DNA from: an uncultured Verrucomicrobiae bacterium
GTDB taxonomy: Bacteria; Verrucomicrobiota; Verrucomicrobiia; Chthoniobacterales; UBA10450
Length of the DNA: 64,000 nt
Direction: 5' to 3'
NCBI GenBank assembly: GCA_963726745.1
Contig: CAVSDR010000004.1
Location: 96,001-160,000 of the forward strand
Shown: positions 1-64,000 of the stretch, piece after piece
How positions within the stretch are numbered: the first letter of the stretch is position 1
Layout of the letters: each line of letters opens with the position of its first letter
The notes under the pieces: model-generated
The model's input: only the letters and a program-made list of their open reading frames with translations
Databases searched by the model: none
Told to the model about the DNA's origin: nothing
Position numbers and translations under genes: made by a program

Positions 1-1367
1 GGCGACGGCGGAAGCTGGAAGCCGTCGGAATTCATCAACCGCTCGACGAATCCGGTATCGTAGTTGCCTGCGCGGAACTCGGCGTTCTGCATGATCGCGC
101 TGTGGAACGGCACCGTGGTTTTGATCCCGGTGATGTAATACTCCTCGAGCGCGCGGCGCATGCGGTCGATCGCGGCGGTGCGGGTCGCGCCCACGCAGAT
201 GAGCTTCGCGATCATCGAGTCGTAATACGGCGGGACGACGTAGCCGGTGTAAGCGTGGGAATCGATCCGCACTCCGCGGCCGCCGGGGGCATAGTAAAAA
301 TTGATCCGGCCGGGCGACGGCTGGAAATTGCGCGCCGGATCCTCGGCGTTGATCCGGCATTGGATCGCATGCGAGCGCGGGACCGCGTTGGCCACGTGCG
401 GCGAGAGGTGCTCGCCCGCGGCGACCTTGATCTGCTCCTTCACCAGGTCGCAGCCGTAGACTTCCTCGGTGATCGTGTGCTCCACCTGGATGCGGGTGTT
501 CATCTCGATGAAGTAGTAGTGGCCTTGATTATCGACCAGGAATTCCATCGTGCCCGCGCCTTCGTAGTCGACCGCTTCCGCGAGCTTGACCGCGGCCTGG
601 CCCATCTTTTTCCGCAAGGCCGGCGTGAGCAGCGGCGACGGGCATTCCTCGATCACCTTTTGGTTGCGCCGTTGCACGGAACAATCGCGCTCGCCGAGGT
701 GAACCACCTTGCCATGGCTATCGGCCATGATCTGAAACTCCACGTGATGCGGGTTCACGATCAATTTCTCGATGTAGACGTCGCCGTTGCCGAAGGCCTT
801 CTCGGCCTCGTTCTTGGCCGCGTGGAAAAGGCCGGCAAAGCTGGCTTCGTTATGCGCCGCGCGCATTCCGCGACCACCGCCGCCGGCGACCGCCTTGATC
901 ATCACTGGGTAGCCGATCTTACGCGCGATCTTCATCCCCTCGTCTTCGTTCTCGACGATGCCGTCGCTGCCGGGCGTGACCGAAACGCCAGCCTTGCGGG
1001 CCGCGGCGCGCGCGGAATTCTTGTCGCCCATCGCGCGCATCGCGTCGGCTGAGGGCCCGATGAACTTGATCTGGCAGCTCGTGCAAACGTCGGCGAAATG
1101 CGCGTTTTCCGCGAGGAAACCGTAGCCAGGATGGATCGCATCCACGTCGCCCACTTCCGCCGCGCTCATGATCCGGTCGATCTTGAGATAACTCTCCGAG
1201 CTCGGCGGCGCGCCGATGCAGATGGCTTCATCCGCGAGCTGCACGTGGAGCGAATCGACGTCCGCCTCCGAGTAAACTGCCAGCGTCTTGACGCCTAATT
1301 CCTTGCAGGCGCGGATCACGCGCAGGGCGATTTCGCCGCGATTGGCGATGAGGATTTTCTCGAACAT
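1..1367 (-). CDS. accC: Acetyl-CoA carboxylase biotin carboxylase subunit (3' end runs off the window)
   Basis: Translated by hand from ATG at 1367 on the minus strand: [25 protein letters not shown]...; [11 protein letters not shown] and [12 protein letters not shown] motifs; adjacent to accB. Confidence 0.95.
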
Positions 1368-1422
1368 CAATGCCGGCTGGCTGGGTTGCTTCGGTGCGAA
1401 ATTTCCGCGGCGCGGCGCGACC

Positions 1423-1890
1423 TCATTTCACCCGGAAAAGCGCCTGGCCAAATTGCACCGGCTTGCCGTTCTCGGCCACGATTTCGGCGATCACGCCGCT
1501 GGTCTCGGCCTTGATTTCGTTCATCACTTTCATCGCCTCGATGATGCAAACCACGGTGTCTTCCGTGACCTGCTTGCCGACCTCGACAAAGGAGGGCGAA
1601 TCCGGCGAAGCCGCGCGGTAAAACGTGCCCACCATCGGCGAGGTGATGTCCTTCAAGGCCGCGCCACTTCCCGCCGCCTGGGCTGCCTGGCTCTCCGCGG
1701 GCGCGGGCTGTGCGCCGCCGCCCCCAGGTATCGGCATTGGGACCAACTGCGGCATGGGCGCGGCAAAAACCGTCTGCTCGCCGGCACCTTTTTGCAGCTT
1801 CAACTTAAAGCCATCCTTCTCCAGTTCGAACACCGAGAGGTCGTTCTTTTTCATCAGGTCGATGATGGCTTTGATGTCTTTTAATTCCAC
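1423..1890 (-). CDS. accB: Biotin carboxyl carrier protein
   Basis: GTG start, [32 protein letters not shown] biotinylation motif. Confidence 0.95.
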
Positions 1891-1948
1891 GAAGTCTCCC
1901 GGGTAGATGCGCTTGGGCGAGTTAGGTAAAGCGGTTTTCTCCGGGAGG

Positions 1949-2422
1949 TCAAGCAAACGAACCGCGCGCCAGTTTCTCCAGCTGCGCGGTGCGGAAATCG
2001 AAGATGCGCTCGAGCTGCGGCCGGACGAGCAAGGGATGGAGCAGCGCGCCCAGCGGGCCCAAGGGCGGGACGTAATGCACCAGGTCGCGCACAAGCGTTT
2101 CGCTCGTCGCCCAGCGCGCTCGAAGAAATGCTCGTGATGCCAGAGCGCGATACGGCCCAACGCGCTGCTCATCGACGAAGTGATGCGGCCGCGCGACGTG
2201 CGTGATCTCCGTCAGCCACGTCATCGGAATACCAAAGAGCGGCGAGACCGTGTAGCGGATCATCAGCCCGGGATAAATCTCCGGCGGCACCTCCGACTTC
2301 ACGCAAAAGCCGAGAGTGGGCGGCGTGATCTTCGCGAGGTTGCCGGGATTGCTGAAAAAATCCCAGCAACGCTCGAGCGAGAGCGGAACTTTTTGTTCGC
2401 GAGCCAGCGTGTAGATGGGCAT
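1949..2422 (-). CDS. SRPBCC/START-like family protein (three apparent 1-nt insertions distort about 13 codons)
   Basis: WDFFSNPGNLAKITPP, FVDEQRVGPY; the conserved LWHHEHFFE appears in a shifted frame, then the frame is restored at ETLVRDLVHY. Confidence 0.8.
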   Translation of the reverse strand: MPIYTLAREQKVPLSLERCWDFFSNPGNLAKITPPTLGFCVKSEVPPEIYPGLMIRYTVSPLFGIPMTWLTEITHVARPHHFVDEQRVGPYRALASRAFLRARWATSETLVRDLVHYVPPLGPLGALLHPLLVRPQLERIFDFRTAQLEKLARGSFA

Positions 2423-2429
2423 GCGAAAG

Positions 2430-3116
2430 CTACGCCGGGGCGGCCGGGAGAGACGCGACCACCCGGCCGTCGCGCAACTGGATCTCGCGCCCTGCGGCCG
2501 CCGCCACTTCCGCGCTATGTGTCACCACGATGAGCGTCGCCCGGCGCTCCTGGCCGATTTTAGCCAGCACTTTCATGACCTTCTCGGCCGCGACGGAATC
2601 GAGGTTGCCGGTCGGTTCGTCCGCGATCAAGAGGCTGGGCCGATGCACCAGCGCGCGGGCAATCGCCGTCCGCTGCTGCTCGCCGCCGCTCAGCTGATGC
2701 ACGAAATGCCGCTCGCGTTCCGCCAGGCCGACGAGCTCGAGGAGCTCGCGCGCGCGCCGCTCGGTTTCGCCTAACGAGACGCCCTGGAGGAGCAGCGGGA
2801 AACCGACATTCTCGAGCACGTTCATCGTCGGCAGGAGATTGAAAAATTGGAAGACCAGCCCGAGCCGGTGGCGTCGATAATCGGTCAGGGCGGCGTCATT
2901 CGCGGCGTGCAACGCCAGGTCGCCGACAAAAATTTCCCCGCTGGTCGGCGTGTCCAGGCCTGCGATCAGATGCATCAGCGTGCTTTTGCCGCAGCCGCTC
3001 GGCCCGGTGATGGCGACAAATTCGCCCTCGGCGATCTCCAGCGAGACGCCATCGACCGCATGCACCGGGCGGTCGCCGCTCGTATAATGGCGGGTGACGT
3101 GGCGCAGCGAGATCAA
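2430..3116 (-). CDS. ABC transporter ATP-binding protein (LolD/MacB-like)
   Basis: Walker [17 protein letters not shown] signature, [11 protein letters not shown]-loop VTHS. Confidence 0.92.
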
Positions 3117-3888
3117 GGGTGCTTTATCCGCCAGCGACGCGGCCCGCGCAAATTGCCGGACGGACTTCCGGCTGGTTGCCGAGACCGAAGACTACGCCGT
3201 GGTCGACAAACCGCCGTTTCTCTTAGTCCACCCGACCAAGCCCGATGGCCCGCGCACGCTCTGGGGCGAGCTGCGCCAGCTCTTTGCCTACGAACTCGCG
3301 AATGGCGGCCAGGTCTCGATCGTCAATCGACTCGACCGCGAAACCAGCGGGCTGGTGCTGGTGGCGAAAACTGCGCGAGCGGCCCGCGAGTTTGGCCTGC
3401 AGATGCAGCGCGGCGAAATCGCCAAGGAATATCTCGCCGTGGCCTGGGGCTGGCCGGAGTGGGACGCGACCACGCTCGATCTCTCGCTCGCGCGGCAGGG
3501 TGCGCACAGCTTGTCGGCTATTTATCTCAAGCAGGCGCCGCATCCGGCGGGCGCCGCGGCGGTGACGCACTTCGCGGTCGAGCGCCGCTTCGAACGCGCC
3601 ACTTCCGCAGGCCAGAAGTTTTCCGTTATCCGCGCAACCCCGGTGACCGGCCGCACCCACCAAATCCGCGTGCACCTGGCCGAGCTCGGGCATCCCATCG
3701 TCGGCGACAAACTCTACGGCCCGGACGAACGCTGCTATCTCGAGTTTATCGAGACCGGCTGGACCGCGTCGCTCGAGCAGCGGCTCCTGCTCCCGCGGCA
3801 CGCGCTCCATTCCGCGAAGCTGGCCATCGCAGGCGTGGGCAGCTGGACCTGCGAGCTGCCCGACGATCTTCGAGCGTTTCTCGCTTAG
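3094..3888 (+). CDS. RluA family RNA pseudouridine synthase (true start probably TTG near 3153)
   Basis: VDKPPFLLVHP, NRLDRETSGL catalytic motif, TGRTHQIRVH, HPIVGDKLYG, LHS. Confidence 0.9.
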   Translation: MTWRSEIKGALSASDAARANCRTDFRLVAETEDYAVVDKPPFLLVHPTKPDGPRTLWGELRQLFAYELANGGQVSIVNRLDRETSGLVLVAKTARAAREFGLQMQRGEIAKEYLAVAWGWPEWDATTLDLSLARQGAHSLSAIYLKQAPHPAGAAAVTHFAVERRFERATSAGQKFSVIRATPVTGRTHQIRVHLAELGHPIVGDKLYGPDERCYLEFIETGWTASLEQRLLLPRHALHSAKLAIAGVGSWTCELPDDLRAFLA

Positions 3889-4529
3889 CGCTCGACCTTG
3901 ATGTCCGCGAAGCGGATCACCTTCCCGCCGAAATCGTGATAGGTCGATAGCTGGAGCCCGCCGAAATCCTGATACTTGTCCCAGGTAGCGTGCATCGTGG
4001 TGTCAGGCTTCGGGCTGTAATCCCAGGAGCGAACCAGCTTGGTCGCCGGGTCAACGTAGAGGACATACTGGTCGTTAGGCGTCAGGCCCACTTTGCCGAA
4101 TTGCATCCGGAGCGCTTCCAGCTCCGCACCGTCGATCGATTTCTTTCCTTCGGCGGTCAGGGTCACGCCAGGATCGAGCACCTTCAATGGCGCGAGCAGC
4201 CAGTAGGCGTCGTTCGTCCAGCGCGCGTAGGCCGCCTTGGCGTTCTCGTCGTTGCCGGGATTGGCCAGGTTCACGGTTACGTCTTTGTCTTTCCACTTCA
4301 CGTGATCGGTCTGAGCGGCCACGTCCCAGTCGTGCGTTGCGGAAACGAGCTCCTTTCCCTGGTCTTCGACGATGAAGGTGAATTGGAGCCGCTTCACCTG
4401 GCTCCAGTTTTCGCCGCCGCTCGCTTTCCAGACTTCCTTCGCCAATTGCTGCGCCCGGGCGTCCTCCGCGCGCGCCTGGAAGCCAAGGGAAACGGAGAGC
4501 AAGAGAACGGGAAGAAGCAGCGATTTCAT
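3885..4529 (-). CDS. Secreted hypothetical protein
   Basis: Signal peptide MKSLLLPVLLLSVSLGFQARA; NDAYWLLAPLK and GLTPNDQY conserved-looking blocks; host-like codon usage. Confidence 0.75.
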   Translation of the reverse strand: MKSLLLPVLLLSVSLGFQARAEDARAQQLAKEVWKASGGENWSQVKRLQFTFIVEDQGKELVSATHDWDVAAQTDHVKWKDKDVTVNLANPGNDENAKAAYARWTNDAYWLLAPLKVLDPGVTLTAEGKKSIDGAELEALRMQFGKVGLTPNDQYVLYVDPATKLVRSWDYSPKPDTTMHATWDKYQDFGGLQLSTYHDFGGKVIRFADIKVER

Positions 4530-4597
4530 GAGGAGGAAGCTGCCAGCCGCCGCGCGCATTGCAATCACTCGCGCTCATCCTATCGTAGCGCGCGCTC

Positions 4598-5218
4598 ATG
4601 ATTTTCCACCGCCTTTCCCTGTTCGTTCTTGCGCTTACGCTTGCGGCCGTGCCGCTGGTTTCCGCCGGCACCGAAGCCGTCAGCCGGCATCTTGGCGGCG
4701 CCACGGAACTGGTCGCGCCGAGCTTCGAAGTCGCGGCCGAAACCTCTTACCTGCTCGGCTCTTTTGCGAATCCGAACAGCTATGAGGTTGGCGCGCTTTT
4801 CGTGACTGCCCGTTGGCGCTGGGGCAAGATCGAGCGGCCCGGTTTTTGGCGCGGTTACAACCAGGTCTACTTCCTCGGGATGGCCGAGCCGATCTTTCGC
4901 GGCCCGGAGAACTTCTACTACGGAGTTAGCGCCGGTTTCCGCTACAACTTCGTCCAGCCGGGCGCGCGCCTCGTGCCTTACGTCAGCGGCGGCGTCGGCC
5001 TCGGATGGATCGACAGCCACGCGAACGTCTTCGGCGCGCAAGGCCAGGATTTTACTTTCAACATCCTGACCGCGCTCGGCGTTTCCTATCGCCTGAACGA
5101 TCGCACCAGCCTGACCGTCGGCGCGCTTTACCAGCATCTTTCCAACGGCGGCCAGACCGATCCCAACCCGAGCCTTAATCTTTTCGGCCCGCAGGTCGGC
5201 CTGACCTGGGCGTTTTAG
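4598..5218 (+). CDS. Acyloxyacyl hydrolase / PagL-like lipid A 3-O-deacylase beta-barrel
   Basis: Signal peptide, alternating beta strands, YQHLSNGG (HxSN) motif, NPSLN, C-terminal Phe. Confidence 0.8.
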   Translation: MIFHRLSLFVLALTLAAVPLVSAGTEAVSRHLGGATELVAPSFEVAAETSYLLGSFANPNSYEVGALFVTARWRWGKIERPGFWRGYNQVYFLGMAEPIFRGPENFYYGVSAGFRYNFVQPGARLVPYVSGGVGLGWIDSHANVFGAQGQDFTFNILTALGVSYRLNDRTSLTVGALYQHLSNGGQTDPNPSLNLFGPQVGLTWAF

Positions 5219-5226
5219 ACAGCGAG

Positions 5227-5841
5227 ATGGCGGAAGAAAACGTCCTCGTCGTCCGGCGCAGTCTCCTGGACGAGCTGGGCACTTTTCAGGGTTTGAACTT
5301 CGAGCCGGAGAAATATCTCGGCGCGCTCCTTTCGCGCGGAAATAATTTCTTTCTCCCGCGCGCGCAGGCGGAGAACGATCCGACGCACAAGCAGCTCATC
5401 CCTTACGTGCTCGTGGCGCACGAAGGTAAGGTGCTGCATTACGTGCGCGGGAAAAAAGCCGGCGAGCAGCGCCTGGTCGCGAAAGGTTCCATCGGCATCG
5501 GCGGGCACATGAACGACACCGACGAGTCGCTTTTTGCCTGGGACGAAGCGGCCTACCGCGCCGGGGTCGAGCGCGAGGTCACCGAGGAAATTAAAATAGG
5601 CAGCACTTTCACCGACCGGATCGTGGCGCTCTTGAACGACGACAGCACCGAGGTCGGACGGGTGCACCTCGGGATCGTCCATGTCTTCCAGTTGGCGGAA
5701 GCGAAAGCCGAGAAGCGCGAGTCGATGATTACCAACCTCGCCTTCCTCAGTCGCGCCGAGCTCGAGGAGAAACGCGACGCGCTCGAGACCTGGTCGCAGC
5801 TCTGCCTGGACTCGTTAGACCGGCTCCTCGCGGCTCAATAA
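5227..5841 (+). CDS. NUDIX-like predicted phosphoesterase
   Basis: AENDPTHKQLIPY, SIGIGGHMN, REVTEE, NDDSTEVGRVHLG. Confidence 0.8.
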   Translation: MAEENVLVVRRSLLDELGTFQGLNFEPEKYLGALLSRGNNFFLPRAQAENDPTHKQLIPYVLVAHEGKVLHYVRGKKAGEQRLVAKGSIGIGGHMNDTDESLFAWDEAAYRAGVEREVTEEIKIGSTFTDRIVALLNDDSTEVGRVHLGIVHVFQLAEAKAEKRESMITNLAFLSRAELEEKRDALETWSQLCLDSLDRLLAAQ

Positions 5842-6215
5842 CGCGGACGCCCGCCCCAGAGGACGGTGCCGTTCTGGATGACCACCCGGTAACGCTGTTT
5901 CCCGGTGTAGGAGCCGAATTGGTTCCGCGCATTGACCTTGAAGTCGACCACGTAGCCGACGAAACGCTCGCCGCTCCGCGTCTTGTATTCGCCCGGTTTG
6001 GGCGGGGCGTCCCAATCGATCACCGCGCTCGCGGGGTCGGCCAGCTTCGTCTCCAGCCAGCGCTCGACGATCGACTTGTAACCAAGCGGCGGCTGACCGT
6101 AGACCGCTGGGTCGCCGCGCGTGGGGATGACTTCGCTGGGTTTCTGCGCCGGGACCAGCGGCAGGCCGGTGCAGAGAAGCGCCAGCGCGAGAAGCATCGT
6201 TTTCGTTCTGCTCAT
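5835..6215 (-). CDS. Secreted hypothetical protein
   Basis: Signal peptide; LADPASA and VNARNQFGSYTG motifs. Confidence 0.7.
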   Translation of the reverse strand: MSRTKTMLLALALLCTGLPLVPAQKPSEVIPTRGDPAVYGQPPLGYKSIVERWLETKLADPASAVIDWDAPPKPGEYKTRSGERFVGYVVDFKVNARNQFGSYTGKQRYRVVIQNGTVLWGGRPRY

Positions 6216-6253
6216 GCGGAAAACTTACGCCGCGGGGCGGACATGGTCGAGCG

Positions 6254-7913
6254 CTACGGCTGCGGATTAGCGAGCAATCTCCAAAAAAACGGCGAGCCCG
6301 CCGGCACGTTGTGGTCCTCCATCGAGCTCGGCGCCCACGGCTGCGGCGAGGCCGGCCCGGTCGAAATCACCGACCAATTCCGCAGGTCGGGCGAGCGCTC
6401 CAAAGTGTAGGCAAAACCAAAGAGCGCGGTGTAGGCGAACATCGCCGTCGGGCGTCCACTGCCGATCACCAACCGCGGCGGAAACTCCCGCTGCGCCAGC
6501 TCCGCCGGGTCTTCCCGCGCCGGCAGGAGAAAACGCAGCGCCTGCGGCAAACGCGCGGCCCAAGCGGCTTCGTTGTGCGCCTGCCCGCAGCCGCCAACAA
6601 ACGTGACCTCGCCATTCGCGGCGTAGCCTTGCCCAAGGTGAGTATCGAACATTGCGAGCGCGTTGTTCCAATCGCTCGCCGGCTCGGCGGTGCCGAAATC
6701 CAGATAGACCCGGAGCGGCTTCTTCGAGCCGGCATTTACCTGCGCGACATAGTTCGGCGCGATCCACCAGGCGCTCGAAAAGACGCCGGCCCTGCCGAAG
6801 ACCGGGAACTCGCGCGCGAAATAAAGCGAGATCAAACCGCCTAACGAGGAGCCGGCGATGACGGTGTTCTTCGGATCGTTCAAGGTGCGATAGGTCGTAT
6901 CGACGTAAGGCCGCACGTTGTTGATCACGAAATTGGCGTAGGCGTCGCCACGGCCTTGAGTGCCCTGATAGGAATCCGTCGGCGGCATGTATTCCGGGAT
7001 GCGCGCGGCGGTGTTATCGATCGCCACCAGGATGGCCTCGCGCATCCGCCCCTGCCCGATCTCGCGCGTGGCCGTGGCGTCCGCGCTCCAGGAACCGAAG
7101 GAGCCGCCGGGATCGAAAACGTTCTGCCCATCGTGCAGGTAAAGCACCGGGTAACGGCGCGTGCTGTTCTGGGGGTAAGCGCGCGGCAGATAAATGCGGA
7201 TGTTGCGCCCGGCGATATTCGGCGCGGTCGAGTTGACGAACTGCGTGACGATCTGCGGCGGGCTCACCGTGGCCGGCGGTTGATACGAGAAAACGTTCCC
7301 GTCCTGCACCTGGAAAACGTCGAGATCGGTGAGGTAATTTCCGCCGCCCGGCGGGTTATCGTAGTGCCCGGCGCCGTCCGTGAAGACGAACTCGAGCGCC
7401 TCGCCTTCCACGCCTACGCCGCTGATTTTAAACAGCGACTCGCCCGTCGACGCGCCCAGCACCGACCTTGGCCATGGCCGCGGCGACGAAGGTGCCGTTG
7501 GAGTTATAGAAGAGGTTGGTCGTGTTCCAGCCGCTCAGGTAGTAGATCGTTTTCCCGCGATAAGGCGGCTCCGGCGCGGGCGGGATGGTGCGGGTGAGAT
7601 CGCTCGTTAGCCAGGTGGCGTTGCTCGAGTTGCACCAGGCGGAGTTCGCGGTGCTGCGCGCGAGAAAGCGATACTGCAACTGCGTCCCTGCCTGCACCGC
7701 CACCTGCGCGGTCCAAACGTTGCCCGCGGTGTAGCGCAGCTTGATCGCGCGGGTGACGTCCCAGTTCCCAAGGTCCGCATGATTGCCGGAAACGAAGACG
7801 CTGTTCCCGAAGCCGACGTCGCCGGTGTAGGAAAACGTGACCGTTTCGCGTTGCGGGCTGGAAGCGAAGACCGAAGTCGCGAGGCAAACAAACAGGAGGA
7901 GGGCGAGGCGCAT
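6254..7913 (-). CDS. Secreted CBM20 (starch-binding) + alpha/beta-hydrolase esterase; one +1 frameshift near 7444
   Basis: N-part: GNSVFVSGNHADLGNWD (CBM20). C-part: YPVLYLHDGQNVF, GSSLGG nucleophile, HNEAAW. Removing one G joins GRVDG to ESLFKIS. Confidence 0.85.
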
Positions 7914-7970
7914 GGGAAGCGGGCCACCTTGCACGGCGCGCCGCGGGAAGACAAGCGGCGCCACCGCGAT

Positions 7971-10662
7971 CTACCCAGTGGTGCGCAGGCCGCTGGCGAT
8001 CGCGTTCACGGTCACGAGCAGCTGGATAAAAAGCGGATCGCTGGAAATCTCCGTGGCGTGCTCCGCCGCGCGCCATTCTCGCAGAAGCTGGATCTGCTGC
8101 CGGTGGAGCATGGCCAGCCCGGAATGGCGCAGCTGGAGCACGCGCGCCAGCCGCGGCCGGCGCGCGAGCAGGTCCGCGCCGAAGATCTGCTCGAGCAGTC
8201 TCCGTGTGCGGATGTATTCCGCTTCGATCAATCCAAAGACGCGCGCGCGCGTCGCCTCGTCCTCCACCAGCGCGGAGTATTCCCGCATCAATTCGAGATC
8301 AGCCTGGAGCACGCTCGTGCTCACATTCATCAAGAGATACCGCAGCGGCGGCCAATCCGGCGCCTGCGCGCGCAGCGCCTCGAAGCTCGCGGGATCGCGC
8401 GCCAGCAAATCCTCCAAGGCCGCGCCCACGCCATACCAGCTCGGGAGATAAAAGCGCGCCTGGCTCCAGGAAAAAACCCACGGAATCGCGCGCAGATCGT
8501 TCAAGCTCGAGCGCCCGCTGCGCCGGGCCGGGCGCGACCCGATGCGGCTCGACTCGATCACATCCAGCGGCGTCGCCTCCTTGAAAAACGTTAGAAAACC
8601 CTCGGCCTGCAGGAGCTCCTCGTAAGCTTGCCGGCTAATTTCCGTGAGCTGCTCGATCACCGGCTGCAATGCGTGCGCCGGCGCGCTCGTCTCCGCGCGG
8701 CCGATGGTGGTGGCCGCCGCGCCCGCCAGGAGCAGCTCGAGATTGCGCACCGCGGTGATGTGGTTGGCGTACTTCTGCGCGATCGTTTCCCCCTGCTCGG
8801 TCATGCGCAGGTCGCCGCTGCGCGCGGCCGGCGGAAGCGCGTTCAGAAAACGGTGCGTCGGCCCGGCGCCGCGGCTGATCGTCCCGCCGCGCCCGTGGAA
8901 GAAACGGATGCCTAACGAGTGCTTGCGCGCGACCGCGGCCAGTTCCTCCTGCGCCCGGTAAAGGCACCAATGGCTCGCGAAGATGCCGCCATCCTTGTTG
9001 CTGTCGCTGTAGCCGATCATCACCTGCTGGACCGCCTGCGCGCCGCCGCTCAGGAGGCGTTGCGCTTCCAGGCTGCGACGCGTGACCGGGTGCGCGAGAA
9101 ATTCATCCAGCACCTCGGCGGCGCGCCCGAGATCCTCCACCGTTTCGAAAAGCGGCACCACCGGCACCCGGCAGACCAGCCCCTCCGGCGTGCCGACCGC
9201 GAGCCCGGCTTCGCGCGCGAGCAGGTAAACCACGAGCAAGTCGGAGGCGTTCCGCGTCAGGCTCACGATCAGCGAACCCACGCCCCCGGGGCCGTGCGCC
9301 TGCAAATAATTAGCCAGCACTTTCAGGCCGTCGCGCACCGCCGTGGCTTCCGCGCCGACCTCGGCATCCGGCTGCGCAAACGGTCGCGAAGTCGCCAGCT
9401 CCCGCTCGAGAAACTCCCGGCGCGCCGACCTCGTCCCAGCCGGAGAAACTTTCCCTCGGCCACGCCCGCCGCCGTGAGCAATTGCTCCAGCGCGAGCTCA
9501 TGCACCCGGCTGTTCTGCCGCAGGTCGAGCGCCGCCAGATGAAAGCCAAAGGTCTGCACCAGGCGCATCACCGGCTCCACATCGGCCTCGGCCAGGCGGG
9601 CCGCGCCGATCTCCCGGAGGGAAGCGCGCAGAAAGCGCAGGTCCTCCATCAACTCGTTAGGCGAAGCATAGTCCGGTAGCCGGGCCACGATCAGGCTGGC
9701 AAATTGCCGCCAGGGCTCCTGCGGGTTGCGCAGGAGCGCCTTCTGCCCGCGCTTCCCGAGCTGCGCCGCGACCGCGGCCACGCGCTCGAGCAGCGTCGCC
9801 GGCGGTTCCTGCAGAAGCGCGGCCAGGCTCAGGCGCGCGGCCAAGGTCGAGAGACGCCCGTGCAGGAACTCGAGCGCGTTTGCCCGCAGCGTCTGCAAGG
9901 TGCGCGCGGTCACCTCCGCGGTGACTAACGAGTGGCCGTCGCGGTCGCCGCCGACCCAGTTCCCAAAAGCCAGGCGCGGGAGCTGCCCGGGGTCCTGCAG
10001 GAGTGCGGGATCGAAGCCGGTTTCCGCCCAGGCCGCGCGCAGCCGGGCGTCGAGCACCGGGAGGGCGTCGGGAAAAACTTCGCGCAAGTAGTGGATCACG
10101 TTCCGCAGTTCGGCGGTGATGTCGGGCTTGCGGATGAGGATTTCGCCCGCGCGCCAAAGGCGCTCGAGCACCGCCTTGATTTCGTCGCGCAGCAGCCGCC
10201 GCTCGAGCGGCGTCCACATCTGGTTTTCGCAGCGCACCAGCAGGAGATAGAGCTCGCGGTGGCAGCCGAGCGCGGTCGCGCGTTTCGCCTCCGTCGGGTG
10301 CGCCGTGAGCACCGGCTCGACCCGGAGCAATCGGCAAAGCGCTGGCTATTTCCTCCGCGCTCCGTCCATTCGCCGCAAGGGTGCGCAAGGCGCGGCCCCA
10401 GCTGCCACTGGTGCCGGCGAGACCCTCGGCCGTTTCCTGCGCCCGGCGATGTTGCGCGGCCGCGTTTTCCTCCGCGAGGTTGAGCAACTGGAAGGCGATC
10501 GATTGCGCCTGCGCGACCGCCTGGGAGGAGGTTGCGCTGCGAGGGCTCGTTCGCCGACGAGATCGCGGCGGCGACCTCCGCTTCGCCCAATTCCTCGAGC
10601 ACCTCGCAAAAACAGCGGAGCAGGAAGGCGTAGTCCCGCTCAGCTTTTTCCATCTCGACCAT
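7971..10662 (-). CDS. ppc: Phosphoenolpyruvate carboxylase, split by about four +1 frameshifts (near 10542, 10331, 9450, 9430)
   Basis: LLNLAEEN, VLTAHPTE, WVGGDRDG, VMIGYSDSNKDGG, FHGRGGTISRG, LRAIPWVFSWSQ, C-terminal RTTG, spread over consecutive frames. Confidence 0.92.
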
Positions 10663-10718
10663 GTGTGGTCTTCCGCGGGCCCGGCCTGCGCCAGGCGGTG
10701 AAAGTGCTGTCTAAATTC

Positions 10719-11846
10719 CTAGCGCTGGTCGAGCGGCGTGACCGTTTTCCCGACCGGTTCGCCGACGTATTCGCTCAGCGGGCGGTAAAGGCGGTTGTCC
10801 TCGAGTTGCTCGAGCACGTGCGCGCACCAACCGGAGCAACGGGCGATCGCGAAAACGGGAGTGAAAAGATCGGTCGGAATGCCTAACGAGTAGTAGACCG
10901 TCGCGCTGTAGAAATCGACGTTCGCGTTCAGGTTCTTCTTCTCCTTCATCAAGGTGGCGATGCGCTCGCTCATCCGGATCCACTTCGGCTCGCCCAGTTT
11001 TTCGCTCAGCTTGACCGCCATCTTTTGCAGGTGAGGCGCGCGCGGGTCGAGCGTTTTGTAAACCCGGTGGCCGATGCCCATGATCTTCCGCTTCTGCGCG
11101 AGCTGCTCCTCGATGTAGCGGTCGACTTTTTCCTCGCTCCCGATTTCCTCGAGCATCTGGATCACGCCTTCATTCGCGCCGCCGTGCAGCGGGCCCTTGA
11201 GCGTGCCGATGGCGGAAGTGATCGCGGAATAAATGTCGCTCAGCGTCGCGATGGTCACGCGCGCGCTGAAGGTGGAGGCGTTCATCCCGTGATCGGCATG
11301 GAGGACAAAGGCCACGTCGAGGGTGTCGACTGCTTCCTGCGAAGGCTCTTCGCCGGACATGAGGTAAAGGAAATGCGCGGCCTCGCTCAGGTCCTGGCGC
11401 ACGGGGGGCAATTCCTTGCCCTGGCGCGCGCGGTGGAAGTAAGCCGCGATCACGCCGATCTTCGCGGTGATGCTGCGGGCGCGTTCGAGGTTCCGCTCCG
11501 GTGTCGCATTTTGCTCGAGGTCGGCATCGTAGAGCCCGAGCATGGAGACGGCGGTGCGGATGACATCCATCGGGCCGGCTTGCTTCGGCGCCGACTTCAG
11601 GAAATCGATCACGCCCTGCGGGAGTTCGCGCTGCGCGCGCAACGTCGCGGAACACTTCTCGAGTTCGCTGCGAGTCGGCAGCTGGTTGTTCCAGAGCAGG
11701 TAGACGACTTCCTCGTAGCTCACTTTGCCAGCGAGCTCGTTGATATCGTAACCCGCGTAAACCAGCTGTCCCTTGTCGCCCACCACGGCGCTTAGGCGCG
11801 TGGTGTTGGCGACGATTCCTTCAAGTCCTTTGGCAATAACCGGCAT
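10719..11846 (-). CDS. gltA: Citrate synthase
   Basis: HADHGMNASTFSAR, GPLHGGANE, GIGHRVYK, NVDFYS. Confidence 0.95.
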   Translation of the reverse strand: MPVIAKGLEGIVANTTRLSAVVGDKGQLVYAGYDINELAGKVSYEEVVYLLWNNQLPTRSELEKCSATLRAQRELPQGVIDFLKSAPKQAGPMDVIRTAVSMLGLYDADLEQNATPERNLERARSITAKIGVIAAYFHRARQGKELPPVRQDLSEAAHFLYLMSGEEPSQEAVDTLDVAFVLHADHGMNASTFSARVTIATLSDIYSAITSAIGTLKGPLHGGANEGVIQMLEEIGSEEKVDRYIEEQLAQKRKIMGIGHRVYKTLDPRAPHLQKMAVKLSEKLGEPKWIRMSERIATLMKEKKNLNANVDFYSATVYYSLGIPTDLFTPVFAIARCSGWCAHVLEQLEDNRLYRPLSEYVGEPVGKTVTPLDQR

Positions 11847-11850
11847 CGCG

Positions 11851-12732
11851 CTACTTACGTCCTTTCATCACGGTGAGCAAAGTATCCGCCATCGTCGCGG
11901 GCGTCTCCGCGACCGCGATCCCCGCGGCCTTGAGCGCTGCGATCTTTCCTTCCGCGGTCCCCTTCCCGCCGGAAACAATCGCCCCGGCGTGCCCCATCCG
12001 GCGTCCCGGCGGCGCGGTCGCCCCGGCGATAAACGCGGCCACGGGCTTCCGGCAATTTTCCTGGATCCAGGCCGCGGCCTCTTCTTCCGCGGAGCCGCCG
12101 ATTTCGCCGATCAAAATCATCGCCTCGGTCTCAGGGTCGTCATTGAAAAGCTTGACCGCATCGAGGTGCGACATGCCATTGATCGGATCGCCGCCGATGC
12201 CGATGCAGGTCGATTGCCCGTAGCCGCGCGAGGTCAGTTGCCAGACGGCTTCGTAGGTCAAAGTGCCGGAGCGGGAGATCACGCCGACGTTGCCGGGCTT
12301 GTGAATATAGCCGGGCATGATCCCGATTTTGCATTGGCCGGGCGTGATGATGCCGGGGCAATTCGGACCGATCAGGCGCGACTTCGAGCCCGCCATCTGC
12401 GCTTTCACGCGCATCATGTCCATCACTGGAATGCCTTCCGTGATGCAAATGACCAATTCCACCCCGGCATCGACCGCTTCGAGAATGCCATCGGCCGCTC
12501 CCGCCGCGGGCACGAAAATAACCGACACATTGCAACCGGTCTCCTTGCGCGCTTCGGCCACGGTGTCGAAGACTGGAACCTTCGACTCAAACGTTTGCCC
12601 GCCCTTCCCCGGCGTGACCCCGGCGACGACGTTGGTGCCGTATTCCATGCACTGCTTTGCATGAAAGCCGCCGGCGCTGCCGGTGATGCCCTGGACGCAG
12701 AGACGGGTGTTTTTATCGACGAGGACGGACAT
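11851..12732 (-). CDS. sucD: Succinyl-CoA synthetase alpha subunit
   Basis: [36 protein letters not shown]. Confidence 0.97.
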
Positions 12733-12763
12733 AAGAAAAGATTCGAATCAGGAAGGGAGGAAC

Positions 12764-12823
12764 GAATTTGGAAACCAGAAAGTAAGAGGCCGGTTTTTCG
12801 CTGGCTTTCTGGTTTCCAAATTC
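12764..12823. repeat. Perfect 19-bp inverted repeat (intergenic hairpin)
   Basis: GAATTTGGAAACCAGAAAG (12764-12782) and CTTTCTGGTTTCCAAATTC (12805-12823). Confidence 0.85.
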
Positions 12824-12824
12824 A

Positions 12825-13190
12825 TCATGCGGCGGATTCCGCTTTGCGTTTGTGGATGATCAGCTTGTTCCCATCGGGGTCGCGGAATTGCGCCATCCAG
12901 CAGACCGGCGTTTCGGTTTTCTCCAGATCGAAGGCCACGCCGCGCTCCTGGAGCTGCGCGAAGGTGCTGTCAAAGTCATCCGTCTCAAACGCGACCGTGG
13001 TGCCATCGCGCGAGGGCTGCCAGGCCGGATGACAACCAACGCCAATGGTGACCGCGCCCAGGTCGTATTCCACCCAGGCGCCCTCCATCTGAGTGCGCGA
13101 GGGCTTTAGTCCGAGCGTTTCCTGGTAAAATTTGCGCGACCGTTCCGGGTCGGAGACGGCGATGGCAACAAAGGCGACTTCCGTGATCAT
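12825..13190 (-). CDS. VOC/glyoxalase family protein
   Basis: VAIAVSDPERSRKFYQETLGL, VAFETDD, FRDPDGN. Confidence 0.9.
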   Translation of the reverse strand: MITEVAFVAIAVSDPERSRKFYQETLGLKPSRTQMEGAWVEYDLGAVTIGVGCHPAWQPSRDGTTVAFETDDFDSTFAQLQERGVAFDLEKTETPVCWMAQFRDPDGNKLIIHKRKAESAA

Positions 13191-13192
13191 AT

Positions 13193-14380
13193 CTATTTTC
13201 CTTTCGCCGCGGCGACGGCCTTCTGCGCGGCATCGCCGAGGTCGTCGGCAGTGGTTACTTTCAAACCCGATTCCGCGATGATCTTCTTCCCCGCCTCGAC
13301 GTTGGTGCCTTCGAGCCTAACGACCAGTGGGACCGGAAGATTGACCGCCTTGACCGCGTTCACGATCCCCTGCGCGATCACGTCGCACTTCATGATCCCG
13401 CCGAAGATGTTCACCAGGATCGCTTTCACGTTCTCGTCCGAGACGAGGAGCTTGAACGCTTGCGTGACCTGCTCCTCGGTCGCGCCGCCGCCGACGTCGA
13501 GGAAGTTAGCCGGGCTGCCGCCGTAAAACTTGATGATGTCCATCGTCGCCATCGCGAGGCCGGCGCCGTTCACCAGGCAGGCGATGTTGCCGTCTAATCC
13601 GATGTAGTTCAGTCCATACTTCGAGGCCTCGACTTCGCGCGGATCTTCCTCGGCGGTGTCGCGCATCGCGGCCACTTCCGGGTGCCGGTAGAGCGCGTTG
13701 TCGTCGAAGTTAAACTTCGCGTCGAGCGCGAGGACCTCGCCTTTGTCGGTCACGACCAACGGGTTTACTTCCACCATCGAGCAATCGAGCGCGAGGAAGG
13801 TGCGGTAAAGACCATCGAAGAGCTTGGCCGCCGGCTTGATTTGCTCGGAGGTGAAGCCGAGTTCCTTGGCCAGCTTGCGGGTTTGGAATGGCTGCAACCC
13901 AGCCAGCCGATTGACCGGTTCGCGCAAAATTTTCTCGGGCGATTTCTCGGCCACGGCTTCGATTTCCACACCGCCCTCGGTGCTGGCCACGATCATCGGC
14001 GCGCCGGTCGCGCGATCGAGCAGGATGGCAAAGTAAACCTCGCGCGCGATCTCGACCGACTTCGCCACCAGGACGGTGTTGACCACGCGTCCGGCCGGGC
14101 CGGTTTGATGCGTGACCAAGGTTTGGCCGAGCATCTTGCCGGCTATTTCCCGCGCTTCCTCCGGCGACTTGCAGAGGTGCACGCCGCCCTTGAAGCCGTT
14201 GGCAAAAGTTCCCTTCCCGCGACCGCCAGCATGGACCTGCGCCTTGATCACAAGATCGTCGGTGCCGAGTTCGCGCGCGGCCGCCTCGGCCTCCGCCGCG
14301 GTCCGCACCGCCTTTCCCGCGGGGGTGGCGACGCCAAATTTCTGCAACAGCTCCTTGGCCTGGTATTCGTGAATGTTCAT
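13193..14380 (-). CDS. sucC: Succinyl-CoA synthetase beta subunit
   Basis: [39 protein letters not shown]. Confidence 0.97.
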
Positions 14381-14528
14381 GCCGCGCGAAACGCTAGCGA
14401 GGACTAAGCATTTGAACGCGCGACCAGCAATCGCTTTTTCGCCAGCGGAAAAAGGAAACAGCGAAAGCCGCACCGTGCTCCGGATCGGCGCCGCCCGTTG
14501 GCGCGGGCAGCGGGCGCGAAATCGTCGG

Positions 14529-14753
14529 CTATTCCGCCAGGTCGGCCACCGGCGCGCGGCGGCCGGAGCGCTGCGAGGACCAGCAGCCTAACGACCAGCA
14601 AATGGCGGCGACGACGAGATTGAAGACGACGAGAAGCGTGGCCACCACGGGGTCGTCCTCGCGCAGGAGGAGTTCCTTGAGCGCATTGGAAATGGCGTAG
14701 AGCGCCACCAGCAAAAGCAGCAGCCGCACAGCGAGGATGAGGGCGTGTTTCAT
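14529..14753 (-). CDS. Small two-TM membrane protein, possibly a PgaD/IcaD-like accessory subunit
   Basis: [21 protein letters not shown]...[20 protein letters not shown] overlap with the stop of the upstream glycosyltransferase. Confidence 0.6.
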
Positions 14754-16108
14754 CGGAGTTCGGCGGGCGCGCCGGTGAGCAACTCCGCGCTGCGCACGGT
14801 GCGGCGCCATTGCCCGGTGTCGCGCCGGAGGAAGCCCTCCGGGAAGCCGACCACAAAAGTAGTCAGCGAGATGGCCCAGAAGTAAATCGTGTAGAAAGGC
14901 GCGAGCAGGAAGAGCTTTGGATAAGTGCTCCAGCGGGCGCGATCGAGCAGGGTGGCGATGATGAGCTGGAGAAAGAAGAAGCCCAGGCAGATGCCGAAGT
15001 AGACCAGCACCCGGCTCCAGACCGCGCCATGGGTCCAATCGTGCCCGCGGAGCGCGTGCCGCGTCGCCCCATAAAGCCGGATGACGCCGGTGAGGAGCGA
15101 AGCCCAAAGCCAGGTCGCGCCGAGCACCGTCATGAGCGCGACCGGCACGTGGGTCGCGCCGCGCCGGAGTGCATCCGGGAAATGGTCGCGCATCGCATGG
15201 CCCAGGCCGCGACTCCAGCGCCGGCGTTGCCGCCAGAGTCCTTTCCAGGTCGGCACCATCTCCACGAGCGCGATCCAGGTGCGGTCGTAAACCACCCGCC
15301 AGCCGCCGGATTGCATCCGCCAGGAGAGATCAATGTCTTCCGCGGCGGTCTCCTCGTTCCAACAGCCGATGTCGAGCAGCGCCTGCCGCCGGAAGGCGAC
15401 CCACGCACCCGAGACGGTCATGAGGCCGCCCCAGCGATTCTCGGCGTTTTTCACCAAGCCAATGACCGCGAGGTAATCGAGCGTCTGCATGAGTTCGACG
15501 AGCGAGCGCGGTTTCGCCGGCCAGATCTTGCCGGTGACGCCGCCCACGCCGGGCGCTTGCGCGAAGCGCGCGAGCATGCCGCGCCAGTCTTTTGTGTGCA
15601 CGATGCTGTCGGCATCGAGGCAGACGACAATCTCAGACGCGACCTCGCGCAGCGCGGTGTTCATGGCCGCGGCTTTGCCGACATTTTCGGGTAGACGGAG
15701 CACGCGCGTGCCTGCCGGGAGCCCGGCTTCCTGCAGGATGCGCGCGGTCTCGGCCACCTCCGGGCTGCCATCGTCCACCAGCAAAATTTCCGCTGGCGCG
15801 GGCGAGACTCCCAGAAGGCTGTGCGCCGTGCGCAAAGCGCCCGTGGGCTCGGCATAAAACGGAATGATCACGCTGTAGCTCGGCAGGGTTGCCGGCAGTT
15901 TGCGTTTCCGGAAAGAACTCAGGAGGCAGATCAGGCCGTAGATCGACCAGACCAGGCAGACCACGAGCGGGAAAAGATCGATGTATTCCGCGACCGACTC
16001 AAAGGAGCCGCGCGGCCAGTCGCCGAGATCGCGAAATTCGCTCAGCCAATGGTCCGCGACCATCCGCACGAACTCCGCAAAAGTGATCGCCGCGAGCGAG
16101 AATGACAT
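14750..16108 (-). CDS. Processive GT2 glycosyltransferase, PgaC/IcaA-like
   Basis: VDDGS, GKAAAMN, LDADS (DxD), AEDIDLSW, QRRRW motifs; N- and C-terminal TM helices. Confidence 0.85.
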   Translation of the reverse strand: MSFSLAAITFAEFVRMVADHWLSEFRDLGDWPRGSFESVAEYIDLFPLVVCLVWSIYGLICLLSSFRKRKLPATLPSYSVIIPFYAEPTGALRTAHSLLGVSPAPAEILLVDDGSPEVAETARILQEAGLPAGTRVLRLPENVGKAAAMNTALREVASEIVVCLDADSIVHTKDWRGMLARFAQAPGVGGVTGKIWPAKPRSLVELMQTLDYLAVIGLVKNAENRWGGLMTVSGAWVAFRRQALLDIGCWNEETAAEDIDLSWRMQSGGWRVVYDRTWIALVEMVPTWKGLWRQRRRWSRGLGHAMRDHFPDALRRGATHVPVALMTVLGATWLWASLLTGVIRLYGATRHALRGHDWTHGAVWSRVLVYFGICLGFFFLQLIIATLLDRARWSTYPKLFLLAPFYTIYFWAISLTTFVVGFPEGFLRRDTGQWRRTVRSAELLTGAPAELR

Positions 16109-18514
16109 CAGTGCGGCCGCGGGCCGGGCGCGAGAAGCGCGAGCGTTTGATCGACCGTGCTGGTCACGCCGGCGTCGAAGTTGGAATGGGCGCGCAGCTT
16201 CAGCAGCCGCTGGGTCCCGGCGGCGACCTGGCCGTTTAGGATCTCGAGCGCGCCGCGCGAAATCTCGGCCTGCGGATGCGCCGCGGCTTGGGGATTGAGT
16301 TGCGCCAGGGCCGCGGCGAGCAAGGTGCGGCTCTGCGTTTGCCGGCAGACGCGGAGGAAGCCGAGCCACCAGGATTGCTGTTCGCCCGCGTCGGTCGGGA
16401 AGCTCAGCGGCACGCTCTCATCTTTTCGCAGCACGGGAATGCGCGGGAGGTTGCCATCCGCGGCGGTGTCGCGCGAGACGAAGATCGGTGGAGTATCGAA
16501 GCCGAGAAAATGGGTGAAGCCGGCGACGAGGGCGACCGCCTTGGAGGTCATGTTCCACTCGCCATATGGCCAGCAAAAGAAGCTCGGGATGGGGAAGCCG
16601 TGCTCCGCGAGCTTTCGCCGGCAGGTGTCCATGTCGATGCGCAGGCGGCGTTCGTATTCGCCCTCGGTCTCGAGCCGGTTTTTCTCCGTGAGCCATTGGC
16701 GCGTGGTCTCGGCCGGCGAACCCTCATCGGAGGCGGCCATTTCCGTGGCTTGATAATGCAGCGCATCGGAGTGCGCGATCACTTCCACGAGCCCGGAATC
16801 GTAAAGCTGCTTCGCTTCCTTCCAGGTCATCGTCGGGTCCGGCTGGAGCGGCTCGCTCGTCGCGTGGCTGCTCTCGTCCGTCTCGCTCATCCAACTGGTC
16901 ACAAGCGCGATCGTGTAAGGTAAGTTTCCGCTGCAGCGCGCGTGGGTGGAAAAGTTTGACGACACTTTGGGAGCCGTCATCGATCGTGAGCACGAGCGGG
17001 CGCGGCGGCAGGAGCGCGGCATCGCCGGTGATCGCGAAGCTCTGCAAGCGCGACAACGGAATCACGTGGAAGCCAGCCTTGGCCACGGCATCGAGCATCG
17101 CGTCGAGGTAGGTCGTGCTGCACTTGTAGAGATAAGCCTGCGTGCCCGGCGCGACGTCGGCAAAAGTATGGAAAGCGAGGATTGGGCAAACCGGGTCGGC
17201 GTTGTTCTCCTTGAGCGCGCCGCGCTTGTAGAGCTCGCCCAGGCAAACCACGCTCCAGATGGAAGCGTCGCCCGGAAATTCCTTCGGCACGATCGGCTTC
17301 GCCCGCGTCTCCGCGACCGCCTTCGCTCCGGGCGTAGGCGAGGCCGCGGCTGGTTCCTCGGCGTAGCCGAAAAGGCGGCGGACGGGAGCGTTTGCGCGCA
17401 GGATTTCCGTAAGCTTGTCAAAGGTGTGCTCCTCCCAGGTGCCGTAAGTGAAGAAGGAAACTCCGCGCAACGGATCGGGCGGGAGGCTGGCCAAAGCGCT
17501 GGCTATTTCCGGCGCCGGACTGTCGATCCCGAGCGCGGGCCAAAAGGCGGCACCATTCGTTAGGTAACGCGCGTAGGGGCCGACGACGTTCTCCCCGGCC
17601 CAGGTCGGCGGCTTCTTCCAATCGCTCCAGTAAAGCATCGGCTGGAGGAACTCGAGCCCGCTGCGCGCGAGCATGGGATAGTTTTGGCTCTGCTCGGTGA
17701 ACTCCGGCGGCAGGAGGAACGCGCCGAAGTGCACCGTCGGGCGATGCTCGTGCAGGAGGTCGACCGTTTTCGCGACCCAACCAGCGATCGCTCGCGCGCG
17801 GAAATCATACCAGCGCGCCTTGTAGTAATCGTTGTCCAGGGTCATGCGGCCCCACTTGAAACCCATCAGCCGCTCGAACTCCATCCCGGTGAATTTGTCG
17901 CAGCCGTCCCACCAGCCGGCGTAGCGCAACCAGTCGAGCGAGACGCCGTCGAACGGGTAGGTGTCGACTAATTTAGCCAGCAACTCGGACTGGCGATTTT
18001 GCACCCGCGGATCGCCCGCATCCACAAACCACTCGCCGCGCTGCCCGCGATAAGCCGCCTCGGGAAAGAGCGCGGCCATCTGCGCATCGTGAAAGCATGG
18101 CCACCAGGCGAAGACCTTGATCTTCATCTCCTTCGCGCGCGCGAGCATTTCGCGCAGCCAATCGGCATTCTCCCAGCCGGCGGCGGTCTTCTCGTTAGGC
18201 AGCGGGACCAGGAGCTCGCCGCTCTGGAGCGTCTGGCCGGTGCGGGCGGATTTGAAATTGTCCTCGTCCTGTTTCACCAGAAGGTCGATGCGGGTGATCC
18301 CGCGCGCCTGGCATTGATTAAGAAGGAACAACCAGCCGCCGCCGGTCACGTTCTCGGTTGTGCGGACCACGATCCCCTGCTCCACGCCGGTGTCGGCGAT
18401 TTTAGCCGGCAAGATGGAAGGCACGGGCGAGGTTTGACTTTGGACGTGCAAGGGCGTGGCGGACGCGAGCGCCAGGAAGAGGAAAGCCAATCGCGGGCAG
18501 GAGAGCAGTCGCAT
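16108..18514 (-). CDS. Secreted glycoside-hydrolase-like TIM barrel + polysaccharide deacetylase (PgaB-like functions); +1 frameshift near 16921
   Basis: Signal peptide; KVFAWWPCF and YPFDGVSLDWLRY (GHL10/13-like); LVLTIDDG, IAHSDALH, FCWPYG (CE4/NodB); the join reads KLPYTIAL. Confidence 0.8.
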
Positions 18515-18672
18515 CGAGGAGCAGTAGTGTAGAGACAGGGCGCTGGTGTTCAAATCGCGCCGCCCGGGCCAGGCGGAGGTCAAAAAAAAGGCTCCCTTCA
18601 CACTCCCCACTTCCTCTCTAAGCTCTCGTTAGGCCAAGTGCTCGCGGCGCCCCCGGGCCCTCAGGAAAACGA

Positions 18673-19617
18673 TCAGAGCGGGCGCAGTGGCGGCAGCAGT
18701 TGCTCGATGGCTGCACGCTCCGGCTCGAGCCAGGGTGGCAGAACCAGCGTCTCGCCGAGATGCGCCGGGTCTTCATCGACCGCAAACCCGGGCCCGTCCG
18801 TGGCCAGCTCGAAAAGCACCCCTCCCGGTTCCTTGAAGTAGACCGAGCGAAACCAAAAGCGGTCGATCACCGGCGTGGGATGCGCCCCGGCCGCGGCCAC
18901 GCGCGCGCGCACCTCGGCCTCGTGCGCCTCGTCCTCCACCCGCCAGGCGAGATGGTGAATGCTCCCCGTGCCCCAGGCGCCACGCGGCGCGCCCGCGGTC
19001 TCGCGCAGATCGACGTAGCAACCGGAGGTTCCCCCGGCCACGCCATAGCGTTGCCACTCGCCTTCGCTCGCGATTTTCCGAAAGCCCATCGCTTCTTCCA
19101 GGAAAGCCGCCGTCACCGCGAGGCTGGCCTCGGCCAGGCGCGCGCTTTCGAGGCCGCGGATCTGGTGCTCCGGCGGCACCGGGCTGCCAGCCCAGGCGCG
19201 GAAGTTGCGCCCTAACGAGTCCTGGCTCTCAACCAGCGCCAGCCCGAGGCCATGCGGATCGCGCAACGGGAGCGCCTTTTCCCCGAAGCGAATTTCCACC
19301 TCGCCCGTCGCGAGATCGAGGCGCCCCAGGCGTTCACGCCAGAATTCCAGGCTGCCGGGGGCGATGGCTAACGAGACCTCGGTCCCAAGGCCGGAGCCCA
19401 AACGCGCGGGCGCCAGCTGCGCCCACGGGAAAAACGTCAGGTCGGTCCCGGGGCTGCCGGCAGCGTCGGCGTAGAAGAGGTGATACGTGCCGGGGTCGTC
19501 CTGGTTGACGCTCTTCTTCACCAGCCGCATCCCGAGCACGCCGGCGTAGAAATCGAGATTCTCCTGCGCGGGCCCTGCGATCGCCGTGATGTGGTGCAAT
19601 CCGCTGACTGTTTTCAT
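18673..19617 (-). CDS. Ring-cleaving dioxygenase (MhqO-like, VOC superfamily)
   Basis: GLHHITAIA, VKKSVNQDDPGTYHLFY, DRFWFRSVYFKEPGGVLFELAT. Confidence 0.92.
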   Translation of the reverse strand: MKTVSGLHHITAIAGPAQENLDFYAGVLGMRLVKKSVNQDDPGTYHLFYADAAGSPGTDLTFFPWAQLAPARLGSGLGTEVSLAIAPGSLEFWRERLGRLDLATGEVEIRFGEKALPLRDPHGLGLALVESQDSLGRNFRAWAGSPVPPEHQIRGLESARLAEASLAVTAAFLEEAMGFRKIASEGEWQRYGVAGGTSGCYVDLRETAGAPRGAWGTGSIHHLAWRVEDEAHEAEVRARVAAAGAHPTPVIDRFWFRSVYFKEPGGVLFELATDGPGFAVDEDPAHLGETLVLPPWLEPERAAIEQLLPPLRPL

Positions 19618-21800
19618 GGCTTCGTTTTGCCTTCCGTTGCCGGCTCCCCAGCGACCTCGTATTCCGGCTTGGCCGCGCCCAGGAGCCAGCGGTCGAACCA
19701 GCCGACGAGATGCTGCAAGCGCTCGACCCGGTGCCACGGCTGGCCCGCGCGCGAAAGCTCGTGCGTCTCATTCGGGAACTTCACCATCACCGTCGGAATC
19801 TTGCGATATTTCAGCGCGCGGAACATCTCCTCGCCGCCCGCCGTCATCGGCGTGCGCGTATCGGTTTCGCCAAGGATCAGCATGAGCGGCGTCTTCACGT
19901 TCTGGATGTAGGTGATCGGCGACCGCGCCTTGAAATCTTCCTCCTGCTCAAACGGCGGCCCCTTGAACCAACTCGGCTGGAAAAGCGTGAAATCCGCGGT
20001 GTACCACCAATTCGCCCAGTCGGCGATGTCGCGCTGCGAGACCGCAGCCGCGAAGCGATCCGTGTGCGTAATCACCCAGTTAGTCAGCAAGCCGCCGCCG
20101 CTCCCGCCAGTCACGCCGAGCTTCTTCTCGTCCACGTAACCGCGCTTGATCACTTCGTCGACGCCCGCCATCAGGTCCTTGAAATCGTCGCCTGGATACT
20201 TGTGCTGGATGATGTTCCCGAACTCCTGGCCGTAGCTCGTGCTTCCGCGCGGATTGGGATAGAGCACGATGTAACCTTTCGCCGCCATCCACTGGAACTC
20301 GTGGTCGAAGACAAAACCGTAGGCCGCGTGCGGGCCGCCGTGGATGTTCAGGATAAGCGGATATTTCCGCTTCGCGTCAAAGCCCGGCGGCTTTTGCAGC
20401 CACGCCTGGATTTTTCGGCCATCGAAACTCTCATACCAGACTTCCTCCGGCTCGGTCAGGTTGAGCTGGCTAAAGAGCGCGCGATTGACGTCGGTGAGCT
20501 GACGCAAGCCCGCGCCTTCGACCACGAAAAGATCGCCGATGCGCGTGGGCGTGGAGACGAGCACGAGCAGCTTTCCGGCATCCGCGCTTGTGCGAAAACG
20601 GCCCACCGCCTGGTCGCCTTTCGTGATCTCGGTCAAGGCGCCGCTGGCGGCGTCGAAGCGGCCGAGATTGGTCCGGCCTGCACGCGAGAAAAGGTGAAAG
20701 ATGCTCTTCCCGTCGGCGCTCCAGACCGGCGGATTATCTCCGCCCGCGCGCGGCGCGCCGTTGTCGCCAAAGACGCCGCTCGCGACATCGAAGTCGAACT
20801 CAGCGGTCAGGTTGCGCGGCTGCGCGTTGGGCTTCAACTCCAGCGTCCAAAGATCCGGCTGGGTGTAGGAATTCACCGGCTGATTGGCGGAACCGACGAA
20901 GGCGATCTGCGTTCCGTCCGGACTGAGCGCCGGGTCTTGCATCCCGAGCTCCACCGTCGTTAGGCGCGTCGGCTCGCCGCCACTCGCGGGCACGGAATAG
21001 AGTTCGGTCTTCGGCAGTTCGTAGTAGGGCTCGTCCACCCGGCGGGTGGTGAAGAAAAGCTGCGCGCCGTCCCGTGACCAGAAGGGATCCTCCTCGGAAA
21101 AACGGCCCGTGGTGAGCTGTTTTGGCAGCACTTTGTCGCCCGGGTTTTGCGGCACCGCGACCGTCCAAAGGTGATCCGGGTGCTTGAAGTCGAGATAGCC
21201 TTCGTTATTCGAACGATAGACCGCGCGCGTGATCACATGCACGTCGCTCTCGCGCTCTTTCGCGTCGGCCTTGGCCGCGCCGGGTTTCTTCTCGTCTTCC
21301 TGCTGCTTCTGCCTGGCCAGGTCTTCCGGATTGGTCGAGCTGCTGAATGCGATCGTCTTGCCATCCGGCGACCAGCGCGGGTTGCTCGCGCCTTTCGGGA
21401 GCGAGGTGAACGGCCAGGCCTCCCCGCCGGCGGCGAGCGGGAGGAGGAAAAGCTGGCCCGGCTCCGGTTTCCCCTCTTTCTCGCCACCGCGCACGAAGAC
21501 GAGCTGCTTCCCATCGGGCGACCAGCGCGGGGAACTGTCGCGCGTGCCACTCGTTAGGCGGCGCGGCTCGGCGCCCCCGGCGGTCGGCACCAGCCAGAGC
21601 GAAGTGTCGTAACCCTCTTTCTTTTCATTCACGCTCACGCGCACGAAGACCGCCGCGCTTCCATCCGGCGAAAGCTGCGGATCGCCGATCCAGACAAAAT
21701 CGAAGAGATCCTTCTCGGTGACCGCGCGTTTCTCGGCCGCGACCAGGGAGGAAGCGAAACCCGCGAGACCAAGAGCCAGCAACTTGAGGGACAGACGCAT
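19614..21800 (-). CDS. S9 family peptidase (prolyl oligopeptidase / acylaminoacyl peptidase)
   Basis: Signal peptide, WSPDG beta-propeller repeats, IHGGPH, GGSGGG, DTRTP, HELSR. Confidence 0.92.
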   Translation of the reverse strand: MRLSLKLLALGLAGFASSLVAAEKRAVTEKDLFDFVWIGDPQLSPDGSAAVFVRVSVNEKKEGYDTSLWLVPTAGGAEPRRLTSGTRDSSPRWSPDGKQLVFVRGGEKEGKPEPGQLFLLPLAAGGEAWPFTSLPKGASNPRWSPDGKTIAFSSSTNPEDLARQKQQEDEKKPGAAKADAKERESDVHVITRAVYRSNNEGYLDFKHPDHLWTVAVPQNPGDKVLPKQLTTGRFSEEDPFWSRDGAQLFFTTRRVDEPYYELPKTELYSVPASGGEPTRLTTVELGMQDPALSPDGTQIAFVGSANQPVNSYTQPDLWTLELKPNAQPRNLTAEFDFDVASGVFGDNGAPRAGGDNPPVWSADGKSIFHLFSRAGRTNLGRFDAASGALTEITKGDQAVGRFRTSADAGKLLVLVSTPTRIGDLFVVEGAGLRQLTDVNRALFSQLNLTEPEEVWYESFDGRKIQAWLQKPPGFDAKRKYPLILNIHGGPHAAYGFVFDHEFQWMAAKGYIVLYPNPRGSTSYGQEFGNIIQHKYPGDDFKDLMAGVDEVIKRGYVDEKKLGVTGGSGGGLLTNWVITHTDRFAAAVSQRDIADWANWWYTADFTLFQPSWFKGPPFEQEEDFKARSPITYIQNVKTPLMLILGETDTRTPMTAGGEEMFRALKYRKIPTVMVKFPNETHELSRAGQPWHRVERLQHLVGWFDRWLLGAAKPEYEVAGEPATEGKTKP

Positions 21801-21866
21801 CGCGAAACGTGGCACCATGCCCACGCGGTGCAATCCGCCACTGCCTCGAAACACGAATCCCCTTCT

Positions 21867-22349
21867 GTGCGCGCGCTCCTGCTTTGCTTTTGCCTCTTCG
21901 CCAGTCCGGTCCTGGCCACGCCCACGGTCTACCTCGTGCGCCACGCGGAGAAAGCGCCGAACGATCCGAAGGATCCCGACCTGTCCGACGCCGGCCGGAA
22001 GCGCGCGCAAAATTTAGCCAGCACTTTGAAGGACGCCGGCCTCACCGCGATCTACGCCACCGAGTTGAAACGCACGCAACAAACTGCCGAGCCGCTGGCG
22101 CGCGCCACCGGCCTGCAGGTCACCATCGTCCCCGCCGCCGAGACCGCCGCGCTGGTCGCGCAATTGCAGGAAGCGAAAGGAGCGGTGCTCGTCGTGGGTC
22201 ATTCGAACACGCTCCCGGCGATCGTAAAAGCGCTCGGCGCCTTCGCGCCAATTACCCTCGATGACGCTGCCTACGACGATCTCTTCATTGTCACCGCGGG
22301 CGCGCCGGCCTCGCTCCTGCACCTCCATCTGCCAGCGGCCCACGATTGA
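21867..22349 (+). CDS. Histidine phosphatase family protein
   Basis: VYLVRHAEK, RTQQTA, LVVGHSNT. Confidence 0.88.
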   Translation: MRALLLCFCLFASPVLATPTVYLVRHAEKAPNDPKDPDLSDAGRKRAQNLASTLKDAGLTAIYATELKRTQQTAEPLARATGLQVTIVPAAETAALVAQLQEAKGAVLVVGHSNTLPAIVKALGAFAPITLDDAAYDDLFIVTAGAPASLLHLHLPAAHD

Positions 22350-22407
22350 CACCGCCGCTGTCCTGTCGTTAGGCTAGCACCCGTTTTAAAATCCGAGACT
22401 TCCGCTT

Positions 22408-23262
22408 ATGAGACCCATCTGGAAAGGCAGCATCAGCTTCGGCTTGGTTTACATCCCCATCTCGGTTTATCCCGCGACGCGTGAAGAGAAGCTTAGCTTC
22501 CGCCAACTGCGCGCGGCCGACCTCAGCCCGATCAAATACAAAAAGGTCGCGGAGGTGGATCAAAAGGAAGTCCCTGCGGCCGAGATCGTGAAAGGTTACG
22601 AGTATGAGCGCGGGCAATTCGTCGTCCTGAAGGAGGAAGATTTCGCGAAGGTGAAGATCGAGTCGACCCATTCCATCGACATCACCGACTTCGTGGAAGT
22701 GGAGCAGGTCGACCCGAAATATTTCTACAAGCCTTACTTCCTCGAGCCGCAAAAGGGCGGAGAAAAAGCCTACGCGCTGCTGCACAAAGCGCTCGCCGGC
22801 ACCGGTAAGATCGGCATCGCCAAGGTCGTGATCAGCGGCCGCGAGCACCTCGCTTCGGTCAAGCCGGATGGGCTGTTCCTTGTGCTCGAGTTGATGCATT
22901 TCGCCTCGGAAATTCTCGCGCCGGATGAACTCAACAAGCCGACGACGGCGATCTCGGACAAGGAATTGAAGATGGCGCAAACGTTAATCGACAGCATGTC
23001 GAGCGACTGGGAGCCGGAGAAGTATCGCGATGAATATCGCACCGCGGTCATGGAGATGATCGAGCAGAAGGCGCAGCATAAAGAGATCACCGCCAAACCC
23101 GATGCGCCGGTCCGGGCGACCAACGTGGTCGACCTGGTCAAGGTCTTGCAGGAGAGCCTGGCGCGAAACCAATCGCTCAAGCCGAAACGCGCCAGCGGTG
23201 CCCGGAGCGGCGGGCGCTCAACCGCCACCTTGGTGAAACAAAAGCGGCGTGTTGCTGCCTAA
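22408..23262 (+). CDS. ku: NHEJ protein Ku
   Basis: MRPIWKGSISFGLVYIP, IVKGYEY, YRDEY, NVVDL, basic C-terminal tail. Confidence 0.95.
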   Translation: MRPIWKGSISFGLVYIPISVYPATREEKLSFRQLRAADLSPIKYKKVAEVDQKEVPAAEIVKGYEYERGQFVVLKEEDFAKVKIESTHSIDITDFVEVEQVDPKYFYKPYFLEPQKGGEKAYALLHKALAGTGKIGIAKVVISGREHLASVKPDGLFLVLELMHFASEILAPDELNKPTTAISDKELKMAQTLIDSMSSDWEPEKYRDEYRTAVMEMIEQKAQHKEITAKPDAPVRATNVVDLVKVLQESLARNQSLKPKRASGARSGGRSTATLVKQKRRVAA

Positions 23263-23963
23263 CGAGCGAGCCGCGCGATTAATTCCTGCGCAAAGCGCGG
23301 GCCGACGCCGCTCTCCTCGTGCTTGAAGTAAATGTAAGCGTCCGACCACCCGGCGGCGTGCGCGCGGATTACCTCGGCCCAACGATCCATGTCCGCCGCG
23401 ACATAGTCCTCCCGGCGCAGTCGCAGGTAGCCGAAATTAGCCGTCGCGATGTCCGGCGTGCTGAGCTTCTCGCTCTCGGCCAGGCAGAGCGCGGCGTTCT
23501 TCCCCCGGAGCAGCGAGAAAACTTCGTCGCAGAGCCAGCTCGCTTCGCGGAACTCGAAGGCGCAGCGCAGGCCCTCCGGTAGATCGGCCAGGAAGGCCTC
23601 CAGCACCGCGGCGTCCTTCTTAAACGTGGGCGGCAATTGGAAGAGCACACAGCCGAGTTTCTTCTCCAGGTCGCAGATGACCCCGTGGAAAAAACGCAGC
23701 GTCTCGCCGCAATCGCGCAACTTTTGCCAGTGGGTCACGCGCTGCGGCGCCTTCAGGCTGAAGCGAAAATTCTCCGGCGTGCCCTTCCACCAGCCGTCGA
23801 TCGTCTTCGCGCTCGGGATGCGCCGAAAGCTGTAATTGATCTCGGTGCTCGTTAGGCGTTCGCTGTAAAAGCGGAGCATCTTGGCCGCCGCAAGATCTTC
23901 CGGGTAGAAAGTCCCCTTCCATTCCGCATACTGAAATCCAGAAGTGCCAATCCAAAGATTCAT
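23259..23963 (-). CDS. DUF72 domain protein
   Basis: IGTSGFQYAEWKGTFYP, EINYSF, LFQLPP, YLRLR, YFKHE. Confidence 0.92.
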   Translation of the reverse strand: MNLWIGTSGFQYAEWKGTFYPEDLAAAKMLRFYSERLTSTEINYSFRRIPSAKTIDGWWKGTPENFRFSLKAPQRVTHWQKLRDCGETLRFFHGVICDLEKKLGCVLFQLPPTFKKDAAVLEAFLADLPEGLRCAFEFREASWLCDEVFSLLRGKNAALCLAESEKLSTPDIATANFGYLRLRREDYVAADMDRWAEVIRAHAAGWSDAYIYFKHEESGVGPRFAQELIARLAR

Positions 23964-24023
23964 CCGAGAACGCTCCGCGCGGCCACATCCTGCCGTCTGT
24001 TTTCGCGGAAGACCAGCGCGCGC

Positions 24024-24842
24024 ATGAAGTTTGAGATCGTGCCCGCGGCTGAGGTCGCGCTCGCGCAACAGGCCCAGCTCGCGAATGCTGCCTTTGCCGA
24101 TTACATCGGCGGCTGGCATCCGCTGGACGCGGTCGCGCTCGCGGAGTTTCTCGCCCGGCAAGGCGCCGATCTTTTCCTGAGCCGGCTCGTGCGGGCCCAT
24201 GGCGAACTCCTGGGTCTGTGCTACCTCAACCGCACCGGCCGCATCCTGCGCTGCGGCGGGATGGCGCTGGTGCCGGCAGCGCGTGGGAGCGGCGCGGGCG
24301 ACGCGCTTTTCGCAGCCGTTCTCTCCGACGCGCAAACGGCCGGCGACGAAGCGCTCCTGCTGGAAGTGATCGAACAAAACCCGCGCGCGCATGCCTTCTA
24401 CCGGCGGCATGGATTCCGGAATCTGGGCCGGCTGGGCGGTTGGCGGCGCGCCGCGGGCCCGGTCGAAGCGCCGGCAGAAATCACGGAAATTTCCGTCGCC
24501 AAAGCGCTGTCTGTTTACGACCCGCGCGAATATCCGGAAGCGCCCTGGCCAATCTCGCGCGGCGCGATTGCAAAGGTCGCCGGGACCCGAGCCTTCCAAG
24601 CGGACGGCGGCGTGGTGATTCTTTCCAAGCCCGAGATCCATCCCGTGCGCGTGCATGGACTCTTCGCCCGCGGCGCCCGCATCGGTCTCCGGACGTTGCT
24701 CGCGGGCGCACTGGCGCGTTTCCCGGAGCGCGAGTTTTTCGTTCCGCCGGTCTGGCCGGAGGGAGATGGCGCGACGATCTTCGAGCCGCTCGGATTCGTG
24801 CGCGAGCCGCTCTCGCAGTTCTTCCTCCGGCGCGATCTCTAG
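24024..24842 (+). CDS. GNAT family N-acetyltransferase
   Basis: ARGSGAG acetyl-CoA loop, LEVIEQNPRAHAFYRRHGF. Confidence 0.88.
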   Translation: MKFEIVPAAEVALAQQAQLANAAFADYIGGWHPLDAVALAEFLARQGADLFLSRLVRAHGELLGLCYLNRTGRILRCGGMALVPAARGSGAGDALFAAVLSDAQTAGDEALLLEVIEQNPRAHAFYRRHGFRNLGRLGGWRRAAGPVEAPAEITEISVAKALSVYDPREYPEAPWPISRGAIAKVAGTRAFQADGGVVILSKPEIHPVRVHGLFARGARIGLRTLLAGALARFPEREFFVPPVWPEGDGATIFEPLGFVREPLSQFFLRRDL

Positions 24843-24844
24843 CC

Positions 24845-25546
24845 ATGCCCAACCACTACGCCACGCTGGGCCTGGAACGCGACTGCACGCTCGCAGAGGT
24901 GCGCGAAGCCTACCGCCGCCTGGTCAAGGAGCATCACCCCGACCGCCACGCGCAGGCGCCGGAAGCAGTCCGGCGGGCGCAGGAATTGAACGCTGCGCAT
25001 GAGGTCCTGAGCGACCCGACGCGCCGCCGTGTCTACGATCGCGAGCAGGGCGGCGGCCGCACGCCGCGCGCCGGCCGCATCTCCCACGATCTCGCGCAGG
25101 ATGTGAACCTGCGGCTGGAAGATTTTTTCCGCGGGACGGCGCTGACGGTGACGGTGCGCGACCCGCTGAGCCGCGAGCCGGAAACCTACCCGGTGGAGAT
25201 TCCGCCCATGACTGCGCCCGGGACGCGCCTGCGCCTCGCGAGAAATTCCGGCGAAGGCCACCTGCGGCTGCGCTTGCGCGCCATGCCTTCGGCGCGGTTC
25301 AAGCCGCGCGGAAGCGATCTCCGCTGCGACCTGCGGATCGACGCGCGCCGCGCGGCCGCGGGCGGAAGCGAGACGATCACCGGCGCGGACGGCCGGAGGT
25401 TGACCGTGCGCATCCCGGCGCAGGCCGGCCGCGGCGAGATGGTGCGTTTGCCTAACGAAGGGTTGCCGCGGGCGCGCGGCGGACGAGGCGACTTGCTGGT
25501 GAAAATAACCTACCGGGTCGAGGTGCAGGTGCGCCGCGCTCGTTAG
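24845..25546 (+). CDS. DnaJ/CbpA-like J-domain protein
   Basis: NHYATLGL, HHPD, VLSDPTRRRVYD; C-terminal domain with GDLLV; no zinc finger. Confidence 0.88.
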   Translation: MPNHYATLGLERDCTLAEVREAYRRLVKEHHPDRHAQAPEAVRRAQELNAAHEVLSDPTRRRVYDREQGGGRTPRAGRISHDLAQDVNLRLEDFFRGTALTVTVRDPLSREPETYPVEIPPMTAPGTRLRLARNSGEGHLRLRLRAMPSARFKPRGSDLRCDLRIDARRAAAGGSETITGADGRRLTVRIPAQAGRGEMVRLPNEGLPRARGGRGDLLVKITYRVEVQVRRAR

Positions 25547-26070
25547 GGCCGGAGCGCGCTGGTGAAGCGGACCAGCTCCGCCGCGACCTGGTCAATGCGC
25601 TGTTGGATTTGCGCGTCCTGGACGGTGTCGCCGTCGAAGGCGCTCTCGTTTGCGTAGACAAAACGCGGGATGATGACGCTGCGAAAATCGAGCATGAGCG
25701 AGTTCGCATAGGCCATGACGGACATGTAGCTGCTCATGCCGCCGGCGGCGCAAAGGAAGCCCACGACCTTGTCGGTCCACGCTTTCCCGGTGAGCTCGAT
25801 CATGTTTTTAGCCGACGCGCTCACATCGTAGTTATAGACCGGCGCGGCCACCAGAATACCGTCGGCCCGGGCGATCACGGCACTGAGTTTTTGGGCGCCG
25901 GGCGCGGCGTAACACGCCCCGGCATCGCAGAGCGGCAGGTCAAGCTCCCGCAGGTCGATCCACTCCGGCGCGACGCCCAGTTTCTCGAGCGCGGCCAAGG
26001 CGCTCCGGCCGAGGCGGCGGCTGTTGCTCGCGGGATTCCCGCTCGTGCTCACGACAAGGTATTTCGGCAT
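25543..26070 (-). CDS. NADPH-dependent FMN reductase
   Basis: SGNPASNSR, APVYNYDVSASAKN. Confidence 0.88.
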   Translation of the reverse strand: MPKYLVVSTSGNPASNSRRLGRSALAALEKLGVAPEWIDLRELDLPLCDAGACYAAPGAQKLSAVIARADGILVAAPVYNYDVSASAKNMIELTGKAWTDKVVGFLCAAGGMSSYMSVMAYANSLMLDFRSVIIPRFVYANESAFDGDTVQDAQIQQRIDQVAAELVRFTSALRP

Positions 26071-26114
26071 AACGACGCGGCGAAATTAGCCGACAACTTC
26101 ACCGCTGGCTACTT

Positions 26115-27206
26115 TCAGCCGAGGTCGAAATCGGCCCAGAGGAGGGCGTGATCGCTCGCGGCATTGGTCTCGCCCGTGACCGTGGGCAGGGGCGGATATT
26201 TCTCCCGCACTTTCTTCGTCTTCGACCAAATGCCGCGCCGCTCGATCCCGACCCCGCGCAGGCGCGGCCAAAGCGCGTCGGAGACCAGGAGGTAATCGAT
26301 CTGGTCGTTTTTGCTCGGGATGGCGTCGTCGCGATAAGTCCAGCGATCCGCGTCCGCAGGGAGTTTGTCGAAGGTGTTGCGCAAGCCGGGATGCCGCAGG
26401 AGCGGCGCGAGCGATTCGTTCTTGGGCAGTTCGTTGAAGTCGCCCGCGACCACGACCCACTGCCGCTTCAGGTCGAAGCGGCGCAGGATTTCGCGCACGC
26501 GCTCCGCCTGCCGGAGACGCCGGGCATCGTTGCTCGCCTGCGAGCCGTAGCCGCGGCTCTTAAAGTGGTTCACCAGGACCCAAAGGCTGCGCGTGCCCGG
26601 CACATCGAGCTGGAATTGCGCGCAATCGCGGCTGAAAACCGGCCGCTTCGTCTCGCTGTCTAAATCGTCCACATGGCTCTGCATGTCGCCAATCGGGCAG
26701 CGCGAGAGCAGGCCCACGTCGATCCCGCGGTCGTCGTTCCCGTCGATCACCATCGCGTGCGCGAAGGGCGCCGGCTGGAGCAGGGTGTCGTTAAATTCGC
26801 GCAGCACCGGGCGGCTCTCCACCTCGACGCAGCAAAGGACATCCGGGTCCACCGCGCGGATGATGCGACCGGTGTTTTCAATCGCGGCCGCGCTGACCAC
26901 GCAACGGCGCCACTCGATCCACCCGATCCAATCGGCCCGCCCATCGGCCACGATCTTGCCCGTGCTCGTGGCCAGCCGGCCACGCGTTTGCTGGAGGAAA
27001 AAGGGCCCGTAGTTCCCGAGCGCGCGGTGTTTCTTCAGGAGCGCGAGGATGCGCTGCTTGTCCGCGGCGGTGTAGACCGGCTGCTCGATCAGGCGATGGA
27101 GCGCGGCCGCATCCGCGAGGATCTCCGCGTTCTTCACCTGGTCGGGGCCGGCCATGGCTTTGATCCGGCTGAAGAGGTTCTCGACATTGTAGGTGGCGAT
27201 GCGCAT
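26115..27206 (-). CDS. Endonuclease/exonuclease/phosphatase (EEP) family protein
   Basis: IATYNVENLF, GNDDRGIDV, NHFKS, GDFNE, IDYLL, SDH. Confidence 0.9.
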   Translation of the reverse strand: MRIATYNVENLFSRIKAMAGPDQVKNAEILADAAALHRLIEQPVYTAADKQRILALLKKHRALGNYGPFFLQQTRGRLATSTGKIVADGRADWIGWIEWRRCVVSAAAIENTGRIIRAVDPDVLCCVEVESRPVLREFNDTLLQPAPFAHAMVIDGNDDRGIDVGLLSRCPIGDMQSHVDDLDSETKRPVFSRDCAQFQLDVPGTRSLWVLVNHFKSRGYGSQASNDARRLRQAERVREILRRFDLKRQWVVVAGDFNELPKNESLAPLLRHPGLRNTFDKLPADADRWTYRDDAIPSKNDQIDYLLVSDALWPRLRGVGIERRGIWSKTKKVREKYPPLPTVTGETNAASDHALLWADFDLG

Positions 27207-27237
27207 GGCGTTTCCTGCGAATAGATTTCGCGACTCG

Positions 27238-29010
27238 TTAGGCGTGGATCCAGAAAGCGCTGTCGGCAAATTGCTCGCCGCGCCACCACTCGCGCGGCAC
27301 CGCGCGGCGGCAGAAGTTGACTGAGCCGGCCTGGCTTTGCAGCGGGGCGAGCACTTCGCCCGCGGAGTCGCGTTTCGCGCGAAACTCCGGCGTCTCCGGG
27401 ACGACCGCGACGATGTGGCCAGATTTCCCGTCGAGTTTACGGCGCGCGACGATCAGGCCCACGCCGCCGAGGTTGGCCGCTTCCTGGAGCTTTGTCAGCG
27501 TGCCCGTCTGCCGCCAGCCGAAGCGCAGCCCGAAGTCGCGCAACCAGCGGAAGAGGTCGTTTGCGCGCTGTTCATCGATCGTTTTTTCGTAGAGCGGCGG
27601 GACTTCCTCGCCTTTAGCCAGCAACTCGACCGCGCCCGGCGTCCACCAAACGCGCGGGAGGTAGACCCCGGCGAGGTGGCAATAATCGTGCGCGTAGATG
27701 TTGCAGAAAGTGCAGCCGCCGGCGGGCTGGTAACGCCGGTGCGCCGGCTGCTCGACCGCCAGCCAGTCGATGATCGCCGCCAGCTCGGCGGTGCGTTCGG
27801 CCGCGCTTTCCCCGGCGCGGCCGGGTTGCCCTGGCTCGTTCAGCGAATGCGGGCCGGCGCAATCGACCCGCCGGGTCACGCTCCCCGGCGCGCGCGGCAT
27901 GTAGACCGCGACCAGGCCGGAGGTCGGCTCGACCGTCTGCGGCTGGGCCACGGGAATCTGCGGCTCGCACGGCACGGGCGGCCGCGTCTTCGGCTTGCGC
28001 GGCTTTTTCCCCGCGGGCCGGGCCGGCTGGGCGCGTTTCACCCGGCGGAGGTATTTGGCAAAGGCCCAGCCGCGGAAGTAGGCGCCGTTCAAGCTCGTCT
28101 CCACCTCCAGGAAACCGCCGGATTTCTTCGCGGAAAGCCGCTGCACGAGATGGCCGGCGGGCAAGCACGCAAGGACATTCGCGACCTCATCCTCCTTCGG
28201 AATCGAAGGATCGCGCCGCAACCGGAGCGCGTTGCTGGCCTTCACCTCGTAGACCGGGCGGACGCAGGGGAAGAGCGTGGGCGCGGCCAACGGTGCCACC
28301 CCAGCCGCCGGCGCGACCGCAGCCACCACTTCGCCCACCAGTCCGATCCCCTGCGAAATCCGGAGGTATTCGTGGATGTTCTCGCCGTAAAAGCGGCCGT
28401 CGGACTCATGGCCTTGCTTGAAGCCACGGCTCGGGCTGCAGCTGCCCTTGTTGTAGGCGATGGCTACGAAAACTTGCTCGCTGTCGGTTAACGTTCGCCG
28501 ATCGGACCAGCCCTGCCGCGCCAGAGCTTGCTTGAGCTCGAGCAACAGGAGGTCGAGGCAAGGCTCGAAACGCTGCCAGCATTTTCCGAGGAACCACTCG
28601 GGATTCTCCCGGAAGAACTGAAGATCGTACTGAAAAATCCCGAATCCGTGGCAGAACTTTCCGGGGTTGCGCAAGGCAAAGCCGTAACCTGGGACTACGC
28701 GTGCGAGGTCCAGCAGCGCCTCCCGCGCGATCGCAAACATTTCCGGCCCGCGCGGCGCGGAGAGCAGGTCGGATTTGGTTCGCGGGAAGGCGCAGCGGCC
28801 TTTGTCGGCATCCAGCGTATCGCCCACGCAAAGCCGGAGGACGTCGGCTTCGCCGAGGCCCTTGGCGACCAGCGGACTCCAGATGTAGCAGGTCTCCTGG
28901 GTGGCGATGGCCGCCACGAGATCGACGCTGAACGGCGTCGAAGCGACAGCCGCCGCGGCTCGGCGGCCGAAAGTGGTCTTGAACCAGGCGATCGCGTCAC
29001 GGGTGGTCAT
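27238..29010 (-). CDS. Multidomain putative peptidoglycan hydrolase: lysozyme-like + SH3b-like + CHAP/NlpC-P60-like
   Basis: AIATQET, HGFGIFQYD, IAYNKG (lysozyme fold); LRLRRDP...GWAFAKYL (SH3); TFCNIYAHDY...SGHIVAV (Cys-His pair). Confidence 0.7.
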   Translation of the reverse strand: MTTRDAIAWFKTTFGRRAAAAVASTPFSVDLVAAIATQETCYIWSPLVAKGLGEADVLRLCVGDTLDADKGRCAFPRTKSDLLSAPRGPEMFAIAREALLDLARVVPGYGFALRNPGKFCHGFGIFQYDLQFFRENPEWFLGKCWQRFEPCLDLLLLELKQALARQGWSDRRTLTDSEQVFVAIAYNKGSCSPSRGFKQGHESDGRFYGENIHEYLRISQGIGLVGEVVAAVAPAAGVAPLAAPTLFPCVRPVYEVKASNALRLRRDPSIPKEDEVANVLACLPAGHLVQRLSAKKSGGFLEVETSLNGAYFRGWAFAKYLRRVKRAQPARPAGKKPRKPKTRPPVPCEPQIPVAQPQTVEPTSGLVAVYMPRAPGSVTRRVDCAGPHSLNEPGQPGRAGESAAERTAELAAIIDWLAVEQPAHRRYQPAGGCTFCNIYAHDYCHLAGVYLPRVWWTPGAVELLAKGEEVPPLYEKTIDEQRANDLFRWLRDFGLRFGWRQTGTLTKLQEAANLGGVGLIVARRKLDGKSGHIVAVVPETPEFRAKRDSAGEVLAPLQSQAGSVNFCRRAVPREWWRGEQFADSAFWIHA

Positions 29011-29073
29011 ATAAAAATGTGCGTAAGAAATTTAGCCAGCAACTTCCACGGCTGGAGACGTGATCCGTTTTCA

Positions 29074-30717
29074 CTAGAAGATGTTTTCGAAAGTTATCCG
29101 CGCGAACAGGTTGCCGCTTTTGCTAGGTGAGCCAGCAACTGTTTGGAGATAGCCCAGTTCCATCCGCGCGATCACCACGGTCAGTTGCAACCCACCGCCT
29201 ACTGCGACCTCCAACGGCTCCCCCTCGGACCCCGCGAAGTCGGCTAAAAACAGCGGCTTGAGCGCGTAAACTTTGGCTCGGTCGGCGATGAACGCGATGG
29301 CTGGCTGGACCTCCGAGTAGGTCTGCCGCGCCTTCACCATCGCGGCCTCGGGCGACATCCCCTGCTCTTCCAAATCGGCCGCGTAAAAGGCCACCGAATC
29401 CCCGGCTTTGTTCTTCAAAAGCCGCTTCAAGGAAAGGCCGGGCGCAACCTCTTCGTCGGGAATCAACGGCCGGGAGAGCCCCGGCACCGGCAGCGCGAGG
29501 TTCAGATTGAGATGCCAATAAGCCCGTGTCCCGCGCTCGCCCCGCTGAGCCTGGCCTTCACCCTGGCTGCGAAGGAGCGGGCCTTCCGGGAACGCGGCCA
29601 GCGCGCGGGAGTCGAGGGCATCGTAGAGAAAATTGCGCTCGGTGTGACCGCCGAAAAAGCGGGCGTAAGCCGGCGCCGACCAAGCCTTGCCGCCGCCCAG
29701 GATCGCCTCCAGGCCGATCGTTTGGCCGGCCGCGACCGGAATTTCCCGCGCAAACGCGACCAACCCCGCGGCCCGCCCGTAGTCCGAACCCGTTCCGGGC
29801 GCCGCCGCTTCCGCCCAGAGAGCCGCCCGCAAAAATCCCCCGCCCGCCCGGCCCTCAGCCCCGAGACGCAGGCCCAGGGCGTGTTCCGTGGTGCGGCCCG
29901 CGCCGGCAAATTCGTTTGCTCCGTAGCGATATTCCCCGTCGAGCGAAAAGCTCCAGCCGCTCGCCGGCCGGAAACGCGCGCCGGCACCGACTTTACCCGC
30001 GGTCCGCCGCAACGTCCTCGGGCCGCGTGGCGCTTCGGTCGACTCAAAAAGAGCCGACACGCTCAGCCGCTCGAGCGTTTCGCCCGGGTGCAGCCGGCTA
30101 AGCGCCAGCTCGGTCCCAGCGTCGTAAAACGTTTCCTGGACCGACTTCCGCCCGCCGGCGTTGAGCTGGAGGCGCAGGCCATCCGGCCGCGGGCGGAGCA
30201 GATCGACCGCGATCGCGCCCGTGGGCGCAAAGCCATATTCCTTGTCGTAATAAGCGCCCGCCTGCGGATGGAGCGCGCGCAGCGGAGCCGGCACCGCCTG
30301 GTAGAAAGTGGCAAACCCAGAGCGCGGCAAGGGCAGGATGTTGCCGCCTATTTCCAGCAGGTCGACCCGCACCGAGCGCACCTCGATGAGCACATCGACC
30401 TGCCGGCCCTCGGCCAGCAAGCAAGGGCTGATGTAGGTCACGCCGAGCGCGCCCAGGTTTTGTAGCTCGAAGCCGCGGCGCTCCTCGGCGTGGAGCGCTT
30501 GCTGGACCGCGCGCAATGCCGTCTGGACCCCGGCATTGCTGAAGCGGTCGCCGGGAGCGATCGGCAAAGGCAACCGCGGCACCCAGCGGCCTTCGACCCG
30601 CACGCTCCGGATGGTGTAGCCGGCGGCTTCGTCGAGATCGTCGCGGCATTGGGCCGTCGCCTCCGCGACCAGCACGCCGCTGAGCAGGAGACCCAGGGAG
30701 AAACGCGGGAGCTTCAT
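29074..30717 (-). CDS. Secreted hypothetical protein, probable POTRA-like + outer-membrane beta-barrel
   Basis: Signal peptide, TIRSVRVEG N-terminal segment, amphipathic beta strands, C-terminal ENIF. Confidence 0.55.
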   Translation of the reverse strand: MKLPRFSLGLLLSGVLVAEATAQCRDDLDEAAGYTIRSVRVEGRWVPRLPLPIAPGDRFSNAGVQTALRAVQQALHAEERRGFELQNLGALGVTYISPCLLAEGRQVDVLIEVRSVRVDLLEIGGNILPLPRSGFATFYQAVPAPLRALHPQAGAYYDKEYGFAPTGAIAVDLLRPRPDGLRLQLNAGGRKSVQETFYDAGTELALSRLHPGETLERLSVSALFESTEAPRGPRTLRRTAGKVGAGARFRPASGWSFSLDGEYRYGANEFAGAGRTTEHALGLRLGAEGRAGGGFLRAALWAEAAAPGTGSDYGRAAGLVAFAREIPVAAGQTIGLEAILGGGKAWSAPAYARFFGGHTERNFLYDALDSRALAAFPEGPLLRSQGEGQAQRGERGTRAYWHLNLNLALPVPGLSRPLIPDEEVAPGLSLKRLLKNKAGDSVAFYAADLEEQGMSPEAAMVKARQTYSEVQPAIAFIADRAKVYALKPLFLADFAGSEGEPLEVAVGGGLQLTVVIARMELGYLQTVAGSPSKSGNLFARITFENIF

Positions 30718-30748
30718 CTTGCTGCCTATTTTTTTAGCGCGGCCCTCG

Positions 30749-31168
30749 CTAAACCTCGATCGCGGTGCGCGCGGCTTTGCTCATGGCGGCGCGGAGGTTG
30801 TCCTTTTGCGCCGGGGTGGCGTTGGCCACTTCGGCCACGGCCTTGGCCGCGGGATGCACTTCCCGGCGCAGGACGCGCGCGGTCTCGACGTTGATCGGCT
30901 CAGTCGCGAGCGCTTGCACTCCACGTTGATCCGCCGGGTCCACCGGCGTGTAGGAGACGTGCACGATCTGCTGGAAGACGCCTTGCGCGTCCTTTTTGTA
31001 GAGGTCGAAGACCAGCTTCCAGAGCGGGTCGTTCGCCGCGCTGCAGGACTTCTCGACTACGAGCTCGAATTTGTAGCCGGCTTCCGGGCTGGCGACGAAG
31101 ACTTCGAGGATGAAAGGCCGGCATTTCTTCGGGCCGACGGCGATGACGCTGAGGTTGGACTCGGGCAT
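30749..31168 (-). CDS. Hypothetical protein
   Basis: Codirectional between neighbouring genes, host-like codon usage (MPESNLSVIAVG...). Confidence 0.65.
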   Translation of the reverse strand: MPESNLSVIAVGPKKCRPFILEVFVASPEAGYKFELVVEKSCSAANDPLWKLVFDLYKKDAQGVFQQIVHVSYTPVDPADQRGVQALATEPINVETARVLRREVHPAAKAVAEVANATPAQKDNLRAAMSKAARTAIEV

Positions 31169-31209
31169 GGTTTCTGGGGTTGGGACTGGGAGGTTTTCGA
31201 GGCGGACAT

Positions 31210-32490
31210 TTAACTTGCCGGCGGACGGGCGTTTTCCTCGCGGCCGATGAGCTGGGCGAGCGCGGGGCGCAAGCTGGTGAGGTTCTTGAGCAGGTTGTAC
31301 CAATAAGGCGCGCCGAGCGTGAGAAGCGCGGCGAAGAGCGCCATCCCCGGAAGATGCCGGCTAAAGACGGCGACCCGCTCGCCGAAACTGGCGCCGCCCG
31401 GCCAGCGCCAATAGCCCACCGGGATAAACTCGAAGCCGGTCGCGCTCACCTCGCGCGTCATCTCGGCTATTTGCTCGCGCTTCTCCGCGAAATCCGCCCG
31501 CGTCCCGGCCGCGAGCAGGCGCTCAAATTGCGCCGGATCGAATTGCCCCGCCGCCGCCTGCGCCAGCGCCGCGCGCAATTCGCCGGCGTTGCTGATCCCG
31601 TCGAGCGAGATCGGCGGGCGCTCATTCTCGCGGGCCCACTCATCGGCCACGCGCGCGAGCAGGGCCGGGCGCGCCGCGCCCACCGCATCCGCCTGCACTA
31701 CGGCGCGGGCGGCCTGGGCCACGAGCGCCTCGCGCGCGGCGGCGTTGGTGCTCGCGTGGTGGAAAATTTCCACCGCATCGAGTTGCAGGAAAAGCGCGAG
31801 GAGCGCGCTCGCAGCGATCGTGAGCCCGCGGGTGTGCAATTGGAACCACTGCTGCGCGCGGTCCTGCGCGGTGCCGAACCAACGCTCGAATTTTTCCCGC
31901 GCCGCATCCGCCGCGACCAGGAAATTAGCCGGCATATTCTCTACCGTGTCGACCAGCTTTCCCTGGAGCGCGGCATCGGGAATTTCCTCCAGGAGCGCGC
32001 GCAAACCGCCGAGCTGCGCGCGGATCGCCGCCGCCTCTTGATCCGGCACGATGAGCGCGGCCAGCACCTGCTGCGCCGCCGCGGCCACTCCGCGATCGTT
32101 GATGCCCGGTCGTTCCTGCGCCAGGCGCCGGAGCGCGGCGTAGACTTCCTCCGGCCGGACCGCGCTTGCCAGCCGCGTCGCGCCGAAAATGTCGGTAAAA
32201 TGCCACGGCTTCTCGGGCAAGGGAGACGCGCAGGGATCCGCGCCTTCGTCCTTCGGCGTGCGGGTGGAATCCGAGAGCAGCGGATCGCACAGGATGTGCG
32301 CGGCCAGCCGATGCGCCCCGGGGCCGAGCGTGGGCGCGACCGTCTGGAAAGTCAGCGCGAGCGCGTTGGCTAAATTTTTCCCGCGCAAGCTGAGCGCCGC
32401 CGAGCCCATCTGCACGAGCACGGTAACGAACAGACTCGCCACCGTCATGATGAGGACGAAGGCGATGAGGGTGTCCAGGCTTTGCAGCAT
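31210..32490 (-). CDS. Hypothetical membrane protein
   Basis: N-terminal TM LDTLIAFVLIMTVASL; ERWF...QQWF; LQLDAV; C-terminal LLTLGAPYWYNLLKNL. Confidence 0.75.
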   Translation of the reverse strand: MLQSLDTLIAFVLIMTVASLFVTVLVQMGSAALSLRGKNLANALALTFQTVAPTLGPGAHRLAAHILCDPLLSDSTRTPKDEGADPCASPLPEKPWHFTDIFGATRLASAVRPEEVYAALRRLAQERPGINDRGVAAAAQQVLAALIVPDQEAAAIRAQLGGLRALLEEIPDAALQGKLVDTVENMPANFLVAADAAREKFERWFGTAQDRAQQWFQLHTRGLTIAASALLALFLQLDAVEIFHHASTNAAAREALVAQAARAVVQADAVGAARPALLARVADEWARENERPPISLDGISNAGELRAALAQAAAGQFDPAQFERLLAAGTRADFAEKREQIAEMTREVSATGFEFIPVGYWRWPGGASFGERVAVFSRHLPGMALFAALLTLGAPYWYNLLKNLTSLRPALAQLIGREENARPPAS

Positions 32491-32596
32491 GGGGGATGCT
32501 TTCCGGAGGCCCGAGATTGGCCGGAGAGGACGGCTTCGACAAGGCGGAAATGGCAGCGCGCCGTCCGGAGGCAACCGGCAAACGAATAGCTGGGCA

Positions 32597-32875
32597 ATGA
32601 AAGCTACCTGGAATGAGGCCGTCCTGGCCGAAAGCAACGACACCGTGATCGTGGAGGGGAACCATTATTTCCCAGCCGATTCCCTGCGCCGGGAACATCT
32701 GCGCGCCAGCGCAACGCAGACGGTTTGCCCGTGGAAGGGCACCGCGAGCTATTACGACATCGTCATCGGCGACGCGGTGAACCGAGACGCGGCCTGGTAT
32801 TACTCCGAGCCGAAAGCAGCGGCTGCGGAAATCCAAGGTCGCGTCGCCTTTTGGCGGGGTGTGATCGTGTCGTAA
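32597..32875 (+). CDS. DUF427 domain protein
   Basis: MKATWN, VEGNHYFP, CPWKGTASYY, AAWYY. Confidence 0.92.
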   Translation: MKATWNEAVLAESNDTVIVEGNHYFPADSLRREHLRASATQTVCPWKGTASYYDIVIGDAVNRDAAWYYSEPKAAAAEIQGRVAFWRGVIVS

Positions 32876-32993
32876 CGACCAAAATCCACGGGCGCGCGGA
32901 GGAAAAGCGAGGCCTCATCCAACCTCGCCGCGGGGCAGGCGCGAAGTAATGGTTAGCTCTCTCGGGAGCACAACCCAGCAACCCCTCCTTCCC

Positions 32994-35900
32994 ATGCAAA
33001 CACCCCCCGTGTCTCGCGTCGGCGGCCAGCGTCTCCTTGCTGCCTGCCTCCTCTCCAGCCTGCTCCTCGGCAGCGCCTCGCTCTTCGCCGGTCCAGCGCG
33101 CAGCGCGCCGGATTCCTCCGCCCAAGCCCGCCGCGTCCCGACGCCCGAGGGCAATGTCGGCACGCAGGATGTGGCTGCCTGCTTGAACGCCCCGGTCGTC
33201 GTGGTGACCGATCCCGCGGGCGATCAAGGCGTGGCCAATCCCCCGCAATCCGACATTCTCTCGATCGCCCTCGGAGAGGACTACCGTTACATCGGCTCGC
33301 CGCGGCTAGTGATTGTCCTCAAGGTCGCGAACCTTTCCACCGTCCCGGCGAATGAGTTCTGGCGGGTCCGCTTCACGAACGGCGCGACCACCTACTACGT
33401 CTCGATGATGTCCGACGCGAGCGGCGGAACGAATTTCGAATACGGCACGCAAGCGGGGAACCTCGTCACCACGGTTGGCGGACTGGAGGCGGCATCGTTT
33501 AATGCCGACGGCACCATCACGATGGTGATCGCCCTGAGCAAAATCAGCGCCGGCCCCGGGACCGGACTCACTGCGATCAACGCCGTCACGCAAATGAATG
33601 TCGGTGGCACGCTTTTCCTGGGGCAGGATTCCACCAGCAACGGCACCTACACCGTGGGCAATCAGGCGGCTAGCTGCACGCCCATCCCGCTGCCTACCGG
33701 CGGCACTGCGACCTACCTTAAGGGCGGGATCACCTTCAGCCCCAGCTATGCTTTGCGCGCGCCCTACATCGGGCAGGATGTCGAGCCGAGCATTCGCACG
33801 GATAAGTTTGGCAACACCTACGTCGCCCCGATTCGCGGCGTTCCGGCCGGGACCGACCTCTTCTACTTCGACCTGCGGCCAACCGTCGGCGGCAATCCCA
33901 ACCCGAACTACGATCCCCTCATGCGGAACCCGCAATATCGCGGGCAACCGGACTCGATCACCGGTTCGCAAGACGTGGTCGTGGGCGGAGATGGCGGGGG
34001 CGATGTCGACATGGCGGTCGCCTTTCCGACCGAAGCGGTGGAGAACCCGGCGACGCCGCCAGCCTTGGCCTACAGCAGCCTGGTGCTGGCAAATATCTCG
34101 TCGCAGCGCTCGACCGATCGCGGCGCGACCTTCCTGAAAAATCCCTCGGGCAATGTCACCGGCGGCATTCCCGGGGATGACCGCCAATGGATGGAATTTT
34201 TCGGCAGCCAGTATTGTTACCTGATCTACCGCACGCTCGCGCCCGCCGTCGCGCAGGTGCAGCGCTCGGTCGACATGGGCCTCACTTACGGCAACACCAC
34301 CGTGGTCGGAACCATTGGGCAGGTCGGCGGCGTGGACGTGGATCAAAACGACGGCACGGTTTACCTGAGCGGGAGCAACGGCGTGGTCGCGGTCGGCATT
34401 CCGCCGGTCCCAGGGCCTCCGGGGCCGACCAGCCTTCCGCCGGCGAGTTACACGGTGCACAACGTTGCTGGCACCGGGAACGCGCACCTCTTCTTCACCG
34501 TGAAAGTCGCGAGCGACGGGACGGTTTACGCCTGCTACTCCAACGACCACGACATCTATATTAAGTTCTCGCAGGACAAGGGGAACACTTGGTCGCCTGC
34601 GATCCGCGTGAGCGACGGAATGGAGACTTTGACTGCGGTGTTCCCATGGCTGGAAACTGGGCCTACCCCCGGCACCATCGGCGTCGTCTGGTATGGCAGC
34701 GACAAGGCGACGACCGGCGACGATAGCGCCAACTGGCATGTCTTCTACGCCCTGGGCACCAATGTCCTCACAGCGCCGGTCTTCCGGCAGGCGGAAGCCG
34801 GCGATCATGTGATCCACGGCGCGAATATTTCCGAAGCCGGCTTGGTGGTCGGTGGGATGTCGCCGAATCGCAATCTTGCTGACTACTTCCAGATCTCCTT
34901 CGATCCTACGGGCGCAGCGGTGATCGCTTTTTGCGATGATCACAATGACATCAGCGGCCATACTTACGTGACCCGGCAGATCAGCGGGCCTGGAGTCAAC
35001 AATGGCGCCGCCGTTCCGACACCGGTCGAGGGTAGCGCGCTCCCCGGACCGGCCTATGAGCCGCTCCCGACTGCGGCAAGCGTCGGCGGCATTCCCGGCT
35101 CTCAAGTGACCGATTTCCGGCACGACGTGCGCACCGGCGGCAATCCCCAGACTGGCGGCATCGTCGTTCTGGCAGCGGACGACGCGACCGATATTCTCTC
35201 GGTGCTTTATTCAACCGAAGGGACCAGCGTCGCGCCTGTTTTGGTCGCAACCATGGCTGTCTCCGATCTCACCGCGATCCCCCCAACAACCAACTGGCGC
35301 ATCCATTTTGCCGCTAATGTTCCGGAATCGATCCTGAGTCCCACCGGCGAATACACTTTCGGCATCTCCGATCGGGGCGACCAATTTTACCTCCGTGCGA
35401 GCACCGATAGCGCGGGCGCGCAGACCTTTGTCTACGGCAAGGCGGTGCGGAATTTTGACGGCAGCATCACCTACACGGATCTGGGCGCGGCCGACAGCGG
35501 CGCCTTCGATCAAACCGCCAAGACGATCACCATGAAAGTCGCTGTCAGTAAGCTGAACGCCGCTCTTCCCAGCGGGCACAGCCCGCTGGCTCTCGGATCA
35601 ATCCTCGCCGGCCTGCGCGCGACCACTTACACCACGGCACAAGGCAGTGGCAATAATCGCACCGACACCGCGCGCGGCGGCACCCAATATCCGCTGAGCT
35701 TCCCAGTCCAGCCGGTTAGCGCCGCTTCCGTGAAGTCTCACACCGGCGGGGTGAACTACAGCATCGACCTGCCATTGACGGGCCCGCCGGGAATTGAATG
35801 CCGCCGCGGCGGCAGCACCGGCGACTACACCGTGGTCGTCACCTACCCGGAGAACCTAACGAGTGTAACCGGCGCCAGCGTCACTTCCGGTGTAGGCAAA

Positions 35901-36221
35901 GTCACCAGCGGCGCAGTCGGCAGCGATCCTCATACCTATGTGGTCAACCTCACGGGCGTCACCACCAACCAGGTGGTCAATATCGGGCTGCATAACGTCG
36001 CCGATGCCACCGGCCGCTTTAGCAGCTTGAACACGATCCCGCTGCGCGTCCTTGTAGGCGACACCAACGGCGATGGTTTCGTCAATGCGGGCGACACCAC
36101 GCAGACGCGCGATCGCTCCGGGCAGTTGGTTAGCCCCACGAACTTCCGCTCCGATGTGAACACCGACGGCGTGATCAACAGCGGCGATAGCACGATCGTG
36201 CGGAATAACGCCGGCGGCTAG
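32994..36221 (+). CDS. Large secreted protein: beta-propeller with BNR/Asp-box repeats and a C-terminal Ig-like + dockerin type I module
   Basis: Signal region; STDRGATF, SVDMGLTY, SQDKGNTW Asp-boxes; GDTNGDGFVNAGD and DVNTDGVINSGD dockerin Ca-loops. Confidence 0.8.
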   Translation: MQTPPVSRVGGQRLLAACLLSSLLLGSASLFAGPARSAPDSSAQARRVPTPEGNVGTQDVAACLNAPVVVVTDPAGDQGVANPPQSDILSIALGEDYRYIGSPRLVIVLKVANLSTVPANEFWRVRFTNGATTYYVSMMSDASGGTNFEYGTQAGNLVTTVGGLEAASFNADGTITMVIALSKISAGPGTGLTAINAVTQMNVGGTLFLGQDSTSNGTYTVGNQAASCTPIPLPTGGTATYLKGGITFSPSYALRAPYIGQDVEPSIRTDKFGNTYVAPIRGVPAGTDLFYFDLRPTVGGNPNPNYDPLMRNPQYRGQPDSITGSQDVVVGGDGGGDVDMAVAFPTEAVENPATPPALAYSSLVLANISSQRSTDRGATFLKNPSGNVTGGIPGDDRQWMEFFGSQYCYLIYRTLAPAVAQVQRSVDMGLTYGNTTVVGTIGQVGGVDVDQNDGTVYLSGSNGVVAVGIPPVPGPPGPTSLPPASYTVHNVAGTGNAHLFFTVKVASDGTVYACYSNDHDIYIKFSQDKGNTWSPAIRVSDGMETLTAVFPWLETGPTPGTIGVVWYGSDKATTGDDSANWHVFYALGTNVLTAPVFRQAEAGDHVIHGANISEAGLVVGGMSPNRNLADYFQISFDPTGAAVIAFCDDHNDISGHTYVTRQISGPGVNNGAAVPTPVEGSALPGPAYEPLPTAASVGGIPGSQVTDFRHDVRTGGNPQTGGIVVLAADDATDILSVLYSTEGTSVAPVLVATMAVSDLTAIPPTTNWRIHFAANVPESILSPTGEYTFGISDRGDQFYLRASTDSAGAQTFVYGKAVRNFDGSITYTDLGAADSGAFDQTAKTITMKVAVSKLNAALPSGHSPLALGSILAGLRATTYTTAQGSGNNRTDTARGGTQYPLSFPVQPVSAASVKSHTGGVNYSIDLPLTGPPGIECRRGGSTGDYTVVVTYPENLTSVTGASVTSGVGKVTSGAVGSDPHTYVVNLTGVTTNQVVNIGLHNVADATGRFSSLNTIPLRVLVGDTNGDGFVNAGDTTQTRDRSGQLVSPTNFRSDVNTDGVINSGDSTIVRNNAGG

Positions 36222-37798
36222 TGCGCTGCGATCGGGCCGACCGGTCGGCGAACCTTCTTGAAGAGCAGCACCAGCGGCGCGCTTAGCAGGCAGGTCAGCG
36301 CGAAGAGCTGGAAGTTCTGCACGTAGCTAACGAGTGCTGCCTGTTGCTGGAGCAGGCCGTAGAGCACCCGCGGCGCCTGTTGCATCGCCTGCCAGTCGCC
36401 GCCGCTCCGGGCCAGCGCGGCGTGCGCCTGTTGCAGGCGCTCCTGCACCAGCGGGTTAAACGGCGACAGGTGCGACGAAAGGATCGCCTGGTTCGCCTGC
36501 GCCCCACGCGCCACCAAGGTCGTGATCATGGCAATGCCAACGCTCCCGCCAACGTTGCGCATGAGATTGAAGATACCGGAAGCGTTCCCGATTTGCTCCT
36601 GCGAGAGCGTCCCCATGGTAGCCGTGGTCAACGGAACGAAGATCAAACTAATCGCCACCCCGCTGATGATGATCGGGATGATGATGCTGCTCATGCCGAT
36701 GTTGAGATTGATTTTCCCAAGCATGAAACAGGCGTAGCCCAGCAGGAGAAAACCGGCCCCGATGAGCATGCGGCTGCTGACTTTGCCGACGAGACGGCCG
36801 ACGATCAAAGTCATGAGCAGAGCCCCGATGCCGCGCGGGCTCATGGCAATGCCGGCTTCAAGCGCGGTGTAGTGCAGCAGGTTTTGCATGAAGAGCGGGA
36901 GGATCGCGGTCGTTCCGTAAAGCAACGCGCCCAGCAGTAGGATCAACGCGGAGCCGACTGCGAAATTGCGATTTCGGAGCACGCGCAGGTCGACGATCGG
37001 GAACTTCGTCTTCAACTCGCGCACGAGGAAGCCGATGAACGCCGCTCCCGAAATCACCGCGCACCAAACGATCGTCCGCGAGCTGAACCAATCGAGCTCC
37101 TGGCCCTTATCGAGCAGGTATTGCAATGTCGCCAGCCAGATGCCGAGCAGGCCGAAGCCGACATAATCGATGTTCGTCGCCGAGATCCGCTTCAAATAAG
37201 CCGGGTCTTCCACGACCGCGTTCGCCATCAGGACCGCGAGCGCGCCGATCGGCAGGTTAATGTAAAAGATCCAGCGCCAGGAATAATTGTCCGTGATCCA
37301 GCCGCCTAAAGTCGGGCCGAGGATCGGCGCCACGACCACGCCCATGGCGAAGACCGCCATCGCCGCGCCCCGTTTTTGCGGCGGGAAACTCTCGAGCAAA
37401 ATAGCCTGCGAAATCGGCTGGAGCGCACCGCCGCCCGCGCCCTGGAGGACGCGCGCGAGGATGAGAAACCCGAGGCTGCCGGCCACCCCGCAGAGCGCCG
37501 AGGCAAAAGTAAACAGCAAGATGCAACCGATGAGGAACCGCTTCCGCCCGAAGAGTTGCCCGAGCCAGTTGGTCGCCGGGAGAATGATCGCATTCGCCAC
37601 CAGGTAGCTGGTTAAAACCCACGTCGCCTCATCGGTCGAGGCCGAGAGATTGCCGGCAATATGCGGCAGCGAAACGTTGGCCACCGAGGTGTCGAGCACC
37701 TCCATGAACGTCGCCAGCATGACCGCGATCGCGATCAGCCAGGGATTGTGCGCCGGAGGCGCCCACGGCGGCGCGGCACTGGAGGCGTTTGCCGCCAT
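36218..37798 (-). CDS. DHA2 family MFS efflux permease (EmrB-like)
   Basis: FMEVLDTSVANV, WVLTSYLVANA, WRWIFYINLPIG; about 14 TMs. Confidence 0.93.
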   Translation of the reverse strand: MAANASSAAPPWAPPAHNPWLIAIAVMLATFMEVLDTSVANVSLPHIAGNLSASTDEATWVLTSYLVANAIILPATNWLGQLFGRKRFLIGCILLFTFASALCGVAGSLGFLILARVLQGAGGGALQPISQAILLESFPPQKRGAAMAVFAMGVVVAPILGPTLGGWITDNYSWRWIFYINLPIGALAVLMANAVVEDPAYLKRISATNIDYVGFGLLGIWLATLQYLLDKGQELDWFSSRTIVWCAVISGAAFIGFLVRELKTKFPIVDLRVLRNRNFAVGSALILLLGALLYGTTAILPLFMQNLLHYTALEAGIAMSPRGIGALLMTLIVGRLVGKVSSRMLIGAGFLLLGYACFMLGKINLNIGMSSIIIPIIISGVAISLIFVPLTTATMGTLSQEQIGNASGIFNLMRNVGGSVGIAMITTLVARGAQANQAILSSHLSPFNPLVQERLQQAHAALARSGGDWQAMQQAPRVLYGLLQQQAALVSYVQNFQLFALTCLLSAPLVLLFKKVRRPVGPIAAH

Positions 37799-39055
37799 TT
37801 AATGCGCACGCCCGACGCGCCCCAACCAAAGACCCGCGCCGATCACCACCGCGGCGATGGCCACAAACGCGATCCCCGCGACCACCAGCACCACACCCAT
37901 CCCGTCGCCTATTTTCACGTCCGGGACCGCAGACATTCCCGGCCCGAGCACACGCCCGATCTCCGGTTGATCGTCGAAGACGATCTTCACCGGCACGCGC
38001 TGGACGACTTTCACGAAATTCCCGGTCGCATTCTCCGCCGGGAGCAAACTAAAACGCGCCCCGCTGCCGGCCTGGATGCTCTCCACGTGCCCGCGAAATT
38101 CCTGCGCCGGGTAGGCGTCGACCGCGATCGTGGCCGGCTGCCCGGCGCGAATGTTCGCGAGTTGCGTTTCTTTGAAATTCGCGGTCACCCAGCGTTGCGG
38201 CGTCACCAGCGCGAGCAGGTTTTGCCCCACTTGCACATAGGCGCCGGCCTCCACCGCTTTTGTGGTCACACGCCCGTCTTCCGGCGCGGTGAGAGTCGCG
38301 TATGACGATTGCAATTCCGCCTGTCGCGCGGCCGCCTCAGCTTCCGTCACTCCGGCCTTCGCCGCGTCCACCTGCACGTGCGCGGCCTCGGCCTGCTTCT
38401 CCGCTTCCTTCAAGAACGCCGCGGCCGCATCCATCTGCTTTTTCTTCGCGCTCAGAGTCGATTGCGAGGCCTCGAGGTCGATCGATGAGTGCTCAAAGTC
38501 CTGCCGCGAGATCGCGCCGCTCGCGATCAGTTCCTGGTTCCGCTGGAGATCGCCGCGCTGCTTCTTTGTGTCCGCCGCAGCCGCATCGGTGCTCGCGCCG
38601 GCCGCTTCGTAACCGGCATGCAGGGTCTGCAGGTGCGCGTCCGCCTGCTCGGCACCGGCGACGGCATTGCGCTCCTTGGCCTTCGCTACCTCGACCGCGG
38701 CGCGGCGTTGCGCGAGCGTCGCCTCCGCATCCGCGGGATCGATCTCCACCAGCGGGTCGCCCCGTTTCACTTCCTGGTTGTCGCCCACCTGCACCGCGGT
38801 CACGCGCCCGGCAATCTTCGGCGCGATCGCAATGATGTGTCCGTCGATGAAAGCGTCGTCTGTCGACTCGTGAGTGAAGGAATGGACGAGCGCAAACGCC
38901 CCGCAAACGATTCCCACCACAAGTAAGGTCGCGGCCACGAGCACAAGCCACGGCCGATGAAACAACGGCACCTTCCCGGCCGGCGCGGGCGTTTCCGCGA
39001 GTGGCCGGCGGTTCTTCTCCGCCGGAGCTTCCACGGTTGTTTCGAGCACGCTCAT
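37799..39055 (-). CDS. HlyD/EmrA family periplasmic adaptor
   Basis: ESTDDAFI, ANFKETQL, FSLLPAENATGNFVKVVQRVPVKI. Confidence 0.93.
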   Translation of the reverse strand: MSVLETTVEAPAEKNRRPLAETPAPAGKVPLFHRPWLVLVAATLLVVGIVCGAFALVHSFTHESTDDAFIDGHIIAIAPKIAGRVTAVQVGDNQEVKRGDPLVEIDPADAEATLAQRRAAVEVAKAKERNAVAGAEQADAHLQTLHAGYEAAGASTDAAAADTKKQRGDLQRNQELIASGAISRQDFEHSSIDLEASQSTLSAKKKQMDAAAAFLKEAEKQAEAAHVQVDAAKAGVTEAEAAARQAELQSSYATLTAPEDGRVTTKAVEAGAYVQVGQNLLALVTPQRWVTANFKETQLANIRAGQPATIAVDAYPAQEFRGHVESIQAGSGARFSLLPAENATGNFVKVVQRVPVKIVFDDQPEIGRVLGPGMSAVPDVKIGDGMGVVLVVAGIAFVAIAAVVIGAGLWLGRVGRAH

Positions 39056-39711
39056 TTGGCTTTTCCCTTCACTCCCGCAGTCAATCCGGCGGCGCAAAAT
39101 TCGATCATTCTTCCCAAGGTCTTCTCCACCTCGAGCACGCGACAGCGGCGGCCCGAGGACAACTCCAGCACCCGTCCGTGGGCCACGGTGTGCAGGAAAA
39201 CGCCGTGGGCAAAATGCAGCCGCCAGTGAACTTCATCGCTCGAGAGATACGGCAAGGCGCGTCGGATGGCCGCGTGGAAACGCCGATTTTTTTCCGCGAA
39301 TTCCTCCACCACCAGCGGCTCCAGCAGATCGCCCGGCTCCGATAATATTTGCCCGAGCAAGCGAATGAAAAAGCGGCCGCTCTTCGCCCCGCGCAGCGCC
39401 AACTCGGTCGGCGGGCGAAAGAGCGCCTCGAGAATTTTCTCCACCGGCAGCGCCTGCCCCCCGGCCGCCGCCTCGAAGCGGTCGAGCAGCGCCAGGCGTT
39501 GCGCATTCAACGGCTGCATCCGCCGGCGCAGGACCGCCAGGATAAGCGCATCCTTCGATTCGAAATGGTAGTTCACCGCGCCGAGGTTGGCCGCGGCCGC
39601 GCTCGTGATCGCGCGCAGCGAAGTGGCGCGAAAACCATGGGCTGCGAAGAGGCGCTCGGCTGCGTCGAGCACCGCGCGCTTCGTTTGGGGCTTCTCGCTC
39701 AGGACCGGCAT
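39052..39711 (-). CDS. TetR/AcrR family regulator
   Basis: LDAAERLFAAHGF...VNYHFESKDAL HTH. Confidence 0.93.
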   Translation of the reverse strand: MPVLSEKPQTKRAVLDAAERLFAAHGFRATSLRAITSAAAANLGAVNYHFESKDALILAVLRRRMQPLNAQRLALLDRFEAAAGGQALPVEKILEALFRPPTELALRGAKSGRFFIRLLGQILSEPGDLLEPLVVEEFAEKNRRFHAAIRRALPYLSSDEVHWRLHFAHGVFLHTVAHGRVLELSSGRRCRVLEVEKTLGRMIEFCAAGLTAGVKGKAK

Positions 39712-39725
39712 CAGGGCGCAGCCTA

Positions 39726-39745
39726 ATTCATACGTTCGTATGAAT
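39726..39745. promoter_or_regulatory. Probable TetR operator
   Basis: Perfect 9-bp inverted repeat ATTCATACG-TT-CGTATGAAT about 15 bp upstream of the tetR start. Confidence 0.75.
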
Positions 39746-39792
39746 CAAATCCGGCCAAAGCGCCGCCCCGCTGCCTTCGTGCTCCCGCGGCA

Positions 39793-41388
39793 TTAGCCGG
39801 CCGCTTCGCCCGCGCGCACTGTTGCCAGCACTTTCTGCGCGGCGTTATGCCCCGGGATGCCGCTGACCGCCCCGCCCCGGCGCGCGCTCGAGCCGCACAG
39901 GAAAAGATTCCGCCACTCCGTTTCCACGCCCCAGGTGCCCGCTTCCTCCGGCTTTTCCGCAAAGGGAAAGCTGGGCGCATCCTGGAAGATATTCCCGTGG
40001 TAAAGCCCTAACGAGTCCTCCAGGTCGACCGGGCTCTTGCTTTCGAGGCAGAGGCTGCGGTCGCGCGCTTCCGCGAGGCAACTCTCGAGCGGTTCCTCCA
40101 GCCACTGGTCCATGCTCGCGAGGAAGCGCCGTTCCGCCAGCCGCCGCTGGTGGACGTTGTCGCGCGCAAACAGGCTCCAGGGCGTATCCAGCCCGAAGAG
40201 CGTGAGCGTGTGGAAGCCCTGCGCGCGCAGCTCCGGCGAGAGGATGCTGTCGTCCGTGAGCGTGTGGCAATAGACCTCGCCCGGCGGACGCTCCGGCAGG
40301 CGCCCTTTGGCCGCCTGCTCGTAACTCTGGTTCATCTGCTCGTAGCCTTCGTCCGTGTGGAAGGTGCCGCCAAAAGCTTCCTCCGCGGAATAGCCGGCAG
40401 CCTTCAGCTTCGGCAGCCGCCGCAGGAGCATGTTCATCTTGAAGACCGAGCCCTCATCCTCCGCCGCCGGCTGGTAGGGACGGCCGATGAATTTTGCCAG
40501 CACATTGCGGCCGAAGTTTACCAGGAGGAAGCGAGCCTCGACCGTCTGCTGCTGGCCTCGATGGAGGAATTCCACCGCATGCTTCCCGCCATTCACGTGC
40601 AAGCGCTGGAGCGCGATGCTCGTCTCCATCTCCGCGCCCGCCGCGCGCGCGACCCGCTCCAGCTCGCCCGCGACCGCGCCCATCCCGCCGACCGGCACCT
40701 TCCACTCGCCGGTCTTGTTCCCGATCAGGTGATAGAGGAAGCAGCGATTTTGCAGGAGCGAAGGATCGTGCGGATGCGTGAAGACGCCGATCTTCGCGTC
40801 CGTCAGCACCAGTCCGCGGACGAGATCGTCTTGCAGGTAGTGCTCGATCGCGCGCCCGAGCGGTTCCTCCGCCAAAGCTCGCCAGGCGGCGCGCGTTTCG
40901 TCGTTCGCAGCGAAGCGGCGCTCGCAATCCTCCCGCGAAACGAGCGGCTCGAGCAGGCCATCCCAGGTCTGTTCGGCGAAGAGCGCGACCAGCCGGTAAA
41001 AGCGCTTGAGCTGCTCGAACTCGGTCTGGTTGCCGGTGAGCTGATGCATCGAGTGCGCGCTCGCGCTTTCCGAGACGTTGCTCAGGAGCAAACCGGCGTG
41101 TTTGCCGTGACGCACATACGGAGTGAACGATCCGACCGTGCGCCGGCGCAATTCCAGGCGCAGCCCGAGGTCGCGGATGATCTTTTCCGGGAAGAGACTA
41201 ACGAGATACGAATAACGCGAGAGCCAGGCGTCGTAATCGCGGAAAACCTGCTGCGAAGTCGTCGCGCCGCCGAGGTAATCGTTCTTCTCCAGCAACAGCA
41301 CGCTCAAGCCGGCGCGCGCGAGATAAGCCGCGGCGACCAGGCCGTTGTGGCCGGCGCCGAGGATAACGACGTCGTAGTTTGTTCTCAT
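39793..41388 (-). CDS. Phytoene desaturase-like NAD(P)/FAD oxidoreductase
   Basis: GAGHNGLVAAAYL Rossmann motif, GGMGAV, GAVSGIPGHNAA. Confidence 0.9.
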   Translation of the reverse strand: MRTNYDVVILGAGHNGLVAAAYLARAGLSVLLLEKNDYLGGATTSQQVFRDYDAWLSRYSYLVSLFPEKIIRDLGLRLELRRRTVGSFTPYVRHGKHAGLLLSNVSESASAHSMHQLTGNQTEFEQLKRFYRLVALFAEQTWDGLLEPLVSREDCERRFAANDETRAAWRALAEEPLGRAIEHYLQDDLVRGLVLTDAKIGVFTHPHDPSLLQNRCFLYHLIGNKTGEWKVPVGGMGAVAGELERVARAAGAEMETSIALQRLHVNGGKHAVEFLHRGQQQTVEARFLLVNFGRNVLAKFIGRPYQPAAEDEGSVFKMNMLLRRLPKLKAAGYSAEEAFGGTFHTDEGYEQMNQSYEQAAKGRLPERPPGEVYCHTLTDDSILSPELRAQGFHTLTLFGLDTPWSLFARDNVHQRRLAERRFLASMDQWLEEPLESCLAEARDRSLCLESKSPVDLEDSLGLYHGNIFQDAPSFPFAEKPEEAGTWGVETEWRNLFLCGSSARRGGAVSGIPGHNAAQKVLATVRAGEAAG

Positions 41389-41526
41389 GGCCGTGGGAGC
41401 AGCCCACCTGCATACGCAGCGGCGCGCGCCGCGGCCAGAAAAACCCGGACCCGCCGCGGGAATTGACCGCGCGCAGGCGATCTGATATCCCTGCGGTTCG
41501 GCAGCGATATTGAAAAGGAGGTTCCC

Positions 41527-43557
41527 ATGCGGTTCCGATTTCTCGTCCTCGTCCTGGCGGCGCTTTGCATCCTTCCCGGTTGCAAAAAAAAGAAGCACCC
41601 CGGAGTCGAAATCGTCCTGAGCGAAGCCGCCACCTCCGTCTGGGACGACAACCTCACCGTCGGCACGCAGTTCGAACTCCGGAACGCCAGCGGGCACCCG
41701 GCCGGGCAACTCCGCATCACCGGCATCGAGGTGGAAGGCGGCACCTACGCGGGACCGGCCAGCCTGCCCACTAACTCGTTAGGCGATCTCCCCGCCGGCG
41801 GCTCGGTGCGCTTCGATGCCTTGTTAAAGATCGCCGGAGCGGATGGCAGCGCTCATCTCCTCACGGTCGCCGGGAATTATCGCGCCGAAGGCAAGGAGCA
41901 CGCCTTCCGCGCGCAACGCCCCATCAATCCCGACAACGCGCCGCCTGGCCCCATCCCGCTCCAGACCGGCACGACGGTAAAGCAAGACCCGAAGACCGTC
42001 CCCTATCCCACCGTCTCGCCCGCACCGCCGCCGTTCGGGCCGAACTCGGAGACGCCCGTCTTTGTGCCCATCGGCCCGCCGCGCCAGCTCTTCCCGCCCA
42101 CGCCCACAGGAACGCAGCTCGGCACTTCCGCAGGCGGCGCCGGCGTGCAGATCCCGCGCAATACCACGATGCGAAATGCCGGCACTCCGCCCGACCCAAA
42201 CGCTGCCGCGGCTGCCCCGGACGGAGTGGTCCTGGCGACCTACAACAGCAACATCAGCTACTCCACCAACGGCGGACAGACTTTCATCGATGTAAATCTT
42301 CTCAGTCCGCAGCCGGGTAACCCGGCGCGCACCACCTTTTTCCCGCAGAGCGATGGCGGCTTTTGCTGCGATCAAGTCGTCGTCTATTTGCCCGGCCAGA
42401 ATCTTTTCTTCTGGCTGCTGCAATACAATCCCATTACCGCGTGCGCGACCAATTGCCCGCCCCAGCCCCCACCGGCTGCGCCTGCCACTTTCCGGATCAC
42501 GCAGACCTCGCGCCTGCGCATCGCCTGGGCGACCCCGGCCGCGGTGGCCGCAGATTTCTGGAACGCCTGGCGCTTCGTCGATCTCACCGGCACCGCCCTC
42601 GGCACGACCAATGCCGAGTGGCTCGACTACCCCGACCTCGCCTTTTCCGACACCTTCCTCTACGTCGGGATCGACCATGGCTTCACCACTCCCGGCCGGG
42701 TCTACACCGGCCGCCGGATCATCGCGCGGATGAGCCTGGCGGATTTCGTGAACCCTGCTGCCGGCAGCATTGGTTTCGGCTTCGCCGAACTCACCGGCTC
42801 CAATGGCTTGAACAAAACGCATTTCATCCAGGGCGCGCCCGGCCGCATGGTCGTCGGCTCGCTCGACGATTCCAGCACGCTGCGCGTTTTCACCTGCCCG
42901 GATAACGAAAACGCCGTCACGCCGACGACCGTTAAAATCAGTCAAATTCCTCAGGGCACGAACTACACCTCGACCGCGCCCGATGGCGCCGATTGGCTCG
43001 CAGTTTCCTTCCCGGGCAACATCACCGGCGGCGTTTTTCGGCGCGTCATTCCCGGTCTCAACCAAGGCTCGCGCGACGAATACCTCTTCGCCTTTGATGC
43101 CGGGGCGAACAGCGGCGGCGGCCGCCCGCGCGCCTACTTGCGACTCGAGACGCTCACGCCCGATGGGAGCAAATACAAAGCGATCGCAGAGTACGACGTG
43201 TGGAATAACGACTACGCCTACGCCATGGGCGGGCTCGGCACCGACGGCAGCCAGATCGGGATCACCCTCGCGGTCGGCGGCGGGACGATCGGCTTCCCGC
43301 AATTTGCCGTCGGCTACAAGGATGATTTCGTCGTCTACCAGGTGACGAACAGCAACGCGACCCAGACGACGCGCTTCGGAGATTACGTCTGCAATCGCCC
43401 CGTCGCTGGCGGGACCTTGTTCGCCACCGAGGTCTACGATGTAGTGCTAAATCCGCTCCCGCCCGGGACCACCAGCGGCACCTGCGCCACCATCGGCTGC
43501 AGCGCGAACATGCGCTTCGTGGAATACGGCCGGCCGCCCGCTCCACCCATCCGGTAG
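41527..43557 (+). CDS. Hypothetical lipoprotein (probable beta-propeller)
   Basis: Lipobox ILPG-C followed by KKKK; PPDP, CCDQVV, DYPDLA, RFGDY blocks; GGAGG RBS. Confidence 0.75.
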   Translation: MRFRFLVLVLAALCILPGCKKKKHPGVEIVLSEAATSVWDDNLTVGTQFELRNASGHPAGQLRITGIEVEGGTYAGPASLPTNSLGDLPAGGSVRFDALLKIAGADGSAHLLTVAGNYRAEGKEHAFRAQRPINPDNAPPGPIPLQTGTTVKQDPKTVPYPTVSPAPPPFGPNSETPVFVPIGPPRQLFPPTPTGTQLGTSAGGAGVQIPRNTTMRNAGTPPDPNAAAAAPDGVVLATYNSNISYSTNGGQTFIDVNLLSPQPGNPARTTFFPQSDGGFCCDQVVVYLPGQNLFFWLLQYNPITACATNCPPQPPPAAPATFRITQTSRLRIAWATPAAVAADFWNAWRFVDLTGTALGTTNAEWLDYPDLAFSDTFLYVGIDHGFTTPGRVYTGRRIIARMSLADFVNPAAGSIGFGFAELTGSNGLNKTHFIQGAPGRMVVGSLDDSSTLRVFTCPDNENAVTPTTVKISQIPQGTNYTSTAPDGADWLAVSFPGNITGGVFRRVIPGLNQGSRDEYLFAFDAGANSGGGRPRAYLRLETLTPDGSKYKAIAEYDVWNNDYAYAMGGLGTDGSQIGITLAVGGGTIGFPQFAVGYKDDFVVYQVTNSNATQTTRFGDYVCNRPVAGGTLFATEVYDVVLNPLPPGTTSGTCATIGCSANMRFVEYGRPPAPPIR

Positions 43558-43607
43558 GCGCTTTCCCCGCTCGACTTTCGGCCGCGCCTAACGATACCTT
43601 TCGGGAC

Positions 43608-43928
43608 GTGCGCGCGCGCTGCCTTGCCCTGCTCCTCACTGCGCTCCTCGTCCTGCCCTCCAGCGGTGCCGATCGCAGCGTGGCCCCGATCGTCTCGCGG
43701 ATGGAGCGCCTGCCGGTGGACTCGAGCGCACTCGCCGCTGTGGGCTACAGCCATCGCTTGCATGCGCTTGAGATCGAGTTCCGCGATGGCTTGATCTACC
43801 GCTACCTCGGCGTGCCCGCCTCGCTCCACCAGGCGCTCATGCAGGCGGAGTCGAAGGCGCAATTTTACAACCGAAAGGTGCGCGGCCGTTATCGCTGCCT
43901 GCGCGTCCGGCCGCCGGAAACGCCATGA
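43608..43928 (+). CDS. KTSC domain protein
   Basis: VDSSALAAVGY, LEIEFRDGLIYRYLGVP, SKAQFYN. Confidence 0.88.
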   Translation: MRARCLALLLTALLVLPSSGADRSVAPIVSRMERLPVDSSALAAVGYSHRLHALEIEFRDGLIYRYLGVPASLHQALMQAESKAQFYNRKVRGRYRCLRVRPPETP

Positions 43929-44200
43929 AGCGACCGGTGCCGCGCCGCCAGATCTTCGTGCTCACGCCCGAGGAAAAGAAGGTGGTCGCCTGCGTGCTCG
44001 CGGCCTTTTGCCTGGGCCTCGCGACTCAGCACTACCGCCGCACGCATCCGCGCCCGCCGCCGCCGCTGAGCGCGCGTGAGCAATACGTCGCGCAGAAAAA
44101 TGCCCGGGCCACTGCTGCCCGCGCGCGTTCCGCGCGGGGCCAGGCGGCGGCGAAATTGGCTGCGCGCCCGCCCGCGCCGGAGGAAGAAGATGCTGACTAA
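43925..44200 (+). CDS. Small hypothetical membrane protein
   Basis: FVLTPEEKK followed by one TM; ATGA overlap with the KTSC gene. Confidence 0.6.
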   Translation: MKRPVPRRQIFVLTPEEKKVVACVLAAFCLGLATQHYRRTHPRPPPPLSAREQYVAQKNARATAARARSARGQAAAKLAARPPAPEEEDAD

Positions 44201-44252
44201 ATTCCTCGCCGCGACCGCCTGACTTCCCGCGGAAAACGCGCTATCTCCTCGG

Positions 44253-45293
44253 GTGGCGCGACCAACAGCCGACCAGATGTTCATGCGCGCCGCCTTGCGC
44301 GAAGCCGCCAAAGGCGCCGGTCTAACGAGTCCTAATCCCGCGGTCGGCGCGGTTTTGGTGCACCAGGGAAAGATCGTCGCGCGCGGGCATCATCGCGGCC
44401 GCGGCACGCCCCACGCAGAGATCGCCTGCCTGGAAAAATTCGGGCGCGCGCTGCCCGCCGCGGCCACGCTTTACGTGACGCTCGAACCTTGCTCGACGGT
44501 CGGCCGCACGCCCGCCTGCACCACCGCGCTGCAACGCGCCGGCCTGCGCCGGTTGGTCGTGGGCGCGGTCGACGTCAACCCCGCGCACGCGGGACGCGGG
44601 CTGGAGATTCTGCGACGCGCGGGCGTCGAGGTGGTCGCGGGGGTGCTCGCGGAGGAATGCGCCGCGCTGAACGAAGCCTTCAACAAATGGATCGTCACCC
44701 GACGGCCGTTTGTCATTGCCAAGTGCGGCCTCAGTCTCGACGGCCGGCTCACCCGCCCGCCGGCCGATCCGCGCTGGCTCACGAGCGCGGCGGCGCGCGC
44801 GCAGGCCAACGCTTTTCGCGCGCAAGTAGACAGCATTCTCATCGGCGCGCGCACCCTGCGGGCGGACAATCCCCGCCTGACCGCGCGCGGCCGGCCGGGC
44901 GCGCGCCAGCCGTGGCGCGTGGTCCTGACGCGCTCGGGAAATCTTCCGCGCGCGTCGCATCTCTTCACCGACCAATTTGCCAGCCGCACGCTGGTCTACC
45001 ACGACCAGCCGCTGGCCGCGGTCCTGGACTCGTTAGGCGATCGCGAAATTACCAGCGTCCTCCTGGAAGGCGGCGGCGATATTCTCAGCCAGGCTTTGGA
45101 TGAGCGCCTGCTCGACCGGGTGCACCTCTACTTTGCGCCAGTGCTCGTGGGCGGGCCGGTGGTCGCGTTTGCCGGCCGCGGCGCGGCGGCCACGCTCGAC
45201 GGTGTGCGCCTGCGCGATTTGCACTTCGCGCAGATCGGTGATGATATCTTTCTCAATGCGCGCGCGGATTATTCCGCCACGGGAAACGAATAA
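44253..45293 (+). CDS. ribD: Riboflavin biosynthesis deaminase/reductase
   Basis: PNPAVGAV, HAE, TLEPC...PAC, SLDG, LLEGGG. Confidence 0.95.
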   Translation: MARPTADQMFMRAALREAAKGAGLTSPNPAVGAVLVHQGKIVARGHHRGRGTPHAEIACLEKFGRALPAAATLYVTLEPCSTVGRTPACTTALQRAGLRRLVVGAVDVNPAHAGRGLEILRRAGVEVVAGVLAEECAALNEAFNKWIVTRRPFVIAKCGLSLDGRLTRPPADPRWLTSAAARAQANAFRAQVDSILIGARTLRADNPRLTARGRPGARQPWRVVLTRSGNLPRASHLFTDQFASRTLVYHDQPLAAVLDSLGDREITSVLLEGGGDILSQALDERLLDRVHLYFAPVLVGGPVVAFAGRGAAATLDGVRLRDLHFAQIGDDIFLNARADYSATGNE

Positions 45294-45361
45294 TTAAGCG
45301 CAACCTGCCGTCTTAATTTCAGTTCAATCATCAGCAGCAACCAAAGGAGGAAAGACCAGAT

Positions 45362-45682
45362 ATGAATTGGAAAAAACTTCTCATCATTGCCGTGATCGCA
45401 GGCGGCTTCGCTTTCGCCGCGGCTCCGCGCTCGGAGGCTGGCTTGTCGGTCGGCATCGGCGTGGGCGTGCCTGTGGGTTACGGGTATGGATACAGCGGCG
45501 GCTATTACGGCGGCTACGGATACCCAGAGCGGGTTTACTATCCCGGGTCGGCCTACGGCTATGCGCCTTACGGGGGCTATTATGCGCCCGGCTACGTGCG
45601 GGTGGTCGTGCGGCCGCACTATCACTGGCGGAATCATCACCGCGTCTATTGCACCACGCGGCACGGCCGCGGGTGGCGCTAA
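45362..45682 (+). CDS. Small secreted Gly/Tyr-rich protein
   Basis: AGGAGG upstream, signal peptide, GY-rich body, own terminator. Confidence 0.8.
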   Translation: MNWKKLLIIAVIAGGFAFAAAPRSEAGLSVGIGVGVPVGYGYGYSGGYYGGYGYPERVYYPGSAYGYAPYGGYYAPGYVRVVVRPHYHWRNHHRVYCTTRHGRGWR

Positions 45683-45697
45683 GCGGAGATCGCCCAG

Positions 45698-45729
45698 AAA
45701 AACCGATCGGGAAACCGGTCGGTTTTTTT
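45698..45729. terminator. Bidirectional intrinsic terminator
   Basis: AAAAA-CCGATCGG-GAAA-CCGGTCGG-TTTTTTT between convergent genes. Confidence 0.85.
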
Positions 45730-45733
45730 GTGC

Positions 45734-46195
45734 CTACTTCGCGGGGGAAGCAGCGGGAGCCGGCTGGCTAAATTGCTGCTTCAAGCGCTCGATCACCGGG
45801 AGCAATTCCTTCTCCCGTCGTTCTTGCATTTCCTGGCGCAGCGCGCGGTCGATCCGGCGCCGTTCCTGCAAGTAAGCGCGCTGGAATTGCTGCCGCTGCT
45901 CGCCCTCCAGTAGCAGGCCCGCGGCCCGCATGGCGTCGTCTATTTCCGCGCGCATCCGTTCGCGGCGAAAATCCTCCCGGAAGCGCAGTTTCTGCCGCTC
46001 TTCCGGCGCCAGCTTGATCCAGCGCTGCATGTTCGCCTTAAACTCCTGGCGCTCTTCCGGCGACATGTTCCGCCAGCGCTCGCGGATCGGCCGTGCCTCC
46101 GGCGTGCTCGCCGCTGGCGACCCTGCCGGGGTCTGCCCGGAGGCGGCCGAGACCAGGTAAAAGCTCGCCGCTAGAGCGAGACCGAATCGTCCCAT
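45734..46195 (-). CDS. DUF3106-like periplasmic helical protein
   Basis: Signal peptide; RWRNMSPEER and RWIKLAPEER repeats. Confidence 0.7.
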   Translation of the reverse strand: MGRFGLALAASFYLVSAASGQTPAGSPAASTPEARPIRERWRNMSPEERQEFKANMQRWIKLAPEERQKLRFREDFRRERMRAEIDDAMRAAGLLLEGEQRQQFQRAYLQERRRIDRALRQEMQERREKELLPVIERLKQQFSQPAPAASPAK

Positions 46196-46527
46196 AAGGA
46201 GTCGTCCTCCATCGCGAAGAGGTCATCCAGGTCGGCCACGACTTCGTAATCCTGCGGATCGACCGCGGCGACCAGAGCGGGCGGAATTTCCGCGATGGCA
46301 GGCGATTTCGCCTCGTGGAAAAGCGAGAGTGCGCCCACGAACAGGACCAGCGCGGAGGCGGAGATCGGGGCGAGCGCACGCGGCCGCAGCCAGCGCTTCC
46401 AAAAAGAGCCAGCACTTTCAGCCGTGCGGATAGAGCGGAGGACGTTGCGCGCGAAAAAGGGCGAAACGCCGGGCGCTTTTGCCTGGCCCAGCAAGTCCCA
46501 CAGTGGCTCGTCTTCTTCGCGTTTCAT
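46171..46527 (-). CDS. Single-TM hypothetical protein, anti-sigma-like layout
   Basis: LWDLLG...SPFFARNVL, TM, acidic C-terminus VVADLDDL. Confidence 0.65.
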   Translation of the reverse strand: MKREEDEPLWDLLGQAKAPGVSPFFARNVLRSIRTAESAGSFWKRWLRPRALAPISASALVLFVGALSLFHEAKSPAIAEIPPALVAAVDPQDYEVVADLDDLFAMEDDSLWDDSVSL

Positions 46528-46577
46528 GCTTTCGGGAGATTCAACTTCCCGGCGCCGCAAAAGTTGCGCCGACGTCG

Positions 46578-48416
<1,839 letters not shown>

Positions 48417-48486
48417 AGGTTACGGTGGAGGAAAGTGCTGCCGCGTGCGCCCGGAAATATGCGGTCCCGCCGCCCGATAACGACGG

Positions 48487-50304
48487 CTAATTGTCGAGCA
48501 CGCGGGCAGGCGAAAACGCGGAAAGTTGATCGAGCTGTGCCTTCAGGTCAACAACTTGTTTCTGCAGTTGCGTCAGTTCCCCGGCACTGAGCTGCGGGAT
48601 GTGCATCCGGCCTTCCGCGATCTGCAATTGCCGCCGCACCGCGGCGCGTTTCAAGCCGCTCCACCAGTCGCGCGCCACGCCCGCGGCATTCGGCGGCACC
48701 TTCTGCAGGAGCCAGCCGGAGATGAGCTGTTCCTTCCCCGGCGCGACCTGCGTCATGAAAACATTAAGCGAGGCCGGATCGTCCGGGCGCACGTCCGCCG
48801 CGAGGATTTCCGCGAGCAATTCCGCGTCCGGCGTTTGCCCGAGGACCTCGCGCCAGTTCTCCTCCTGGAGGAAAGCGCGCGCCTCCGCATCGCGCAGCGC
48901 CAGCAGGCAAAGCAGCGCGATCTCGTGCCGCGGTGCGGGCGCCGGGAGCATGCGCGCCCGCTCCACCTCCGGGCGGTAGCGCTCGCGCGCCGGACGCGTA
49001 AGCAGCGCCTGGAATTCCCGCGCGGCCACGCCGATGCGCGCGCTCACTTTGCTGGCAATTTCGTCGCGCATGATCGGGTTTTGGATCCGCGCCACGGTGT
49101 CGGCTAATTTCCGCGCGAGCTGCATCTTCGCGCCCAAGGAATCGAGATCGCTCGCGGCTGCTTCCCGTTCGATCCAGTAATCGAAAAAATCGCGCGCCGT
49201 CTGGATGCGCTGCTCGAAGGCCTCGCGGCCCTGCTTGCGCACGATCGAGTCCGGATCCTCGCCCGCGGGCATCTCCGCGATGCGCACGATCAAGTCGTTA
49301 GCCAGCAAGCTCTCGAGCGAGCGCTCGGCCGCCTTTTGCCCGGCGGCATCGGCGTCGAAACACAGGATCACCTCCTGGACAAACCGCTTCAGGATGCGCG
49401 CCTGTTGCTCGGTGAAAGCGGTCCCCTGCGGCGCGACCACGTTAGTGATTCCAGCCTCGAAGAGCGTGATCAAATCGAGCTGCCCTTCGCAGACGATCGC
49501 AGCGCTCGCATCGATGAGCGCGCGCTTCGACTTGTGCAGCCCAAAGAGGACCGAGCCCTTGCGAAAAAGCGGCGTTTCCGGCGAGTTGAGATACTTTGCG
49601 CCTTCGTTCTCTTTCACCAGCACGCGCCCGCTAAAGGCGATCACTTCGCCGGTGTCGTTGCAGATCGGGAACATGATCCGGCCGCGGAAACGATCGTAGA
49701 CTTCAGACTCGTTAGGCCGCTCCTCGTCGCGTGGCTTGACCAGCCCGCTCTGGAGAATCTGCCCGCGGCGATAGCCCGCATCGAGCGCCCAGCGCAGGCA
49801 GGCCTCCCATTCGTTAGGGGCGTAGCCCAGCTGCCAGTTCTTCGCGATCCGCGCATCGATCCCGCGCTGCTTGAGATACTCGCGCGCAGGCGCGGCCCAC
49901 TCGCGCTTAAGCAGGTTTTCCTGGAACCACTCGGCCGCATCTGCATGGAGCGCGAGCAGGGTCCGGCGGATGTCGTGCTGCCGGTCGTCCTCGACACTGA
50001 AGCTGCGCTCCTCGATCACCGGAATGCCGACGCGCGCCGCCAGCTTTTTCACCGCGCTCGGGAAATCGAGATGCTCGTAATCCATCACGAAGCGAAAGAC
50101 GCTCCCGCCTGCACCGCAGCCGAAGCAATGGAACGATTGCCGTTGCGGGCTGACGCTGAAGGAAGGCGACTTCTCCTGGTGAAACGGACAGAGCGCCTTG
50201 AAGCTGGCGCCCGCGCGCTTCAGGGGAAAATACGAGCCGATGACCTCGACGATGTCATTCGCCGCTGCTACCTGCTCGATCGTTTGTGTGGGAATGCTGC
50301 CCAT
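48487..50304 (-). CDS. dnaG: DNA primase
   Basis: CPFH...CFGC zinc finger, KYLNSPET, EGQLD, CFDADAAG Toprim. Confidence 0.97.
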   Translation of the reverse strand: MGSIPTQTIEQVAAANDIVEVIGSYFPLKRAGASFKALCPFHQEKSPSFSVSPQRQSFHCFGCGAGGSVFRFVMDYEHLDFPSAVKKLAARVGIPVIEERSFSVEDDRQHDIRRTLLALHADAAEWFQENLLKREWAAPAREYLKQRGIDARIAKNWQLGYAPNEWEACLRWALDAGYRRGQILQSGLVKPRDEERPNESEVYDRFRGRIMFPICNDTGEVIAFSGRVLVKENEGAKYLNSPETPLFRKGSVLFGLHKSKRALIDASAAIVCEGQLDLITLFEAGITNVVAPQGTAFTEQQARILKRFVQEVILCFDADAAGQKAAERSLESLLANDLIVRIAEMPAGEDPDSIVRKQGREAFEQRIQTARDFFDYWIEREAAASDLDSLGAKMQLARKLADTVARIQNPIMRDEIASKVSARIGVAAREFQALLTRPARERYRPEVERARMLPAPAPRHEIALLCLLALRDAEARAFLQEENWREVLGQTPDAELLAEILAADVRPDDPASLNVFMTQVAPGKEQLISGWLLQKVPPNAAGVARDWWSGLKRAAVRRQLQIAEGRMHIPQLSAGELTQLQKQVVDLKAQLDQLSAFSPARVLDN

Positions 50305-50490
50305 GGTTGGCCGCGGGCAAAATAGAGCGCGCCCGCTCTCCCGCCAACGCCGAGATGCACCAAGGCGTCGGCAATTTAGCCGACGACTTCAAAGGTGGGC
50401 CGGCCCTCAGTGACGACGCGGGGCCTTGGCCATGGCTCCCCGGCCCGAACCACGCCCGTGGAGATTCCCACGGACGTGGTGCGAGTGCCG

Positions 50491-52640
50491 TTAGCGCTGC
50501 GAATCGAGTTTCTGGACCGGAGGCGCGGGCGGGCAGTCGCCCTCGGCGTCGCCGTGATCCAAGTGGCGCCGCAACTCCAGGCTGCTGCACTGGAAGACGA
50601 GCGTCTGGGTCCGCTTGTGACAAACCGAGCAGTTCACCGGCGGCGTGGGTGAAGGAGTCGGAGTCGGAGTCGGAGTCGGAGTCGGAGTCGGAGTCGGAGT
50701 CGGAGTCGGAGTCGGAGTCGGAGTCGGAGTCGGAGTCGGACGTTGGCGTCGGCGTTGGCGTTGGCGTTGGCGTTGGCGTTGGCGTTGGCGTTGGCGTTGG
50801 CGTTGGCGTTGGCGTTGGCGTTGGCGTTGGCGTTGGCGTTGGCGTTGGCGTTGGCGTCGGCTGTCCGCTCCACGGAGCCCTTTTCGCAGGCCGCTTCCTG
50901 CGGGCGCGTGACGGCGTTCTGCGAGGTCGTGATCACCGTCCCGCAGTCGTTCGTGCCCCCTGGGATGGCGTTCACCACCGGACTCATCGGGTTGGGTTGA
51001 TGCGTCAGGGTGCTTCCGCCGTTGTTGGCCAGCGGCCCGAGTTGCGGGTCGGTGCCGGTGAAGTCGTTCGCTAGGGCGACGAAGGTGCCGCCCGAAGTGT
51101 TCTCGACGTGATTGAAGTCCTGCGACGTGATCGTGCCGGCAATGTCCGGCCCGGAAGTTCCGGCGGTGTTGTCGGCCACGATGCTGTTCTTCAGGTTCGT
51201 CGTTCCATTGGCGTCCTGGAAAAGGCCGCCGCCGGTGGTGCCCGCGGTGTTGGAAGCGATCGTCGAGAAGTTCGAGGTAAGCGTCGCCGCCGTTCCGCTG
51301 TTGTAAACGCCGGCACCGTTGTTGGCGCCGTTCCCGCTCACGGTGGAGTTCGTCAGGTTCACCGCACCGAGTCCAGTGGAGACGGCGAAGTTCTCCACCC
51401 CGCCGCCCAGACTGGTCGGCGAACTCACCGAGTTCCCGCTGATCGTGGAACGGGTGATGGTGGTCGTCGCGTTAAAGGTGGCCCCGGAGATGTTCACCAC
51501 CCCGCCGCCTTCACCGACGGCGGTATTCCCGCCCACCGTGCTATTAGTGATCGTAGTCGTCGCCGCCGCCGTCGTCGAAGCGAGCGTCCGGATGCCGCCG
51601 TGGAAGTGGCTGGCCGAGTTGCCGGAGACGGTGGAATTGCTGATCGAGACCGTGGCCTGCTGATTGTAAATGGCACCCGCGAAACCCGAGCCGGCGCCTG
51701 CGGTCACGGTGGAGGAATTCCCGGTCACCGTGCTGCCGGTGATTGTCGTTGTGCCGGCGGTCACGTGCACCCCGCCGCTGAAAGTGTTCGTACCCGAACT
51801 GGTGACGGAGTTCCCGGTGATCGCCGAGTCGGTGATATTCAAGGTCCCGATCGACGAGATGCCGCCGCCGCTGACAGACACGGTCGTGCTCGTATTCGAA
51901 CCGGCATTGCCGGAAACCGTCGAATTATTGAGCGCGATCGTGGCCACGCTATTGCCCATGATTCCGGCGCCGGTCGAACTGCCGGCGGCTGTTCCCCCGG
52001 CGGTGTTATTCGAAACCGTGCAGTTGTTCAGCGTGGTGGTCGAGCCGGTCGCGCCGGAAACCGCGATGCCGCCGCCGCTGGTCCCGTCGTCGTTCTCGGT
52101 AATGACACAACGGTTCAGGGTCAGGTTTGCAGCTCCCGCATCCACGCGGATGCCCGCCCCGAAAGTCCCGGCAGCGGTGGTGTAGCGGCCATACCGCACC
52201 GTGAGGTCATTCAAAACGGCGGTCGTCCCTGGCGAAACAAAGCGGACGTGGAAGACGCGCTCGACCGCGACACCGCGGCTGGTGGCCGCCTGGACGATGG
52301 TGGTCGCAGACCCGGCACCGTTAATCGTGATGTCCGAGTTGATGTCTAAATCGCCACTGGCGTTCGCGTTCTCGCCGGCTGCGGCCAGAGTGGTGGTGTA
52401 GGTTCCCGCCGGGAGAGTGATGATGTCAGCGCCAGCCAGGGCATTCGCCTCGGTGATCGCGGCTCGCAGGGTGCAGGTGCCCGTGCTCGTCGCGCACATG
52501 CCGTCGCCCGGGGCGGCATCGTTCGCGTCGTTGGTATCGTTAACCACAAAGGTCGCGGCGTGCGCGCCGGTCAACGCGAGGAGGGAGATTCCCAGGGTGA
52601 CGGCTCCCCGGAAGGTGTGGTGAAGTTTCTTTGGGCTCAT
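50491..52640 (-). CDS. Secreted CSLREA / beta-helix protein with a Pro-Thr linker and a small Cys/His C-terminal domain (+1 frameshifts near 50864 and 50740)
   Basis: Signal peptide, CTLRAAITEAN, ISGN/NSTVSGN repeats, DPQLGPLANNGG; reframed tail reads (PT)n-PSPTPPVNCSVCHKRTQTL...RRHLDHGDAEGDCPP...QR*. Confidence 0.8.
50654..50860 (-). repeat. Two adjacent hexamer microsatellites coding a Pro-Thr linker
   Basis: (GGAGTC)x14 at 50654-50737 and (GGCGTT)x17 at 50751-50852; the minus strand reads CCGACT and CCAACG = PT. Confidence 0.9.
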
Positions 52641-52977
52641 GGGTGTTTGTGGTGGGTGGGTTGGGGGCTGCAGGAACGGCCACATGAGCCGTCAGGGGGG
52701 CGGAGAGTGAATGAATGCGAACGAATTGTCAGCAATAATCTCCAGACAAGGTGAACGTCACCATACCGGCGAGGGCCGCATTCAGGGAAGAAGACGCACC
52801 CGCAGGAACAGGCCAGGACTGCCGCTGGTCGTGGCGGAAATCTGCGCGGGGCCAGCGCTGCTCGCGGTCAAGTCGCTCGCTGCGCCCGTGGCCGACCAAT
52901 GGGGCGTAGCCGGCAGCTCGGGAAATCCAAACCGTTCACATCAGCCATCCCCACGGCGATCCCCCGTATCGTCGATT

Positions 52978-53172
52978 TCATAAGCCCCGCCCGACCGAAC
53001 CCGTTGTCTCGCCGTTAAGTCCGCCCAGGTCCTTGTTCTTCGAGCCCGTGCCGCTAAAGCGCACCGGGTGCAGATTCGCGTTCCCCGCATCGAAAGCATA
53101 GCCGACCACCTGGCCAGAGTGATTCATCGCCGTCGCCGCCGCGATCGTCCCACCTCACGTCCCCAGATCCGT
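52978..53172 (-). pseudogene. Remnant of an HAF-family extracellular repeat gene
   Basis: Manual translation: TDLGT*GGTIAAATAMNHSGQVVGYAFDAGNANLHPVRFSGTGSKNKDLGGL; internal stop, no start. Confidence 0.65.
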
Positions 53173-53593
53173 CGCCAAGGGATACCTCGCCCGCTCCCGC
53201 CGCCCGTCCCGGAGCGGAGATGTTTTAAGCCAAAACCAACCCACCGACCCAGCGCCGCGTCCGATTCTTTCTTGGTAAGACTTGGGTGATCATGGGCGGA
53301 TGCCCCCGGGAAGTGTCCACCCGCGATAGGCCCGCTTACCAAAGTCGCCGCCGCCCGCGGCCGAGCATTGTCCCGCCCGCCACGCTCAAGGAAAAAATCC
53401 TCGCCTTTGAAACCGGGATTCACCTAATACCCGTTAGTCGGCTGAAGCGCGCCACCTCACCCACGCAGCCAATATACAGGCGGATGAAGATACCTCCACC
53501 CCTCGTCGCTTCGACTGCCCTTATGCTTACCCCTCGACGCCTCTTTCGCCTTCCACTCCTGCCCGTGATAGGTGTAAAAAATTACGCCTTTGA

Positions 53594-53623
53594 AGACGTA
53601 GTTACGTCTAATTCTCGTTAGGT
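53594..53623 (+). other. attI-like integron recombination site (first cassette boundary)
   Basis: AGACGTAGTTACGTCTAATTCTC-GTTAGGT: a GTTRRRY core preceded by a GTCTAAT L-like box, with no attC stem upstream. Confidence 0.55.
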
Positions 53624-53635
53624 CTCAACCGCGCC

Positions 53636-54058
53636 GTGGAAGTCTACGTTCACAAAGCTGGTCAGCAGCATGGCCCATTCACGGACGAAGAGGTGATCGC
53701 TTCGCTGCGCAATGGCGCATTCGCGGCTGACGATCTCGGGTGGCGCGAAGGCCAAGGTGACTGGCTTCCTCTTGCGCAGCTCTACCTGGCCGCTTCGCGA
53801 CCGGTGGGCGCAGCGCCTCCACCTGTGCTAACGGTCTCCCGCGCACAGAAGAAGTCGAAGGTTGAGTTCGCGGGATGGGGCGCGGCACTTCAGGCTATCG
53901 GCCTGCTACTTTGCTTCACTATTGTAGGCGCGCTTATGGGTATTCCACTGATGATTATCGGCGGGCGCATGTCACGCAAACTCATCTGCACACACTGTGG
54001 CAATCAAACCACAGCAGAAGCGAAGATTTGTTCGGCTTGTGGCGCACACTTCGCATGA
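53636..54058 (+). CDS. Cassette 1: GYF_2/DUF4339 domain + TM hairpin + zinc ribbon
   Basis: QQHGPFTDEEV...WREGQGDW; two hydrophobic helices; CTHCG...CSACG. Confidence 0.8.
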   Translation: MEVYVHKAGQQHGPFTDEEVIASLRNGAFAADDLGWREGQGDWLPLAQLYLAASRPVGAAPPPVLTVSRAQKKSKVEFAGWGAALQAIGLLLCFTIVGALMGIPLMIIGGRMSRKLICTHCGNQTTAEAKICSACGAHFA

Positions 54059-54071
54059 AAACGCAAAAGAG

Positions 54072-54195
54072 ACCTGACCAGGCGATGCAGCGAACCGCTG
54101 GCCGCTCCGCGTTCCCACTTTCGATGACTTCCACATCCTACCTGCAGCGGCGTGCGCTCTCGCCAGCGGTCGCCTGATCTTGGGTCTCGTTAGGC
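54072..54195 (+). other. attC site 1
   Basis: R'' ACCTGAC, L'' GATGCAGC, inner stem GCGAACCGCTGGC/GCCAGCGGTCGC, L' GC(C)TGATC, R' GTTAGGC. Confidence 0.85.
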
Positions 54196-54205
54196 GGCTA
54201 CGCAC

Positions 54206-54935
54206 GTGAGCTACTTCATTTATCAAGAGAGCGAGACATACGGCCCGTACCCGCTTGAGCAGTTGCGAGCGCTTTGGGCCGAAGGGCGTGTTCAGACTGG
54301 CGCCCTCTTCTGCGAAGAGGGCGCCGAGGAGTGGCGAGATATTGCGGAGCTGCGATCGCGGCTGGAGCCGCAGCCGCGGCTGCCCGCCGCGGTTCGTGCG
54401 TCGCCACCATTACCGGTACAGCAGAAAAGCGCTGCGCCTCGCAAAAACACAGCTCTTGTCGCCGCTGGTGTCGTTGGACTATTCGCTTTCTTCATTATCA
54501 TTGGCGTTGTCTCGCAGAGTACGACACCGACGCCAGTTGTAGGCGGGCGTAGTGCCGCCGCCGGAGTGATGTACCGATGCAGAGTCGGCGCTTCGCAGCG
54601 CCGACTACAACCGGACCGCACAGCTATTGAATCGAATTTCCGACGAGTATCCCGACAGCTCGCAGGCACAGACAGTTCGCGACCTGGCGTCATTCCTTCG
54701 CAACCGGCAAGCGAGTCGCGAAGGCCCGTTCACGGCGGGCGAAGCGGAGCGCCTTCGCGCCGTAATGGATTCATGGGAGAAGATCCGTGCGAATTACCGC
54801 GTCACCACACCAGAGAAGCGTCGTGCCTTGGAAGCGATTTTCGGGCGTGAGACTTTCCAGACGACAGATGTCGGCTTGGAGAGCATCAGCACATCCGCTA
54901 CTAAGCTTCGAGATAGCGTGGACAGAGCGCGATGA
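54206..54935 (+). CDS. Cassette 2: GYF_2/DUF4339 domain + TM + TPR-like C-terminus (+1 frameshift near 54572)
   Basis: TYGPYPLEQL...EGAEEW; TM; reframed DAESALRSADYNRTAQLLNRISDEYPDSSQA; stop just before attC 2. Confidence 0.75.
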
Positions 54936-54942
54936 CACCGCC

Positions 54943-55067
54943 GCCTAACCATGCGATGGAGCGAAACGGCGGACCGCTCTGCAATTCACTTTTGAGATGA
55001 CTACTTCTCTTCCACTTCGAGCGGCGCGAGCCCTCGCCAGCGGTCGCTCATCTTGTTCTCGTTAGGT
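54943..55067 (+). other. attC site 2
   Basis: R'' GCCTAAC, L'' GATGGAGC, L' GCTCATC, R' GTTAGGT; similar in sequence to attC 1. Confidence 0.88.
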
Positions 55068-55260
55068 GCTGAGACGTCGCGATGAGATTGCTGGCTAATT
55101 TCTCCGAACGGCCGTCGCGCGGCGCGGTGGCCCGCCGGGCGGACCGCCCAGCCTCCGGGGTCAGAGCTTGAATCTCGGCAGTTTTGGCGCTCTTCGGGCA
55201 CTGGCGGCGCCCCCTTTTTTTCTTGCCTAACGGGCGCTGCCTTTTCAAACATCGCGGCCT

Positions 55261-55950
55261 ATGGACGACTCTCAAAGGAACACGCTGGCGATGTTTAAGA
55301 CGGTGCGGACTTACCTGGGCGAGCATCAGTCGGTTTGGCAGGGGGTGCCGGCGATTGCGACGGTGAAGTCGGCCTTTTCGACGGTGGTGGACGGGATCGA
55401 TGCGGCGGTCGAGCGGCAGGAACAGCCTTCGACCGGAATCACCCAGGAGAAGCAGGATCGGCGCGATGTCCTGGAGGGTTTGATCCTTTCCCTGGGTCAC
55501 ACGGTGGCGGCTTATGCGGAGATGAGCGGGAACCACGCGATGGCCGCGGAGGTGGATTACACCCCGTCGCGGCTGGATACGATGAATGAGGAGCGGCTGG
55601 ACGATGCAGCCACGCGGGTGATTGACCATGCCAGTGCCCATATCGCCGACTTAACTGCGCAATATAACCTAACGAGTGCAATGGTGACGGCGCTGACGGC
55701 GGCGCGCGATGCCTTCAAGGCGGACCAGCCGAAACCGCAGGCGAAGATTTCGGCCAAGGCCGGGGAGACGGCCTCGCTCCCGGAGAAGTTCCGGCAGGCG
55801 CGCACCCTCCTGCGCCGGCAGCTCGACAAGCTGATGATGGCTTTCCGCGCGACCAACCCGGAGTTCTATGCCGGCTACCTGAGCGCGCGGGTGGTGATCG
55901 ACCGGCGCGGGCCGGGAAAGCCGGCTCAACCCACGCCACCGACGCCCTAA
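55261..55950 (+). CDS. Hypothetical all-alpha protein (229 aa)
   Basis: Clean ORF with GC3 bias; amphipathic helices; C-terminal LDKLM...NPEFYAGYLSARVVID block. Confidence 0.8.
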   Translation: MDDSQRNTLAMFKTVRTYLGEHQSVWQGVPAIATVKSAFSTVVDGIDAAVERQEQPSTGITQEKQDRRDVLEGLILSLGHTVAAYAEMSGNHAMAAEVDYTPSRLDTMNEERLDDAATRVIDHASAHIADLTAQYNLTSAMVTALTAARDAFKADQPKPQAKISAKAGETASLPEKFRQARTLLRRQLDKLMMAFRATNPEFYAGYLSARVVIDRRGPGKPAQPTPPTP

Positions 55951-56030
55951 GGGCGCAAATCGCTGGGAGGGAGGCGTTTTCGGATGCTCGCGAAAGGGAT
56001 CGACCAGAGCGGGAGCCGATCTCGGCGGAG

Positions 56031-56387
56031 CCAGACAGCCAAATGGAGGCGCCAAGGTGCAGATCATCTGGCCCAAACGGCAACTCATCTTCGCCAAACG
56101 GCAACTCATCTTCGCCAAACGGCAATTCATCTTCGCCAAACGGCAATTCATCTTCGCCAGACGGCAATTCATCTTCGCCAAACGGCAATTCATCTTCGCC
56201 AGACGGCAACTCATCTTCGCCAGACGGCAACTCCTCTGCGCCAAAGTGCAGGCTATTTTCCCCAGACGGCATCTCGCATGGCCCGGACGGCAACTCCTTT
56301 TCCCCGGATGGCAACTCCCCGGGCCCGGACGGCAGCTCGTGTGGGCCTGAGCGCCTCTCCCCTTCTCCAGACGCCCAGCCGAACCTT
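56031..56387 (+). repeat. 21-bp-period tandem array: 8 near-identical core units plus about 9 degenerate flanking units
   Basis: Core consensus CCARACGGCAAYTCATCTTCG at 56073-56240; the phase is kept from 56031 to about 56387. Confidence 0.9.
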
Positions 56388-56405
56388 GCGGGAGGACGCC
56401 GCGTG

Positions 56406-56732
56406 ATGGAAACGGACGAGTCCCGACCGACGGCGGGCGCCGGCGAAGGGCTGGACCTCGACCGGGTGCTGGCCGCGATCGGGGATGGATCGCGCTGGCG
56501 CATCCTGGTGGCGCTGGCGGAGCGGGACAATGTGCTGGTAAACGAGCTGGCGGAGCTGCTGGGCCGGAATGCGAGCACGGTTTCGAAGCACCTGCGTTTC
56601 CTGCGCGAGGCCGGCCTGGTGGAAGCGGGCCGGGGGCGGCTCTACCGGATCGCGCCGCAGCTCGCACTCGACCGGGAGAAGGGCGAGCTGGACCTCGGCT
56701 TTGCCGTGCTGCGGTTCCATCCTGCTGGCTAA
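56406..56732 (+). CDS. ArsR/SmtB family winged-helix regulator
   Basis: GGAGGA RBS at 56391; AIGDGSRWRIL...VNELAELLGRNASTVSKHLRFLREAGLV. Confidence 0.85.
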   Translation: METDESRPTAGAGEGLDLDRVLAAIGDGSRWRILVALAERDNVLVNELAELLGRNASTVSKHLRFLREAGLVEAGRGRLYRIAPQLALDREKGELDLGFAVLRFHPAG

Positions 56733-56898
56733 AAACGGCCGGGCGCGCCTGGAAGGAGGTGCCGGGCGGGCGTCGACGGTGGACCGGGAGCGTTCCGGTC
56801 GCGCGAGGCGCGATGGGGCACCCATGTCTCCTCCCTTAGGAAACCTCAAGAGAATGATTTTTCTGGCCATTCCGAAGCGGTCTCGTTAGACCAACCGA

Positions 56899-57666
56899 AT
56901 GAAATCCCCCCAAAACCTCCTGCTCGCGAGCGGCCTCGCGCTCCTCCTTCCCTTTCTGACCGCCACGGCGGTCCACGCCCAGAGCGTGGTGGTGCCCGGC
57001 GGAAATGCCGGCACCGAAGGAAATCAGAACAACCTCATCCCATTTAGCTTTAACAATAATCGCTACCAGCAGGTCTACGGCGCCTCGGCCTTTGCCGGAG
57101 TGCCGGCGGGCGGAGCGTATCTCACCCAGATCGCCTTCCGGCCAGATGCGGAATTCGGCGCCGCGTTTGCCAGCATCCTGCCGAGCGTGCGGATCGACCT
57201 GGCCGTGACCATGGCGGCGGTGGACGGTCTGAGCACGACGTTTGCGAGCAATCTCACCAGCGGGTCGACGATCGTTTACGGCGGGGTCAGTGGCGCCGCG
57301 CTTGCCCTCTCCAGTGCTTTCACCGGTCCGGCCGGCGGACCGAAAGCCTTCGATATCATCATCACCTTCACCACCCCGTTTTTCTACGATCCGGCATTGG
57401 GGAACCTGCTGCTCGACGTGCGGAACTTTGGCGGCGGAACGACGACCCTTTTCGACGCGCAAAGCATGCTGAACGACAGCATTTCCCGGGTGGGCACGTT
57501 TGGCGGCGGCGTGGGCTCGGCCACGGGGAACTTTGCGGACTCTCTCGGCCTGGTGACGAAGTTCACCTACGCGCCGGCGGCTGCCCCGGAGAATGCGGAG
57601 AGCGCACTGCTCCTCGGCCTGGGCGCGGGTGCTCTCTTTTGGCTGCGGCGGCGGGTGGCGGCGTAA
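56899..57666 (+). CDS. Secreted protein with a PEP-CTERM/VPDSG-CTERM-like sorting tail
   Basis: Signal peptide; C-terminus APENAESALLLGLGAGALFWLRRRVAA. Confidence 0.75.
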   Translation: MKSPQNLLLASGLALLLPFLTATAVHAQSVVVPGGNAGTEGNQNNLIPFSFNNNRYQQVYGASAFAGVPAGGAYLTQIAFRPDAEFGAAFASILPSVRIDLAVTMAAVDGLSTTFASNLTSGSTIVYGGVSGAALALSSAFTGPAGGPKAFDIIITFTTPFFYDPALGNLLLDVRNFGGGTTTLFDAQSMLNDSISRVGTFGGGVGSATGNFADSLGLVTKFTYAPAAAPENAESALLLGLGAGALFWLRRRVAA

Positions 57667-57754
57667 ACGCGGCGGGATGGCAGGGCGCGGGAGGTGATGG
57701 GCGCGGCCCGCGTTTACTCGTGCGCGCGAGACTGCGTGATGGCAGATTGCCAGC

Positions 57755-59149
57755 GTGATGAAGATGGCTCTCTGCCTCGCGTGCCTGCTCCTGGCTTTTT
57801 CCCCGGCAGCGCCGGGCCGCACTGAGATCGCCAAAGGCGACGTGGTGGTAGTGCCGCTGGAGGGGGAAGTCTCGCCCTCGCTCTTTTTCTTCCTCCGGCG
57901 CGCGGTGAAAAAGGCGGAAGCCAATGGAGCCTCCGCGATCGTCTTTGAAATGGACACCTACGGCGGGCGGCTGGACAGCGCGGAGGAGATCACCAAGCTG
58001 CTCAACCGCACCACGCTTCCGACCTACACCTTCATCAACACCAACGCCGGTTCCGCGGGCGCCTTGATCGCGCTTGCGACCCAGCACATTTACATGGCGC
58101 CGGTGAGTGCGATCGGCGCGGCCGCCCCGATCCAATCCGACGGCAAAGATCTCGGCGCGACTGCGAAGGAGAAGACGATCTCGTATTGGTCGGCGCTGGT
58201 CCGCGGGACCGCGAACCGCAACAGCCACAACCCGGACGTGGGCGAGGCGTTCATGAACAAGGAGAAGGAAGTGAAACTCGGCGACCGGGTGCTTCATCCC
58301 GCCGGCAGCCTCCTGACCTTGAACGCGCAGGAAGCGACCGCGCGGCACGACGGGAAGCCGCTGCTCGCGGAAGGCATCGCGGAGTCGGTCGCGGAAGTGG
58401 TGCAAAGGGCGGGGCTGAAGGGCGAGACCGTGCGGCTGGAGCCGGCGGGCTTTGAGCGGCTGGCGTTTTGGATCACCGCGCTCGCGCCCTTGCTCTTGTT
58501 AGGCGGCATGCTCGGGGCGTATCTCGAGTTCAAGCTCCCGGGCTTTGGCTTGCCGGGAATCGCGGCCGCGGTTTGCTTTGGGCTTTTTTTCTTTGGGCAC
58601 TATTTCGCGGGGCTCGCGGGTTGGGAGACGGTGGCGCTCTTCGGCCTGGGCGTGCTCCTGGTGCTGGCGGAGATTTTGTTCTTCGCGCACTCCACGATCA
58701 TCATCGGATTAGTCGGCGTCTTCTGCATTCTCGGCTCCCTGCTCTGGGCGATGATCGATCGCTTTCCGGGGCAGACTTTTCTCCCGACGAGCGCGATGTT
58801 GCGCGTGCCCATTATGAATCTCCTTCTCGCCATGGTCGCCGCCGCTTTCGCCATCGCGCTGCTCGCGCGTTACCTCCCGCGCACCAGCGTCTACCGGCGC
58901 TTCGTCTTGTCGGCTGATATCCCGAGCGGCCCTTCGATCCTGGGCGATGCGCCGCATTTCCCGCCGCCCGTGCGGGTCGCGACCGGCGCGGAAGGAACGG
59001 CGGTCACGTCCCTGCGCCCGAGCGGCAAGGCACGCTTCGGCGAGCACGTGGTCGACGTCGTCACCGAGGGGGAATTCATCTCCGCGGAAAGCGCGGTCGC
59101 GGTCGTCTCGACCGACGGCATGCGCGTGGTCGTGAAGGTGCGCGCTTGA
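57755..59149 (+). CDS. NfeD family membrane-bound serine protease
   Basis: MDTYGG, AGSAGALIAL, IGAAAP, TM bundle, C-terminal LRPSGKA...VDVVTEGEFI. Confidence 0.9.
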   Translation: MMKMALCLACLLLAFSPAAPGRTEIAKGDVVVVPLEGEVSPSLFFFLRRAVKKAEANGASAIVFEMDTYGGRLDSAEEITKLLNRTTLPTYTFINTNAGSAGALIALATQHIYMAPVSAIGAAAPIQSDGKDLGATAKEKTISYWSALVRGTANRNSHNPDVGEAFMNKEKEVKLGDRVLHPAGSLLTLNAQEATARHDGKPLLAEGIAESVAEVVQRAGLKGETVRLEPAGFERLAFWITALAPLLLLGGMLGAYLEFKLPGFGLPGIAAAVCFGLFFFGHYFAGLAGWETVALFGLGVLLVLAEILFFAHSTIIIGLVGVFCILGSLLWAMIDRFPGQTFLPTSAMLRVPIMNLLLAMVAAAFAIALLARYLPRTSVYRRFVLSADIPSGPSILGDAPHFPPPVRVATGAEGTAVTSLRPSGKARFGEHVVDVVTEGEFISAESAVAVVSTDGMRVVVKVRA

Positions 59150-59150
59150 G

Positions 59151-59948
59151 ATGTTCGGGAGCTTGAAGGAACGACGCCGACGCCGGCTGCGGGCGGAGCC
59201 CATCCCGGAAGCGTGGCGCGCGATCATCGGGCGGAATCTGCCCTTCTTCGCCCACCTCCCGCAGGCGGACCAGGCGGAGCTGCTCGGCCACGCGCAGGTT
59301 TTGCTGGCGGAGAAAGGCTGGGAAGGCTGCGGCGGCCTGGAATTAACCGACGAGATCAAGGTCACGATCGCGGTGCAGGCCGGCCGGCTCCTCCTGCATC
59401 GGCCGACTGACTATTATCCACGGCTGCTGACCATCCTGATTTATCCGTCCGGCTTCATCGTCCCGCAGGAGCAACCGTTGGGCGACAGCGACATTTGGCA
59501 GGAAGGAAAAGAAGGCCGCCTGGGCGAAACCGGACGGCGGATGGGCTCGCTCGTCCTGGCGTGGGACACCGTGCTGGCAGATGCGCTCGATCCCTCCGAC
59601 GGGAAGAATCTCGTGCTGCACGAGTTTGCTCATCAACTGGACTTCGAGGATTCCGTGGCCGATGGCGCGCCCGTGCTGGGCTCGCGGAGCGATCGACGCT
59701 CCTGGGCAGAGGTGATGCGGATCGAATACGCCACGCTTTGCGCCGCGGTCGATACCGGCATTCCGACGCTGCTCGACGAATACGGCGCGACCGATCCAGC
59801 GGAGTTTTTCGCGGTCGCGACGGAAGCGTTTTTCGAGCGGCCGCTGGCGCTGCGCCGCTGGCATCCGCGGCTCTACGGCGAGCTGCAACATTTCTTCCGG
59901 CAGGATCCGCTGCTTTCGTCGAGCGAGCCGGCGTCGTTTGACCGCTAA
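59151..59948 (+). CDS. MtfA-like M90 zinc metallopeptidase
   Basis: NLVLHEFAHQLD, YGATDPAEFFAVATEAFFE. Confidence 0.92.
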   Translation: MFGSLKERRRRRLRAEPIPEAWRAIIGRNLPFFAHLPQADQAELLGHAQVLLAEKGWEGCGGLELTDEIKVTIAVQAGRLLLHRPTDYYPRLLTILIYPSGFIVPQEQPLGDSDIWQEGKEGRLGETGRRMGSLVLAWDTVLADALDPSDGKNLVLHEFAHQLDFEDSVADGAPVLGSRSDRRSWAEVMRIEYATLCAAVDTGIPTLLDEYGATDPAEFFAVATEAFFERPLALRRWHPRLYGELQHFFRQDPLLSSSEPASFDR

Positions 59949-59952
59949 GGGG

Positions 59953-60153
59953 TCAGCCGCCGGCGACGACGCGGATGAACTCGATCTGGTCGTTCTCGGC
60001 TAACGAGTGCTCGGCCCACTCGCGTTGATGGAGCGCGGTGCCGTTGTGCTCGATCAGGATGCTGTTCGGATGCAGGCCGAACTGGTCGGCTAATTCCGCC
60101 ACGGTGCGCGCGCCGCGGGTCTCGGCGCGTTCGCCATTCACGCGCACGGTCAT
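59953..60153 (-). CDS. thiS: Sulfur carrier protein
   Basis: MTVRVNGE...IEHNG...VVAGG C-terminal diglycine. Confidence 0.92.
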   Translation of the reverse strand: MTVRVNGERAETRGARTVAELADQFGLHPNSILIEHNGTALHQREWAEHSLAENDQIEFIRVVAGG

Positions 60154-61274
60154 GTCGCGAGCAGCGCCTGGTCCCAATCTTTCCACACCGGCTCAAGCCC
60201 GCGCGCGCGCAGCATGTCGGCTATTTCTCGCGGCGAACGTTCGTCGCTGATCTCGAATTGCCCGGTGGCGATCTGGTCGAGGCCGCCGTCGAACTCCGGC
60301 GCGACGATCCGGCCACGCACGGTCTGGTGAAGATTTTCGCGACCGAGGCGAGTGTAACCGCCGGGCTCGGTGTGGCTGCCGGCGCTCATCGTGGTGATCC
60401 CGAGCGGCACGAGCGCGTCGCGCAGCGGCGCCGGCTCCCGCGTGCTCAGGACAATGCCGACCTGCGGAAAGGTGATGCGCAGGGCGCAGATGAGCTGCGC
60501 AAGCTCGCGATCGCTCATGCCGTGGCTCGGCTGGAAACCGCCCGCCGCCGGACGAAGCCGCGGCAGGCTGACGCTAATCTGCGCCTGCCAGCAGCGCCGG
60601 AGTAAATAATCGACATGGGCTGCGAGCGCGAGCGCTTCCTCCCGCCAAGGCGCGAGGCCGAACAGCGCGCCAATGCCGAGACGCCGGAAGCCGGCTGCGT
60701 AGCCGCGTTCCGGGCAATCGAGGCGCCAGTTGAAGTCGCGCTTCGGTCCGGAGGTGTGCATCTCGGAATAGACCGCGCGATCATAGGTCTCCTGGTAAAC
60801 CACCAGCCCTTCCGCGCCCGCGTTTACGATCGGCCGGTATTCTTCCGTCTCCATCGGCCCGACCTCGATCGAAATCGAGGAGAACTCCGGCGCCAGCGCG
60901 CGCACGCAGTCGCTCAGGTAATCGCCGCTGACGAATTTCGGATGCTCGCCGGCAACCAGCAAAATCTGGCGAAAACCCTCGGCGGCCAGATGGCGCGCCT
61001 CGGCGATGACCTGCTCCTGCTCGAGAGTCACACGCAGGATCGGATTATCGCGCGAGAAGCCGCAGTAGCGGCAGTTGTTGATGCATTCGTTGGAAAGATA
61101 AAGCGGCGCGAAGAGCCGCATCGTGCGGCCGAAATTTTGCCGTGTGAGCCGACGTGCCTCCTGCGCGAGGGCCTCGAAGCTGCGAGCATCGTCCTGCGCC
61201 AGGAGTCGCTGGAAACCGGTCAGGCACGCGCTTTTTTCGAGCGCGAGCTGATCGAGAATGGGAGCGAAAGACAT
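60150..61274 (-). CDS. thiH: 2-iminoacetate synthase (radical SAM)
   Basis: FAPLYLSNECINNCRYCGF, YQETY, SLPRLRP, LSTRE, QFEISDERS. Confidence 0.93.
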   Translation of the reverse strand: MSFAPILDQLALEKSACLTGFQRLLAQDDARSFEALAQEARRLTRQNFGRTMRLFAPLYLSNECINNCRYCGFSRDNPILRVTLEQEQVIAEARHLAAEGFRQILLVAGEHPKFVSGDYLSDCVRALAPEFSSISIEVGPMETEEYRPIVNAGAEGLVVYQETYDRAVYSEMHTSGPKRDFNWRLDCPERGYAAGFRRLGIGALFGLAPWREEALALAAHVDYLLRRCWQAQISVSLPRLRPAAGGFQPSHGMSDRELAQLICALRITFPQVGIVLSTREPAPLRDALVPLGITTMSAGSHTEPGGYTRLGRENLHQTVRGRIVAPEFDGGLDQIATGQFEISDERSPREIADMLRARGLEPVWKDWDQALLAT

Positions 61275-61326
61275 CGGGGAAAAGTGCGGCCAGCGGCAGG
61301 CCGGTGCAATCGGCAAGAGGCCGGCT

Positions 61327-61366
61327 AAAAAAGAAAACGCCGGGAACACATACAGTGTTCCCGGCG
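61327..61366 (-). terminator. Intrinsic terminator of the outer-membrane protein gene
   Basis: CGCCGGGAACAC-loop-GTGTTCCCGGCG stem followed by a T-rich run on the minus strand. Confidence 0.85.
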
Positions 61367-61392
61367 CTCCTGTTTAAGCTTTAAGCGTTAGC

Positions 61393-62049
61393 TTAGAACG
61401 CGAAGTTCAGACCGGTGCGAACCTGCCAGAAATCATTCTGGCCGCCGTCGACTTGGTTGTAGCTCACGTCATTGGTCCAGCCGATGTGCTGGGTGATGCG
61501 GAACTCAAGACCGCCGCCGTATTGGGCGAAGAGCTTGCCGTCGTCGTTACGGTTGCTGTTCACGAACACGCCGTTGCCGTTGAAGAACAACTGCTCGCGG
61601 CCGCCACCGAAGATGCCACCCACACCAGCCCACGCGTAAGGCGCGAAACGGGTGCATGGGATCGGGTAACGGAAGGTGAACGTGCCGAGCGCGCCACCAG
61701 CGAAGTTATTGTTGTTGTCGTTGCGGCCGAAACGGTTGTTGTTCGTGGAATCGAGGCCGAGCCCGAAGCCCTGCACACCCACGCCGAAGAAGCGGCGGAA
61801 GAAGTACTTGATGTCAACCGCGCCACCGAAGGCGTGATCCACACCGAGATACTGGTCGTCGCGGTAGCTGTTGCTCGTGGGAGCATAGATGCCCGAGACG
61901 CCGATGTTCCATTCGTTGTCCGCATACCAGGTCGGGCAAGGCGCCGTCATGGTCTGCTTCATTTCTTTGCCAGAGTACGTTTCGGTACCTGCGTAAGCGG
62001 CCGAGACCAGGGCGGTCAGCGCGCACAAGGTTAAGGTCAGTTTTTTCAT
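61393..62049 (-). CDS. Outer-membrane beta-barrel protein
   Basis: Signal peptide, YSGKEMKQ segment, alternating beta strands, C-terminal GLNFAF. Confidence 0.85.
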   Translation of the reverse strand: MKKLTLTLCALTALVSAAYAGTETYSGKEMKQTMTAPCPTWYADNEWNIGVSGIYAPTSNSYRDDQYLGVDHAFGGAVDIKYFFRRFFGVGVQGFGLGLDSTNNNRFGRNDNNNNFAGGALGTFTFRYPIPCTRFAPYAWAGVGGIFGGGREQLFFNGNGVFVNSNRNDDGKLFAQYGGGLEFRITQHIGWTNDVSYNQVDGGQNDFWQVRTGLNFAF

Positions 62050-62246
62050 ATCGTTGTTTCTGTTTTTTTGGTTAAGTCCGGCTCTTCGTCAACGGGAAAG
62101 TGCCGCCGGTTACACTCTCTCCTCCGCTCTACATTGCTGCAGAGGCGGCGAAGGTGACACAGAAATCTGCGATTTCCAGTGCTTCTTCAAATCATTATCG
62201 CTCAAACCCCCGGTGGCGGTTGCCTCTGTTTACCGGGCGTTCCGCC

Positions 62247-63821
62247 CTAGGCCTTGAGCTCGGCGCCGGAATTAGCGTCGGTGACGGTGAATTTCTCGTG
62301 GTGATAGCTCGGGTCCGCGCGGAACAGGAGCCGGCCAGCGTAGCGACGCTCGAGCTCCACCAGAAGCTCTTCGTCCTCTTCCTTCAAACGCTTGAGCACA
62401 TCGGGATTCAGGATCACCCGAATGTCATGCACGCTGTCCTGATACTTCCGCATCACGGTGTTCAGCGTCCGGTGCAGCTCGACGCTCGTGGTCATGGAGG
62501 TTTTCACCACGCCGCGTCCCTGGCAGTAGGGACAATTCTCGTAGATCGAATCGCTCAAGCTTTCCTGCGCGCGCTGGCGCGTCATTTCCATGAGGCCCAA
62601 GGCTGAGAGCTGGAGCACATGGGTCTTCGCCTTGTCGCGGCGGAGGCGTTCCTTCATCAAATTATAGACCGCCATCTGGTCCTTGCGGCTCTTCATGTCG
62701 ATGAAGTCGCCAATGATGAGGCCGCCGATATTGCGCAGCCGGAGCTGGCGCGCGATCTCGTCGGCTGCTTCGAGATTAGTCTGCAAGATGGTCTTCTCGA
62801 CGTCCCGCCCGCCCTTGTTCCGCCCGGTGTTCACGTCGATCGCGACCAGCGCTTCGGTCTCGTCGATTACGATGTAGCCGCCGCACTTCAGCCAAACCTG
62901 GCGATGGAAGGCGTCGTCAATCTGCTTCTGGATGCCGAAGGTCTCGAAGATCGGCGCGGCGCCGTCGTAGAACTGGATGCGGTTGCGCGCGCGGCGCGAG
63001 ATCTCGCCCACGAGGCTGTTCATCCGCTCGATCGCCGTGCGGTCGTCGCAAACTACTTCGTCGATCTCGTCGGTTAAAAAATCGCGCACGGTGCGCTCGA
63101 CCAGGTCGGGTTCTTCGAAGACGCGGCAAGGCGCGCGCTCGGTCTTCATGGCTTCTTCGACGCGCTGCCAATTTTCCACCAGGAAAGCGAGATCGCGCAC
63201 GAAATAGCGCGCCCGCTGCCCCTCGCCCACGGTGCGAATGATCACACCCACGCCTTCGGGGATCTCGAGCTCGCGCAAAATCTTGCGCAGGCGATCGCGT
63301 TCTTTCGGGTCCTCGATTTTGCGCGAGATGCCGCTGCGATCGCTGTAGGGCATGAAGACGAGATAGCGGCCGGCGAAGCTCAGGTTCGTGGTCACGCGCG
63401 GGCCCTTGGTCCCGATGGGACCCTTGGTTACCTGCACGATTACCTCGGCGCCGACGGGATAAATATTCGGGATATCCTTGGCCGTGATGCGTTTCTTCTG
63501 CCCGCGCTTATTCGGCCGGTCGATCTCCTCGATGTTGCTGTCTAAAGCTGCGGGGATCGCATCCCAGAAGTGGAGAAAAGCATTCTTCTCAAAACCGATG
63601 TCGACGAACATCGCCTTCAACCCCATCTCGATGTTCTTTACGCGTCCCTTATAGACGCTCCCGACGATGTTCCGGGTGCTGTTGCGCTCGACGTTATATT
63701 CTTCGAGGCGGCCGTTCTCCAGGAGCGCCACGCGACGCTCCAGTTTTTCCACGTTGATGATGAGCTTTTTGCCCGTCTTCTTCGCGGAGAGGCCAAGAAT
63801 TCGTTTCACTGTGTCGATCAT
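62247..63821 (-). CDS. Ribonuclease E/G family (Rne/Rng)
   Basis: S1 domain, VQVTKGPIGTKGPR, IDVNTG, RLRNIGGLI, CPYCQG. Confidence 0.95.
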   Translation of the reverse strand: MIDTVKRILGLSAKKTGKKLIINVEKLERRVALLENGRLEEYNVERNSTRNIVGSVYKGRVKNIEMGLKAMFVDIGFEKNAFLHFWDAIPAALDSNIEEIDRPNKRGQKKRITAKDIPNIYPVGAEVIVQVTKGPIGTKGPRVTTNLSFAGRYLVFMPYSDRSGISRKIEDPKERDRLRKILRELEIPEGVGVIIRTVGEGQRARYFVRDLAFLVENWQRVEEAMKTERAPCRVFEEPDLVERTVRDFLTDEIDEVVCDDRTAIERMNSLVGEISRRARNRIQFYDGAAPIFETFGIQKQIDDAFHRQVWLKCGGYIVIDETEALVAIDVNTGRNKGGRDVEKTILQTNLEAADEIARQLRLRNIGGLIIGDFIDMKSRKDQMAVYNLMKERLRRDKAKTHVLQLSALGLMEMTRQRAQESLSDSIYENCPYCQGRGVVKTSMTTSVELHRTLNTVMRKYQDSVHDIRVILNPDVLKRLKEEDEELLVELERRYAGRLLFRADPSYHHEKFTVTDANSGAELKA

Positions 63822-63889
63822 AAGAAAAGGCGATGCGCCACCGGCTGGCCGGGATTCGAAGAAGCTCGAGCGGCATGGCGGCTGGTTGT

Positions 63890-64000
63890 TTAGTTTCTGC
63901 GCGGCTGCGTCCCGGGACGGCGAGCAGGCGGCGGTGGTGGTTGGGCGGGCTGGCGCCCGCCGAAGATTCTCTGGAAGAAATTGGGTTTCGGTGTCGGCTG
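63890..64000 (-). CDS. 3' end of an upstream gene (partial)
   Basis: QPTPKPNFFQRIFGGRQPAQPPPPPARRPGTQPRRN*, open to the window edge. Confidence 0.55.
   Translation of the reverse strand, partial: QPTPKPNFFQRIFGGRQPAQPPPPPARRPGTQPRRN

What the first reader, a model, noticed from the sequence alone, without database searches (positions are those of the whole stretch)
2771..60007. Highly iterated non-palindromic octamer CTCGTTAG/CTAACGAG spread through coding DNA (DUS/HIP1-like signal)
Seen: about 31 exact copies by manual scan. CTCGTTAG starts at 5811, 7603, 9653, 18191, 18625, 21550, 23848, 25539, 27234, 41775, 45029, 49708, 53614, 54186, 55058 and 56882. CTAACGAG starts at 2771, 6841, 8912, 9925, 10883, 19212, 19368, 23259, 35856, 36327, 40008, 41198, 44322, 55669 and 60000. 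About 10 more copies differ only at the outer base (4071, 13317, 14588, 17556, 20956, 22365, 25452, 43588, 49294, 49810). Many extend to CTCGTTAGGC. A base-composition estimate at about 66% GC predicts only 1-2 copies. Most lie in housekeeping genes (ppc, gltA, dnaG, ribD, thiS), in different frames, and force TTA/CTA/AGG codons that are otherwise rare here. Three overlap stop codons. Orientation is balanced (16 vs 15). Established: Neisseria/Pasteurellaceae uptake sequences and cyanobacterial HIP1 behave this way, whereas Chi and KOPS are strand-polarised. Inference: an undescribed DNA-uptake, nucleoid-protein-binding or modification/recombination signal in this lineage.
Basis: partly seen in the sequence, partly recalled or inferred. 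Interest (0 to 1): 0.85.

Follow-up and report, generated by a model that had tools for sequence, protein, structure and literature searches.

The report
Uptake-like genome word matching integron site
A soil bacterium and its relatives write one short DNA word through their genes hundreds to thousands of times, much like the self-tags a few bacteria use to pick up their own DNA, and the word is spelled like the joining site of their integron gene cassettes.

Summary
Confirmed: 31 copies against 1.07 expected. The octamer is one face of TCGTTAGGC (1,312 copies genome-wide; 967 in genes against 21 in a synonymous shuffle). It is not replichore-polarised (51.8% leading strand; KOPS control 78.8%), thins out within about 250 bp of another copy and has shifted protein sequences. 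It runs through one soil Verrucomicrobiota family at 4-1,355 per Mb (151 genomes) and stays low in 249 other genomes of the phylum. The scan noted this word before on other DNA. Added here: 61 of 63 attC sites from this family and one relative end in TCGTTAG, and 3 of the 31 window copies are integron sites; this genome carries a second, independent 15-bp word (1,296 copies) abundant in only one other of 151 genomes; a third word fills 37 other relatives; phages carry the word at host density. Best reading: DNA-uptake signal spread by molecular drive (0.5); competence genes are present. No reader was found; uptake is untested.

The parts
2771..60007 (.). Word 1 (M1), core TCGTTAGGC, graded profile W-N-N-A-C-TCGTTAG-G-C. 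Dispersed plus-strand octamer copies at 5811, 7603, 9653, 18191, 18625, 21550, 23848, 25539, 27234, 41775, 45029, 49708, 56882; minus-strand at 2771, 6841, 8912, 9925, 10883, 19212, 19368, 23259, 35856, 36327, 40008, 41198, 44322, 55669, 60000 (28 copies)
4071..49817 (.). Ten further M1 copies with the 7-mer TCGTTAG but another outer base: 4071, 13317, 14588, 17556, 20956, 22365, 25452, 43588, 49294, 49810
7971..11846 (-). ppc (in two reading frames) and citrate synthase, carrying M1 at 8912, 9653, 9925 and 10883 as Ser-Leu-Gly/Val and Pro-Asn-Glu
23259..23266 (-). One M1 copy that supplies the stop codons of two convergent genes (TAA of the Ku gene on plus, TAG of the gene 23259-24410 on minus)
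44277..45293 (+). ribD with M1 at 44322 (antisense, Leu-Thr-Ser) and 45029 (sense, Ser-Leu-Gly)
48487..50304 (-). dnaG with M1 at 49708 and 7-mer copies at 49294 and 49810
53606..53623 (+). attI-like site holding the copy at 53614; ends like the first crossover site next to intI in three relatives (TTCTC then GTTAG). No integrase gene beside it
   Evidence: sequence; read by eye against L085, L087, L090; inference
54072..54195 (+). attC site closing the first cassette; holds the copy at 54186
   Evidence: 72-76% identical over full length to attC sites in integrase-linked arrays of relatives
54943..55067 (+). attC site closing the second cassette; holds the copy at 55058
   Evidence: 81-87% identical over 121-123 bp to attC sites in integrase-linked arrays of relatives, E to 8e-37
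2560..63545 (.). Word 2 (M2), WTAGMCRRCRNNHTS, 26 copies: 2560, 3507, 5215, 9310, 10335, 10700, 13583, 14132, 14518, 17492, 18402, 22014, 25808, 26086, 29032, 31350, 31925, 32359, 42373, 45929, 49298, 50376, 55084, 56718, 60210, 63531
49294..49312 (+). Overlap of M1 and M2 on a shared TTAGCC (52 such composites in the genome)

Best explanation
TCGTTAGGC is a DNA uptake signal. A sequence-specific reader in the competence pathway (pilus tip or periplasm; not identified) favours fragments that carry the word; these enter through ComEC and recombine into the chromosome, so each mutation towards the word is carried along and the word fills every position that proteins tolerate (molecular drive). 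A second copy close to the first adds little, hence the local thinning. Readers with other specificities were gained separately, giving M2 in this genome and M3 in another part of the family. Shown: the genomic footprint, its distribution, the presence of competence genes.
For: Non-palindromic, both strands equally, 51.8% leading against 78.8% for KOPS. 967 in genes against 20.9 in 10 within-gene synonymous shuffles. Used in all four open frames, 967 of 2,065 amino-acid-compatible places filled; 208 of 267 in G092 against 1 of 42 in word-poor G077. Encoded tripeptides are over-represented: SLG 768 against 422-580 for permutations, PNE 252 against 65-182; in G092 SLG 74 against GLS 18, as reported for USS/DUS (PMC2817400, passages). 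Graded, binding-like tolerance: positions 2, 8, 9 flexible, six positions strict, flanks the same in every frame and between genes. Occupancy falls to 0.20 within 100 bp of another copy (0.43 expected) and recovers by 200-300 bp; no such effect from M2. Poor in low-GC3 genes (0.14 per kb in the 0.65 bin against 0.58 in the 0.80 bin) and in accessory polysaccharide and surface loci, none in 16S rRNA, as reported for uptake sequences (PMC7811141, passages). Lineage-specific alternative words, like DUS dialects (PMC3630211, passages). ComEC in 143 of 151 family genomes; DprA 5 of 5, PilT 5 of 5, ComM 5 of 5 (4 over cut-off), secretins 5 of 5.
Against: No reader found: ComP_DUS 0 of 5 over cut-off; a pilin candidate failed. 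Competence genes are equally present in word-poor relatives and ComEC is in 10 of 14 control genomes. No inverted pairs in terminators (2 of 1,305 adjacent 9-mer pairs are inverted within 60 bp), a hallmark of DUS/USS. The thinning is weak in G154 and in G092, which even shows an excess of same-strand pairs under 50 bp. In this genome the ComEA-like nuclease gene has lost its helix-hairpin-helix part, a remnant of which lies on another contig. Phage DNA carries the word at host density while host accessory loci do not, which an intracellular reader would explain as easily. The three words share no common core (M3 lacks TAG), unlike DUS dialects. Uptake alone does not explain the match to the integron site.
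Confidence: 0.5

Rival explanations
1. Intracellular marking and repair, as proposed for HIP1: a methyltransferase or nicking enzyme reads the word, and biased repair or gene conversion turns near-matches into matches and keeps them.
For: A beta-class N6/N4 methyltransferase is conserved in 141 of 151 family genomes at about 70% identity. Some one-step neighbours are depleted (A6>G 7 against 22.9; T1>G 1 against 8.2). Phages match host density. The model is in PMC4390886 (abstract and passages).
Against: The enzyme is equally present in the word-poorest genome (G067, 71% identity) across a 300-fold range of density; its target is unknown. The word is asymmetric with a graded 14-bp profile. Other one-step neighbours are not depleted (T5>C 36 against 21.5). 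One enzyme cannot account for three unrelated words. A motif search found no C5 enzyme and only type I fragments besides (recalled motifs, so not exhaustive).
Confidence: 0.2
2. The reader is part of, or derived from, the integron system: an integrase or a tyrosine-recombinase DNA-binding domain acts on TCGTTAG(G/A)(C/T) genome-wide, so the word is a scattered attI/attC crossover site.
For: 61 of 63 attC sites end in TCGTTAG, and attI-like sites do too. The strict positions of M1 are the invariant ones of attC, and the best-tolerated changes at positions 8 and 9 (to A, 18-fold; to T, 26-fold) are the attC alternatives (small expected counts). Integrases are common (89 of 151 over cut-off) and rarer where the word is lowest (7 of 22 against 89 of 129). 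A 72% GC temperate phage carries CGTTAGGC 22 times in 18.7 kb.
Against: No integrase in this genome, in G024 or in the densest genome G092; one is present in the word-poorest, G067. Genus-level correlation is nil (rho 0.15, p 0.41). Only XerC, XerD and one weak 124-aa hit match an integrase profile here. Genome copies lack the attC partner arm (42 of 2,025 have one upstream against about 3% by chance, and 13 of these are true attC). attC uses GAT most (24 of 63) and T at position -4, the genome word GGC and A. M2 and M3 do not match att sites.
Confidence: 0.12
3. Binding site of a chromosome-organising protein (nucleoid-associated protein, or a loader or unloader of condensin) selected for even coverage.
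For: Thinning within about 250 bp, orientation-neutral, graded profile.
Against: Density varies 300-fold within the family and 16-fold within the genus; gaps of 10-25 kb are tolerated; the thinning is weak in two denser relatives; no candidate protein.
Confidence: 0.08
4. A self mark that protects DNA from a host nuclease or helicase (Chi-like but unpolarised); phages copy it.
For: Phage DNA holds the word at 140-740 per Mb, near or above its host where the host is known; in the 72% GC phage several copies sit between ribosome-binding site and start codon (read by eye). The patchy spread of M2 suggests a mobile determinant.
Against: No strand polarity; long word-free host loci survive; no nuclease identified; the phage loci L244 and L250 were found by the word itself, so the sample is biased.
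Confidence: 0.1

Closest known systems
Uptake signal sequence (USS) of Pasteurellaceae and DNA uptake sequence (DUS) of Neisseriaceae
   Same: Short non-palindromic word, hundreds to thousands of copies, both strands, inside genes, enriching the peptides it encodes, scarce in newly acquired DNA and rRNA, lineage-specific variants, competent-type gene set (papers seen as passages: PMC2817400, PMC7811141, PMC3630211, PMC1939737, 10.1101/2025.10.24.684340).
   Different: Other phylum; no inverted pairs in terminators; no ComP-family receptor; two unrelated words coexist in one genome and three in one family without a shared core; the main word equals the integron crossover site; uptake untested.
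HIP1 of cyanobacteria (with DmtA/DmtC methyltransferases)
   Same: Hyper-abundant, in coding DNA, strand-neutral, a conserved solitary methyltransferase in the lineage (PMC4390886 abstract and passages; PMC5861425 listing only).
   Different: Not a palindrome; no methyltransferase tied to the word; graded rather than sharp consensus.
Integron attI/attC crossover site (R box; the consensus GTTRRRY is recalled, not found by text search)
   Same: TCGTTAG is the end of 61 of 63 attC sites examined and of attI-like sites; three window copies and a 12-site array on contig C6 are real att sites without integrase (CALIN as defined in PMC4889954, passages).
   Different: About 2,000 other copies have no partner arm, lie inside core genes, prefer GGC, and do not track integrase presence.
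Chi, KOPS and other replichore-polarised words
   Same: Short, asymmetric, over-represented in core DNA.
   Different: No polarity: 51.8% leading against 78.8% for KOPS in the same genome.

Membership tests
DUS/USS | Short non-palindromic word, strongly over-represented beyond codon use | tested here: met
   967 against 20.9 in genes; among the top 8- and 10-mers of the genome
DUS/USS | [quoted passage not shown] | tested here: met
   663 leading, 616 lagging, p 0.20; KOPS control 253 to 68
DUS/USS | Encoded peptides enriched in the proteome | tested here: met
   SLG, PNE above all permutations; LTS, LTN, LTT, PND, LVR weak or not enriched in this genome
DUS/USS | Scarce in newly acquired DNA and rRNA | tested here: met
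   low-GC3 genes and accessory loci poor; none in 16S, three 7-mers further along the rRNA region; phages are an exception
DUS/USS | Inverted pairs forming terminators | tested here: not met
   2 of 1,305 adjacent 9-mer pairs inverted within 60 bp; close pairs depleted
DUS/USS | Type IV pilus and competence genes | tested here: met
   ComEC, DprA, PilT, ComM, secretins, pilins; ComEA-like gene truncated here
DUS/USS | ComP-family sequence-specific receptor | tested here: not met
   PF16732: 0 of 5 genomes over cut-off; two weak hits on the N-terminal part of pilins
DUS/USS | Word-dependent DNA uptake or transformation | not testable with these tools
   needs a culture
DUS/USS | Bias towards genome-maintenance genes | not tested
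   no genome-wide functional annotation was made
HIP1 | Palindromic sequence | tested here: not met
   sequence
HIP1 | Contains the target of a co-occurring methyltransferase | tested here: inconclusive
   a conserved methyltransferase exists (141 of 151), target unknown, no link to density
Chi/KOPS | Replichore polarity | tested here: not met
Integron attC | R'' and R' arms of a 100-150 bp element resembling integrase-linked attC (window 54072-54195, 54943-55067) | tested here: met
   single-strand folding gave no added support (z 0.56 and -0.97, first site folded without its first two bases)
Integron attC | Partner arm for the dispersed copies | tested here: not met
   42 of 2,025, at or below chance
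Complete integron | Integrase gene in the genome | tested here: not met
   TIGR02249 none at E 1e-30; only XerC/XerD; genome 94.7% complete

The most novel reading that the evidence does not exclude
The family has a DNA-uptake receptor tuned to the one word shared by its integron cassettes, the attI/attC crossover. It would fish gene cassettes out of soil DNA for the integrase (cassette capture from transforming single strands is shown in Vibrio cholerae, PMC12614218, abstract only), and the thousands of chromosomal copies would be the by-product of that bias. Swappable receptors would then explain M2 and M3, and the same target would explain CGTTAGGC in unrelated soil bacteria and their phages.
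Probability: 0.15. Interest if true: 0.93.

Novelty: new variant of a known kind. Interest (0 to 1): 0.74.

Why it matters
Sequence-specific uptake signals are described from two proteobacterial families. A large soil family with at least three independent words, gained and lost along its tree, two of them side by side in one genome, is a natural experiment on how such signals arise, what reads them and how far they bend protein sequences. If the match to the integron site is causal, it ties natural transformation to cassette acquisition by a mechanism not described. In practice the words could help transform these mostly uncultured bacteria and assign phages to hosts.

Tried and rejected
Assembly artefact or chance: rejected. 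Codon or protein-repeat effect: rejected; the other top words GTTGGCGTTG and GACTCCGACT look like Pro-Thr repeats and were not followed. RNA family: none in the window. Chi/KOPS: rejected. Terminator pairs: absent. Integrase presence as cause: not supported. Domesticated integrase-like gene: none beyond XerC/XerD and one weak hit. dif site with the word: not found with a recalled pattern. Two paralogous pilin operons with a DUF7305 protein (C3:584-587 kb, C6:623-626 kb; ComZ-like by analogy to PMC6561018, abstract only) as readers of M1 and M2: the C3 protein's orthologue is in only 14 of 36 high-density genomes and not found in G051 or G092; no solved relative by sequence; the C6 protein was not searched on its own and neither was folded. 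ComEA-like SNase-HhH protein: in 33 of 36 high-density genomes against 57 of 115 others (hand count), but also in word-poor genera, and density simply clusters on its tree (2 changes among 30 rows); kept as a weak lead. Conserved methyltransferase: no link to density. Site-by-site conservation: 58 of 138 7-mer sites shared with G154 (24.8 expected given compatible amino acids) and 19 of 78 with G092 (7.3), but for the 9-mer only 37 against 29.0 and 17 against 13.2, so most sharing follows from near-saturation. Amino-acid cost: none seen at M1 sites (0.642 against 0.656 in flanks), clear at M2 sites (0.580 against 0.683, p 1e-9). The reversed-word control of the genome search overstates background. 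The window attC has no match in plasmids. Five viral contigs with a family-type attC end are not word-rich. Of 55 viral loci found by a CGTTAGGC pair most hold only 2-4 copies. Literature: ten searches (listings only unless named) found no paper on this word; the library lacks most subscription journals and supplements were not searched.
Full report
Observation. All 31 octamer copies are at the stated places; shuffles give 1.07. The window is C4:96001-160000 of a 3.41-Mb genome in 7 contigs. Genome-wide there are 1,293 octamers, 2,025 TCGTTAG, 1,312 TCGTTAGGC and 820 CTCGTTAGGC. I called genes with my own hexamer model (3,001 of 3,197 kept for counts). In ten within-gene synonymous shuffles the octamer falls from 1,038 to 45 and the 9-mer from 967 to 21. 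23% of all TTA and CTA codons lie in the word; 181 of 887 TAA and 125 of 1,069 TAG stops do too.

Anatomy. With true sites frozen, changes at positions 2 (C to T), 8 and 9 are enriched 3- to 30-fold, while changes at the six other positions lie between 0.1 and 2.3 times the null. Upstream preferences (A/T at -7, A at -4, C at -3 from the G of GTT) hold in the four frames printed and in 222 intergenic sites. This is a graded, protein-binding type of profile (inference). Using GC skew to assign replichores, KOPS (recalled pattern) is 78.8% leading, M1 51.8% (p 0.20). Of 2,065 places where the amino acids allow the 9-mer, 967 have it; occupancy is 0.20 within 100 bp of another copy, 0.30 at 100-200 bp and about 0.55 at 300-2,000 bp. 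Two control words showed no thinning; G154 and G092 showed little, and G092 an excess of close same-strand pairs. The longest word-free gaps (10-25 kb) hold polysaccharide and surface-protein genes, judged by eye from protein starts.

Distribution. Named relatives are soil Verrucomicrobiae MAGs; two of them have 331 and 908 10-mers, a third 44. That the family is in Chthoniobacterales, probably the one holding Candidatus Udaeobacter, is my recall from the 16S fragment and no call's result; earlier scan notes also say Chthoniobacterales. In 151 family genomes of 34 genera the 9-mer runs from 4 to 1,355 per Mb, 36 at 300 or more, with 48-52% on one strand. In 16 genomes of other families of the order the 10-mer count is 0-14; in 249 other genomes of the phylum CGTTAGGC is at most 72 against 1,346 here. 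In orthologous genes the word fills 208 of 267 compatible places in G092 and 1 of 42 in G077, and its tripeptides are enriched. Four-fold sites are near saturation between these genomes (0.48 against 0.40 for G154), yet 58 of 138 7-mer sites are shared with G154; for the 9-mer the sharing is little above what high occupancy predicts (37 against 29).

More words. The genome has a second word, WTAGMCRRCRNNHTS: 1,296 copies, 996 in genes against 33.5 in shuffles, unpolarised, self-thinning, with no effect on M1 occupancy and lower amino-acid identity at its sites (0.58 against 0.68). Of 151 genomes only G051, of another genus, has it in bulk (735), G015 faintly (72), the other 148 at most 45; G051's version has its own flanks. 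These G051 results rest on a genome flagged unpublished. A third word, AAGATCGACA, found in G077, has 500 or more copies in 37 of 151 genomes (hand count; maximum 4,653) and 22 here; genus g41 has both M1 and M3.

The integron link. An earlier scan note pointed out that GTTAGGC is an integron core. I tested it: attC sites beside integrase genes of relatives end in TCTC-GTTAG-RY, as do those of a genome from another family without the dispersed word and of the word-poorest family member. Of 63 distinct attC ends collected by pattern, 61 have TCGTTAG, followed by AT 24, GC 18, GT 11, AC 8. The first sites next to three integrases end the same way. This genome has a 12-site array on C6 and, in the window, an attI-like site and two attC sites holding the copies at 53614, 54186 and 55058; folding did not add support. 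The other copies lack the partner arm. The integrase is over cut-off in 89 of 151 genomes but is not found here, in G024 or in G092, and is present in G067; medians are 106 against 79 per Mb (p 0.012, kin not independent), genus-level rho 0.15. The match is therefore real, but the integrase is not shown to be the cause, and M2 and M3 show that such words need no integron.

Phages. A 12.1-kb viral contig with terminase, portal and head protease has nine 9-mers, part of them by selection. Its terminase has 32-40% identical relatives in 2 of 251 family genomes: a 32.6-kb phage contig binned with G024 has 17 9-mers (520 per Mb; host 709) and an integrated prophage of about 50 kb in G184 has 7 (140 per Mb; host 86). 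A 72% GC temperate phage of unknown host has CGTTAGGC 22 times in 18.7 kb (0.42 expected). These are few cases and fit both uptake and an intracellular reader.

Machinery. ComEC is in 143 of 151 genomes; DprA, PilT, ComM and secretins are in all five genomes tested for each, word-poor ones included. No ComP. Three reader candidates were tested and none holds: a DUF7305 pilin, an SNase-HhH protein (33 of 36 high-density against 57 of 115, confounded by ancestry; truncated in this genome) and a family-wide methyltransferase (141 of 151).

Verdict. The footprint meets most genomic criteria of DUS/USS as given in the passages read, and fails two (terminator pairs, ComP). It works like an uptake signal with probability about 0.5; it is not filed as a member. 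Ten literature searches found no description, within an open-access library and without supplements. The scan itself reported the same 9-mer on other genomes; those notes are not independent support. What this report adds is the att-site identity with its limits, the second and third words, the local thinning, the phage densities and the failed reader candidates.

Noticed in passing
window 53606-55067: Small integron remnant: attI-like site, two cassettes and two attC sites, no integrase gene.
   Followed up: yes
G000 C6 about 736500-744800: Array of 12 attC sites without integrase (CALIN); cassette genes not annotated.
   Followed up: partly
window 7971-10330: ppc is in two reading frames (335 and 455 aa); sequencing error or pseudogene not decided.
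   Followed up: no
window 56080-56340: Run of near-tandem repeats of about 21 bp between a gene and a small regulator-like gene (seen).
   Followed up: no
window 55291-55950 and G000 C6 735529-736220: Similar-looking hypothetical genes lie right after both cassette arrays (by eye).
   Followed up: no
G000 C4 17230-17874 and C2 230178-230291: ComEA-like SNase-HhH gene is split: nuclease part alone on C4, helix-hairpin-helix remnant on C2; relatives have it whole next to a pfkB-like and a helicase gene.
   Followed up: partly
G000 C3 584422-586936 and C6 623578-626133: Two paralogous three-gene pilin operons ending in a DUF7305 protein, one beside dprA; both free of M1 and M2.
   Followed up: partly
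G000 C3 981251-982042: Solitary beta-class DNA methyltransferase conserved in 141 of 151 family genomes; target unknown.
   Followed up: partly
L172-L181 (G077): Third hyper-abundant word AAGATCGACA; a possible weaker word AAGTTGAG (104 per Mb against 13-19 in four other genomes).
   Followed up: partly
L244 378-18515: 72% GC temperate phage with CGTTAGGC at 1.2 per kb, several copies between ribosome-binding site and start codon.
   Followed up: partly
L003: A repeated element of about 14 copies dominates the word counts of this locus; possibly a repeat array.
   Followed up: no
G000 C1 and C6 1022961-1024328: A helicase gene on small contig C1 scores like the one at the end of C6; C1 may duplicate part of C6.
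   Followed up: no
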